Shown here in pieces: positions 1 to 32,744 of a DNA stretch of 32,744 bases (positions within the stretch are counted from its first letter, which is position 1; the number at the start of each line of letters is the position of its first letter). The notes beneath the pieces were generated by a model. The model saw nothing but the letters and a program-made list of their open reading frames with translations. It was not told the DNA's origin and did not search any database. This DNA comes from an uncultured Eubacteriales bacterium (lineage in GTDB: Bacteria; Bacillota; Clostridia; Christensenellales; UBA1242), in NCBI GenBank assembly GCA_948971535.1, contig CARFEX010000001.1, positions 8,321 through 41,064 on the forward strand, written 5' to 3'. The position numbers and the translations under genes were made by a program.

Positions 1-555
1 ATTTTTCTTTGTTATTTTCTTTTCATTAATAACATAATTTTCTCCATCTAAAAATTTTTCGCGTGCAGTAATTTCGCTCTTTTCATCATAGAATAATTCT
101 AAAGCTTCATCTAAATCTACTTCAACAAGTCTTGCGATTTCTTCACCATTCACTTCATATTCTTCAAGCGTTTTATCAGAAGGATATAAATAAACATATT
201 GAAACTCATTTGCAATATAATTTTCAGTCACTGTAGCCGCAGTTTGCCTTATTCCTAAAAATACAAGTTGAGACAGCTTAACATCTTCAAGAAGTTCTTC
301 TTTTATTTCTCTAACAGATTGTTCTTCTGTTTCGCCCGCTTGAATGTGACCGCCCACAGTAAAATCAAGCAGTGCATTATTATCTGTGATAATATTATCT
401 TTAGGTCTTTTTCTTTGAAAAAAAACCTTTCTTAATTTGGGATTTATTGCAAGAACCGTGATGACCTTATGCCAATAACCCTTCGTATGACATTCTTTTT
501 TTTCACAAATTCCTATATGCTTAAACTTATCTGTATAAATATCTAAATATTCCAT
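1..555 (-). CDS. NUDIX-family hydrolase (Idi-like); 3' end runs off the window start
   Basis: Absent from the ORF track because there is no stop in the window. My translation from ATG at 555-553 reads MEYLDIYTDKFKHIGICEKKECHTKGYWHKVITVLAINPKLRKVFFQRKRPKD... It has a Nudix box, GGHIQAGETEEQSVREIKEELLEDV. A GGAG RBS lies just upstream, inside the end of the preceding ORF. Confidence 0.8.
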   Translation of the reverse strand, partial: MEYLDIYTDKFKHIGICEKKECHTKGYWHKVITVLAINPKLRKVFFQRKRPKDNIITDNNALLDFTVGGHIQAGETEEQSVREIKEELLEDVKLSQLVFLGIRQTAATVTENYIANEFQYVYLYPSDKTLEEYEVNGEEIARLVEVDLDEALELFYDEKSEITAREKFLDGENYVINEKKITKKN

Positions 556-556
556 T

Positions 557-1092
557 TTATTCTCCTTCATAATTTTTTAAAAAATTGGTTGCATCAATTA
601 TCATATTTTCAAATGCGTTTTTTATGTCTACATTATAACATTTACAAAAATTAAACACAACACAAATAAGGCAGTTTATCTTAAAAATTACAAATTCTTC
701 AATACATTTAAAATTCAATCTAATTTTTGTATGCCTAAAATCATTAATTTCCATTACTGTTTCAGTAATTTGTCCAGTAAGTGTAAGCAGATTAATTAAA
801 GAATCACCACAATAATGTCGTTTAAAAGTCTCAACTAAATCAAAATCAAATTTCCAAGATAAGGCGAAATTTTGTAAAATTACATCACTTACTTCTCCAC
901 CAAGATTTTAAATATTTCTTCCTTATTCTCCTACCCTATCATTACCTTCAACAATAAAACTTAAATGGCCAAGTTGCACCACGAGCTCAGGCAAAACCGT
1001 CAAAGCCTTCATTTCTTCTCAGTTATCTGAAAAGCTTTCTTTAGATTGATAGCTTTTAAATAATTGTTTTCTATAAATGTTTTAATATTCAT
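557..1092 (-). pseudogene. Decayed all-alpha NTP pyrophosphohydrolase (MazG-like) gene with one frameshift and two in-frame TAA stops
   Basis: My minus-strand translation gives MNIKTFIENNYLKAINLKKAFQITEKK* in frame A from ATG 1092. Frame B from ATG 1012 gives MKALTVLPELVVQLGHLSFIVEGNDRVGE*GRNI*NLGGEVSDVILQNFALSWKFDFDLVETFKRH... and runs in the same frame into the 65-aa ORF 557..754. The segments LGGEVSDVILQNFALSWKFDFDL and IEEFVIFKINCLICVVFNFCKCYNVDI resemble the MazG helix pattern (ELxDVLxxLxxLAxxxGIDL). The family call is tentative. Confidence 0.4.
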
Positions 1093-1261
1093 CAATGTTA
1101 AAATCCTTTTTATAAAGCTATGGCATCAAGAGTTATCCATAATTTTTTCATTGTTATACATCCTATTTAAAATTAATAAAAATAAGCATTACTGCTTACC
1201 TTGTATTAAAAAAAAACTGTTGTATTTTTCTCCAAAATTTCTACCAAAATTACTCATTTTG

Positions 1262-1291
1262 TTGACAATCTTAATTAAACTTTTGTAAAAT
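1262..1291 (+). promoter_or_regulatory. Candidate sigma-A promoter (TTGACA-18 nt-TAAAAT) facing the tRNA-Ser fragment
   Basis: TTGACA at 1262-1267 and TAAAAT at 1286-1291, preceded by TG. Chance matches are common in AT-rich DNA. Confidence 0.3.
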
Positions 1292-1409
1292 AAAATTATC
1301 ATAAGAAGGCTTTTGTTGGCATTTTAATCAGTCGTTCTGCCTTTAATTTAGGGACTTTTAGCAATCAAAGACAATCTTGTTTGTGAATGATTAAAAAAGA
1401 GCGGAAAAG

Positions 1410-1465
1410 CTTGAAAACCGTTGGTGTGAAAGCATCCTGGGGCTCGAATCCCTATCTCTCCGCCA
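1410..1465 (+). pseudogene. 3' fragment of tRNA-Ser(UGA), anticodon loop to CCA; no 5' half present
   Basis: The sequence is CTTGAAA (anticodon loop, anticodon TGA), ACCGT, GGTGTGAAAGCATCC (long variable arm), TGGGG-CTCGAAT-CCCTA (T arm), TCTCTCC, G discriminator, CCA. This closely parallels bacterial tRNA-Ser 3' halves. The required 5' acceptor strand GGAGAGA is absent upstream, and there is no D arm or 5' anticodon-stem strand. The T-loop has C where the invariant T54 is expected. Confidence 0.6.
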
Positions 1466-1470
1466 AATAA

Positions 1471-1496
1471 AAAAGAGGATTAATTTTCCTCTTTTT
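1471..1496. terminator. Rho-independent hairpin, bidirectional
   Basis: AAAAGAGGA (1471-1479) pairs with TCCTCTTTT (1487-1495) around a 7-nt loop, followed by a T-run. It overlaps the stop of the minus-strand CDS 1480..2352. Confidence 0.7.
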
Positions 1497-2352
1497 CTTT
1501 TATATATTGATAGTAAATATGTTTTGGTTTGGCAGTTGTAGTCTCAACTATCTCTTTTGCCAATGAGTTATTTTCAAACGTTTCCATTTTAACATTCTTA
1601 TAAACAGCAAAAACTTTGTTCAAAACAGCTTTAGTAAAGCTTTGAAACTCTTGCTTACTGCATGCTTTTGCACTATCTTGCAAAACAAGCGTTTCATCAT
1701 CCTTGACTTTAAAGAATATCCAGCCCACAACTTTGCCTTCATTAACAAGTACAAAGCTATTGTTTTTAGAAATATTATTATTCAATGTATCTATATTATT
1801 TCTTTTTATAAGTTCTGCTTTTGCTAAATCGTTATCTTTATCATAAAACACTTTAACAGTTTCTTCCAATCTTAATTTCAATTCTTCTGTAAGACTTTTG
1901 CTAAGATTGCTTACAGATAAGAAAGAAATTTTATCTTCAAATTCATCAGGTTTAACATCTTCTTTTGCTATAAAATAAATTTTTGAAGTGCTAGATAGAT
2001 TAAATCCAAGACTTTCATATAACTTTATTGAATCGACATCATTATTCTCAACTACCGCTGAAAGAGAGGTTTTATTCATATCCTGTACTACAAAATTAAG
2101 CATTTGCTTTTCAAGATTAAATTCAACAAATTCGCTAGCTATAAAATATTGAATTGGGCATGGTGTCACCTCCGAGCCATAACCTCTAACTTCAACATAT
2201 CCAATTTTCTCACCATCTTTTTTAAAAAGAAAATAAACCGCATCTTTATGATAACTAAGTTCGTATCTTAGCAAAAATTGCAGAAATTCTGGTTTTGCTA
2301 ATGTTGGAAAAATTTTCTCGATGTTGACAACTACACCAATATTATTCATCAT
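1480..2352 (-). CDS. Hypothetical protein, possibly tandem GNAT-like acetyltransferase fold
   Basis: 290-aa ORF. VVENNDVDSIKLYESLGF resembles the GNAT C-terminal motif (N..a..lYeklGF). The second half, FVLVNEGKVVGWIFFKV, resembles a GNAT beta4 strand. No clear Q/RxxGxG/A acetyl-CoA motif is visible. Confidence 0.45.
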   Translation of the reverse strand: MMNNIGVVVNIEKIFPTLAKPEFLQFLLRYELSYHKDAVYFLFKKDGEKIGYVEVRGYGSEVTPCPIQYFIASEFVEFNLEKQMLNFVVQDMNKTSLSAVVENNDVDSIKLYESLGFNLSSTSKIYFIAKEDVKPDEFEDKISFLSVSNLSKSLTEELKLRLEETVKVFYDKDNDLAKAELIKRNNIDTLNNNISKNNSFVLVNEGKVVGWIFFKVKDDETLVLQDSAKACSKQEFQSFTKAVLNKVFAVYKNVKMETFENNSLAKEIVETTTAKPKHIYYQYIKEKEEN

Positions 2353-2451
2353 ACGTACCTCATTAAATAAATCTCTTATGTTTCAATATACCAACAAATT
2401 AACATTTTGTCAAATTGATTTGTTACAAGAGTACTAAAAATTTAATAAAAA

Positions 2452-2485
2452 ATCACTTTGAATTATATTAGGCTTTCAAAGTGAT
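2452..2485 (-). terminator. Rho-independent terminator downstream of tilS
   Basis: ATCACTTTGAA (2452-2462) pairs with TTCAAAGTGAT (2475-2485) as a perfect 11-bp stem. On the minus strand it is followed by TTTTTTATT. Confidence 0.75.
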
Positions 2486-2500
2486 ATATTGGCTTTGCCA

Positions 2501-3835
2501 TTATTGCTTTCTCTCAACTTCTATCATAAATGCGGTTGGTACATCTTCAACTTTAACCTTCTCAGAAATTTCCACACCTGCTATCGCATAGATTTCATTT
2601 CCATCAGCAAGCACAGGAATAAAATTTCTTAATCTTTGAGGTATTTTTTTGTCTATAAAATAGCTCTTTAATTTTTTGCTACCGCCACCAAATTTCTCAA
2701 ACACATCACCATCTTCACGGAAACGCCATGAAGCAGTCTTTGGCACTTTTCGATAATCGAGAAATAGACAGTTTTCTTTTGGCGAAAATTCTTTAACTCT
2801 TTTAACTATTACTTTACCAAAATTTGGTACATCAAACTCACCACATTTAAATGGTTGAATAAAATCAATCTCTTCAACATGTCTATTATGTATTGTTAAA
2901 TAATCATACTCTTTAATCGCAATCGCTTCAAAAGGTAGATAAATTCTTTTTCCATTTCCACCATTTACAGCAAGGTCTTTAATAGCTTCTATATGTTTTC
3001 TTTCGATATCTTTTGTAATACCTATTTTTTTGAAAACCTTAAAGAGCATTCTTGACACTATTGGGTTTTGATATAAAAAATAACTTGTTGGTATGCGAGC
3101 CATTTTATCTTCAAACATTATCGCATCGGTATAGGTCATTGAATTGATAAATTGGTCATCTTCAGCTATACTTTTCGCAAAACCTGTTATAGCATCCACA
3201 GCACCTGGCCACCTTTTTACAATCTCTTTCATAAGCACGTTACGAACAAAATTGCGATTATAGGAGTTATCGTCATTAGTGTAATCGTCTACATAGTCTA
3301 TTTTATTTTCTGCCAAATAATCATAAATTTCTTCTTTTGAGGTAGAAAGCATTGGTCTAATAAATACTTTATCTCTAATAGCCTCCATACCTTTTGCTCC
3401 ACTTACACCTGTACCACGGAATAAATGCATAAGTATAGTTTCCGCTTGGTCAAGCTTGTGATGAGCAAGTGCTATCTTGTCAATCAAGCCTTTTTTAATA
3501 AGAGCATTAAAAACCCCATATCGTCCTTCACGAGCCGCAGACTCAATACTAAGCCCTTTTTCTTTTGCTAGTTTTGGCACATCTATCCTAAATTTGTAAA
3601 ATCTCACTCCAAATTCTCTAGCTTTAGTTCTAACAAATTCGGCATCTTCACGGCTATTTTCACGAATACCATGGTCTACATGAATAGCAACCACTTCTAT
3701 GTCAAACTTCTCCTGATTTTCAGCCAAATAATGAAGAAGCGCCATTGAGTCACTTCCTCCACTACATCCTACACCTATAACATCTCCACTTTTAATAATT
3801 TTTGTTTCTTTAATAAAGTTTTCAATATCTAACAT
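2501..3835 (-). CDS. tilS: tRNA(Ile)-lysidine synthase
   Basis: PP-loop motif SGGSDSMALLH. The length and C-terminal domain are typical of TilS. Start chosen at M13 of the track ORF (MLDIENF...) because GGAG lies 5 nt upstream (plus-strand ctcc, 3841-3844). It sits directly downstream of spoIIE, as in Bacillus. Confidence 0.9.
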   Translation of the reverse strand: MLDIENFIKETKIIKSGDVIGVGCSGGSDSMALLHYLAENQEKFDIEVVAIHVDHGIRENSREDAEFVRTKAREFGVRFYKFRIDVPKLAKEKGLSIESAAREGRYGVFNALIKKGLIDKIALAHHKLDQAETILMHLFRGTGVSGAKGMEAIRDKVFIRPMLSTSKEEIYDYLAENKIDYVDDYTNDDNSYNRNFVRNVLMKEIVKRWPGAVDAITGFAKSIAEDDQFINSMTYTDAIMFEDKMARIPTSYFLYQNPIVSRMLFKVFKKIGITKDIERKHIEAIKDLAVNGGNGKRIYLPFEAIAIKEYDYLTIHNRHVEEIDFIQPFKCGEFDVPNFGKVIVKRVKEFSPKENCLFLDYRKVPKTASWRFREDGDVFEKFGGGSKKLKSYFIDKKIPQRLRNFIPVLADGNEIYAIAGVEISEKVKVEDVPTAFMIEVERKQ

Positions 3836-3943
3836 ACTCGCTCCAAAATTACAAGAGTTATTATATATCAAAATAAAAAATAGTGCAATACTAAAAACAA
3901 AAAATTATGTTTTTAATAAAAATTTATTGATTATAAAAAGAAA

Positions 3944-3964
3944 AACAGCATAATTTGCTGTTTT
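3944..3964 (-). terminator. Rho-independent terminator downstream of spoIIE
   Basis: AACAGCA / TGCTGTT stem with A/T runs on both sides (aaaaacagcataatttgctgttttttt). Confidence 0.65.
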
Positions 3965-3983
3965 TTTATTCTTTTTTAACTTT

Positions 3984-6272
3984 TTATGCTGAAAATATCT
4001 TTACCACCAAACAAGTCATATCATCTACTGCATAACCATTATTATTTGCAAGTGCTTTTTGCATAATTGCACTAGCATACTCCTGTGGATTTTGAGTTTT
4101 AATGGTAAGCAGAAAATCTTTAAATTCACTATCATTACCAAAACTATCACTAATTCCATCACTACAAAGAACAATCATATCCTTTTCGCTAAGAACCACT
4201 TTTTTAATCTGAGCTTTTACGTTTGCTAGCACTCCAACAGGCAAAGCTCCTCCTTCAAAAATTTTACATTCTTCTTCTGAGCGAATGTATGAAGAAGGCG
4301 CGCCCATTTTTATGCAGTCAGCAATACCATTTTTAAGGTCTACCACACAGACATCTATAGTAGAAAATACATCATCCTTTTCTAGATTGAGAAGTTTGTT
4401 TACACTAGACAAGATAAGCTCATTGTCAAACCCCGCTTTATAAAAATTCTCTATAAGTCCTATGGTCGTTTCACTTTTCTGATTTGCTTGATTGCCACTA
4501 CCCATACCATCACAAATTGCAAATAAAAATTTGTCACCGTCAAGCCTAATTACACTATGACAATCGCCTGACATTGTAGCTCCACTTTTACATTGTGTTG
4601 CCACACCAAATATCGCATCAAAGCGAGGTGAGGTTTTAAGATTGACATTCACAAGCCCAGAACGAGTAGATGGATAAACTTCATATATAGACATCTTGCA
4701 ATTACAAACCTTACTAACCACTTGGGCAAGTTTAGGTCTATTGCTATCCTCAGAACGAACAATCAAACTTGCCATAATAGTCCTTGCATCCTTATCATAA
4801 ACTACCGCATCGGTACAAATTATATTGTTATATGCAAGTTCATCAATAATCTTGTTTTCTTGCGAAGCATTGAATGAAACCATAGTATCTACTTCACTTG
4901 CTAAAGATTTCATAATCTGTGAAATTCCGCCAAGTTGGTCTGAAATCAACATTTTGCTAGTATCTACATTGGAAACAAGATTTGCATAATTTTTATATTG
5001 ACTTGTCAAAGTATTGATTTCACTAATCAAACTATTCATTCTTCCACACCGAGAAGTAAGATAGCTAGGTATATCTAATAATGTAATTTTTCCTCTTTCC
5101 ATAGAAATTTGTATCAATTCCCCAAACACCTTCTTAGTATCTGCACAAAAAGTTCTATGACAATGTTTGTGTTCTGGACAGTTTTTGCAAACCGAATTTC
5201 GTATTTCTTCAAAAAGCATATTTTTCACTTCTTCATCACTAAGTTCCTCTTTGATAAGCTTTTTGAAAACCTCATTCATATCATAAAAGACTTCTGAAAG
5301 ATTGTTAAGTCTGCGATACAAAACCTCACGATTTCTATTAACCACATTTTTAACAGCCATGCGGTCATTATTTGAAGACAGGAGAACACTGACATTGTCA
5401 ATCCATTTTTTCGGCATAAATAAAAATGCTAAAGCGCCTAACACTATAGGCAATATTTCCAACCAACCATAGCTATAATACAATTTAAAATAAAACCCTA
5501 TAACAAGCTCGCAGGCTATTAAAGCCAGAAATGGATACACTCTTTTTTGAGATTTAAAAGCTACAATAGCAAGCGACCAAAGTAGAATTGGAGCAACAAA
5601 AACAGGATTGTTAGAATTTATCAAAGTACCAAGGCTTAAAATTCCTGCTATAAGTGTTGTGTATGCTGTTTTTGAAGTATAAGAAATAGAAAGCAAAGCA
5701 AAAGCAACAAAAAGTTTTAAAAATGAAAATCCATATAAATTTATGGAATATAATCCGTCACTTATTGCCATAAGAACACTAGCACCGCAAATAAGTTCTA
5801 AAGATGTCAATTTGTAAGCAAAGCCTCTAACAATTATAGGCTCAAAAATATGATTGCATGCATAGAGAAATACAAGCCCAAGCATTATGTTTAAAACTAT
5901 GAGATAAGGACTTAACCCTCCAAGAACCTGAAAAACAATTGAAGCTGTTTGTCCTACAACACAATAAATGCCAAGTTCCCATTTTTTCATATTTTTCTTT
6001 GTAAGCACGTGTATGTAATATGGAACAACCAACATAAAAACTGTTACAATTGAAGCTATTGCCCCTTCAAATGACATAGCAGACAAAGAAGTTGCTAAAA
6101 TATAAGCTGGAGCTAAAATCCAAACTTTTTGATTTGCCCATGCAAGTGCAAAAAGCATAGAAAAGGCAAATGGAAAAATAACGCCACCTATGCAAGCATT
6201 TGCTAAAATATAAAATAGCAATAGATAAACTAAAAATAAAACTATATATACAATTTTTCCTTTAAATTTCAT
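3984..6272 (-). CDS. spoIIE: Stage II sporulation protein E (polytopic membrane PP2C phosphatase)
   Basis: The N-terminal ~300 aa has multiple hydrophobic TM segments. The C-terminal PP2C domain carries the motifs ICDGMGSGNQA and VLCSDGISD. Start at the second ATG (MKFKGK...), which has GGAG 6 nt upstream. The track ORF extends to 6284. Confidence 0.85.
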   Translation of the reverse strand: MKFKGKIVYIVLFLVYLLLFYILANACIGGVIFPFAFSMLFALAWANQKVWILAPAYILATSLSAMSFEGAIASIVTVFMLVVPYYIHVLTKKNMKKWELGIYCVVGQTASIVFQVLGGLSPYLIVLNIMLGLVFLYACNHIFEPIIVRGFAYKLTSLELICGASVLMAISDGLYSINLYGFSFLKLFVAFALLSISYTSKTAYTTLIAGILSLGTLINSNNPVFVAPILLWSLAIVAFKSQKRVYPFLALIACELVIGFYFKLYYSYGWLEILPIVLGALAFLFMPKKWIDNVSVLLSSNNDRMAVKNVVNRNREVLYRRLNNLSEVFYDMNEVFKKLIKEELSDEEVKNMLFEEIRNSVCKNCPEHKHCHRTFCADTKKVFGELIQISMERGKITLLDIPSYLTSRCGRMNSLISEINTLTSQYKNYANLVSNVDTSKMLISDQLGGISQIMKSLASEVDTMVSFNASQENKIIDELAYNNIICTDAVVYDKDARTIMASLIVRSEDSNRPKLAQVVSKVCNCKMSIYEVYPSTRSGLVNVNLKTSPRFDAIFGVATQCKSGATMSGDCHSVIRLDGDKFLFAICDGMGSGNQANQKSETTIGLIENFYKAGFDNELILSSVNKLLNLEKDDVFSTIDVCVVDLKNGIADCIKMGAPSSYIRSEEECKIFEGGALPVGVLANVKAQIKKVVLSEKDMIVLCSDGISDSFGNDSEFKDFLLTIKTQNPQEYASAIMQKALANNNGYAVDDMTCLVVKIFSA

Positions 6273-6306
6273 GATTTTCTCCATGAAAATAATTATAATT
6301 CACATG

Positions 6307-6345
6307 AAAAAATCCGCATAAGTGATATTTGTCCACTTTTGCGGA
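6307..6345 (-). terminator. Rho-independent terminator downstream of gmk
   Basis: On the minus strand TCCGCAAAAGTG pairs with CACTTATGCGGA (12 bp, 1 mismatch), followed by TTTTTT. Confidence 0.65.
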
Positions 6346-6370
6346 AAAGAATATAAATTTGTCATTGTAA

Positions 6371-6919
6371 TTATCTTTTGTCAAGAATTTTGTTTATTGC
6401 ATTTAACGTTGTTTGAATATCTATATTTTCTATTGAGTAATCATAAAACTTTTTATTTTCTCGTTCTAATTTCGCTCTAGAAAGACGAACTTCTATTCTA
6501 TCATCTGTTTCCCCTCGATTTTTTAGCCTGTCTCTTAACACCTCGTTAGGTGCATCAAGAAAAATGGATACACATTCTCCTTTACCTTTCATATATGCTT
6601 TTACTCGTTGCGTTCCATATACATCTATATCTCTTATATAATCGTTTTCTGGCTTTTTAATAGCCTCATCTATGTATTTTTTTATTATTCCATACATAAA
6701 GCCATGCACTTCTTGCGTCTCAAAAAAGTAACCTTGCTTTTCTTTTTGTATGAACTCTTCTGACGACATGTACTCATAAAATTCAATTCCATCAGCATTC
6801 TCACGTTTTGGACGAGTCGTACCTGATAAAATAAAATGCAAATTATCTCGCTTTAACATAAGTTCTTTTATAATAGTATTTTTCCCAACTCCAGAAACAC
6901 CTGATAAAATTATAATCAT
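6371..6919 (-). CDS. gmk: Guanylate kinase
   Basis: P-loop LSGVSGVGKNT, the motif SGTTRPKRENADGIEFYEYMSSEEF, and YG. The 182-aa length and layout match Gmk. RBS is AAAGGAGAAATC-ATG. Confidence 0.9.
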   Translation of the reverse strand: MIIILSGVSGVGKNTIIKELMLKRDNLHFILSGTTRPKRENADGIEFYEYMSSEEFIQKEKQGYFFETQEVHGFMYGIIKKYIDEAIKKPENDYIRDIDVYGTQRVKAYMKGKGECVSIFLDAPNEVLRDRLKNRGETDDRIEVRLSRAKLERENKKFYDYSIENIDIQTTLNAINKILDKR

Positions 6920-6937
6920 GATTTCTCCTTTTGATTT

Positions 6938-6966
6938 ATTATATCAAAGCAGTTTTTTTTAGTCTA
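6938..6966 (-). promoter_or_regulatory. Candidate gmk promoter with extended -10 (TAGACT-17-TGATATAAT)
   Basis: On the minus strand TGATATAAT corresponds to plus 6938-6946, and the -35-like TAGACT to plus 6961-6966. It lies about 20 nt upstream of the gmk RBS. Confidence 0.5.
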
Positions 6967-7018
6967 GCAAATTAGAGAACTTTCAGTTTAAAGACAAGTG
7001 GCGTGCAACTTCGTTCAT

Positions 7019-7117
7019 GCGACAAGCTATTGAAAAACAATTTTTTCAATAACCGCTTCCTTGCTTCGCCAAGCAAGCGGTTGACTGCTGTTTTAACAAC
7101 AACAGTCAGCTTGTCGC
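7019..7117. other. GC-rich 99-nt element folding as a perfect four-way junction (closing helix plus three hairpins); unclassified ncRNA or DNA element
   Basis: P1 is GCGACAAGCT (7019-7028) paired with AGCTTGTCGC (7108-7117). Hairpin 1 (7029-7050) has a 9-bp stem and CAAT loop. Hairpin 2 (7051-7082) pairs AACCG/CGGTT and CTTGCTT/AAGCAAG with a CGCC loop and a 4-nt bulge. Hairpin 3 (7083-7107) has a 10-bp stem with one C.A mismatch. There are no unpaired junction nucleotides. Confidence 0.45.
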
Positions 7118-7205
7118 CCCCTCGCACTGTACCTCTATCTTTATTAAATGACAATTAACATAATCATTTTTTATACACACCACATAAATATAAAAAGGAG
7201 GAAAA

Positions 7206-7496
7206 ATGCAAAATTATACAAATATCTTAGAAAGTTCAAAGGCCTTCAATAGATTAACACTCGCCCAAAATACAAGGCTTGATATTATTGGAGAACTTGA
7301 TGCAATAATTCAATATGAAAATCATATCGCATCATCAAATGATGAAGTAGTAAATCATACATTGCAAGACATAGCAAATGAAGAAAAGCTTCATGTAGGA
7401 CAATTATTCGGCCTTTTGTTCTATTTAGACCCAGAGTCAAAAACAATGTTTGAAAAAGGCCTTAACGAATTTTATAATGATAACAAAAAAAATTAA
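7206..7496 (+). CDS. Small ferritin-like / EncFtn-like (rubrerythrin-superfamily) protein
   Basis: 96 aa. Strong RBS AAAGGAGG 5 nt upstream. GELDAIIQYENH plus ANEEKLHVGQ (ExxH) resembles the di-iron ligand pattern of encapsulated-ferritin-type proteins. Confidence 0.55.
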   Translation: MQNYTNILESSKAFNRLTLAQNTRLDIIGELDAIIQYENHIASSNDEVVNHTLQDIANEEKLHVGQLFGLLFYLDPESKTMFEKGLNEFYNDNKKN

Positions 7497-7522
7497 GCAT
7501 ATCAGTGGATATGCTTTTTTAT
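7485..7522. terminator. Bidirectional rho-independent terminator between the ferritin-like gene and cwlD
   Basis: AAGCATATC (7495-7503) pairs with GATATGCTT (7508-7516) around an AGTG loop. An A-run lies upstream and a T-run downstream. Confidence 0.8.
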
Positions 7523-7523
7523 A

Positions 7524-8225
7524 TTACATCTGAAAATATTCTATTATACCAACTAAAATAGAATAACACATTTTTTCTCGATAGTCTTTTTGAACAAGCA
7601 ATTTTTCTTCTTCAGGGTTAGATAAAAAACCACACTCAATCAAAACACCTGCTTTCTTATGACAATTCAAAATAAAATAATCACCTACACTACTATTCTT
7701 TCTTGATAGTGGAAAATCACGAATTATAGAAGTCTGTATAGAATTAGCGAGTGCCCTACCAAGTTCATTACCCTTGCCATAAAACACCTGTGTACCTCTT
7801 GTAGAAGAAAGAGGAAAACTATTCATGTGCAAGCTAATAACTATATCAGCATTGCTATCTTCTATGATTTGTTTTCGTTTTTCCATTTCGCTACGTTTTT
7901 TATTTGGAGCATCTGGCTGATAAAGCCCGTTCATATCCGCTCTAGTAAGCACAACGCCAAACCCAAAACTTTCGCACACCTCTTTCAATGATAAAGCGTA
8001 CTCGAGATTAAGCTGACTCTCAGTTACACCACTCACCTTGCCTTCCGCACCGCCATCAATTCCACCATGTCCGGCGTCAATGACGATAGTGTGCAAAGGT
8101 TTTGGTGAACTCGATATTTTTGCTAGCGATGAATACAGCACAAACCCACTACCCAATATAATAATACATAATATTAAGGCTAAAATCGACTTCTTTTTAA
8201 TTGTAAAAAATTTAATTTTCATCAA
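7524..8225 (-). CDS. cwlD: N-acetylmuramoyl-L-alanine amidase, CwlD type (germination-specific)
   Basis: N-terminal TM segment, then Amidase_3 motifs IVIDAGHGGIDGGAEG and ADIVISLHMNSF, then GVLIECGFLSNPEEE. The 233-aa size matches CwlD. Confidence 0.85.
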   Translation of the reverse strand: MMKIKFFTIKKKSILALILCIIILGSGFVLYSSLAKISSSPKPLHTIVIDAGHGGIDGGAEGKVSGVTESQLNLEYALSLKEVCESFGFGVVLTRADMNGLYQPDAPNKKRSEMEKRKQIIEDSNADIVISLHMNSFPLSSTRGTQVFYGKGNELGRALANSIQTSIIRDFPLSRKNSSVGDYFILNCHKKAGVLIECGFLSNPEEEKLLVQKDYREKMCYSILVGIIEYFQM

Positions 8226-8362
8226 AGTATTGTATTAAAACAATTTTAAATAAATGCAAAAAGTTGGCACACTTTCTTGTAATCACAGATTTTCCATGAT
8301 AAATTATCAACAGAGATAAAAAATCTTTAAAAAAATAAAAGAATATATGTTATACTAAAATT

Positions 8363-9361
8363 ATGGAAAACAAAATTAACGAAATAAATAGACTCTATAT
8401 CCCAGCCCTCGCTGAAATAGAACAATTAAAAAATTTTTTAGATAAACGCCAAGTTGATTATGCTTTTGGGTTCCGTTATCAACATCATATATGGATAAAA
8501 GGGAATTTAATAGAAGAACAATATCCTATACCAGTAATGTATTGTTCCCTTCAAGGTAAAAGTATAGAGTTTGGCATTGATATTGTCCAAAATGAAGAAT
8601 ATATTGGATACTTAAAGTTACATCTTTCTAGAAAAGAACTTATAACCTTTGATTTCAAAAGTTTCAAAGACTTTAATTTCGAAATTTATCGTACTAACTA
8701 TCAGAAGATAAATAACATTAAAGAAATTAAACATTTAGAAGATAGTAACTTTTTAATCTACAGCAAATTCAAATCTATCGAACAAATTTATAAACTTATT
8801 GTAGACTCTACCGTTACCAAGCATAGAATACATAAAGGTGCTATCTTCTATTGTGATTGCAAACATGAAGTAACTATGCATACTAAACATGGAAAATGTC
8901 CCGTTTGTGGTAAAGAAAGCCCATATAAAAGAACTATAAAAATAAAATGTGATGTTTGTAGAAAAAAATATTTAACTTCCAAATATGATTATAAACCTTG
9001 TCCTAATTGTGGGTGGGTTAATGACATAATGTGTAGGAAATTTCCTAAAAATGCAATATCTTTATTTATGATTTCATTAAAGAAAGCTAGACAACTTTAT
9101 AAAATTAACGAGCCTTTTAGACCTAATTTTTATGATTTTCTTGAAGCTTTTGATTTTTATGGAGAAACTGGATTTAAATATAATAATATAGGCTTTGCTT
9201 TGTATAGGCATGGAGAAAATGGAATTGAAATGAACTGGGGACCAGAGCCAAATGGCACAATATACTTTAAAAACAAGGAAGATTTTATTGAAAATGCAAA
9301 AATTGGTGATGAGTATATAAAAGACATTTGGGATAGGATTGAAGAACCTAGTTATTTATAG
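8363..9361 (+). CDS. Hypothetical cysteine-rich protein with zinc-ribbon pairs and a CPCC-like module
   Basis: 332 aa. Cysteine pairs occur as CDCKHEVTMHTKHGKCPVCG, CDVCRKKYLTSKYDYKPCPNCGWVND. ISLKKARQLY follows, as in CPCC-family proteins (CPxCxWxDD ... SL.eAr.ny). The N-terminal 160 aa has no motif I recognise. Confidence 0.6.
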   Translation: MENKINEINRLYIPALAEIEQLKNFLDKRQVDYAFGFRYQHHIWIKGNLIEEQYPIPVMYCSLQGKSIEFGIDIVQNEEYIGYLKLHLSRKELITFDFKSFKDFNFEIYRTNYQKINNIKEIKHLEDSNFLIYSKFKSIEQIYKLIVDSTVTKHRIHKGAIFYCDCKHEVTMHTKHGKCPVCGKESPYKRTIKIKCDVCRKKYLTSKYDYKPCPNCGWVNDIMCRKFPKNAISLFMISLKKARQLYKINEPFRPNFYDFLEAFDFYGETGFKYNNIGFALYRHGENGIEMNWGPEPNGTIYFKNKEDFIENAKIGDEYIKDIWDRIEEPSYL

Positions 9362-9373
9362 ATGAATAAAAAA

Positions 9374-9396
9374 CATATCAAACTGATATGCTTTTT
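9374..9396 (+). terminator. Rho-independent terminator
   Basis: CATATCA (9374-9380) pairs with TGATATG (9384-9390), followed by CTTTTTG. Confidence 0.6.
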
Positions 9397-9398
9397 GT

Positions 9399-10391
9399 TT
9401 ATATATCCAAGCTATAAACATTGTAAAGTCTTGTTCTTGTAAAGGCTTTGTATTTTTTGCAGGCATTTTCAAAAAGTACATAAACTCTGCCGTCTACTAA
9501 TTCTATTTCTTCAGTCATACATGGAGCTTTTAATCTGCTAACCTCTGCATTTGCATCTAACATATAAACTGGAAGTTCACCACTTTCTATTGTAGTTGCA
9601 TGTGTAGCTGTTTTTTCTAAAACGTTATCATAGAGCATGATGTTCGAAGCTGGCAAACCGTATGAAGTTGAAAGCACAATTTTACCTTCTTTGTTAAAGG
9701 TCATTCCTTGCACAAGTCCTGGCATTGATATCCCCGCCTTTGGAGTTTCGCTTATTCCACAAATTGCAGTTTCATCCAAGTCATATATTAAACTTAAAGC
9801 AGGATTAATTTGGTCATTAGAAGTTTTTATATGATGGCTTTCAGGTGTATCATAGTTCCCTTTTCTATAAAATTCACCAACTATCAAACTTGTCTTGTTT
9901 TCTGAGTTTGTATAAGTTAAAACAAAGTCAGCTCCATTTCTAGTTTCTCTTTGGTCTAAAATTTCCACCTTGCTTTCATTCTCTGCATTAAGAGCTTCTG
10001 TCAAGCTGAATCTATAAATATGTTTATCGCCAACTATCCAAGCGTTATCTTGATAAGTTGTAATTCCTCCGCAATGTCCGACATAATCATCTCCGTCACT
10101 TGTTAAAGTTATGTATTTGCTAGCTTTGTCTTCACCCTTTTTAACAAAATACACACGACTAGCCCCACCCTTACTCATATATCCACCAATCAAAAACATT
10201 TCATTTTCTTGATTGTACGTCAATCCTTGTGGAGAAAAATGCGTGTCAAGTCCTGGAATAGCAAATTCTTGTTGAGCTTTAGCATAAAAATCTCCAAAAC
10301 TAGCACCAAAATAATAAACCATTAGCGCTACAAATAAAATTGCTAGAAATGCACTAATAGAAATTAATGTAATTTTCTTTTTCTTACTCAT
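9399..10391 (-). CDS. Hypothetical protein, N-terminal signal-anchor, extracytoplasmic beta-rich domain
   Basis: 330 aa. MSKKKKITLISISAFLAILFVALMVYYF is a positively charged N-terminus followed by a TM segment with no lipobox Cys. I recognise no family motif in the rest. Confidence 0.6.
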   Translation of the reverse strand: MSKKKKITLISISAFLAILFVALMVYYFGASFGDFYAKAQQEFAIPGLDTHFSPQGLTYNQENEMFLIGGYMSKGGASRVYFVKKGEDKASKYITLTSDGDDYVGHCGGITTYQDNAWIVGDKHIYRFSLTEALNAENESKVEILDQRETRNGADFVLTYTNSENKTSLIVGEFYRKGNYDTPESHHIKTSNDQINPALSLIYDLDETAICGISETPKAGISMPGLVQGMTFNKEGKIVLSTSYGLPASNIMLYDNVLEKTATHATTIESGELPVYMLDANAEVSRLKAPCMTEEIELVDGRVYVLFENACKKYKAFTRTRLYNVYSLDI

Positions 10392-10460
10392 ATCTCTATC
10401 TCCTAAGTTTTATTATATCACAATCATAAATTATACAAAAACAAAAATATAGTAAATATA

Positions 10461-10488
10461 AAAAGCATATCAACAAATATGCTTTTTT
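10461..10488. terminator. Bidirectional rho-independent terminator downstream of prfA
   Basis: AAAAGCATAT (10461-10470) pairs with ATATGCTTTT (10477-10486) around a CAACAA loop, flanked by T/A runs. Confidence 0.75.
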
Positions 10489-10512
10489 GATATTTTTTTT
10501 AATTGACTCCTC

Positions 10513-11598
10513 TTAGGCATTAGCAAGTTTTTCTGCTCTATCTTTTATAATTAATGCTTCGATAAATTGGTCTATATCTCCATCAAGAACGCCATTAATA
10601 TTGTATGAAGTTACATTTACGCGATGGTCTGTAACCCTTCCTTGTGGATAATTGTATGTACGCACTCTTTCAGAGCGGTCCCCCGTTCCAACCTGAGATT
10701 TTCTCTGTTCTTTATATTCGCTATCTTGTTGCTCTTTATAAAACTCATAAAGTTTTGAGCGAAGAATAGAAAATGCTCTTTCTTTGTTTTTAAGCTGTGA
10801 ACGTTCATCTTGACATGCAACAATGATACCTGTTGGAATGTGCGTGATACGAATTGCTGACTCAGTTTTATTAACGTGCTGTCCACCAGCTCCTGACGAA
10901 CGATATGTATCAATTCGTAAATCCTTTTCATCAATCTCAACATCCACATCTTCCACCTCTGGAAGCACTGCAACTGTTGAAGTTGAGGTATGAATACGTC
11001 CCTGCGATTCTGTTTCTGGCACACGTTGAACTCTATGAACTCCACTTTCATATTTAAGTCTACTATAAGCACCCTTACCTTTAACCATAAAGGTAACCTC
11101 TTTTATTCCGCCCAGTTCGGTTTCTGAAAGGTCAAGGATTTCACATTTCCAACGTCTTTTTTCCGCATAATATTGATACATTCTAAGAAGTACAGAACAG
11201 AAAAGTGAACTCTCTTCACCGCCTGCTGCCGAACGAATTTCTATAATGCAATTGTTGTCATCATTGACATCTTTTGGAAGTAATAAAATTTTAACCTCCT
11301 CAATTTTTTCTTCAATTTGAACCTTCAATGAACCTATTTCATGATAAAACATATCACGAATTTCTGCATCAGTTTCCACTTCATAATCATTTTGACAACT
11401 TTTATAATTTGACATAAGAGAAGCTAGCTGATCATGAGCCGATGCTAATTCCTCTAGCATTGAGCGCTCTTTTACCAGCTTTTTCCATTCCTTGTTGTCT
11501 GCAATTATTTCTGGTTTTGAAACTAGTTCTGTCAGTTCATCAAATCTTGATTTTGCCTTTTGTGTTTTTTCTAGAATATCAGTTCCTAACTCTTCCAT
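10513..11598 (-). CDS. prfA: Peptide chain release factor 1
   Basis: GGQ motif (SSGAGGQHVNKTESAIRITHIPTG). RF1-type PxT context RVQRVPETESQGRIHTSTSTV. 361 aa. RBS AAAGGA is 8 nt upstream. The start overlaps the prmC stop by 20 nt. Confidence 0.95.
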   Translation of the reverse strand: MEELGTDILEKTQKAKSRFDELTELVSKPEIIADNKEWKKLVKERSMLEELASAHDQLASLMSNYKSCQNDYEVETDAEIRDMFYHEIGSLKVQIEEKIEEVKILLLPKDVNDDNNCIIEIRSAAGGEESSLFCSVLLRMYQYYAEKRRWKCEILDLSETELGGIKEVTFMVKGKGAYSRLKYESGVHRVQRVPETESQGRIHTSTSTVAVLPEVEDVDVEIDEKDLRIDTYRSSGAGGQHVNKTESAIRITHIPTGIIVACQDERSQLKNKERAFSILRSKLYEFYKEQQDSEYKEQRKSQVGTGDRSERVRTYNYPQGRVTDHRVNVTSYNINGVLDGDIDQFIEALIIKDRAEKLANA

Positions 11599-13297
11599 AA
11601 ATTATCCTTTCTATTTTATTATAGTCTTTTATTATCTCAATGTCACTAAACCCAGCATCTTTCATAAGTGCCTTTACCTCTTCAGCTTGACCTATTCCAA
11701 GTTCAAAATACAACATTCCATTTTTAGCAAGATGCTTCTTTGAGTTTTCAATAATCTTTTTATAAAAATCTAATCCGTCATTTCCCCCATCGAGAGCAAG
11801 TTTAGGGTCAAACTTTTTAACTTCTATATCAAGCTTTTCTATATCTCCACTTTTGATATATGGAGGATTTGATACTATTATATCAAACTTTTTATTTTTT
11901 TTCAAGCCAGCAAACAGGTCAGAACAAATAAAGTCTACTTTAACATCCTGTTTTTTTGCATTATTTTCCGCAGTTTGCAACGCAGGTCTTGAAATATCAA
12001 TTGCAGTCATTTTTACATTGGAATTTTTTGCAATAGCGATAGCTATCGCCCCGCTTCCAGTACAAAGGTCACACACTTCTGGGTTCTTTCTTTTTGTAAT
12101 TTCTTTCAAAACCTCTTCAACCAAAATTTCAGTTTCCATACGTGGACTTAAAACTTTTTTGTTTACGTCTAGTCTCAACCCATAGAAGTCTACATAACCA
12201 AATATACTTGAAATTGGTTCTCCCTTACTTCGTCTTGCAGTTGCACGCAAAATATCACGATATTCTTTGGCAGTTATACTTCTGACTAGCTTTACCTCAC
12301 TACGATTTATATTTAGAACATTTGCAATAAGCCAGTCATAATCACTCTCTTCCACTCGTTCATTGCTTGAAAGTTTGGTTTGCATTTCGGCAAGCAGTGC
12401 CGACATAGGCACTCTATCTTTTTCCACTTCTTTAACATCCTTATCATAAGATTGTTCAAGCATTGTAACCTTAACTATTTCAAGGTGAGTTACAGTTGGC
12501 GTCATGGTATAAAGCCATGCAAATGCGATGTGCAAATCTTTAATCCAATTTTGTTTTACAATAGAGAGTACATAAAGCATTTCATAAGTTAAACTTAAGC
12601 ACAATATAAAAATTGCTAAATTAATAAGCCAATCTATTTCCCATAATACTTGAACTGATAAAAATGATACCATAAAAACAGAAAACAATAAAGCAAAAAA
12701 AGCAAAATTTAAAAAATTTAATGGATGATAAATTGAAGCTTCTGCTGATAGTTTTTTATTTTCACCAGAATTGACAGCTTTATTGCAAGCACCATTAAAA
12801 CGAAACAGCTCTTGCATGAATGGCATAAATCGAAAACAAAGAAAAGTTAAGTACAATATAGCAACACGAAGTAGTGCAATAATAAAAGTGGATAAATAAT
12901 AATTACCATTAAACCCCCATGTTGTCTTAAGTAAAAATGAAGGTAATACACCTATAGCAAAAAGACCATATAAAAGTCCAAATATTAAACTTGCAAAAAA
13001 CATAACATAGACAGAAGCTATATTAAATTTTTTTGCAATTTTGTAAGTTATATTTTTATCTTTTTCTTCAATATTATCAAGTGTCAGTCCCTTTGAATAA
13101 ACTTTGCATAGATATGCTATTCCAACAAAAAAGTATATCACACCGCGAATAATTGGAATATCCAAAAGTTTGAAATTGGTTTTAACTTTTTCTCTACCAA
13201 CCTTTTTATTACCATAATTATTGACAATGGCAACAATCATTTTGGTTTGGTCAAAACAACCTATGCCACTTCCGACTGGTAAAAATATCTTCTTCAT
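11579..13297 (-). CDS. prmC: Fusion protein: DUF1385 (YqhQ)-like polytopic membrane domain plus release-factor glutamine N5-methyltransferase PrmC/HemK
   Basis: The C-terminal ~270 aa is classic PrmC, with FGYVDFYGLRLDVNKKVLSPRMETE, DLCTGSGAIAIAIA and IIVSNPPYI. The N-terminal ~300 aa has IPIIRGVIYFFVGIAYL and several TM segments, like DUF1385. Start set at M42 (MKKIFLPVG, ATG at 13297) because the track ORF's first 41 codons cross the upstream terminator and the stop of the giant gene. Confidence 0.85.
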   Translation of the reverse strand: MKKIFLPVGSGIGCFDQTKMIVAIVNNYGNKKVGREKVKTNFKLLDIPIIRGVIYFFVGIAYLCKVYSKGLTLDNIEEKDKNITYKIAKKFNIASVYVMFFASLIFGLLYGLFAIGVLPSFLLKTTWGFNGNYYLSTFIIALLRVAILYLTFLCFRFMPFMQELFRFNGACNKAVNSGENKKLSAEASIYHPLNFLNFAFFALLFSVFMVSFLSVQVLWEIDWLINLAIFILCLSLTYEMLYVLSIVKQNWIKDLHIAFAWLYTMTPTVTHLEIVKVTMLEQSYDKDVKEVEKDRVPMSALLAEMQTKLSSNERVEESDYDWLIANVLNINRSEVKLVRSITAKEYRDILRATARRSKGEPISSIFGYVDFYGLRLDVNKKVLSPRMETEILVEEVLKEITKRKNPEVCDLCTGSGAIAIAIAKNSNVKMTAIDISRPALQTAENNAKKQDVKVDFICSDLFAGLKKNKKFDIIVSNPPYIKSGDIEKLDIEVKKFDPKLALDGGNDGLDFYKKIIENSKKHLAKNGMLYFELGIGQAEEVKALMKDAGFSDIEIIKDYNKIERIIYGRVRN

Positions 13298-13375
13298 ACT
13301 ATGATTATTAACTTTATAAATTGGTTTTAATCGTTTAGTTAAAGTAAAGTTTGTTTTTATTTTATTAGTTTTGAT

Positions 13376-13399
13376 AAAAAAGAACGCATTAAGCGTTCT
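13376..13399 (-). terminator. Rho-independent terminator of the giant gene
   Basis: AGAACGC (13381-13387) pairs with GCGTTCT (13393-13399), with extendable A/T flanks. On the minus strand a T-run follows (plus-strand A-run 13376-13380). It lies 8 nt past the TAA at 13407-13409. Confidence 0.8.
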
Positions 13400-13406
13400 T
13401 TTTTTA

Positions 13407-16400
13407 TTAGCTATTTGCAAGCTCTTCCAGTTTCTTTCTTCTCTTTCTTCTTGTAAGAATAATTATAACTACAATTAAGATAATCAATACAATTATTCCG
13501 CAAGCAACAGATATTCCGATTATAAGAGCATTATTTGTTGGTAGAACTTGAGCATGTTCGGTTATATGATGGAACAAACCATTATGAGATGTTATTGGTT
13601 TTTCATATGTTTTATATAACTCGATATTTTCTATGCTATTTGTTCCTAGGTCAAGAACACCATCGAATGGATTTTGTTCTATTCCTATTGGCTCCCAGAA
13701 CCTACCTGCTAAGTTAAGGCTTCTTGTAAGCTTGTAATAAGCTTGTGCATAAGCAAGATTTTCTTCGGTATTTATCATATAAGCTACATACGCAAGGTCT
13801 GCTTCGCTAGAAATGATGAATGGTTTATTTGCAGAGCCTTTACCTTCAAGTCTATCAGAACGAACTTCAGTCCAAATATTTCTAGCAAAATTGATTTCGA
13901 TAGAAATTGGTTTTGTAAGGTCTGGTTTATAGTTTGAAAGTGCAGGAGTGTAAATTTCTATACGTTTAGAAATTGAATTGTAACCAATATAATCTTTGTT
14001 AAAGTCTAGAATATATCTGCTTCCATTTGCTAAAAGCGCTACTGTTTCTACCCTGTAGTTAGCTCTTAGAGCTACATCCAAATAAAGTGTATTTCCAAAT
14101 GGGACTTTGTCAGTTTCTGAATCAGTGACAATAGTCATAGTTCCACCATTTGGTTTTCTATAAATAATTGTACCTGCAACTTCTACGTTGATATTGCCGT
14201 CTTTGAGATTTACGTTGAATTTAAAGCTAATTTGCTTGTTAGTTGCGACAGGAGCTAATACAATCATATTTTCATGAATGCTACCTGTAATACCAACAAT
14301 GTCGTCAGCAATAATCTCATAAATGTAAGCATCTTCATCTAGCACATATTGAGGTAGACTATATTTTTCATTCCATGCAACACTGTATCCATAATCAGCG
14401 GAAAGCTTAATCTTAACTATGTCCCCAACTTTGGCTTCATATTCTCTTAATATTTCACTTCCATCTGTATATACAATGCCATTGATTTCTAAATAAGTTA
14501 TCTTTCCATGTTCAGCAAATGCAGAATCGATTATTCTAACACCAACTACGTCACCTTCAAATACAGCAACAAGATTTAGAGGTTCAACTCTTCCAGCAGG
14601 AACTTTATAGCGCCAAATAGCAGTATAATATTTGCCTTCTGGAGTATTGTGTTCAATAGTTTCTCCTTCGCCTTTTTCACCAAATGGTTGTCCGTCCAAA
14701 GTTTCCCATCCAACAAACTTGTATCCTCTATGCTCTTCGGCAACTAGAGTAAACTCTTTTGTTGAATCAAATGAACCTTCGCTTGTAGCAGACTTTCCTT
14801 CTTGCACAAGGCTAGCTTTACCACCTTTATTGTTGACAGTAAGACTAAATTCAACTTCATAAACAGCTGTTATAGTTACCTCACCAAGTCCAGCAATATA
14901 AGTGTAATTTTTGTCAGTATGAGGTAATCCATCTTCTACACCATCACGTGCTACAACCCATTTAATGAACTTGTAGCCTTCAAATGGATAAGCTTGAAGA
15001 GTCATTTCAGTTCCAACAAGAACTTCAGCATAGAATTTCTTATCAATATCTGTCCATGAAGTATCTTTATTAAGGTTTGTAACAATATCCCTAACATTGA
15101 TATCCGTCTTATCTTTGAGTTCTGGTGGAATGAAATCTATAGTAAGTCTTTCTTTTTCAAATGACCAAGAAGCATAAATTGAATAAGTGTTGGTATTTTT
15201 ATCATAGTTTTCAACCTGTTTGTAACTACCGCTTACCCATTCATAAACATTTTCAAACCAAGCTGATATAGCATTTCCTTTTGCATCGATGTATTGATTG
15301 CCCATACCAAGAACTTTTGTGAAATATCCTTCAAAAGTAAACCCTGGTTTTGAAGCAACAATCTTTTCACGTATTTCATCAGTTATAACAAGATTTGAAC
15401 CATATCTGATATTTTCAAATACATATAGTGTTTCAGTTTCATTTACAAGAGCAACATTATATGTTTTTGGTTCAACATAGATTATAATTTCGCCACCTCT
15501 ATCTATTCCGCTTATCAAGAGGTTTGCCTTTTGAATAAATCCGTCTTGTTGCCATTTTGAACTACCGTCTTCATCGATATTGGTAGTAATAAGCGATTTA
15601 AGATTTTCATCATTAACATAGTATTTAATATTTCCACTATTATCCAAAACAAGTTGGTAGTTGAAACCAATATTAATTCCAATATTAACGTTTGCTGTTG
15701 TAACAGCATTGATGATAGCATTTGAAGTACCAGTTGTCGCACTAACAAGAGGGCTTGTGGTGTCTACTACAAACTTACCTGCAGCGATATCGACATTGCC
15801 ACCTTCGGTTCTAAATCTTATGTTAACTTGATTGTACTCTGCAATAAAGTTACCATTGATTTTAGCATTATCTTTAATCTTTGACACTTCAAAGTGAACT
15901 TTTTCTAGTTCCTTACCATTTTCAGTAATCTTATTTCTAGAAATTTCTCTTATTTCAAGTTGACTATCTCCATCGACATAGAATTTGTAACCTTTGTTAA
16001 CCTTTGCAATAAAGTAAAGTGTTGCATCAGTTTCAGAAAGCAATCTATAATGAGCTCCGTCAACCTTGAAACCTTCACCTGGGTATGGGTCAAGATAACT
16101 TGCGTTATTGTCTAGATTACCCTCCTTATCAGCAAGGTAAATCTTTCCACCGTCATCTACTCCATAAGTTCTTGAAAGAGCAACTTCCAATATTCCACGA
16201 ACGGTAATATAGGCTTCTCTTGCTTCATAAGAGATATTGATTGTGTCAGGTGTTGAAGTTGAAACAGGAAGAGTAATAACATTTGTTTGAGCATCATACC
16301 ATTCACTTCCGTCAACAATAGCACCAGCTAAAGTAAATTCTACTATTGTTTCATAACCCTCATAAGCACTTATAGTAACCACAAGGTCATTTCCAAAACT

Positions 16401-19400
16401 TACATTTCCAGTAGCTTTTGAGTTTTCGCTAAGAGTAAACTCTTCACCATTACCAAAGTTGTAAACAAGTGTTCCTTTGCTTCCATTGACAATAGTAACA
16501 GGTCTTTCAGCAACTCCAAAACGAGCAACAAGTTCAAGCACGCCATCTTCATTTAGATTATTTTCAAAGTAATCTTTCATAGTTTCATTGGCTTCAAAGT
16601 TATAATTTTCATCAGCTGAAAGTGAAATTTCTCCAACGAACCAACCATAGAATACATAACCATCTGTAGCTTTTGCGCTAACTGTTGTAGATGAGCCATA
16701 CATCATAGTAATAACATTTGTATCTGATGTAACAGTACCCATACTTTCATCACCGCTAACCGCTTGAACTTTATATTCACGTTCTGTAGCAGAAAGTGTT
16801 ATGTTTGTTCCAGCTTTAATTCCAGTGAGAGAATATTCTCTATAGAAAATCTTTGTATCATTATCAAATACATCTTGTTCTGTCATAGGTGTAACAATAA
16901 TATCCGCATTAGATGAACTGAAACCGATATCTTTATAGCCATACTTGAGAACAACTTTTATAGTAAGGTCCTTATCAGTTTCAATAGCAAAAGTTGCACT
17001 TGCATCTTTAATTTCTATTCTCTGACCATTTGCATAGATTGCATCAACTGACGCAGGAATATTATTAAAGTTAATTTTGTTTTTAATAGCACTTGCACTT
17101 GCCTCAACTGAAGCTCCGCCACGGAAGTCAGACCAAGTGATAACAAGTTTACCATTTGTAACGATTTCTGCAAATTTACCATTACCGCTAGTTGATAAAT
17201 AAGTTTTACCGCTTTCAAATTCATAACCTGCATCAGGAGCAATAGTAACTATAACTGTTGCACCAGTTTTAGATTGAATAATGCCATTAGTTTCTGTTCC
17301 GCCTGTAACGCTCTCAATTTCAGCATTGTGAAGAGTAACAGTAAGTTCATTATCTTGAGCAACAGCATTGATAGTAAGAACTCTATCTGCTGGCATATTT
17401 GAAATAGTTAAAATGTTTCCATTTTGAGCAAGTTCTATGCTGTCACCACTATAGTTGTAAGAAAGTTTATAACCGCTTTCTGGTGTAATAGAAATTTCCA
17501 AACTATTTCCATAAACAAGGTTGAACGCATCTCCACTTGTAACGTTGACTGTTCCAACTCTAACTACATCAATGTGGTCACCAATATTAATAGTGAGAGA
17601 GTAAGTTCCGTCAAACCAATTTGTGTAAAGGTCAAGTGTCCAAACTCCATTCTTTTCCTCTCCGATTACATCGAGGATAGAACCTTGTTCAAAAGTTTTT
17701 CCTTCGCTAGTCTTCCAGTTAAAATCTTTTCCTGTAAGAGTAGCTGTTGGGAATACACTTTCAATCTCATCACCAAACTTAATATTTGTGATTTTGTTTT
17801 CACCAACAAGAGTTCCGCCATCTGTAACATTGAATACGATTTCATATTCCTCGCCAGTCCAAACAGCTGAGAATATAATTTCAAAATTCTCAACAATGTC
17901 AGAATTATAACGGTCAAGAATCTCTTTCAAAGTTTGAGCCTCAGTGATGTCACCATTAGTATAAGAGTATCCTGTATGAGTATAGGTACCCGCTTGTGAT
18001 GCACTGAATTTTGCAAGCCAAGACCAAGCATTGATTTCAGCTGTGTCTACATAAGCAATCTCTTTTTCTAGCAAGTTCCAATCGTTTCCGCTTACGATTA
18101 TATCTTCTACTAGTTCAGGTTTATTGCCATCGAGCTTTATTGTAACTTTGATTGTATCCATGTTTACAACGAGACTAACATCGCTCTTAATTTGGTTAAG
18201 AGATATTTGTCCGTCTTTCTTTGTATTTTCACCTTGAGAGCTTGTTCCGCCTTTGATTTCTCCAGCAGTTACCTCAAAACTATCAAATACATATCCGTCT
18301 TTTCCTGTGATGCTAACCTTTACATCTGAGAAGTAGTCAAATTTAAATTTACCATTCTCTTCTTTCACTGTATCGCCGCTTGCTGCAATTGTAGCTTTAG
18401 CATTGTTGTAAGTGATATCAAGAGAATATCTTTCAATTTCCCAAACTGGGTAAATTGTAATTGTGTGATTTGTGTTGTCATAAGCTTGGTCAAGAAGAGC
18501 AAGGATATTTTCCTTTGTAATTTCTTGATAACTTACTTCACCGCTTTCACTTAATACTTGATTTTTCCAACCAATAACTTTGAACCCTTTTCTAGAAGGT
18601 GCACGAAGGTTAGCAAGCACTTCGCTGGCAACATTATTATCTTTATATTCAATAGCAAATTGTCTATAATAAATATTAATTTTTTCTTCGTCATTATTCA
18701 CGATATTGTCGTGTCCAAGAAGAGCAGTTTCATCTACAACAAGTGTAACTGTGCTAGCAGTAATAATTCCTGTTGGGTAACCTTCGTCACCAATAACATA
18801 GTTTGCACCATCACTGTTTAAATCAAGGACTACATTAACTTTATGAGTTCCAACATTTGCACTTTCAAACTTGGTTGCATCTTTATCTACAAGAATAACA
18901 TCACCAGCTAAAGCACCGTCAATTATCCATCTGTCAAAGTCAGTAGGAATTGCATCAGTTCTATCATAAGTTTTTGTTATACCTTGAGTTCCAGCAAAGC
19001 TAATTTCAACTTTACCAAGTTTAAGGTTTACTACAAATGTTTTTCCGTCAATTAACTCTTGATAGTTATTAGAGTTAATAGTAACTTTCAATGTGTGTTC
19101 TCCAGAAGCTAAATATTTGCCTGTAGAGAACTTCGCACTATCCTCAAATTCATATCCGCCAAGATTTACAAATCCGTCTGCAATAGCAGTTGTATAATTT
19201 CCACCGATTGTTAATGAATATTCGATAAGTGCGAGTATTTCACTTATACTCATTCCTTGCTTGATTTGTCCGTAAACAAGGTCAAGTTTTTCAGTTGGAG
19301 CAAAGCTAATATTTGTTTCCTTTGAAGGAGTGATATTTCCCTTTCCAACACTTGCAATGTTGTAGTTGTTGATATTGTCAGTCTCTTCCGCTGAGATAGC

Positions 19401-22400
19401 AATATCAAGAAGATTTCTTTCTCCAGCAAATGCACTATCGAACTTACCAATGATTGTAATTGTATCATCACCTTGAAGCCCGCTAACTACAATATCAGTA
19501 TCTTCAGTGAAATCACTAGTTGCGTCAAACTCTTTGCTTGCACTAACAGTTAAGTCAGCTTGTGTAATAACAAAGTTTGTTGCATTTGTAATTGTTGAAT
19601 TTGGATAATATGCGTTGTTAATATCAAGTGAAATTGTATAACTACCAGCATTAACAACATTTCCTATTGTGAAGGTAATACCAGTAAATACATTTTTGAG
19701 TTTATCTCCACTTAACACTTCAACTTTTCCACCAACTCTAAGAGTAAGGTCAAGTTTTGATGTTGCAATTACAACATCACTACCATTGTTATAAGCATTG
19801 AGTGACCAAGTATTTTCAGTTTCATCAAATACAAGTCCAAATTTAGTTTCTTGTTTGTTGTAAGATTTTGTGAATGCATTTGGTGAAAGTATATTAATTT
19901 CCAAACGTCCTTCTGAACGTTTAATCTCAAAGAAGGTGTTTCCTTCAGCTATTGAGATTGCGTAGTTATCATTATCAGCGCTAACGAATTCAACTTCATA
20001 AAAACCTATTTCGTTGACAGAAGTATCTTTTCTTCTAACTGTTATAACAACACTTTCTGTATTGCCGTCACCAAAGTCAAATACTTTAGTAATTGTCATT
20101 GGGTCTGGGTCTTCTTCGCCAACAAATTTATATAGATTGTTCACAAGTCCTTCTATTGAAGAAATTGTTTCAACCTTTTTGCTAACAACGAAGCTAGTTG
20201 TGTACTCACTGTCTATTTCATAAACTGTGGTATCAAAATTAAATGCGATTGTATAAATACCAGCATTAATAATTTCATTTACTTCTTGGCTAGTTGCTTC
20301 AGCATTTTTCTTATATGAAATTTCAAACCAGAAGTTTTCTTTTTTAAGAAGTTCTGCAAGAGTATACGTTTGTGTGCTTGTTCCTATAGTGATATCAAAG
20401 TTAATATCTCCTACAAAGTTTGCATGTTTATATTCACCGCTATTAGCACTTGTGCTAACAGAGATTTTTTGTTTTGCAACTTCTACATCAAATTCTACCT
20501 CAGTTGTTTTTGATGTAAAGCCTTCTTTTGAAGCAGTGATGACAACTTTGTATTTGCCATGTGCAGTAAAGTCTTTAACGATTTCAACAGATTGTCCTGC
20601 ATCAGTTGATGCCATAACATTTCCATTGTTGTCATACCATGTATAGCTATAATTTAAATCACCTTCGTTTGCTTTGTTAGTGATATTGCCTATAGCTTCT
20701 GCGAGGGTTATTGTTTGCTTTTTGCCAAACTCTGCAACAACATTTATAGTTTTGTTTCCGTCTGCAACTGGCAAAGCTATTTCCCAATTCGCAGTAATTG
20801 TAGCAGGTAAAATATTAGTGCCAGCTTCAGCAGAAAGCCTGTCGCCTTCAATTTCCAAACCTTGACTATTAGTAGTCCATTTTGCAAATTCAAAACCTTT
20901 CCAGTAACCAGGAACTTTATCATTGTCAGGTCTTGCAATGGTTTGAGCTGTTCCGCCAACCTCAACATAATAATCTGCAATCAAACTATCATGAGCAAAA
21001 TCCGCTTTAACATATTTAACATTTGTGTAAACTACAGTAAGTTTACCGTTAGCTGATACAGTTATGTTGTCTTTATAATTTGCCTCAACACCTTCAATAG
21101 TCTTGAGTTTTTCAAACATATTTTCAGCTAAAGTAGCTTCAGCTTCTTCGTTAGACCAAGCAACTAACTTAAGTCCAGTAACACCTGAAACTGTAACATT
21201 GAAAGTTACAGTAACACCTTCTTTCATAGCAACAACAATCTCATCAGTACCATTTCCGCTAATAGTAAAGAGTGTGTTGTTTTCTTCTATATAGTTAAAG
21301 AAGTTTTTATTTCCTATATTTATTTCTTTATCGCCATAACGAAGATTTGAAATAGTAAATCTGCCGTCAACCTTTGCAAAAGTTTTGTCTATTGTAAGCT
21401 TTTTAGCAGATAAATTATAAGTTGTCGCAGGCGTTTCTATAGTATAAGTTCCGCTAGCAGTCCAAACAAAGTTTTCTACATCAACACTGATTCCACTCAA
21501 AGTTGCAATTCTTGTATTATCTAGAATTGTAAACTGTGTTTGAACACCAGTATTTCCAGTAGTTTGAGCAGTTACACTAAATGCAAATTCTGATAGGTCA
21601 ACTCCGCTATTTGTTTTAGCTTGAGAGAGTGAAACTTGATGAGTTTTTCCTGTTTCAAGTCCAGCTCCAGTAACTTCAAACTCAATAGGTGTTTTTGTAA
21701 TAGTAACACTTCCCTCTAAAAGAATGAAATATCCATAAGTATCTTTTCCAATGCAATCGTCAGTAAAGTTCTTTCTAGCTTCATCAGTGAGATTTAAATA
21801 AACTTTTGCACTTCTGTCATTTCCTACATTGTAGTTGCCAGTAAGTTCAACTCTATTGAAAGTAGCATCAGAAATTTCCTTTCCGTCAATTAGTGCATGA
21901 CCTTTGTCTTCACTAGCATCAACAGCTACATAGGCTTTTGTGCCTGTGTAGTAACCATTAAAGTTTTGTTGTGACCAAGTCATAACAGCTTTAACTATAG
22001 TGATTAAATTTGTGTCTTTGCGGAGAATATAATCTTCTCCAGTAATAGCATCACGAACGATGATTACAAAAGCATAAGTTCCGCTGTCTTTAACATCCTT
22101 TAGTGAAAGTGTTAAAGTTTTGTCAGCAGTAAATTGAGTGAGTGTGTCATCTTCTTCAACTCGTGCGTAGTAATAATTTTCGATACTATCACCATTAGCA
22201 AAAGTTGTGTTAGAAGTAAGGTCAAACTCTGCATCATCAACTTCTACATTGCCTGTTGCAACAATGCGAGCTTCGCTATTATAAACAAGTTCGTTAACTT
22301 CGTCCTTGTTTGTTATAGTTAAGTAGTTTTGATAATCTTCTGCCCAAACAACTTCAATTATGCTATCTGCAGTAAGAGTATAAGGGTTTCCAATAACGTT

Positions 22401-25400
22401 CCAATTTTTGTCAACATCGTTATATGTTGCAATAATAGTATCGTTAGCTTTGTTTTTAATAGAAACAGGTTTGTATCCAGCTCTTGTAAAAACAAGGTTT
22501 GCAAGGTCTGTAGCAGAGTAAGCTTCATTAAATTCTACTTCTATATAATAGTTGCCTTCGCTATCACTTTGTGCACCAGTAACTTTTTCAAACTCACCTC
22601 TAAGGTTGATATTGAGTTTGTAAGTTGCAGGTTTTGCTGTGATAGTAAGAGTTCTAGGTTTTGTAATGTTATTCAAAGTAATTTGATTGCCATTAACAAC
22701 AACATTTTCGTTTTCAGCAAAAGCTCCGTTAACAGTGTCAAGAGTTGCTGTATCGATTACATATCCGCCTTCCAAAGTTATATCAAGAGTTACACTTGTT
22801 CCTGAAAGGATTGATGTTGAATTGCCATTTACAATTTGAGTTTGTCCTCTATAAACGGCTGTGATATGGTCACCATATGAAATTGTCACATCATAAGGTG
22901 CATCTCTCCAAACTGCGTAAAGAGTGAGTGTAGCTTCAGTTGCTCCTACATTTATCCCTTCTGCAGGAGTAGAAAGTTTATCACCCTCTGCATAAGAACT
23001 TCCGCCTAGTCCATTTTGTGTAGTGGACCAAATATTTACCTTTCCACCAGTGTGAGTTACCTCAGGCATACCAGTGATAGGTTCACCATAATCAACAACA
23101 AGAGTTGTTGTTGCACCGTCTACAAAACTACCCTCACCATTCAAATCAAAAGTGATTGTATATTGTACAGGTGTCCATTCAGCATTGAGAGTGTTTGTGA
23201 AAGTGAAGTCTGCATCAAGTTCGCTAGGAGCATCAACTGCCTTTTCGCTAGCATAAGTGCTATTGATAAAATCAAGAATTGTATCTGTGAATGCAACAGA
23301 ATTGCTTTCATACTTCCATGCTGTTTGATTATATGTACCAGCTTTTGTTGTTGCGAATTTTGCAAGTTCTTCCCCGATAGTATCAGTTGAAGCAAGCTCT
23401 GCAACTTTGATTTTGAACTCTACATTTTCATTTCCGTCAATAGTAGAGTAAGGTTGTTTGTTCGCATTAGCATTTATTGTAACAACAATGCTTTCCATAT
23501 TGAGTGTAAGTGTTGAAGAGTGTTGTTTAAGTCCACTAAGTGTAATAACTCTATTTTCTCTTTTACCCTTTTCAGCATCAATAATTTTGTCAACAACTCC
23601 ACTAAATTCATTTCCGCTATATTTATAACCAGTTTTTCCGCTAAACGTGATTACAACATTGTCACCAAAATGAACGCCATAAGTTGTTAAGTTTGCACCA
23701 GCATTTGTGCCATTTACATTTTCTCCACCAACTGAAACTGAAACTATATCAGCATTTTCATGATTAATGTTAAACGAAATAGGTGCACTTTCCCAAATAG
23801 CAGTAGCAGTAACATTTCTAGAATTTGTGAGAATTGAATTTCCACCTACAATTTCCCAAATGCTTCTTGTATCAGTGTTGTCTATTACTATAGGGTTTTC
23901 AAGTCCGTCATAAGTAATTTTCCAACCTTTCAAGTTGTAAGTGTTATCTTCGAGCTCATATTGTGGAAGAAGAGCCTTTGCAGTAACTCCTGCTGTATTA
24001 ACATTAAAGTCTTTGCTAGCAGTGTCCCAAGCTCCTGAAACAATTGTTGCCCCAGCATGTTCACCGTCATTAGCAGTGATTGTAATGATAATATAATCAA
24101 AGCTTACTGTTATAGTTATGTCATCCTTAACACCAGTAATTTCAAGAGAGCCATTTTTTGTGTTAGTTCCGCTTGAAGTGATAATTGCATTTTCTGTATT
24201 ATCCACACTAAAATCTTTGAAGTAATAACCATTTTCTGCAAGAACATCAAGGTTTATTTCTCCATTATAATATTTAGTAGTAAAAGTATTTCCAGCTATT
24301 TCACCATTTTTAATTTGACCTCTAGTGCTGTCAAATTTAACAGTAATAACCTTGTCTTGTTGTTCCCAAATTGCAAGAAGTTCTAGTGTGTTATTGTTTG
24401 CTAATACTTGTTTAAGTAAAGCAGTAACATTTTCATTTGAAACTTCAAGAGTTTCTTCAGTTCCCTCTTCGTTGGCAAATTTAAAGTTCCAACCAGTTTG
24501 AGTATATCCTCCTCCTACTCTTGTAGCAAAATTATCTACATCATTGATATCAGAAACTAGTTTTTCGTTGTTTCCTGTGTAGGTTATTCTAAATGAATTA
24601 TTGCCTTCAAAAGGTTGTTCTCCGTCTACAAAAGTTATTGTATCAAACTTGGCTGTAAAGTCAAAAATTGCATTTTCAATTCTACCAGCAGGGATACCAA
24701 TAATATTATAGTTGGCTCCATCTCCACCAAAAGTAAGATTGAGTGTTCTATCCCCGATCTGTTCACTGTCGTATGAGCCAGTAACTGTAACATTATCAAC
24801 TCCTACAAGTCCACTACCAATCCATGCAAAAGCTTGAGTTGAGCCAATTTGCATGTTGTCATGAGTTGCCGGCAAGTTCGCATTGCCATCAAAAGCCTTA
24901 GTAACTGTGGCAGTTTGACTGAGTGAAAGGTCTTTTTTAGTAACTTCAATTTTCAATTCATATTCTTTAGTATAGGTTCCGCTTTCATTTATTTCAGCAC
25001 CAAAAGTATAGTTTTGAGAAGATAAAGTAAATCTCACTACATACTTGTTTTCACTAGCTTTAAGTGAACTACTAGCAGTTGCAAAGATATCAGAAAGCGA
25101 GTTGTCAGCGTTTGTTGCTCCGTCTATTGTCACCGCATAAACAGAAACATAATCATTTATTTTAGCAAGAGTGTCTTCACCATTTTTAAGAGTAAGACCT
25201 ATAAAGTCAGCCATAGTTGAACTTACGTTATAATTGATTGTATTGATTTTTCCGTATTCTTGACTTAAATTTGCTCCATCCAAAGTTATTTCAATTTTCG
25301 ATGGTACAATCTTAGCCACAATTTCCGCTTTGTTATCAGCAAGAAGATAATTGTTTTCAACTTCTCCTGAGCCGAGTGCAATAGTTGCAACAGTTGTATT

Positions 25401-28400
25401 TCCAACATTAACTTGTGAAAGAGTACCTGAAATTACAACCTCTTCACCATCTACAATTCCGCTAACATTGACAGTTATATTTGCATCAGCTTTTTGACTG
25501 TTCCAAGAGAATGTATTTTTTTCATCAAACACTTTTTCAATATCACTAACAGTAATAACAGCTTGGTTAACTTTGATTGCTTTGTCATTTGCAATATTTC
25601 CGCCAAAATCCGCACCATTTGGGAAGGTTGCATTTTCTACTCCAAGACTTACTGCTATTCCGTACTCTCCAACATTTTTACTTGCACCAACAACGTTGAA
25701 ATTAAACTCATTGAGGATAGTTTCTATATTGGTTTCAAGTTCATTTAAGTTTTCACCTATCATGTGGAAGAGTGAAACTCTAGTAGTTGCCAGAATATTT
25801 CCGTCAACATCTTTTGCTTGTAAGTACCAGCCAGCAGTTGTAAACCATGCCTCTGTACTTGAATTAAAGTATACCTTGTCAATGCTTGCAACCGCTTTGC
25901 CATTATAAGAATATTCAAGACGTTTATCAAGATTGATTTGTAGTTTTGAAGTTGGAGCAGTGATAACAAAGAATAATCCTTCGCCGTCCTTTGCTACCGC
26001 TTTATAATTGGTATTTTCTGGGTCAAGCACTGTTAAAACTTTGTTACCAACACTTTCTCCAGCCTCTCTATTAAACTTGATTTTAACACTTTCGCCATTA
26101 ATAGGGTAATTAATTTCAAGAGCAGGGTCTCTATACCCAAACACTTTTGTCAATGACTTAACGTCATCAGCAGTAAGAATGATAGTATAAGGTGCAACTA
26201 CAACATTTTCAGCAGTAACATTTCCGCTATATACTGTTGGATCAATGTTGAGTGTTAAAGTATAAGTTCCAGCATTCTTGATTTCATTGCCAGCGCCACC
26301 AATAGTAAACCAAATGTCACTATTTTCAACAAGATTGTTAGCAAGAATAAAATCTTTGCCAGCGCCATCAACTGTAAGTTTGATTATTACATTTCCCTCT
26401 TGTCTTGCATTATTATACACAAGTCCGTCAGTAGGGTTTGTTTCAACAACCATCGTTCCGCTTATAACTCTAGTTTGTATAGCGATTTCAAAAGTAAAGT
26501 CTTCACTATTTGTAGTTTGTTTATTTCCGCTAGCACCATTGACATCTGTATAACTTGCTGTAACCTTAACAGTAAAGTTACCATTTATAGCAGTTGTTTT
26601 TCTACCAAAATCATAGCTTTCAGCTGTGCTAAATTCATTGCCTTCACTATCCACCCAAGAATAAGTGTATTTGATAAGATTGTTGTTATTGTTTTTGTTT
26701 GTAAATGTAAACAAGTCATTTAGGTTTATTACAAGGTTTGCATTGGCATCCCCGATTAATGAAGCTTTGTCATTAAACAAGTTCTTTTTACTTGTATACT
26801 CTGGATTTAAAAGAGTCCATCTTCCGATAGCTTCAACAGGAGTTGACCCACCAGTAGAATTAAAGTTGAACTTTCCTCCATTAACTTTGCTTGCAGTAAG
26901 CCCATTGCTTGTAGCCCATTTGTCAAAAGCAAAACCTTCCATATTAGCTAAATCAGGGTCAACAATGTCTATTCCCGCATCATCTCCTGATGAAAGATAG
27001 AAAGTTTTAGGAGTAAGGTTAATTATATGTTCATTTGTTTTGTTTTCATAAAGCTTAACCTGTCTTACATCAGTAAGAACTGCTAAGAAAGATTGGTCAA
27101 CTTCTGAACCTTGAAGATTAAGGTTGATTTCTCTTCCAGCACTAGCAACAAAGTTGTCTATATACGAGCAACTATCTTCCTGCCAAGAAGCAACTATATC
27201 TCTATCAAGGAACCCTAAGAAACTAAGTCTTGAATCAGCTATTTTTTCGCTAAGAGTGATAGTAAAGCTTATTCCAGCATTTTTTCTTACAGCAATAGCA
27301 AGTCGGTCAGTTCCATTTCCGATGATAGTAAATAAAGTTCCACCATTCTCATCAAACTCAGAATATTGTTCATCAGTTATTAAATTGCCTTGGGCATCTT
27401 TAACAGAAAGCATGTATTGAGCATTACCATAACTATCAATGAGCGAACCACCTTGGAGGTCAAGATTACCATTTCTAGCAACGAGATAACGTACGTCATA
27501 GGTGAAAGTATTTGCAACAATAGAACTGTCAACTATTTCATAAGTACCAACAACTTCAAATGTATAGTTATCGCTTGAAACTACATTTCCGTTTTTAGTA
27601 ACTTGGAAGTTTCTAACAGTAAATGTTTTTCCTTCATCTTGTCCATATACACCAATCAAAGAACTACTTGTTAAAACGCTGTCAAATTGAACTGAGAAAT
27701 CAAAGTCTTTAATTACGTCACCTTTGTCACCATAAGTAGCAGTGGTGCTACCTATAACAACCTTGTGTAGTAAATCTTGAAGATAAAAGCCTTGTTGAGC
27801 CCCATTTTTAACATTTAATTTAATAGGTAATTTAACTATGTAAATTCCACCATTTGAATCTGCATCAGAAGTAGCAATAGTATATTCACTTGTAGTATTT
27901 TCAGAGCTAGGCATTTGTTCAGTTAAACCATAGTTGTAAGCTTGTTGTTCTGTGAGTCTGAATGTGAATTTTGCAGGATAACTTATTCCGTTATCAACCT
28001 TGCTTCCTTTCACGTCAAATTTTCCACTAGCATCTACAACTGTTACTCTTGTGTTTGCTATTGATAATAAAGGAGCATCGCTCTCACTTGTCATGTGAGT
28101 AAATTTTATATTTCCTCTATTTGAATTTTCAGTTTCAGCAACACTTTCACTTCCAGTATAATATGTTTCCATATCTACACTGTCAAGATAAATTTTATTG
28201 GCATTTATAGTAGCGCTTATTGGAGCAGAAGTTATAGAATATCTTTCCACCTCAAATCCACGTCCAGCTGACAAACTATCAGAAATTGTGATTTTAAGTT
28301 TATAAGGTCCATAATTTCCAGCATTTAAACGATTTAAACTGAGTCCACTTGTTATAACTTGTGTTTCGTCTTCATTTACTATGGAAATTTCAGAAATATT

Positions 28401-31400
28401 TTCACCATTAGCAACCAAGCCAGCACCAGTGTAAACAACCTTTTCGCCCGCAACAGTTGCACTAATTTCACCAGCTAAAATTTCCTGTTCTCTTTCTATA
28501 TAATATAGCCCGCTGTTGGCTTTCAAACTTGCAGTTAAGAAACTGTTATCTAAGTCTCTCTCCCAAACAGGATATACATTGATATTTCCAACATAATTGT
28601 AAATAGTTTCACTATCAATAATAGTTTTTGTTTCAGTTTCAGCAAAACCAACTAATTTGTAACCATCTCTTGTTACATTAAAAGGTATAGTTCCAATAGC
28701 TTTATCAAAGATAACTTCAAAACTGCTTTCTCCCTCAACTTGTTCGTATTTGCTGTCAGTTAAAAGTGTGATTGTGTAAGGATTGGCCTCGTCAAGAATT
28801 TGAACATTGAATATCTGTCCTGAGGTTAAATAATCGGCATTTGCAACCAATGTAGCAAACATTGAATTGTCTAAAGTAAATGCATATTTACCTTGGTCAT
28901 CCTTAGTAATTACGGCATGCTTAGCGCCCTCTTTGCTACCTAAAATTTCAAAACCAGAAATTGTGTATCCAGCTCTACCTAAATATTGCACAGAGTCATT
29001 AAATATACCGCTGAAATCATTTTCATTTACAACAAAATTTAATAATGCGTCAATGCTTAAATTAATACTTCCGTCAATAGCATCTCCGTTAGGAGCTTTA
29101 AAGCTAATCTGATAAGAAAGTTTGTCTGTAAATTCTGGTTGCATTATTATGCTGACCGAGTATCCATTTTCTTCTATTAAGTTTTCAGACCAAACTCTTG
29201 CATCTATAGTAATTAATCCATTTGAATAACTTAAATTCTGATTATTTAATATATCAAAGTTTTCGTTCAAAATTGTCCAGTTGCTTGCTTCAGCATATCC
29301 TGCACGGCGAATGTTTTTTATAAAATCAGACAAGTTAGCAGTATTATCTTCATGATTATAATAATATACTAATTGGTTTGTTAAATCACTATTTTCAACA
29401 CCCCAGTTTACACCACCATCAACGGTTAGTAACCCTTTTTGATTGTCTGAAATATTGTTTCCATGAGAACCATATATTTTAACAGTTTTTTGTCTGATTA
29501 TAGGAGTTATTTGCAATAGAATTTCATCTGTAGTTTTAGCTATTTCACCTATTTCATCCAAAAATTCTTTGCTATTAAACAATTTCCATGAATACACTGA
29601 ATTTTCAGCGAAGTACATATCTTGTGTTTCATTTTTATTTATTTGTGTTGTAAAAGTATGTGTTCCGTAAGTATATCTCCAGCCTGCAATATAATAACCT
29701 TTATCGATTACATTTGGAGAAAAATAACTAGTTTTAATATCAAAGACAAATTGATTTTCTTCAAGTCCCATGAAATCTAAAAAGTTCTGTGGCACATCAT
29801 TTAAACAACTAAAATTGTTATAACGGAAATCATTTTCAGGATAATTCCCAGTATATGAATTTAATTTCCACTTTATATTATCTTTTAAGATTAATGAGTC
29901 ATTTCCAGCCCCATTCCAATTGTTCACTAAGACATTTGTTTTGATATCGTTATTATGAGGAAAATCATAACCAAGCCTCATTGTTTTTAAATCAATAGGC
30001 ATTATAACATCTTGTGTTAAATCCAATGAAAACTCATCACTAACAAAAGTGCAAGTTTCTGGGTCCCTAGTTAAAGGTATATCAAACATTGCCTCATTAA
30101 TTCTCATTATCTTAGCAAATTTTGCAAGATAAGATTTTTCAGGGTCAGTTTGAAATTTTAATTCAAATTTCAATGGTTGTCCAGGCAAGAATTCTGTAAT
30201 AGGTGCTTTTGTAGTATCACTTGCAACATAAACTATTGCATAATCTATAAATTCATCTACAGGGTAAGCTATTCCTTCATAAGTTTGCTCTTCTCCATAA
30301 AGAGTACGTTTTTGTGTAAGACTATACTTAATGGCCTGCATTTTGAAATCGATAAAATAATTATCTCCAGGAGTAAGGTTAGCAAATTTATATACGCGAT
30401 ATTCATATCCTTCACTACTTGGTTTTAAAACTTCTTCTGTATGAGGTATTACTTCTCCACTAATACTATTACCTTTATGCAAAATCAAGCTACCAGAAAC
30501 AGTCTTGTAGTATTTGTTATGTTTAATATAGAAAGATATTGAGTTGTCGGCATTTGGTTCAATATGCCAATCTTGAAAGCTTCCAGATTGAATAAAGTCA
30601 AAATTTTCAGTGCTACTTATACCTAATGTTTGACCTTCTATAAAATCATTTTTTAGCCCATCAACAAAACCAAATTCTCCGCTACTAAATATCATAGCTT
30701 TAGTTTTAGTTTGTATTGATATATTTATTTCATCTTCATTTGATGCAATATATTCACTACCTTGTGACCTACTAAATGTTTGATTAATGTATTTTCCGTC
30801 AGAACCTTCATAGGTGATTTCAAATTTATTTTCACCATTAGAAGAAATAATTGGAGTTAATATAAAGTATCTGGCATTAGGAATAATTTTGAGAATAAAA
30901 TGGTCGCCTGTGTTTAATGAAAAATTTAAAACATTGTTAAGTTCTGTTAAACTATTTCCAACAAAAGTTTGTGTAGCACCACTATTAATAGATAACTCTA
31001 TTTTTTCTACCTTATCGCCTTCAAAGTTTACTTTTATATCATCTCTTTTTTGTTCAACGATAAATATAATTTCTCCAGTTGCAACTATGTTTTCAAAAGT
31101 AACTGTATAACTATTATTTTCACCAATCTCAACTTTGTATTTTACAGGTGTAGCTGAATCTATATTGCTATCAGCAAACATACCGAAAATGCCATTTTGA
31201 CTAAAATTATATTCATTTAAAATAGTAGCATTTTCAAAGTTTGTCCCTGTTGTTGCCCCAGCGAGAGTATATCCGTCTTTGAGAGTAAAGTTAAAAACTA
31301 ATTGGTCTTCTACTTTATAATCATTCAAATTTATACTATTGAAAATATTATTTACAGTTGACTCGTCTTTTCCAGCAACATTAACATTCTTCTCTCCAGC

Positions 31401-32744
31401 AGTTATTGTAAAATCTGACATAGGGAATATATTATTTGTATAACCATTTTTCCAAGCCAAACTGAAATTTAAACCAATAGCTTCTTCATTTGCAATCCAA
31501 TCCAAATAGATATTGTTTACTGTATCATTGATTGTATCATTATCTAAATCAAAACTAAAGGCTTCTGTTCTATCTGCACTAGTATATGCTTTATTCAATT
31601 GATATCCAAGACGTGTTAAACTTGTTCTCTCTATTTTACTATCATAAGCAACTGTTAAATTTACAACTTTTTCACTTGGCTCACCATAACCATAATAGAT
31701 TTTTAAGTCAACATTCTTTTCTTCCCAATTAACAGTATAGTTTAAGCTTTCTGAAGATAAAGTTCCTTTAAAACCTTCTCTTATGAAATACACGTCATTA
31801 TTTTCCGCAAATCTATATTCTGTTGGAATACTAGTTCCATAAAGCGGATTTTGTACACTTAAAGAAGTTAATGTATCAACTTCTCCACCAAAAGTTGTCA
31901 GAGCAATTTTGATATTTTCATTTGCAAATGTAGCATCACCTTTCTTTTTAAAATTTCCTCCATTTGCATTAAACATTCCGATATAGCCAGGTGTATAAGA
32001 AGTAGAGTTGACTGTTATAGTATTGTCAACTTCCTCTTTAGTTGTATAATCAATATCAGTTCCATTTCTAGAAGAACCTCTAATTATCTTTGTAGAACTT
32101 TCAGTTGAACCGATAGTTTTGATATAATCGTCATTAGTAATATCAAAACAGTTCACAACTTCTGCGTTTGCACTCATTTGTCCTACAAGTTTACCAATTT
32201 TATTTGAGTCTGTGTTATGTATATCATATCGTCCACTTAAAACAATGTCGTTAATAGAACCTGTAACATTACCAAACAATCCTGAACCACTATTCGAAAC
32301 TGAAGAGGCTCTTGTTACAGTAACACCAGTTACAATTGCACCGTTACCATAAAAAATACCAGAATAAGGGAGAGATGCTGTACCAATAGGAGTCCAAAGC
32401 TTTGCAGAAAGGTCATAAGTTTCTCCAGCTTTCAAACTATAATTTGCTGATGCGAAGCTTGAGTCACCCATAACAATTTTATAAGCAACATAGGCAAGGT
32501 CGTCAGCAGTAGCTATTTCATTTATAGCCCCAGCGGAAGTATCCAATGTTATACTATAATCCAAAACCTCATTACCCCAAGAGTTTACTGGAGGATTATA
32601 TGGGTCAAAAAAACCGTCACTACTATAAGTATTTACATTGTCTTCAGAAGCAAAAACATCTTCTTCAAAATTTAAAGAAGTATTTTTGTTATTTATTCCA
32701 CCAGCAAAAGATGGAATTAATAGAAGACCTCCTCCCATAAAGAG
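13407..32744 (-). CDS. Giant surface protein (at least 6,443 aa; 5' end off-window) with C-terminal TM anchor; InlB-B-repeat(Flg_new)-like, MBG/YDG-like and GLUG-type modules
   Basis: A single open frame runs from the window edge to TAA at 13407. The first visible residues, ..LFMGGGLLLIPSFAGG, look like the end of a signal peptide. Repeated motifs of the form GY.F.GW...W occur (for example GFAFDKWATSNG..IGRW, RKGFKVIGWKNQ..IYPVWE, TITFDLNGEG..LYAVWRD). MBG-like modules occur (for example ITKTYDRTDA...GANYVIG..GIITAS). Composition is rich in N/T/S/V/G/E with only a handful of Cys residues. The C-terminus is a 25-aa hydrophobic helix followed by RRKRRKK. Confidence 0.9.
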   Translation of the reverse strand, partial: LFMGGGLLLIPSFAGGINNKNTSLNFEEDVFASEDNVNTYSSDGFFDPYNPPVNSWGNEVLDYSITLDTSAGAINEIATADDLAYVAYKIVMGDSSFASANYSLKAGETYDLSAKLWTPIGTASLPYSGIFYGNGAIVTGVTVTRASSVSNSGSGLFGNVTGSINDIVLSGRYDIHNTDSNKIGKLVGQMSANAEVVNCFDITNDDYIKTIGSTESSTKIIRGSSRNGTDIDYTTKEEVDNTITVNSTSYTPGYIGMFNANGGNFKKKGDATFANENIKIALTTFGGEVDTLTSLSVQNPLYGTSIPTEYRFAENNDVYFIREGFKGTLSSESLNYTVNWEEKNVDLKIYYGYGEPSEKVVNLTVAYDSKIERTSLTRLGYQLNKAYTSADRTEAFSFDLDNDTINDTVNNIYLDWIANEEAIGLNFSLAWKNGYTNNIFPMSDFTITAGEKNVNVAGKDESTVNNIFNSINLNDYKVEDQLVFNFTLKDGYTLAGATTGTNFENATILNEYNFSQNGIFGMFADSNIDSATPVKYKVEIGENNSYTVTFENIVATGEIIFIVEQKRDDIKVNFEGDKVEKIELSINSGATQTFVGNSLTELNNVLNFSLNTGDHFILKIIPNARYFILTPIISSNGENKFEITYEGSDGKYINQTFSRSQGSEYIASNEDEINISIQTKTKAMIFSSGEFGFVDGLKNDFIEGQTLGISSTENFDFIQSGSFQDWHIEPNADNSISFYIKHNKYYKTVSGSLILHKGNSISGEVIPHTEEVLKPSSEGYEYRVYKFANLTPGDNYFIDFKMQAIKYSLTQKRTLYGEEQTYEGIAYPVDEFIDYAIVYVASDTTKAPITEFLPGQPLKFELKFQTDPEKSYLAKFAKIMRINEAMFDIPLTRDPETCTFVSDEFSLDLTQDVIMPIDLKTMRLGYDFPHNNDIKTNVLVNNWNGAGNDSLILKDNIKWKLNSYTGNYPENDFRYNNFSCLNDVPQNFLDFMGLEENQFVFDIKTSYFSPNVIDKGYYIAGWRYTYGTHTFTTQINKNETQDMYFAENSVYSWKLFNSKEFLDEIGEIAKTTDEILLQITPIIRQKTVKIYGSHGNNISDNQKGLLTVDGGVNWGVENSDLTNQLVYYYNHEDNTANLSDFIKNIRRAGYAEASNWTILNENFDILNNQNLSYSNGLITIDARVWSENLIEENGYSVSIIMQPEFTDKLSYQISFKAPNGDAIDGSINLSIDALLNFVVNENDFSGIFNDSVQYLGRAGYTISGFEILGSKEGAKHAVITKDDQGKYAFTLDNSMFATLVANADYLTSGQIFNVQILDEANPYTITLLTDSKYEQVEGESSFEVIFDKAIGTIPFNVTRDGYKLVGFAETETKTIIDSETIYNYVGNINVYPVWERDLDNSFLTASLKANSGLYYIEREQEILAGEISATVAGEKVVYTGAGLVANGENISEISIVNEDETQVITSGLSLNRLNAGNYGPYKLKITISDSLSAGRGFEVERYSITSAPISATINANKIYLDSVDMETYYTGSESVAETENSNRGNIKFTHMTSESDAPLLSIANTRVTVVDASGKFDVKGSKVDNGISYPAKFTFRLTEQQAYNYGLTEQMPSSENTTSEYTIATSDADSNGGIYIVKLPIKLNVKNGAQQGFYLQDLLHKVVIGSTTATYGDKGDVIKDFDFSVQFDSVLTSSSLIGVYGQDEGKTFTVRNFQVTKNGNVVSSDNYTFEVVGTYEIVDSSIVANTFTYDVRYLVARNGNLDLQGGSLIDSYGNAQYMLSVKDAQGNLITDEQYSEFDENGGTLFTIIGNGTDRLAIAVRKNAGISFTITLSEKIADSRLSFLGFLDRDIVASWQEDSCSYIDNFVASAGREINLNLQGSEVDQSFLAVLTDVRQVKLYENKTNEHIINLTPKTFYLSSGDDAGIDIVDPDLANMEGFAFDKWATSNGLTASKVNGGKFNFNSTGGSTPVEAIGRWTLLNPEYTSKKNLFNDKASLIGDANANLVINLNDLFTFTNKNNNNNLIKYTYSWVDSEGNEFSTAESYDFGRKTTAINGNFTVKVTASYTDVNGASGNKQTTNSEDFTFEIAIQTRVISGTMVVETNPTDGLVYNNARQEGNVIIKLTVDGAGKDFILANNLVENSDIWFTIGGAGNEIKNAGTYTLTLNIDPTVYSGNVTAENVVVAPYTIILTADDVKSLTKVFGYRDPALEINYPINGESVKIKFNREAGESVGNKVLTVLDPENTNYKAVAKDGEGLFFVITAPTSKLQINLDKRLEYSYNGKAVASIDKVYFNSSTEAWFTTAGWYLQAKDVDGNILATTRVSLFHMIGENLNELETNIETILNEFNFNVVGASKNVGEYGIAVSLGVENATFPNGADFGGNIANDKAIKVNQAVITVSDIEKVFDEKNTFSWNSQKADANITVNVSGIVDGEEVVISGTLSQVNVGNTTVATIALGSGEVENNYLLADNKAEIVAKIVPSKIEITLDGANLSQEYGKINTINYNVSSTMADFIGLTLKNGEDTLAKINDYVSVYAVTIDGATNADNSLSDIFATASSSLKASENKYVVRFTLSSQNYTFGAEINESGTYTKEYELKIEVTKKDLSLSQTATVTKAFDGNANLPATHDNMQIGSTQAFAWIGSGLVGVDNVTVTGSYDSEQIGDRTLNLTFGGDGANYNIIGIPAGRIENAIFDFTAKFDTITFVDGEQPFEGNNSFRITYTGNNEKLVSDINDVDNFATRVGGGYTQTGWNFKFANEEGTEETLEVSNENVTALLKQVLANNNTLELLAIWEQQDKVITVKFDSTRGQIKNGEIAGNTFTTKYYNGEINLDVLAENGYYFKDFSVDNTENAIITSSGTNTKNGSLEITGVKDDITITVSFDYIIITITANDGEHAGATIVSGAWDTASKDFNVNTAGVTAKALLPQYELEDNTYNLKGWKITYDGLENPIVIDNTDTRSIWEIVGGNSILTNSRNVTATAIWESAPISFNINHENADIVSVSVGGENVNGTNAGANLTTYGVHFGDNVVITFSGKTGYKYSGNEFSGVVDKIIDAEKGKRENRVITLSGLKQHSSTLTLNMESIVVTINANANKQPYSTIDGNENVEFKIKVAELASTDTIGEELAKFATTKAGTYNQTAWKYESNSVAFTDTILDFINSTYASEKAVDAPSELDADFTFTNTLNAEWTPVQYTITFDLNGEGSFVDGATTTLVVDYGEPITGMPEVTHTGGKVNIWSTTQNGLGGSSYAEGDKLSTPAEGINVGATEATLTLYAVWRDAPYDVTISYGDHITAVYRGQTQIVNGNSTSILSGTSVTLDITLEGGYVIDTATLDTVNGAFAENENVVVNGNQITLNNITKPRTLTITAKPATYKLNINLRGEFEKVTGAQSDSEGNYYIEVEFNEAYSATDLANLVFTRAGYKPVSIKNKANDTIIATYNDVDKNWNVIGNPYTLTADSIIEVVWAEDYQNYLTITNKDEVNELVYNSEARIVATGNVEVDDAEFDLTSNTTFANGDSIENYYYARVEEDDTLTQFTADKTLTLSLKDVKDSGTYAFVIIVRDAITGEDYILRKDTNLITIVKAVMTWSQQNFNGYYTGTKAYVAVDASEDKGHALIDGKEISDATFNRVELTGNYNVGNDRSAKVYLNLTDEARKNFTDDCIGKDTYGYFILLEGSVTITKTPIEFEVTGAGLETGKTHQVSLSQAKTNSGVDLSEFAFSVTAQTTGNTGVQTQFTILDNTRIATLSGISVDVENFVWTASGTYTIETPATTYNLSAKKLTIDKTFAKVDGRFTISNLRYGDKEINIGNKNFFNYIEENNTLFTISGNGTDEIVVAMKEGVTVTFNVTVSGVTGLKLVAWSNEEAEATLAENMFEKLKTIEGVEANYKDNITVSANGKLTVVYTNVKYVKADFAHDSLIADYYVEVGGTAQTIARPDNDKVPGYWKGFEFAKWTTNSQGLEIEGDRLSAEAGTNILPATITANWEIALPVADGNKTINVVAEFGKKQTITLAEAIGNITNKANEGDLNYSYTWYDNNGNVMASTDAGQSVEIVKDFTAHGKYKVVITASKEGFTSKTTEVEFDVEVAKQKISVSTSANSGEYKHANFVGDINFDITIGTSTQTYTLAELLKKENFWFEISYKKNAEATSQEVNEIINAGIYTIAFNFDTTVYEIDSEYTTSFVVSKKVETISSIEGLVNNLYKFVGEEDPDPMTITKVFDFGDGNTESVVITVRRKDTSVNEIGFYEVEFVSADNDNYAISIAEGNTFFEIKRSEGRLEINILSPNAFTKSYNKQETKFGLVFDETENTWSLNAYNNGSDVVIATSKLDLTLRVGGKVEVLSGDKLKNVFTGITFTIGNVVNAGSYTISLDINNAYYPNSTITNATNFVITQADLTVSASKEFDATSDFTEDTDIVVSGLQGDDTITIIGKFDSAFAGERNLLDIAISAEETDNINNYNIASVGKGNITPSKETNISFAPTEKLDLVYGQIKQGMSISEILALIEYSLTIGGNYTTAIADGFVNLGGYEFEDSAKFSTGKYLASGEHTLKVTINSNNYQELIDGKTFVVNLKLGKVEISFAGTQGITKTYDRTDAIPTDFDRWIIDGALAGDVILVDKDATKFESANVGTHKVNVVLDLNSDGANYVIGDEGYPTGIITASTVTLVVDETALLGHDNIVNNDEEKINIYYRQFAIEYKDNNVASEVLANLRAPSRKGFKVIGWKNQVLSESGEVSYQEITKENILALLDQAYDNTNHTITIYPVWEIERYSLDITYNNAKATIAASGDTVKEENGKFKFDYFSDVKVSITGKDGYVFDSFEVTAGEIKGGTSSQGENTKKDGQISLNQIKSDVSLVVNMDTIKVTIKLDGNKPELVEDIIVSGNDWNLLEKEIAYVDTAEINAWSWLAKFSASQAGTYTHTGYSYTNGDITEAQTLKEILDRYNSDIVENFEIIFSAVWTGEEYEIVFNVTDGGTLVGENKITNIKFGDEIESVFPTATLTGKDFNWKTSEGKTFEQGSILDVIGEEKNGVWTLDLYTNWFDGTYSLTINIGDHIDVVRVGTVNVTSGDAFNLVYGNSLEISITPESGYKLSYNYSGDSIELAQNGNILTISNMPADRVLTINAVAQDNELTVTLHNAEIESVTGGTETNGIIQSKTGATVIVTIAPDAGYEFESGKTYLSTSGNGKFAEIVTNGKLVITWSDFRGGASVEASASAIKNKINFNNIPASVDAIYANGQRIEIKDASATFAIETDKDLTIKVVLKYGYKDIGFSSSNADIIVTPMTEQDVFDNDTKIFYREYSLTGIKAGTNITLSATEREYKVQAVSGDESMGTVTSDTNVITMMYGSSTTVSAKATDGYVFYGWFVGEISLSADENYNFEANETMKDYFENNLNEDGVLELVARFGVAERPVTIVNGSKGTLVYNFGNGEEFTLSENSKATGNVSFGNDLVVTISAYEGYETIVEFTLAGAIVDGSEWYDAQTNVITLPVSTSTPDTINISYEAREAYITVRGILEVALSRTYGVDDGGKIYLADKEGNLDNNASYLDPYPGEGFKVDGAHYRLLSETDATLYFIAKVNKGYKFYVDGDSQLEIREISRNKITENGKELEKVHFEVSKIKDNAKINGNFIAEYNQVNIRFRTEGGNVDIAAGKFVVDTTSPLVSATTGTSNAIINAVTTANVNIGINIGFNYQLVLDNSGNIKYYVNDENLKSLITTNIDEDGSSKWQQDGFIQKANLLISGIDRGGEIIIYVEPKTYNVALVNETETLYVFENIRYGSNLVITDEIREKIVASKPGFTFEGYFTKVLGMGNQYIDAKGNAISAWFENVYEWVSGSYKQVENYDKNTNTYSIYASWSFEKERLTIDFIPPELKDKTDINVRDIVTNLNKDTSWTDIDKKFYAEVLVGTEMTLQAYPFEGYKFIKWVVARDGVEDGLPHTDKNYTYIAGLGEVTITAVYEVEFSLTVNNKGGKASLVQEGKSATSEGSFDSTKEFTLVAEEHRGYKFVGWETLDGQPFGEKGEGETIEHNTPEGKYYTAIWRYKVPAGRVEPLNLVAVFEGDVVGVRIIDSAFAEHGKITYLEINGIVYTDGSEILREYEAKVGDIVKIKLSADYGYSVAWNEKYSLPQYVLDEDAYIYEIIADDIVGITGSIHENMIVLAPVATNKQISFKFNVNLKDGNINVEVAGTIIYRKPNGGTMTIVTDSETDKVPFGNTLYLDVALRANYRVETVALLANGSRYILDFNKDYIGYNSISKRIEIYTPALSNYKPDLTKPISIEINFARNIWTEVRSDRLEGKGSANKPFIISSEADLAYVAYMINTEENLAYAQAYYKLTRSLNLAGRFWEPIGIEQNPFDGVLDLGTNSIENIELYKTYEKPITSHNGLFHHITEHAQVLPTNNALIIGISVACGIIVLIILIVVIIILTRRKRRKKLEELANS
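13410..13529 (-). other. C-terminal transmembrane anchor (13455-13529) plus polybasic cytoplasmic tail (13410-13454)
   Basis: ALIIGISVACGIIVLIILIVVIIIL followed by TRRKRRKKLEELANS-stop. Confidence 0.8.
13545..13840 (-). other. C-terminal, membrane-proximal GLUG-type half-module of the giant protein
   Basis: GSANKPFIISSEADLAYVAYMINTEENLAYAQAYYKLTRSLNLAGRFWEPIGIEQNPFDGVLDLGTNSIENIELYK...HNGLFHHI. It shares the string DLAYVAY with the N-terminal module. Confidence 0.55.
17250..22334 (-). repeat. Super-repeat unit 2 (~1,700 codons, diverged and shorter) within the giant ORF
   Basis: Begins at VWAED (22335-22349). Recognisable colinearity with unit 1 fades after ..NELTVTLHNAEIESVTGG (~17290-17340). 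Confidence 0.6.
19325..19560 (-). other. Example MBG/YDG-type module
   Basis: LTVSASKEFDATSDFTEDTDIVVSGLQGDDTITIIGKFDSAFAGERNLLDIAIS...NNYNIASVGKGNITP. This fits the pattern l.v...k.YDGt......v.Gl..gD.v.......G......l.G.d..NY.l......I.p. Confidence 0.55.
22335..28568 (-). repeat. Super-repeat unit 1 (~2,070 codons) within the giant ORF
   Basis: Begins at VWERD (28554-28568). It is colinear with unit 2 through at least six anchor motifs (see findings). Confidence 0.65.
22900..23170 (-). other. Example Flg_new (Listeria-Bacteroides / InlB B-repeat)-like module
   Basis: YTITFDLNGEGSFVDGATTTLVVDYGEPITGMPEVTHTGGKVNIWSTTQNGLGGSSYAEGDKLSTP...ATLTLYAVWRD. Confidence 0.65.
32139..32531 (-). other. 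N-terminal GLUG-type module of the giant protein
   Basis: Residues ~70-200 read AINEIATADDLAYVAYKIVMGD..YSLKAGETYDLSAKLWTPIGTASLPYSGIFYGNGAIVTGVTV...GSGLFGNVTGSINDIVLSG. This fits the pattern I.t.eeL..la...y.L..DidL...W.PIG...F.G.fdGnG..I.nl....GLFG. Confidence 0.6.

Follow-up and report, generated by a model that had tools for sequence, protein, structure and literature searches.

Most of what is known about small palindromic repeats such as REP sequences, BIMEs and MITEs comes from copies that resemble one another in sequence. The BOX, RUP, Correia/NEMIS and bcr1 elements of Gram-positives and Neisseria are non-autonomous, intergenic, MITE-like repeats of about 100 bp with terminal inverted repeats and strong predicted structure. 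The REP/BIME/REPIN sequences of Proteobacteria are mobilised by RAYT (Y1 HUH) transposases (PMC2817692, PMC3116915). REPs are single imperfect hairpins of 20-40 nt or doublets, share a conserved sequence including a 5' GTAG and number tens to hundreds of nearly identical copies, accompanied by a RAYT gene. Integron attC sites (57-141 nt, which can branch terminally) depend on structure over sequence, fold as single strands and stand at the end of a one-gene unit, and SAM-I and other four-way-junction riboswitches combine a closing helix and three further helices with conserved junction and loop nucleotides. Here we describe an island at positions 7019-7117 of a 32,744-nucleotide stretch from an uncultured Eubacteriales bacterium (the window, to which all coordinates refer). 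It is one copy of a lineage-restricted intergenic palindromic family, probably a REP/MITE-like structured DNA element and not an RNA gene or riboswitch.

The 99-nt element is closed by helix P1, a perfect 10-bp inverted repeat which can be read directly from the letters, with 7019-7028 (GCGACAAGCT) pairing with 7108-7117 (AGCTTGTCGC). Inside P1, the hairpins H1 (7029-7050), H2 (7051-7082) and H3 (7083-7107) abut with zero unpaired junction bases, and T7028, A7051, T7082 and A7108 make one step of branch migration possible at the junction. H1 (ATTGAAAAA-CAAT-TTTTTCAAT) is AT-rich with a stem of 9-10 bp, H2 (AACCGCTTCCTTG-CTTCGC-CAAGCAAGCGGTT) has a 13-bp stem with one C.C mismatch (7059/7074), and H3 (GACTGCTGTT-TTAAC-AACAACAGTC) has a 10-bp stem in which 7088.7102 is C.A (U.G on the minus strand). 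The minimum free energy (MFE) fold is the same four-way junction on both strands and contains only one G-U pair. Folded as RNA, a 156-nt stretch reached -51.5 kcal/mol on the plus strand (z = -6.95) and -65.9 kcal/mol on the minus strand (z = -6.86); folded as DNA, the 99 nt gave z = -8.7 and -9.7 for the two strands, and 0 of 200 shuffles were equally stable. The minus strand was the more stable of the two, with a margin of about 10-14 kcal/mol that varied with the segment folded. GC content is 0.43-0.47 in the island vs 0.25-0.34 in the flanks. The original prediction of a GC-rich island in AT-rich intergenic DNA, with a 10-bp helix enclosing three abutting hairpins and no junction nucleotides, is therefore confirmed to the exact coordinate. 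It had also judged a 60-aa ORF over the palindromes (6972..7154, minus strand) to be probably spurious; a search of 5.8 billion proteins returned no homologue of this ORF at E <= 0.01, which supports that judgement and leaves the ORF of no use for locating other copies. On the opposite strand, a 51-aa ORF has the same palindromic origin.

Neither RNA models nor sequence comparison placed the element in a known group. With the Rfam 15 covariance models, no match in the whole window reached the gathering threshold, and the best match within the element at E <= 10 was a miRNA model with 15.6 bits. Ten further family or candidate loci gave two Rfam matches at E <= 1, at about 24-25 bits and far below gathering, none of them credible. 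ARAGORN called no tRNA or tmRNA, and together with the Rfam result this bears out the claim that riboswitch, ribozyme and tRNA consensus sequences are not matched. BLAST searches with the element in its own genome, in 61 relatives and in 154 congeners returned chance matches only, nearly all in coding sequence, and blastn against phage and plasmid collections returned nothing. The pattern GCGACAAGCT-N65-95-AGCTTGTCGC had 86 matches in genome contigs and 8 in viral contigs, all unrelated and mostly coding, and the 16 matches of the 19-mer GCGACAAGCTATTGAAAAA in metagenome contigs were due to chance. The H1 palindrome was also considered as an operator and rejected, since its 14 genome matches compared with 15 in the control showed no enrichment.

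A search by structure revealed that the element is not alone. In a whole-genome MFE scan combined with an inverted-repeat scan and ranked by stability, the most stable local folds of the 0.94-Mb source genome (G000) were nine elements built in this way, 83-128 nt long, and a two-hairpin variant. The uniqueness implied by the original prediction is thereby contradicted, as eight further copies and the variant occur in the same genome. Strict criteria gave 9 elements in 938 kb of G000 and 6 in 340 kb of G114, a member of another clade of the genus, compared with none in 340 kb of G087, a closer relative than G114, and none after block-shuffling of G000. Shuffling in blocks gives the valid control, because palindromes survive reversal and a reversed genome is uninformative. 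In the strict copies of G000 and G114, 12-23% of bases are unpaired, all in loops or short linkers. The closing helices of the G000 copies are related (GCCGAAAG / GCGACAAG), being GC-rich, 9-12 bp long and of the weak consensus GC[C/G]G[A/C]AAG, whereas the hairpins show no relationship in sequence. Architecture is what defines the family, and sequence search cannot see it; no copy matches Rfam, and the family is uncatalogued. The BLAST check proposed to distinguish a repeat from an ncRNA was run and returned only the element itself in its own genome, but it is blind to this question because the copies are invisible to BLAST. A covariance model made from the element alone recovered the paralogues at 21-43 bits with filters off. 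Across genomes, the covariance-model search found G154 alone and was insensitive, since only 27-150 candidates were scored per genome; two weak R1 matches in G011 and G017 were unrelated. In the paralogue alignment, which was fitted to the structure so that its statistics lean toward structure, 96.8% of cells pair vs 50.6% in shuffles and all 42 pairs have changed on both sides.

Like REP/BIME/REPIN sequences, these copies are short, extragenic, GC-rich palindromes which fold on either strand and often follow closely after a gene, and like them they encode no protein and have no entry in catalogues of RNA genes. All nine strict G000 copies are intergenic and outside long ORFs, and the two-hairpin variant is intergenic too. 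Unlike REPs, they form a closed three-hairpin four-way junction, number about ten per genome and have almost no sequence in common beyond the loose closing-helix consensus. With BOX, RUP, Correia/NEMIS and bcr1 they share a length of about 100 bp, intergenic location, inverted ends and a strong predicted fold, but the copies of those repeats can be aligned by sequence and come with target-site duplications and a parent IS or modular boxes, whereas BLAST finds no second copy here.

The further copies largely refute the leading idea of the original prediction, a unique structured ncRNA or riboswitch-like switch in which GACAAG serves as alternative partner, and we give it almost no credence. The very stable fold and the lack of a match to any known family would suit such an RNA; however, its build is not unique in the genome and no promoter or terminator brackets the element, scans of both strands of the region finding neither a promoter nor a terminator that would indicate a discrete sRNA. 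Conserved unpaired nucleotides, whether in the junction or in loops, were absent from both the strain and the paralogue comparisons. In this respect the element differs from SAM-I and other four-way-junction riboswitches, with which it shares the closing helix and three helices, and its helices are perfect on both strands. The GACAAG copy had been placed at 7003-7008 and is in fact at 6993-6998, within a putative decaying gene relic; it varies in one strain group and would trade the 10-bp helix for 6 bp, so that the proposed switch finds no support. A SAM-I riboswitch relic on the right flank was rejected as well, its alignment score being equal to the shuffle mean. The 9-mer GTGCGAGGG on this flank is common to real SAM riboswitches near the encapsulin-cargo ferritin-like (EncFtn-like) gene in two congeners.

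Among diverged strains, 8 of the 84 stem sites at this locus are variable vs 39 of 187 sites in the flanks (p = 0.024), and P1 and H1 together vary at only 1 of 38 sites (p = 0.005 against the same flanks). The 5' arm of P1 is invariant in seven distinct strain sequences, and only 7108 varies in the 3' arm (A to G, which makes the pair with 7028 T.G). The H1 stem is likewise invariant, with loop base 7038 as its only variable position. In H2, the mismatched position 7059/7074 is a T:A pair in all diverged strains and the loop (7064-7069) is variable; in H3, 7088.7102 is C:G in diverged strains. The H3 pair 7084:7106, A:T in this copy, is replaced by T:A in one group of strains and by a mismatch in others, and the A:T to T:A exchange is the single compensatory change among diverged strains, without statistical significance as covariation. 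Loops are hypervariable, with changes at 7 of 15 sites (p = 0.0014 vs stems), and at 47% of sites they outpace third codon positions (7-17%). In a test for an inverton, 23 of 23 strain contigs were colinear with no inverted orientation, and the segment between the inverted repeats is only 79 bp.

Some of these features would also be expected of functionless palindromes, left over from an old foldback-element burst or from template-switch events and kept paired by arm-against-arm correction (concerted evolution). Fast-evolving loops, pairs which are almost exclusively Watson-Crick on both strands, copy positions which are mostly not common to G000 and G114, and the lack of a cognate enzyme in our searches all agree with this explanation. 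Unbiased conversion alone, however, does not predict that P1 and H1 change so much less than the flanks. Moreover, nine to ten perfect palindromes of about 100 bp persist in a reduced 0.94-Mb genome, and the copy between thiI and argR is kept across five species. We consider this explanation improbable.

The positions of the copies bear on a possible role as RNA. Six or seven copies lie 3-86 nt downstream of the stop codon of a co-directional gene and would thus be transcribed, and three, the element at 7019-7117 included, lie between divergent genes. The thiI-argR copy directly follows the thiI stop codon and shows compensatory changes among its five species, with all three hairpins in four of them and two hairpins in G160; in the G154 clade its middle hairpin together with a T8 run resembles a terminator of thiI, and in G031 an ordinary terminator occupies this spot. 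The family might accordingly act as a stable branched 3' UTR or intercistronic structure which blocks exonucleases, as an RNase III-type site, or as an insulator or terminator. In that case, transcription of the copy at 7019-7117 would start from a promoter not yet recognised. A weak minus-strand candidate, TTGTCA-17-TACAGT (7154-7126), would end about 7 nt before 7117, and its RNA would start at the closing helix and form a long, 5'-protected gmk leader. The greater stability of the minus strand of this copy fits such a transcript, and over the family G-U pairs lean slightly to the sense strand (16 vs 7 antisense, of about 480 pairs per strand). On the other hand, these counts amount to only about 2-3% of pairs, whereas the G-U share in structured RNAs is usually far higher, and conserved unpaired nucleotides are missing. 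The hexamers of the weak promoter vary among strains, the three copies between divergent genes lie upstream of mapped or conserved promoters, and no U-run follows the element or most G000 copies. Our terminator scan called nothing in or at the element or most of the other G000 copies. Action as RNA therefore appears unlikely.

To the left of the element lies a guanylate-kinase-like (gmk-like) gene on the minus strand (6371..6919; Pfam PF00625, E = 2.9e-22; NCBIfam guanyl_kin below its curated cut-off). The promoter scan found its extended -10 promoter, TAGACT-17-TG-TATAAT (6938..6966, minus strand; 10 of 12 positions plus TG), where it had been proposed, and the motif AATTTGCT(A/G)GAC...TATAAT is conserved upstream of gmk in congeners. 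To the right, the plus strand encodes a 96-aa EncFtn-like protein (7206..7496; NCBIfam EncB_fam 1.8e-20, below cut-off; PDB 5n5e 4.7e-13). The element does lie upstream of the -35/-10 hexamers proposed for this gene (7148-7153 and 7172-7177), but these hexamers vary among strains. Being upstream of both promoters, the element is neither gene's obvious 5' UTR, in agreement with the earlier reading. Beyond the EncFtn-like gene follow a bidirectional intrinsic terminator (7495..7516, called on both strands and the only one in a scan of this region, with nothing at 7019-7117) and a cwlD-like N-acetylmuramoyl-L-alanine amidase gene (7524..8225, minus strand; Pfam PF01520, 9.8e-40).

Congener synteny identifies cwlD as the ancestral upstream neighbour of gmk. 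Where the two genes adjoin in congeners, cwlD ends in ...TCCATGAACGAGTCAAACTGA or ...TCCATGAACGAAACAAATGAGTAA and stops about 30 nt short of the conserved gmk promoter; here a block of about 505 bp interrupts the pair, and the terminator is the putative far end of this block. The stretch 6983..7018 (minus strand, ATGAACGAA...AAACTGA), which directly abuts the element, is a putative relic of the ancestral cwlD 3' end, as judged from a 9-nt match and its position. The element thus stands at a seam, with the putative cwlD relic on one side and the EncFtn-like insertion on the other. We infer from these comparisons that the EncFtn-like gene and the element lie on a lineage-specific insertion of about 0.5 kb. 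Among congeners, at least five different contexts surround the EncFtn-like gene, and gmk adjoins it in none of them. Identity to the closest homologue is 75% for the EncFtn-like gene and 57% for gmk, and at this distance the collections contain no intermediate 'empty site' genome. In one strain group, a further gene, ygjV-like, is inserted in the same gap.

This arrangement could suggest that a small mobile cassette (element, EncFtn-like gene and terminator) was inserted between cwlD and gmk with the element as its recombination site, analogous to attC or a folded single-strand att site. The element forms one exact end of the block which splits the ancestral pair, the EncFtn-like gene has many contexts in the genus, the ygjV-like gene entered the same gap and, as in attC, structure is conserved rather than sequence. 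However, attC sites need R and L core boxes (GTTRRRY), extrahelical bases, a central spacer and the IntI integrase. The ends of the element, GCGACAAGCT...AGCTTGTCGC, lack the RYYYAAC...GTTRRRY core and form a perfect closing helix without bulge or spacer, and the helices, being perfect, leave neither extrahelical bases nor an unpaired central spacer. Furthermore, none of 29 congeneric EncFtn-like loci has such an element upstream, the other eight copies are not beside cassette-like genes, and G000 has only a tyrosine recombinase fragment. A cassette recombination site is therefore highly improbable.

Of the four identities originally listed for the island, a REP/MITE-like palindromic element comes closest, while a unique ncRNA is not supported. 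A structured DNA element agrees with the symmetry of the family, which has few G-U pairs and folds about equally well on either strand, the sense and antisense energies of most copies differing by only a few kcal/mol. Such palindromes would fold when the DNA is single-stranded, or be extruded under negative supercoiling, for example in the spacer between divergent promoters. Selection, arm-to-arm correction or both would maintain the Watson-Crick complementarity of the arms, the loops of the four-way junctions would drift freely, and a folded or break-prone element might mark sites of DNA gain. From these patterns of pairing and position we infer that the family acts as DNA, and it may have a part in insertion or in buffering supercoils. 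As to a mobilising enzyme, Y1/RAYT transposases (Y1_Tnp, PF01797) were found in 0 of 5 genomes (G000, which is 95% complete, G154, G114, G031 and G143), and the controls responded. The ends of 10 copies showed no direct repeats by eye which could be target-site duplications. The closing helix is TIR-like. Copy number in G000 is low, at about one per 100 kb.

More tentatively, and short of being likely, the elements may be a functional class of structure-specific signals, i.e., Holliday-junction-like DNA or the equivalent RNA, whose shape is read by a protein that binds or cuts junctions. Selection would keep them locus by locus, and they would arise at or replace terminators and create hot spots of gene gain, which would explain the insertions of the EncFtn-like and, in some strains, the ygjV-like gene beside the copy at 7019-7117. 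Elements of this kind yield spurious ORF calls such as the 60-aa ORF, can mislead ncRNA discovery and may mark seams of recent gene gain. The family is visible only by its closed, four-armed fold, yet it has been retained in a reduced genome of 0.94 Mb and in more than one species. Should the fold itself be under selection, some cellular machinery must read the shape of a DNA or RNA junction, and the family would offer a testable handle on the action of cruciforms and junctions in bacterial chromosomes.

The evidence assigns the 99-nt island at 7019-7117 to a family whose defining feature is its architecture, a closed four-way junction. Its sequence reads exactly as the original prediction described it: a closing helix, P1, in which GCGACAAGCT (7019-7028) pairs with AGCTTGTCGC (7108-7117), encloses the hairpins H1 (7029-7050), H2 (7051-7082) and H3 (7083-7107), which abut each other and P1 with zero unpaired junction bases. 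A repeat finder recovered all four inverted repeats and showed that T7028, A7051, T7082 and A7108 at the junction are able to swap partners. The four-way junction is the minimum-energy fold on both strands. RNA folding of 156 nt gave -51.5 kcal/mol (z = -6.95) for the plus and -65.9 kcal/mol (z = -6.86) for the minus strand, and folding of the 99 nt as single-stranded DNA gave z = -8.7 and -9.7, with 0/200 shuffles as stable. The element contains a single C.C mismatch (7059/7074) and one G-U pair among 40-41 (7102/7088, minus strand), and its GC content is 0.43-0.47 vs 0.25-0.34 in the surroundings. The upstream GACAAG copy, which the original prediction placed at 7003-7008 as a possible competitor for CTTGTC (7110-7115) in a switch, is in fact located at 6993-6998, and alternative pairing is unsupported.

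We folded every 110-nt window of the 0.94-Mb source genome and found that the most stable windows are dominated by one build, a closing helix around three hairpins. A second scan, which ranked inverted repeats closing a multi-hairpin fold by energy per base, was topped by the same elements, including the window copy. Under strict criteria (closing helix ≥8 bp, ≥3 hairpins, ≤25% of bases unpaired, ≤-0.40 kcal/mol per nt), 938 kb of this genome held nine elements and its block-shuffled version none, while 340 kb of G114, a congener from another clade, held six and 340 kb of G087, which is nearer to the source genome by ThiI identity, none. The nine copies, given by contig, are C1:15339-15437 (the window copy), C102:2329-2420, C13:1227-1317, C21:6421-6516, C28:5125-5207, C4:9739-9856, C48:2787-2914, C53:2905-3001 and C89:2399-2490; C116:2476-2570 is a two-hairpin variant. 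The uniqueness implied for the window copy is thus not upheld. Closing helices are similar across copies (GCCGAAAGT, GCCGAAAGCAT, GGCGGAAAGC, GCACCGAAAGAA, GCATGCGAAAG, GCCACCGCAAGC and GCGACAAGCT) and the middle hairpin often begins with AACC or AAACC; the hairpin sequences are otherwise unrelated. A covariance model built from the strain alignment of the element detected paralogues on both strands at 21-43 bits, only with filters off. In the model-fitted paralogue alignment, standard pairs occupy 96.8% of cells vs 50.6% in shuffles and both sides change at 42/42 pairs, figures that lean towards the modelled structure because the alignment was fitted to it.

BLAST, proposed originally as a way to recognise a repeat, returned no second copy from the source genome, nor from 61 relatives and 154 species of the genus; the weak matches are due to chance and lie nearly all within coding sequence. 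Phage and plasmid collections searched with the element, and pattern scans of genome, viral and metagenome collections, yielded unrelated sequences only. No Rfam family reached its gathering score in the window, the best match inside the element at relaxed thresholds being a miRNA model (15.6 bits); Rfam did not match the other copies, nor ARAGORN the element. In two congeners, bona fide SAM-I riboswitches (54 bits) occur at a distance of about 430 nt to the EncFtn-like gene (L030 1012-1096, minus; L034 2196-2280, plus). The right flank of the element shares the 9-mer GTGCGAGGG (7120-7128, minus strand) with them, but aligns overall no better than shuffles, and a SAM-I relic was rejected. A preQ1-II match at 6917-6971 (minus strand; 22.4 bits, gathering score 47) spans the region of the gmk promoter and ribosome-binding site and was taken as chance, since it aligns mainly to AT-rich leader and Shine-Dalgarno sequence. 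The 60-aa ORF annotated across the element, already suspected to be spurious, has 0 homologues among 5.8 billion proteins. Two other copies yield spurious palindrome-built ORFs of 79-87 aa (C48:2706-2945 and C116:2403-2666), and gene callers are likely to annotate such ORFs.

The element is unchanged in ten near-identical contigs and is kept in the same orientation in all contigs of diverged strains, i.e., those with variant EncFtn-like proteins and 7-17% difference at third codon positions. Variable sites number 1/20 in P1, 0/18 in the H1 stem, 3/26 in the H2 stem and 4/20 in the H3 stem. Taken together, the stems (8/84) vary less than the loops (7/15; p = 0.0014) and the flanking intergenic DNA (39/187; p = 0.024), and P1 plus H1 (1/38) also vary less than the flanks (p = 0.005). 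Measured against both loops and flanks, the constraint on stems is statistically significant. Pair 7084:7106, A:T in the window strain, is replaced by T:A in one strain group and by a mismatch in others. The 7088/7102 (C.A) and 7059/7074 (C.C) positions of the window strain are C:G and T:A, respectively, in every diverged strain. Covariation, which the original prediction had named as the mark of an ncRNA, is not statistically significant among the six distinct sequences. A neutral origin, with palindromes kept perfect through arm-to-arm correction, is possible; however, it leaves unexplained why P1 and H1 are conserved several-fold above neighbouring intergenic DNA.

In the source genome, the C21 copy is located between thiI and argR. 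In G154, G114, G131 and G076 an element directly follows the thiI stop codon of this spacer, and G160 carries a two-hairpin version, having lost the third hairpin. Orthologues show compensatory changes, for example in the closing helix (GCGCGCAAG/CTTGCGCGC vs GCGCGCGAGT/ACTCGCGCGC) and in the middle hairpin (CCTGCCA/TGGCAGG vs CCTGTCA/TGACAGG). The element is absent from the spacer in 24 other species, among them those nearer to the source genome by ThiI identity. The near relative G031 has a plain terminator only, ATCCTACCGC...GCGGTAGG followed by T8, in the place of the middle hairpin and T8 of the G154 clade, which themselves resemble the thiI terminator (spacers L244-L249). Ordinary terminators may be the source, or the decay product, of four-way elements. 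In the part of G114 that was sampled, no element stands at any of the other sites of the source genome. Persistence at thiI-argR in five species, together with the unshared other sites, therefore indicates that the family turns over between lineages and persists within them. The source species is isolated in sequence space, although its GTDB genus holds >150 species; among 5.8 billion proteins, the closest homologues from other species share 57% identity for the gmk-like and 75% for the EncFtn-like protein.

In the window, the element lies between a guanylate-kinase-like gene (gmk; 6371-6919, minus) and an EncFtn-like mini-ferritin gene (7206-7496, plus), which is followed by a bidirectional terminator (7495-7516) and a cwlD-like amidase gene (7524-8225, minus). 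The terminators at 7495-7516, 9374-9390 and 10461-10486 have a common core, AAAAAGCATATC...GATATGCTTTTT, possibly just AT-rich convergence. A promoter scan recovered the predicted gmk promoter (6966-6938, minus) and a weak promoter-like site (7154-7126, minus). Many congeners have gmk immediately preceded by a same-strand amidase gene, and the short spacer between the two holds a conserved promoter, AATTTGCT(A/G)GAC...TATAAT, which the source genome keeps. The 36 bases following the element on the minus strand (7018 down to 6983) read ATGAACGAAGTTGCACGCCACTTGTCTTTAAACTGA, and the amidase genes of two congeners among the nearest by gmk identity end in ...TCCATGAACGAGTCAAACTGA and ...TCCATGAACGAAACAAATGAGTAA, in the same distance class from the promoter. 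Given these similar ends and distances, we read 6983-7018 as a probable relic, now decaying, of the 3' end of the ancestral cwlD, based on a 9-nt match and position. If so, a block of about 505 bp, running from 7019 to an approximate far boundary at about 7523, would have been inserted near the cwlD end. It would consist of the element, the EncFtn-like gene together with its own promoter region, and the terminator; on the same grounds, the seam would lie exactly at 7018/7019 and be formed by the element. Among 29 congeners, the EncFtn-like gene is found in at least five genomic contexts, never adjoining gmk and never with a similar island upstream. One strain group (L195-L199) carries an extra gene for a 178-aa ygjV-like membrane protein (PF10688) between the terminator and the cwlD stop codon (equivalent to window ~7517-7523), and the cwlD-gmk gap is thus a strain-variable site of gene gain. 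A CATAAATA / CATATAA motif (7183-7190), a few bases upstream of the ribosome-binding site of the EncFtn-like gene, recurs in many congeners (L018-L046) regardless of which gene precedes it. The motif does not vary among strains, in contrast to the -35/-10 hexamers originally proposed for this gene, and may represent the -10 element of a promoter for a sporulation-type sigma factor.

The idea that the element is a cassette recombination site agrees with its seam position, but is at odds with the other copies and with sequence features: an attC identity was rejected, and the family differs from attC, in that core sites, bulges and a central spacer are all missing. Tyrosine recombinases are uninformative because they are ubiquitous. 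All copies lie outside long ORFs; six or seven follow the stop codon of a co-directional gene at a distance of 3-86 nt, three (window copy included) lie between divergent genes and none between convergent genes. The main rival explanation, that the element acts as RNA in 3'-end protection, processing or insulation, appears rather unlikely to us. No U-run follows the window copy or most copies of the source genome, and no terminator was called at the element. Sense and antisense folding energies differ by no more than a few kcal/mol for most copies, and G-U pairs are rare: twelve copies with a co-directional gene, five of them G154-clade orthologues, contain 16 G-U pairs in sense and 7 in antisense orientation of roughly 480 pairs per strand. 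We moderately favour a DNA-level element, a judgement that includes family membership, because both strands fold equally, nearly all pairs are Watson-Crick, unpaired nucleotides are not conserved and the window copy is positioned upstream of both promoters, where extrusion would be favoured. According to the twin-domain model, divergent transcription favours extrusion in the spacer between promoters, and transcription from the flanking promoters would promote extrusion of the element.

Among described elements, the family comes closest to REP/BIME/REPIN and MITE-like structured repeats (PMC2817692, PMC3116915), from which it differs by its lack of shared sequence and of a GTAG-type motif and by its low copy number. 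Unlike REP/REPIN systems, it comes without a RAYT transposase (no Y1/RAYT gene in the source genome and four congeners), and no target-site duplications were seen by eye at the ends of ten copies. A REP/MITE-like repeat was among the candidate identities first listed, and this part of the original prediction stands, whereas uniqueness and the switch do not. Full-text searches returned no publication that describes closed four-way-junction intergenic repeats; among the candidate structured RNAs listed in a survey of human microbiomes (PMC8040213), 250 are classed as 'palindromic', most of them terminators, and an architecture of this kind is not described. The element is a low-copy, sequence-divergent four-way-junction palindromic repeat, which in the window would mark the seam of a gene insertion.

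Follow-up and report, generated by a model that had tools for sequence, protein, structure and literature searches.

Giant surface proteins of Firmicutes

The staphylococcal giant matrix-binding proteins Ebh and Embp are megadalton-class surface proteins of Firmicutes that carry an N-terminal signal and end in a membrane-spanning segment with a charged tail, not in LPXTG, and they are built of alpha-helical repeats of the FIVAR/GA type. Outside pathogens, almost no giant surface proteins have been characterized, to our knowledge. Fibrillar adhesin-like proteins of Gram-positive bacteria were defined as a class by Monzon et al. (PMC8286594), with TM helices in ∼20% of the adhesin-like proteins that have no known anchor (Monzon et al., PMC8286594). 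The surface proteins Giant1-5 of Apilactobacillus kunkeei (PMC12863079) have a Sec signal and range from 3,000 to 8,000 aa.

The stretch of DNA analyzed here, hereafter the window, is 32,744 nucleotides long and is dominated by one giant gene, whose product is probably a type I membrane-anchored cell-surface protein of ∼6,458 aa and ∼700 kDa, proposed to form a fibre on an uncultured low-GC sporulating Firmicute. Judged by its sequence, it is a very divergent representative of the giant fibrillar surface-protein class, a known class in which its own family is almost uncharacterized. Ebh and Embp are helical, whereas composition and structural models indicate a beta-rich protein here; no tile matched the Pfam families FIVAR, GA, or DUF1542, and no sequence relationship to Ebh/Embp was detected. 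With the fibrillar adhesin-like proteins (PMC8286594), it shares great length, an N-terminal signal, a stalk of small beta domains, a distinct distal module, and a C-terminal anchor, but it differs from that class in having no recognized adhesive domain, and its stalk domains are too divergent for single-copy iterative profiles to find each other. Like Giant1-5 (PMC12863079), it combines a module, probably of beta-solenoid type, near the N-terminus with a long array of highly imperfect repeats, an Asn-rich composition, and diversification between strains, yet there is no sequence homology between them. The stalks of Giant1-3 are alpha-helical, unlike that of the window protein, and their C-terminal anchoring relies on SH3b-like DUF5776 wall-binding domains instead of a TM helix; Giant diversification is attributed mostly to recombination, in contrast to the excess of point replacements described below (PMC12863079).

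Gene structure and assembly

The giant ORF (13407-32744, minus strand, as are all features below) comprises 6,445 visible codons and a TAA stop (13407-13409) in reverse-complement translation and is open to the window edge, with no internal stop and no N, as a preliminary description of this DNA had reported. At the GC content of the window (33%), the chance of an equally long open frame is ∼1e-217, and ORFs in the other frames within 13407-32744 reach 158 aa at most. Public gene calls at the same locus, from independent assemblies, give full-length proteins of 6,458 aa (an 86.7-kb ENA scaffold) and 6,461 aa (a Logan contig), so only ∼13 residues of the protein lie off-window, in line with the earlier expectation that the true start would be only tens of codons away.

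MAGs often fragment giant genes, and the orthologue in a related long contig, L007, is interrupted by 13 or more frame switches, which means that the protein may be dispensable in some strains; both points could suggest a mis-assembled ORF or a pseudogene in decay. That reading is effectively refuted. The same gene structure is present in at least 12 independently assembled contigs from different samples, and the longest direct DNA repeat in the gene is 53 nt at most, which makes repeat-driven mis-assembly unlikely. The frame is intact, far beyond what chance would leave open, and its long-term dN/dS of 0.20 indicates purifying selection over the long term.

The commonest residues are T, N, I, G, V, and S, and there are just six Cys, much as the preliminary description had it (nearly Cys-free and rich in N, T, S, V, and G). 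Acidic residues (D+E, 873) far outnumber basic ones (K+R, 501), and the ectodomain is acidic throughout, its net charge over 500 aa ranging from -13 to -37. The gene was also said to have its own terminator, and an intrinsic one lies at 13376-13405, right behind tandem TAA TAA stops, where a GAACGC-UUAAU-GCGUUC hairpin is followed by U6. This element was overlooked by a simple consensus scan and recovered by folding (-20.8 kcal/mol, z = -4.3). Scans of the window for tRNAs and Rfam families gave no match.

Terminal signals and membrane anchoring

The first visible residues, LFMGGGLLLIPSFAGG (32697-32744), align with the N-termini of the orthologues P0001, P0004, P0005, P0007, and P0021, whose pattern is MKK...hydrophobic...P. 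Homology thus points firmly to an N-terminal Sec-type signal sequence, of which this is the end, and the signal is probably cleaved. The protein had been called tail-anchored, a term that proved wrong: a tail-anchored protein in the strict sense has no N-terminal signal and inserts its TM helix post-translationally, whereas both the orthologues and the first visible residues show a signal-type hydrophobic segment. Since the orthologues begin with a classical N-terminal signal, the protein is better described as a type I, C-terminally anchored secreted protein.

At the other end, a hydropathy scan found one strongly hydrophobic segment in the protein, at aa 6400-6436, with a 19-residue window mean of 3.58. 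The segment contains a single predicted TM helix, ALIIGISVACGIIVLIILIVVIIIL (aa 6406-6430; 13455-13529), and is followed by the tail TRRKRRKKLEELANS (13410-13454), a basic cluster and then a conserved [LM]E[EQ]LANS-COOH. The positive-inside rule, taken with the sequence, would place the RRKRRKK cluster and LEELANS in the cytoplasm. The sole family matches at the C-terminus are to single-pass TM-plus-stop-transfer regions, and the arrangement of TM helix, basic cluster, and LE[EQ]LANS is conserved in three lineages (that of the window, that of P0003, L007, and L008, and that of P0105). The earlier proposal of a C-terminal TM helix with a basic tail therefore holds, as does the absence of competing anchors: no SLH, LysM, or choline-binding model in Pfam or NCBIfam matched the protein, and LPXTG-type signals fared no better.

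It is very improbable that the protein is a sortase substrate in which the string 'LPTNN', the hydrophobic stretch, and the basic tail make up a variant sorting signal. The C-terminus does have the tripartite look of such signals (motif, helix, basic tail), but LPTNN has no Thr at LPXTG position 4, and a regex scan of the whole protein found no LPXT[GASN], NPXT[GN], [SP]PXTG, or LAXTG. The LPXTG_anchor model TIGR01167 reached 8.0 bits against a cut-off of 15.9. The proline is not conserved among orthologues: Pro6402 is a derived S->P change, with LSTNN in other strains and LITNN in the sister species, and P0105 has no such motif. Moreover, the conserved part of this region is the cytoplasmic end, which sortase processing discards. 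No sortase gene was found in the ∼33 kb of this genome or in the 10-kb flanks of related contigs, and the sorting signal was rejected in favor of a membrane-anchored chain.

Stalk domains and the orphan N-terminal region

Pfam accounts for only ∼5% of the length of the protein, leaving ∼95% without a family assignment. Three families reach their gathering thresholds, once each: MBG_2 (PF18676) at aa 4201-4269 (19938-20144; 25.0 bits, equal to the cut-off of 25), YDG (PF18657) at aa 4580-4651 (18792-19007; 31.5 bits against 25), and the divergent InlB B-repeat Flg_new_2 (PF18998) at aa 5910-5963 (14856-15017; 40.9-42.9 bits against 23.6), with a second stretch in the same tile. All other stalk matches fall below threshold, including three more for Flg_new_2 at 21-23.4 bits, slightly under 23.6; Flg_new (PF09479) reached 21.6 bits at best against a Pfam cut-off of 27, and the Listeria-Bacteroides repeat model TIGR02543 reached 15.4 bits against 20.95. 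The B-repeat signature GY.F.GW nevertheless occurs 11 times against 0.37 expected. The earlier statement that many segments match Flg_new, MBG, and YDG modules thus stands for the enriched signature and for single copies of YDG, MBG_2, and Flg_new_2, but not for the remaining segments, which are sub-threshold, nor for Flg_new, whose threshold was never reached. In its enrichment for GY.F.GW, its one Flg_new_2 domain above cut-off, and several Flg_new and Flg_new_2 matches just below, the protein resembles Listeria-Bacteroides/InlB B-repeat proteins (PF09479, PF18998), from which it departs in that most of its copies score under the family thresholds. The remaining internal domains were not picked up by iterative HMMs built on one copy each of Flg_new_2, Flg_new, YDG, and MBG. 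As described earlier, no enzymatic motif was found, with no enzyme family in Pfam or NCBIfam and no HExxH motif in the protein; searches likewise returned no recognized adhesive Pfam domain.

Self-BLAST revealed two long super-repeat copies, A at aa ∼1789-3390 (22575-27380) and B at aa ∼3810-5148 (17301-21317), which are 25-36% identical. Copy A contains sub-threshold Pfam matches to MBG_2 (2197-2254), YDG (2602-2681), and Flg_new (3195-3245), the first two being paralogues of the MBG_2 and YDG domains given above. On this sequence comparison, part of the ectodomain is the product of an ancient duplication of ∼1,500 aa.

The region at aa 270-2190 (26175-31937) is an orphan with no Pfam or NCBIfam match, in which only scattered B-repeat signatures are present. 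Pfam searches were negative for aa 1-2190 and for six members of the N-terminal family. An AF2 model of aa 1-1200 had a pLDDT of 38.6 and was confident only for a beta-sandwich at aa 732-801, and Foldseek with this model returned nothing below E = 0.03.

GLUG-type modules at both ends

GLUG modules had been proposed at both ends of the protein. Pfam Glug (PF07581) matched neither terminal ∼200 aa at E≤10, so there is no direct match, but transitive homology bears out the proposal. A custom profile matched a full module at aa 61-269 (31938-32564; E = 6e-48), in which a helical hairpin precedes beta rungs, and a half module at the C-terminus, with a profile match over aa 6295-6419; self-BLAST and the custom HMM place this half module at aa 6295-6395 (13560-13862), abutting the membrane helix, and it shares 31% identity with the N-terminal module. 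The position of the half module against the membrane helix is kept in P0003, L008, and P0105. A search with the N-terminal region gave 328 library matches, mostly on aa 55-260, and some relatives of the terminal module carry Pfam Glug or Peptidase_M26_N.

The module shares with the GLUG/Peptidase_M26_N modules of large surface and phage proteins (PF07581, PF05342) the signature ...L..LA..VN.G...Y.L..DIDL.G..W.PIG....F.G.FDG.G..I.NL.....GLFG..., and hundreds of homologous modules exist, some of them in proteins that match Pfam Glug. Unlike GLUG-motif proteins, the window protein scores below the Pfam Glug model and carries just one GLUG-like rung or so beyond the conserved start, and unlike M26 proteins it has neither an M26 peptidase domain nor an HExxH motif; its C-terminal copy is a half module only. 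The comparison supports homology with the larger module that precedes GLUG repeats.

Modeling of aa 55-340 with AF2 was confident only for ∼aa 65-215 (pLDDT 80-90). The N-terminal module probably has a beta-helix-like fold, according to this model. Its Foldseek matches are weak and involve phage proteins and beta-helix proteins of the pectate-lyase type: nothing in the PDB was significant (best match a pectate lyase, E = 0.45), and the BFVD yielded two unnamed phage proteins (E = 3e-4 and 3e-3). Sequence and profile searches of the PDB gave no match, and the module has no solved relative there.

The only two copies of this module adjoin the two hydrophobic ends of the protein, an arrangement kept by relatives. 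This might suggest a chain held at both ends by an uncleaved signal anchor, or one that associates with itself through binding of the N- and C-terminal modules to each other, which would produce loops or head-to-tail polymers. Such a structure seems quite improbable: the N-terminal hydrophobic stretch is short and ends in Pro and small residues like cleavable signals, the interaction between the modules is purely hypothetical, and the module is also found in many unrelated architectures. A chain with a cleaved signal and a single C-terminal anchor is preferred.

Relatives and strain-specific substitutions

Collinear relatives of aa 270-2190 were limited to P0001, P0002, P0004, P0005, P0007, P0021, P0154, and P0155, at 24-37% identity, and such counts are lower bounds, as none of the queries used (aa 1-1900, aa 1-1200, and the last 800 aa) retrieved the protein itself and relatives were seen as fragments. 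An orthologue in another species is intact over at least 4,109 aa, collinear, and 40.5% identical. Searches with parts of the protein found no annotated close full-length homologue, in keeping with the remark in the preliminary description that proteins of this size and domain order are rarely characterized.

What is new here is a burst of amino-acid changes in one strain lineage. When the final 10 kb of the gene is compared between two near-clonal strain lineages, 25 substitutions are seen, all within its last 7.7 kb (13541-21142); 24 of them are nonsynonymous and one is synonymous, with clusters at aa 3868-3969, 4686-4855, 6189-6242, and 6381-6402. The flank of 10-12 kb has zero or one difference in most assemblies. 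All but one of the 25 changes arose in the window lineage, which has fixed 23 amino-acid replacements against one synonymous change, while the long-term dN/dS is 0.2; the excess is significant against both the long-term N:S ratio (Fisher p = 1e-6) and the flank rate (p = 7e-9). Contig L028 was considered as a third haplotype and rejected, as each of its 19 differences is found no more than 24 nt from where the contig ends. The stretch is not the target of a DGR, which would be adenine-specific, with a variable region of ∼100-150 nt and a template repeat; the 25 sites are spread over 7.6 kb and affect all four bases, and no matching repeat was found. Replacements in a ratio of 23:1, despite a long-term dN/dS of 0.2, suggest that the protein most likely contacts something external and variable.

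Proposed architecture and role

In the proposed mechanism, the Sec-type N-terminal signal would export the chain and the single C-terminal helix would halt transfer, so that RRKRRKK and LEELANS remain in the cytoplasm. The ectodomain of ∼6,390 residues, acidic and beta-rich, would be a string of divergent small beta domains (B-repeat/Flg_new_2, MBG, YDG, and many unclassified), forming a fibre that crosses the wall and reaches far beyond it, with an estimated length of 200-300 nm if each domain takes up ∼90 aa and 3-4 nm. The distal N-terminal GLUG-type module would be the candidate binding head, with the half copy lying against the membrane. The signal, the long stalk of small domains, and the cell anchor of the fibrillar adhesin class are all present, and a role as an adhesin can be proposed from these features; it most likely makes contact with something variable outside the cell, for example host material, other cells, phage, or antibody.

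A protein of the same topology could instead serve as a protective or spacing coat without specific adhesion (a protein brush, an S-layer-like or capsule-like barrier, or a phage decoy). The uniform acidity of the ectodomain would suit a coat, as would the missing adhesive tip domain and the spread of strain-specific replacements across several domains of the stalk and into the membrane-proximal module instead of the tip alone. This role is considered unlikely, given that a single-copy gene of 6,458 aa would be a costly coat, that no S-layer or SLH features are present, and that the conserved distal GLUG-type module resembles heads and modules of other surface and phage-tail proteins. The fibre with a distal binding head is thus the preferred reading.

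A more far-reaching interpretation, which is held to be improbable, is that of a new envelope-spanning giant family confined to one uncultured sporulating Firmicute lineage, combining the C-terminal cassette, ∼2,000 N-terminal residues of undescribed folds, and intense ongoing positive selection by phage or host immunity. If true, the cassette (half GLUG-type module, TM helix, basic cluster, and LE[EQ]LANS) would link the fibre with a partner in the cytoplasm or membrane, and the protein would serve these bacteria as their chief antigenic or receptor determinant.

Significance

Domain libraries fail to see ∼95% of the length of this protein, and billions of sequences yield only a handful of relatives, so it is well suited to testing structure-based annotation. 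The conserved cytoplasmic end and the module repeated at both termini are cheap experimental targets. Of the practical leads, the strongest is the excess of replacements (24:1) between strains that are otherwise near-identical, which suggests a molecule under ongoing selection and supplies exact residues for testing. Giant surface proteins decide how uncultured gut and environmental Firmicutes make contact with their surroundings.

The giant open reading frame

The minus-strand frame at 13407-32744 reads, in reverse complement, as 6,445 codons followed by TAA, with no internal stops and no N, and tandem stops (TAA TAA, 13404-13409) close it. At 33% GC, where a random stop falls every ~13 codons, 6,445 open codons in a row would arise at random with a probability of ~1e-217, and the longest ORF in the other frames of this region is at most 158 aa. 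The longest direct DNA repeat in the gene is at most 53 nt, leaving no concern about mis-assembly driven by repeats. The protein is richest in T, N, I, G, V, and S, has six Cys, and carries 873 acidic versus 501 basic residues, with the acidity spread evenly along the whole chain.

Exact look-up of the neighboring prfA and DUF1385-PrmC proteins placed this locus on 23 contigs, which come from several ENA, Logan, and NCBI samples. The gene is complete on two of the 23, with calls of 6,458 aa (on an 86.7-kb scaffold) and 6,461 aa, and the rest break inside it. By these full-length calls, only ~13 residues lie off-window (residues are numbered here from the first visible one), which bears out the preliminary description of a real, nearly complete ORF with its start just beyond the edge. 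The orthologous N-terminal fragments P0001, P0004, P0005, P0007, and P0021 begin with MKK, continue into a hydrophobic run that closes with Pro and small residues, and align with the first visible residues of the window, LFMGGGLLLIPSFAGG. Judged by this alignment, the N-terminus is a signal sequence, presumably cleaved, and because of it the original term "tail-anchored" is wrong in the strict sense.

Membrane anchor and cytoplasmic end

A hydropathy scan identified aa 6400-6436 as the sole strongly hydrophobic segment, with a transmembrane helix placed at aa 6406-6430 and followed by TRRKRRKKLEELANS. Pfam and NCBIfam matched the C-terminus only to generic single-pass transmembrane or stop-transfer look-alikes. 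In the giant protein the LPXTG anchor model stayed below its cut-off (8.0 bits vs 15.9), and no SLH, LysM, choline-binding, or CTERM-sorting model from either library reached threshold. Anchoring by a C-terminal helix and basic tail, in place of LPXTG, SLH, LysM, or choline-binding modules, therefore stands as first proposed. The sequence LPTNN ahead of the helix was considered as a variant sorting motif and rejected: Thr at position 4 is absent, its Pro is a polymorphism that arose in the window lineage (every other strain has LSTNN), the sister species has LITNN, and the third lineage, represented by the related protein P0105, has nothing similar.

Common to all three lineages are the helix, the basic cluster, and the terminal residues [LM]E[EQ]LANS. 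The [KR]n-[LM]E[EQ]LANS-COOH end lies at 13410-13454 in the window, at ~13094 and ~12323 in the sister-lineage contigs L007 and L008, respectively, and at the C-terminus of P0105; the extracellular juxtamembrane sequence varies across the three lineages though this end is kept. The conserved end would be cytoplasmic and is a candidate partner-binding or sorting motif.

Domain content

Pfam searches used tiles of 800 aa and of 350 aa. YDG at aa 4580-4651 (31.5 bits, cut-off 25), MBG_2 at aa 4201-4269 (25.0 bits, cut-off 25), and Flg_new_2 at aa 5910-5963 (42.9 bits, cut-off 23.6) reached their cut-offs. Matches below cut-off were MBG_2 at aa 2197-2254 (18.8 bits, cut-off 25), YDG at aa 2602-2681 (22.3 bits, cut-off 25), Flg_new at aa 3195-3245 (21-22 bits, cut-off 27), and Flg_new_2 at aa 5141-5178 (23.0 bits) and aa 5334-5383 (21.0 bits), both against a cut-off of 23.6. 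The B-repeat signature G[YF]x[FLIV]x[GSKA][WFY] occurs 11 times across aa 1016-6007, versus 0.37 in shuffles. The adhesin-type segments suggested initially are thus upheld for YDG, MBG_2, Flg_new_2, and the B-repeat signature, but Flg_new and others remain sub-threshold. NCBIfam found no domains beyond those of Pfam, and neither tile size gave a Pfam match in aa 1-2190. Enzymatic families, HExxH, CxxC, and RGD were all absent from the giant protein, in line with the initial impression that it lacks enzymatic motifs.

In a self-comparison, aa ~1789-3390 and ~3810-5148 were 25-36% identical, a super-repeat pair left by an ancient duplication. Profiles seeded from single internal domains did not recover the other copies, meaning that the "repeats" are extremely diverged.

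The two ends also resemble each other, with aa 77-161 and 6311-6395 being 31% identical. HMMER, run with aa 1-1200 against the full set of 1.84 billion representatives, produced 328 matches, nearly all confined to aa ~55-260 and often several per protein; some of these proteins bear Pfam Glug and Peptidase_M26_N. A custom profile built from 816 such modules detected just two copies in the giant protein, one full module at aa 61-269 and one half module at aa 6295-6419 that runs directly into the membrane helix. The early reading of GLUG-type modules at both ends accordingly holds only as homology to modules some of whose relatives carry Pfam Glug; Pfam Glug itself does not match the giant protein.

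With a 13-row alignment, AF2 modeled aa ~65-215 (pLDDT 80-90): a helical hairpin comes first, then beta rungs. For this N-terminal module, Foldseek against the PDB returned nothing significant, the best matches being pectate lyase and polygalacturonase beta-helices (E >= 0.45), and a profile search of PDB sequences had no matches. Against BFVD, the top Foldseek matches were two unnamed phage proteins (E = 3e-4 and E = 3e-3), with pectate-lyase and tailspike types behind them. A beta-helix-like fold is therefore plausible. AF2 of aa 1-1200 (14-row alignment) had a mean pLDDT of 38.6 and was confident only for the module and a beta-sandwich at aa 732-801; Foldseek of this model gave only generic Ig-like matches (E >= 0.03), and PDB sequence searches with the N-terminal region were empty.

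Gene neighborhood

Directly after TAA TAA on the minus strand lies an intrinsic terminator (13376-13405; GAACGC-UUAAU-GCGUUC plus U6) with a folding energy of -20.8 kcal/mol (z = -4.3). A simple consensus scan missed this hairpin, which gives the giant gene the terminator of its own that had been attributed to it. Apart from a Cys-rich ORF and a small ORF, the downstream genes share one strand; their order is a fused DUF1385-PrmC gene, prfA, a gene for a hypothetical membrane protein, one for a CwlD-like amidase, gmk, SpoIIE, and TilS. This gene set indicates a sporulating Firmicute host, and the uniformly negative GC skew on the plus strand places the giant gene and the downstream genes on the leading strand.

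DUF1385 and PrmC form one ORF (11579-13420, minus), a fusion shared with the sister species, where it has 570 aa. The version called publicly at 613 aa begins at a TTG upstream of the terminator, overlapping the stop of the giant gene; it is probably over-extended, with ATG at 13297 a likelier start. The 330-aa hypothetical membrane protein (9399-10391, minus; 294 aa in the NCBI MAG) has a dS of 0.21 against L005, a more distant strain, versus ~0.005 for the adjacent prfA/PrmC, and is a local hot spot of between-strain divergence. In one strain (L002/L025), its neighbor, a Cys-rich 332-aa ORF (8363-9361, plus), is divided into two.

Family and distribution

The family is new, rare, sparsely populated, and nearly unannotated. 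The only N-terminal collinear relatives are P0001, P0002, P0154, P0155, P0004, P0005, P0007, and P0021 (24-37% identity), and the only relatives of the C-terminal region are P0003 (45% identity) and, from the representative library, P0105. These counts are lower bounds: the giant protein itself was absent from three large protein searches despite the 6,458- and 6,461-aa calls in the contig index, so very long proteins are seemingly missing and family size is underestimated.

A sister-species MAG ("uncultured Firmicutes bacterium") encodes an intact ortholog of at least 4,109 aa, collinear with aa 2256-6445 at 40.5% identity and located upstream of rpsF-ssb-rpsR-rpmE-DUF1385/PrmC-prfA; rpsF-ssb-rpsR follows the giant gene in L007 and L008. 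In L007 (ENA ERZ21549435 s2311.ctg002614l, 1-10000), at least 13 frame switches interrupt the ortholog within ~10 kb, while its final 1,037 aa are intact, as is every downstream gene; the copy in the short-read MAG L008 (~95% identical) is intact. Two readings fit the L007 copy: a pseudogene, or a consensus error in a hypervariable gene. L009 (1-7901) carries a 30%-identical relative whose giant gene begins ~0.5 kb past trpS; dnaA-dnaN and recF, in divergent orientation, lie ~4.4 kb from that start, which puts the gene beside the likely replication origin.

Strain variation

Assemblies were compared over the final 10 kb of the gene plus the downstream flank. The window, an NCBI MAG contig (L006/L026), and Logan ERR4184059 (L028) share one haplotype, and eight other contigs carry a second. 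The 25 differences between these two near-clonal lineages all fall in gene nt 11603-19204 (window 13541-21142, minus; aa 3868-6402), and 24 are nonsynonymous and one synonymous (NG86 dN/dS 6.7). The ~10-12 kb flank has 0-1 differences in most assemblies (gene vs flank rate, p = 7e-9). Polarized with L005, 24 of the 25 substitutions are derived in the window lineage. Against L005, the second haplotype shows 37 nonsynonymous and 50 synonymous changes (dN/dS 0.20), and the gene is thus constrained over the long term. The lineage-specific ratio differs from the long-term one (Fisher p = 1e-6), and its excess over strict neutrality has p 0.02.

Substitutions concentrate in aa 3868-3969, in aa 4686-4855 (nine of them, within a pair of neighboring B-repeat-type domains), in aa 6189-6242, and in the half module next to the membrane, where TNPT, kept even in the sister species, became EKPI. 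Six strain-specific changes create a new Lys. A DGR-like origin was rejected, as the sites are scattered over 7.6 kb and every base is affected, and import of a divergent allele would have carried synonymous changes along. The simplest reading is positive selection on the ectodomain in the window lineage.

Implications

Ebh and Embp are anchored in the same way as the giant protein, which is not homologous to them. The A. kunkeei Giant proteins have a similar overall layout and are likewise not homologous (PMC12863079). The protein belongs to the class of fibrillar adhesin-like surface proteins (PMC8286594), a kind already known, and its family is new. The data support a giant type I membrane-anchored, beta-rich fiber with a GLUG-type module at its tip, with a length estimated at 200-300 nm from ~70 domains of 3-4 nm each. 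The observation behind the preliminary description is thereby confirmed and its interpretation supported in part; architecture and the selection signal together suggest an adhesin or other contact molecule. The burst of lineage-specific replacements is the most interesting concrete result on this protein.

Follow-up and report, generated by a model that had tools for sequence, protein, structure and literature searches.

The duplication of whole blocks of domains is a well-known feature of giant eukaryotic proteins, titin and nebulin among them. To our knowledge, it is poorly described in bacterial surface proteins, whose differences in length are generally put down to near-identical repeats of a single domain. 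Titin carries super-repeats of 7 and 11 domains, and nebulin has super-repeats of 7 modules that differ in number from one vertebrate to another (PMC7754682); tandem duplications of several domains have also been treated in general (PMC8275333). Among bacteria, the closest described systems are the periscope proteins, which are variable-length Gram-positive surface rods (PMC9704523), the fibrillar adhesins (PMC8286594, PMC9210967), and giant Ig-repeat adhesins, for example a 7,651-residue protein of Mobiluncus mulieris (PMC10619420).

The window, which is the whole 32,744-nt stretch of DNA that we analyzed, holds a giant ORF in which the original prediction placed an ancient tandem duplication of a super-module of about 2,000 residues (Table 1). 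We find that the duplication is borne out, and we put a probability of about 0.85 on a reading in which this ancient event was followed by in-register collapses and an expansion among relatives, with the super-module acting as a segment of a stalk. The 5' end of the ORF is truncated inside the signal peptide, where the contig stops at the window end. A full-length form of 6,458 aa exists in the protein database, and the signal peptide is present in this form and in orthologues. At the C-terminus a hydrophobic helix is followed by RRKRRKKLEELANS, a basic tail, and LPXTG is absent there. Judged from its sequence, the product is a secreted protein with a predicted C-terminal membrane helix as its anchor. 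The unique C-terminal region contains a Flg_new_2-type match, a membrane-proximal module like the N-terminal one, the transmembrane helix and the basic tail; the likeness between the two modules joins residues 77-161 to residues 6311-6395 near the membrane anchor.

Table 1. Positions in the window of the giant ORF and its parts
Feature	Position	Strand	Residues	Remarks
Giant ORF	13407..32744	(-)		6,445 codons in window plus stop
Unique N-terminal region	28569..32744	(-)	1-1392	Outside the duplication
Unit 1	22350..28568	(-)	1393-3465	B1 1393-1741, B2 1742-2088, B3 2089-2426, B4 2427-2763, B5 2764-2984, B5x 2985-3181, B6 3182-3400, then a 65-aa linker domain
B3 + B4 of unit 1	24456..26480	(-)		Unit-1-side junction zone of single-unit and three-unit relatives
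B5x	23202..23792	(-)	2985-3181	Extra sub-module of ~197 aa, unit 1 only
Unit 2	17250..22349	(-)	3466-5165	B1 3466-3770, B2 3771-4090, B3 4091-4419, B4 4420-4737, B5 4738-4953, B6 4954-5155
B3 + B4 of unit 2	18534..20474	(-)		Unit-2-side junction zone; holds MBG_2-like and YDG matches
Unique C-terminal region	13410..17249	(-)	5166-6445	

All six anchor pairs on which the duplication had been proposed were found, in place or a few bases off, at amino-acid offsets of 2073, 2021, 2013, 2006, 2003 and 1764. The drop between the fifth and sixth, put earlier at about 250 residues, is 239 aa, and results mostly from B5x in unit 1 (~197 of the 239 residues). B5x is a diverged copy of the preceding block, B5; comparison gave no order for this sub-duplication relative to the main one. 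As a self-BLAST of the whole protein returned the trivial match only, we used segment and chunk searches instead. By BLASTP, unit 1 matched the rest of the protein in two colinear HSPs (1789-2993 versus 3810-4973, 25.5% identity, E = 1.5e-44; and 2976-3390 versus 4760-5148, 27.7% identity, E = 1.3e-26), and by MAFFT the two units are 29% identical in amino acids over 1,610 aligned columns. Profile-profile comparison by hhalign, with profiles built from five two-unit proteins, joined them at E = 1e-128 in a single alignment, which runs over 1-1997 of unit 1 and 1-1680 of unit 2. Unit 2 follows directly on unit 1 (residues 3465/3466), and each unit spans ~1,700-2,070 residues, or ~20 small beta domains (roughly 17-22), with limits good to ~100 residues only because similar small domains flank the units; extending the limits upstream of residue 1393 raised a marginal signal (z = 4.6), and going downstream of residue 5155 raised none (z = -0.1).

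If the anchors reflected module-level likeness only, with copies of Flg_new, MBG/YDG or Ig-like domains falling into order by chance, then similarity should not be confined to cognate blocks. Some such likeness exists: the second half of each unit has an older, weak periodicity of ~200 aa (off-diagonal hhalign E ~1e-10), GY..GW-type small domains occur outside the units too, and B6 of unit 1 scores 96 against B5 of unit 2 by Smith-Waterman. However, that pair is the one exception in a block matrix where cognate pairs score 90-221 and non-cognate pairs 36-65, which is background, and the main hhalign diagonal scores 1,131 against ~100 for the best shifted alignment. Cognate blocks reach z = 5.6 (B1), 18.7, 19.0, 11.6, 15.1 and 24.1 (B6) over 200 shuffles, and the B1-B6 order is kept in every homologue examined. 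Because cognate and non-cognate scores are so separated, the units are not shuffled small domains, and we consider chance order extremely unlikely. The self-alignment suggested beforehand as a check on precisely this scenario thus preserves long-range order: similarity is colinear across the whole unit and lacking between non-cognate blocks, as a tandem duplication of the super-module had implied. Like the super-repeats of titin and nebulin, the units are domains copied as a block, with colinear copies at ~30% identity and a block number that differs between species. Unlike them, they belong to a predicted bacterial surface protein, come in one to three copies that are each very large (~17-22 domains), and have no known ruler partner. 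The marks of a super-repeat, namely similarity in the same order over the whole length, specificity between cognates, and copies older than speciation, are all found here.

The DNA, too, points to an old event. Codon-aligned nucleotide identity between the units is 47.7%, third-position identity is 41% against a composition expectation of 34%, and no in-register exact run exceeds 15 nt; within the ORF we found no nucleotide repeat longer than 53 nt, in keeping with the low identity and lack of long exact repeats reported at first sight. Could the duplication nonetheless be recent, or an artefact of assembly? The source MAG is fragmented (160 contigs), and a contig end cuts the gene. However, the 48% DNA identity and the 15-nt longest run indicate that the duplication is old and no assembly artefact, third positions lie near their composition expectation, at least 12 other species representatives, assembled independently, share the layout, and a 99%-identical protein is present on 5 contigs. 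We therefore give a recent or artefactual origin almost no weight. In the closest species pair (G017/G093), dN/dS is 0.17 for unit 1 and 0.19 for unit 2, values that are rough since dS, at ~1.3, is near saturation. By these estimates both units are under similar purifying selection. With synonymous sites near saturation and the layout repeated in relatives, the earlier claims that the duplication is old, and that selection has maintained it, both hold.

We looked for the units in relatives with block HMMs built from six aligned two-unit proteins, as HMMs from the two window copies alone were too narrow. The two-unit layout, with the extra sub-module in unit 1, was present in G000 and in 12 other genomes of the genus, hence in at least 12 other species representatives, and also in database homologues. 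B1-B2-B3-B4-B5-B5x-B6 followed by B1-B6 was recognised in G000, G002, G005, G010, G017, G041, G084, G093, G045, G009 and G115, and in G049 with B1-B2 unrecognised. In the database, proteins P0002 and P0004-P0013 show this series too, with B1 undetected in P0009-P0013. The protein is not universal in the genus: 54 of 151 genomes scanned have a match, and their open-frame lengths are bimodal (~4,300-4,925 aa and 6,000-6,930 aa, with one at 7,689 aa). Comparing unit number among relatives, as had been recommended, thus uncovered copy-number variation, with one-, two- and three-unit forms.

In unrooted trees of the blocks, the unit-1 copies of different species cluster together, as do the unit-2 copies, and the two halves mirror each other in topology. 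In the B4 tree, one branch, recovered in 66% of bootstrap trees, sets all 13 unit-1 copies apart from every unit-2 copy, and the species topology is mirrored across it; its bootstrap support is weak (61), but its SH-aLRT is 96. In the B3 tree, the unit-2 copies form a clade (88/90). This grouping indicates one duplication older than the divergence of these species. Collectively, the data show that a single intragenic tandem duplication of the six-block super-module (B1-B6) took place before the sampled species diverged, in a genus of uncultured gut Clostridia with genomes of ~0.7-1.4 Mb. Judged by RF-1, the relatives are uncultured Clostridia / Eubacteriales MAGs of mouse, human and ruminant gut. 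The two copies have since drifted apart, to 29% identity in amino acids and 48% in nucleotides, but both have been kept intact, with unit 1 carrying the one extra sub-module.

At least eight species representatives carry a single unit, which has the head of unit 1 and the tail of unit 2, with breakpoints near one block boundary. In these proteins B3 groups with unit 1 in 7/7 scored and B4 with unit 2 in 8/8. AU tests, for which the groups were chosen once the trees were known, reject both the reverse placements (p = 1.5e-8 and 7e-10) and the idea that all single-unit forms arose once (p = 1.6e-58 and 1.9e-45). Relative to the B4 start, the breakpoint lies at -22 aa in G095, about +100 to +160 aa in G096, about -3 to -126 aa in G014/G044/G077, about 0 to +43 aa in G022, and about -170 to -280 aa in G131.

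A single-unit form could alternatively be ancestral, the two-unit proteins having arisen several times or by the fusion of neighbouring paralogous genes. The genus scan finds single-unit proteins about as often as two-unit ones, the trees are unrooted, and G015 and G024 are too divergent for tree placement. But unit-1 and unit-2 copies each group across species, and single-unit proteins nest at different places within the unit groups and change sides along their length, with B3 in the unit-1 group and B4-B6 in the unit-2 group, which is impossible for a pre-duplication protein. Between unit 1 and unit 2 there is also nothing left of a signal peptide, an anchor or a terminal module. We thus think an ancestral single unit very unlikely. 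By their phylogeny, the single-unit forms are instead independent in-register collapses of two units, which took place at least three times. In these lineages the two units collapsed to a hybrid at junctions that cluster around the B3/B4 boundary, and one genome would hold the reciprocal, three-unit product.

This genome, G144, has three B1-B6 series, with a 4,888-nt exact repeat of 4,989-nt period whose ends lie inside B4. It apparently shows the pattern expected of a reciprocal exchange product. An assembly artefact is possible: the three-unit form comes from one metagenome-assembled contig, and after the perfect repeat come 101 nt that are only ~93% identical, unlike what a simple exchange would give. 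That every variant has exactly one complete B1-B6 series per unit suggests that it is the in-register products that fold, or that function, and so survive.

The number of super-modules might even be a heritable length switch for a giant surface fibre, one that works without DNA identity between units; we offer this tentatively, as the odds are somewhat against it. Repeated and always in-register exchange between 5-6 kb units that are ~48% identical, centred on a zone of ~450 residues around B3/B4, would yield both collapsed (one-unit) and expanded (three-unit) products. If true, this would imply either a specific site prone to recombination or very strong filtering, by folding or function, of the products of illegitimate recombination, and these uncultured gut Clostridia with small genomes would have an equivalent of periscope proteins on a large scale. 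Like a periscope protein, the giant protein is predicted to be a long, rod-like surface protein with a wall- or membrane-proximal C-terminus, and its length changes by gain or loss of tandem units, with one, two or three units among species of the genus. In contrast, periscope proteins repeat single domains at very high DNA identity, and their variation is ascribed to homologous recombination; here the units are 5-6 kb long and lack such identity, the variation is between species, and a transmembrane helix takes the place of the LPXTG anchor.

Two Pfam matches exceed the gathering threshold, YDG (PF18657) in unit 2 at residues ~4580-4651 (33.8 bits, cut-off 25) and Flg_new_2 (PF18998) in the C-terminal region (48.1, cut-off 23.6), and two fall below it, MBG_2 (PF18676) in unit 2 at residues ~4201-4269 (23.7, cut-off 25) and Flg_new (PF09479; 21.4, cut-off 27). 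Some domains of B3, B4, B6 and the C-terminal region resemble MBG_2, YDG and the Flg_new/Flg_new_2 families (Listeria-Bacteroides repeat, InlB B-repeat), but they are few among the ~70 domains, and most of their scores lie below or near the cut-offs. For B1, B2 and most of the remaining domains there was no Pfam match, whether searched as whole units or as 230-aa pieces. The N-terminal 1,392 residues likewise matched no Pfam family, and no binding domain was recognised in them. AlphaFold models are essentially all beta, both for B4-B6 (mean pLDDT 83.6, pTM 0.40) and for B1-B3 (pLDDT 70.3, pTM 0.35), and, as predictions, their low pTM is as expected for beads on a string. Foldseek searches with the whole multi-domain models gave generic low-TM matches, all to multi-domain stalk-like proteins, among them pilins, the GhpA neck, SraP, cadherins and titin I65-I70.

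From the predicted folds and the topology, the role of the units is likely that of a stalk in a fibrillar surface protein. Each unit would be one segment, and unit number would set the distance of the N-terminal part from the cell. [quoted passage not shown] Unlike them, it has no recognised adhesive head domain, Pfam leaves most of its stalk domains unclassified, these domains are not near-identical repeats, and the stalk is a duplicated ordered series.

The units might not be interchangeable spacers at all: blocks or units could each have a binding or assembly function of their own and have been kept for new specificities. This fits the same duplication history and departs from the stalk reading in function only. 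Across the genus, unit 1 and unit 2 have each remained distinct as orthologues, and the constraint on both is similar; every collapse or expansion retains a complete ordered B1-B6 series, the blocks differ from one another, and orthologues evolve very fast (20-36% identity versus 73-85% for RF-1 in the closest relatives' genomes found), which is typical of interaction surfaces. However, lineages with a single hybrid unit persist with intact ORFs under purifying selection, Pfam finds no recognisable ligand-binding or adhesive domain inside the units, and the models look like uniform strings of beta domains. We therefore regard separate functions as unlikely, though as a serious competitor to a role as stalk segments.

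The locus offers a clean, datable case in which one ancient ~20-domain duplication left two copies that were long retained under selection. At least three independent in-register collapses, together with one apparent reciprocal expansion, provide a natural one-, two- and three-unit series that could be used to test stalk length against attachment in uncultured, probably host- or partner-dependent bacteria, and show that length variation is possible between units with almost no DNA identity. For annotation, the finding explains why the protein appears poor in Pfam domains, and it provides a B1-B6 block map for the family.

Queried with the C-terminal region, a search for related loci yielded distant matches to small domains in unrelated phyla and nothing closer. 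The giant gene occupies ~2% of the 0.94-Mb genome, and its neighbour is a PrmC-fusion gene.

The gene was originally predicted to hold an old tandem duplication of a super-module of about 2,000 residues, and both the observation and its interpretation are supported, and extended, by our comparisons. All six anchor pairs on which the prediction was built are present, at amino-acid offsets of 2073, 2021, 2013, 2006, 2003 and 1764. Using BLASTP, we find that unit 1 matches the rest of the protein in two colinear HSPs (see table), and a MAFFT alignment of the two units shows 29% identity over 1,610 aligned columns, with 22-39 identities per 100 aligned columns from first to last. When the unit was divided into six blocks, B1-B6, and cognate pairs were scored against 200 shuffles, every cognate pair stood above the shuffles (z = 5.6 for B1, 11.6-24.1 for the other blocks), and non-cognate pairs gave background-level scores. 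If the anchors were only shuffled copies of small domains, there would be no long-range order. We reject this scenario, because profiles from five two-unit proteins give one colinear alignment spanning essentially all of both units (E = 1e-128), and the best shifted alignments score ten times below it. In the unit's second half, the shifted alignments show an older ~200-aa periodicity.

Coordinates of the giant gene, its units and related features (breakpoints are counted in aa from the start of B4)
Feature	Residues	Window position	Strand	Remark
Giant open frame		13407-32744	-	6,445 codons, reaching window end
Unit 1	1393-3465			
Unit 2	3466-5165			
HSP 1	1789-2993 vs 3810-4973			BLASTP, E = 1.5e-44
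HSP 2	2976-3390 vs 4760-5148			BLASTP, E = 1.3e-26
B5x	2985-3181			unit 1
N-terminal module	77-161	32260-32514		
C-terminal module	6311-6395	13560-13814		membrane-proximal
Plus-strand ORF		22329-22805	+	158 codons
G095 breakpoint				-22 aa, breakpoint scan
G096 breakpoint				about +100 to +160 aa, breakpoint scan
G014/G044/G077 breakpoint				about -3 to -126 aa, breakpoint scan
G022 breakpoint				about 0 to +43 aa, breakpoint scan
G131 breakpoint				about -170 to -280 aa, breakpoint scan

The window ends where the contig ends, and the giant frame is cut there, at window position 32744, inside its signal peptide. A database protein 99% identical to it is full-length (6,458 aa), starting with MKKNILRSFYCFMVM and continuing with the window's first residues. 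As this protein and the orthologues begin with a typical signal peptide, about 15 residues are absent from the window's frame. At its C-terminus, a hydrophobic helix precedes a basic tail. The neighbouring genes (PrmC fusion, RF-1, amidase, Gmk, SpoIIE and TilS), together with a G+C content of ~32%, indicate a sporulating Firmicute, and the relatives of RF-1 come from MAGs of uncultured gut Clostridia. The giant gene makes up about 2% of a 938-kb genome (95% complete; 0.7-1.4 Mb across the genus). A plus-strand ORF lying entirely within it shows no sign of being a gene.

We found no direct nucleotide repeat above 53 nt in the window's giant ORF. Codon-aligned nucleotide identity between the units is 47.7%, third-position identity is 41% versus 34% expected from composition, and exact matches in register extend to at most 15 nt. 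Both units are clearly constrained, and to about the same degree, bearing out the proposal that the duplication is maintained under selection: in the closest two-unit pair of genomes, G017/G093, dN/dS is 0.17 for unit 1 and 0.19 for unit 2, compared to 0.18 for the N-terminal and 0.11 for the C-terminal region, ratios that are rough since dS is about 1.3. For the single-unit pair G014/G044, dN/dS of the unit is 0.19.

Homologues were matched in 54 of the 151 genomes of the genus, with no match in 195 other genomes of the order (119 genera). Their open frames fall into two length classes, about 4,300-4,925 aa and about 6,000-6,930 aa, apart from single frames of 5,327, 5,669 and 7,689 aa and several truncated by contig ends. 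Even within this one genus, orthologues share no more than 20-36% identity with the window's protein; for RF-1, identity is 73-85% in the genomes of the closest relatives found. Mapping blocks with HMMs in 23 retrieved homologues, we find that copy number varies among relatives. G000, eleven other genomes and database homologues share the window's two-unit layout; nine genomes have one unit (G095, G096, G014, G044, G077, G022, G024, G131 and G015, which is very divergent); and one, G144, has three. Across the genus scan, about 20 single-unit proteins are listed.

In a maximum-likelihood tree of B4, the 13 unit-1 copies are all separated from all the unit-2 copies, with species groupings mirrored in both halves, and the B3 tree contains a clade of unit-2 copies. 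Because the copies separate in this way, a single duplication is older than the divergence of the sampled species. In B3, single-unit proteins fall in with unit 1, and from B4 and B5 onward with unit 2; the reverse placements are rejected by AU tests (p = 1.5e-8 and 7e-10), and so is one clade of the single-unit sequences (p = 1.6e-58 and 1.9e-45). In sliding windows, and in a breakpoint scan that took the nearest two-unit relative as reference, single-unit proteins change cleanly from unit-1-like to unit-2-like sequence. All placed junctions fall inside a zone of about 450 residues; for G024, the scan gave no position. From the differing breakpoints and the rejection of a single clade, we infer that two units collapsed in register into one hybrid at least three times independently, and probably five times or more. 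Collectively, the data show that an ordered series of blocks was duplicated once, long ago, within the gene, that both copies were retained and that in-register loss occurred repeatedly.

The three-unit protein of G144 (7,689 aa) has a pattern complementary to that of the hybrids, h1-t1-h2-t1-h2-t2 (head and tail of unit 1 or 2). Its contig, C3 (loci L110/L111, merged positions 9194-19070), carries a 4,888-nt exact direct repeat with a 4,989-nt period, its ends falling 111 residues into B4; the join of the unit-2 head to the unit-1 tail is at about base 109,680 of the contig (L110 position ~14,183). Such a layout is expected of the reciprocal product of an unequal exchange between unit 1 and unit 2. 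This form is known from one MAG contig, and over the other 101 nt of each period identity is only about 93%, a mismatch that a simple exchange does not predict; the repeat may reflect a genuine recent exchange whose junction is patchy, or it may be an assembly artefact.

The predicted shrinking of the offset between the units, from ~2003 to 1764 aa, is also confirmed, and is mostly due to one extra unit-1 block, B5x, which resembles the preceding B5 and the unit-2 B5. A block scan found B5x in G000 and in all 11 further two-unit genomes that it covered. A tree separates B5, B5x and unit-2 B5 into three groups without settling their branching order. Only one B5 block is present in unit 1 of G144 (residues 2695-2895), and in the tree this groups with the B5x copy of G002, which suggests another in-register collapse, here of B5 and B5x.

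Among Pfam families, YDG exceeds its cut-off on the units and MBG_2 and Flg_new fall just under theirs, with no match in B1 or B2. AlphaFold models of unit 2, from 12-row alignments, consist almost entirely of beta strands in many short runs, both for B4-B6 (746 residues; mean pLDDT 83.6, pTM 0.40) and for B1-B3 (954 residues; mean pLDDT 70.3, pTM 0.35). Confidently predicted domains combined with a low global pTM agree with a beads-on-a-string arrangement. Foldseek returned only multi-domain stalk-like proteins, including pilins, a Bacillus TIE protein, the GhpA neck, SraP, S-layer proteins, cadherins and titin I65-I70, at the low TM-scores expected when whole flexible models are compared. 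The protein is most likely a surface fibre anchored through its C-terminal helix; each unit would add roughly 17-22 small domains to the stalk, and unit number would set the reach of the N-terminal part. Alternatively, each block type may have its own partner, a reading that agrees with the strict conservation of block order. The exchanges are unlikely to be ordinary homologous recombination, because the units share almost no DNA identity. Illegitimate or microhomology-mediated events would fit better, with selection presumably retaining those products in which each unit has one complete B1-B6 series and no more.

The closest parallels are the super-repeats of titin and nebulin, the latter differing in number between species (PMC7754682), tandem multi-domain duplications in general (PMC8275333), periscope proteins (PMC9704523) and fibrillar adhesins (PMC8286594, PMC9210967, PMC10619420). 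Periscope proteins share the outcome of variable length, but the unit here is much larger, and low DNA identity between repeats and the lack of LPXTG rule out a periscope protein by definition. The gene is of use chiefly as a clear-cut evolutionary example and as an entry point to a family of giant surface proteins that is abundant but unstudied.

The N-terminal module is similar to the membrane-proximal C-terminal module (31% identity, E = 1.7e-6); self-comparison found no such likeness in G014 or G024 and found it again in six other homologues (G002, G005, G010, G015 and G017, and G009 via G000). In G055 (L115, 5,669 aa) and G079 (L114, 5,327 aa), a B3-like sub-block occurs five or six times at ~220-aa spacing across about residues 2140-3750, replacing the normal B3-B4 series, another kind of expansion in the same family.
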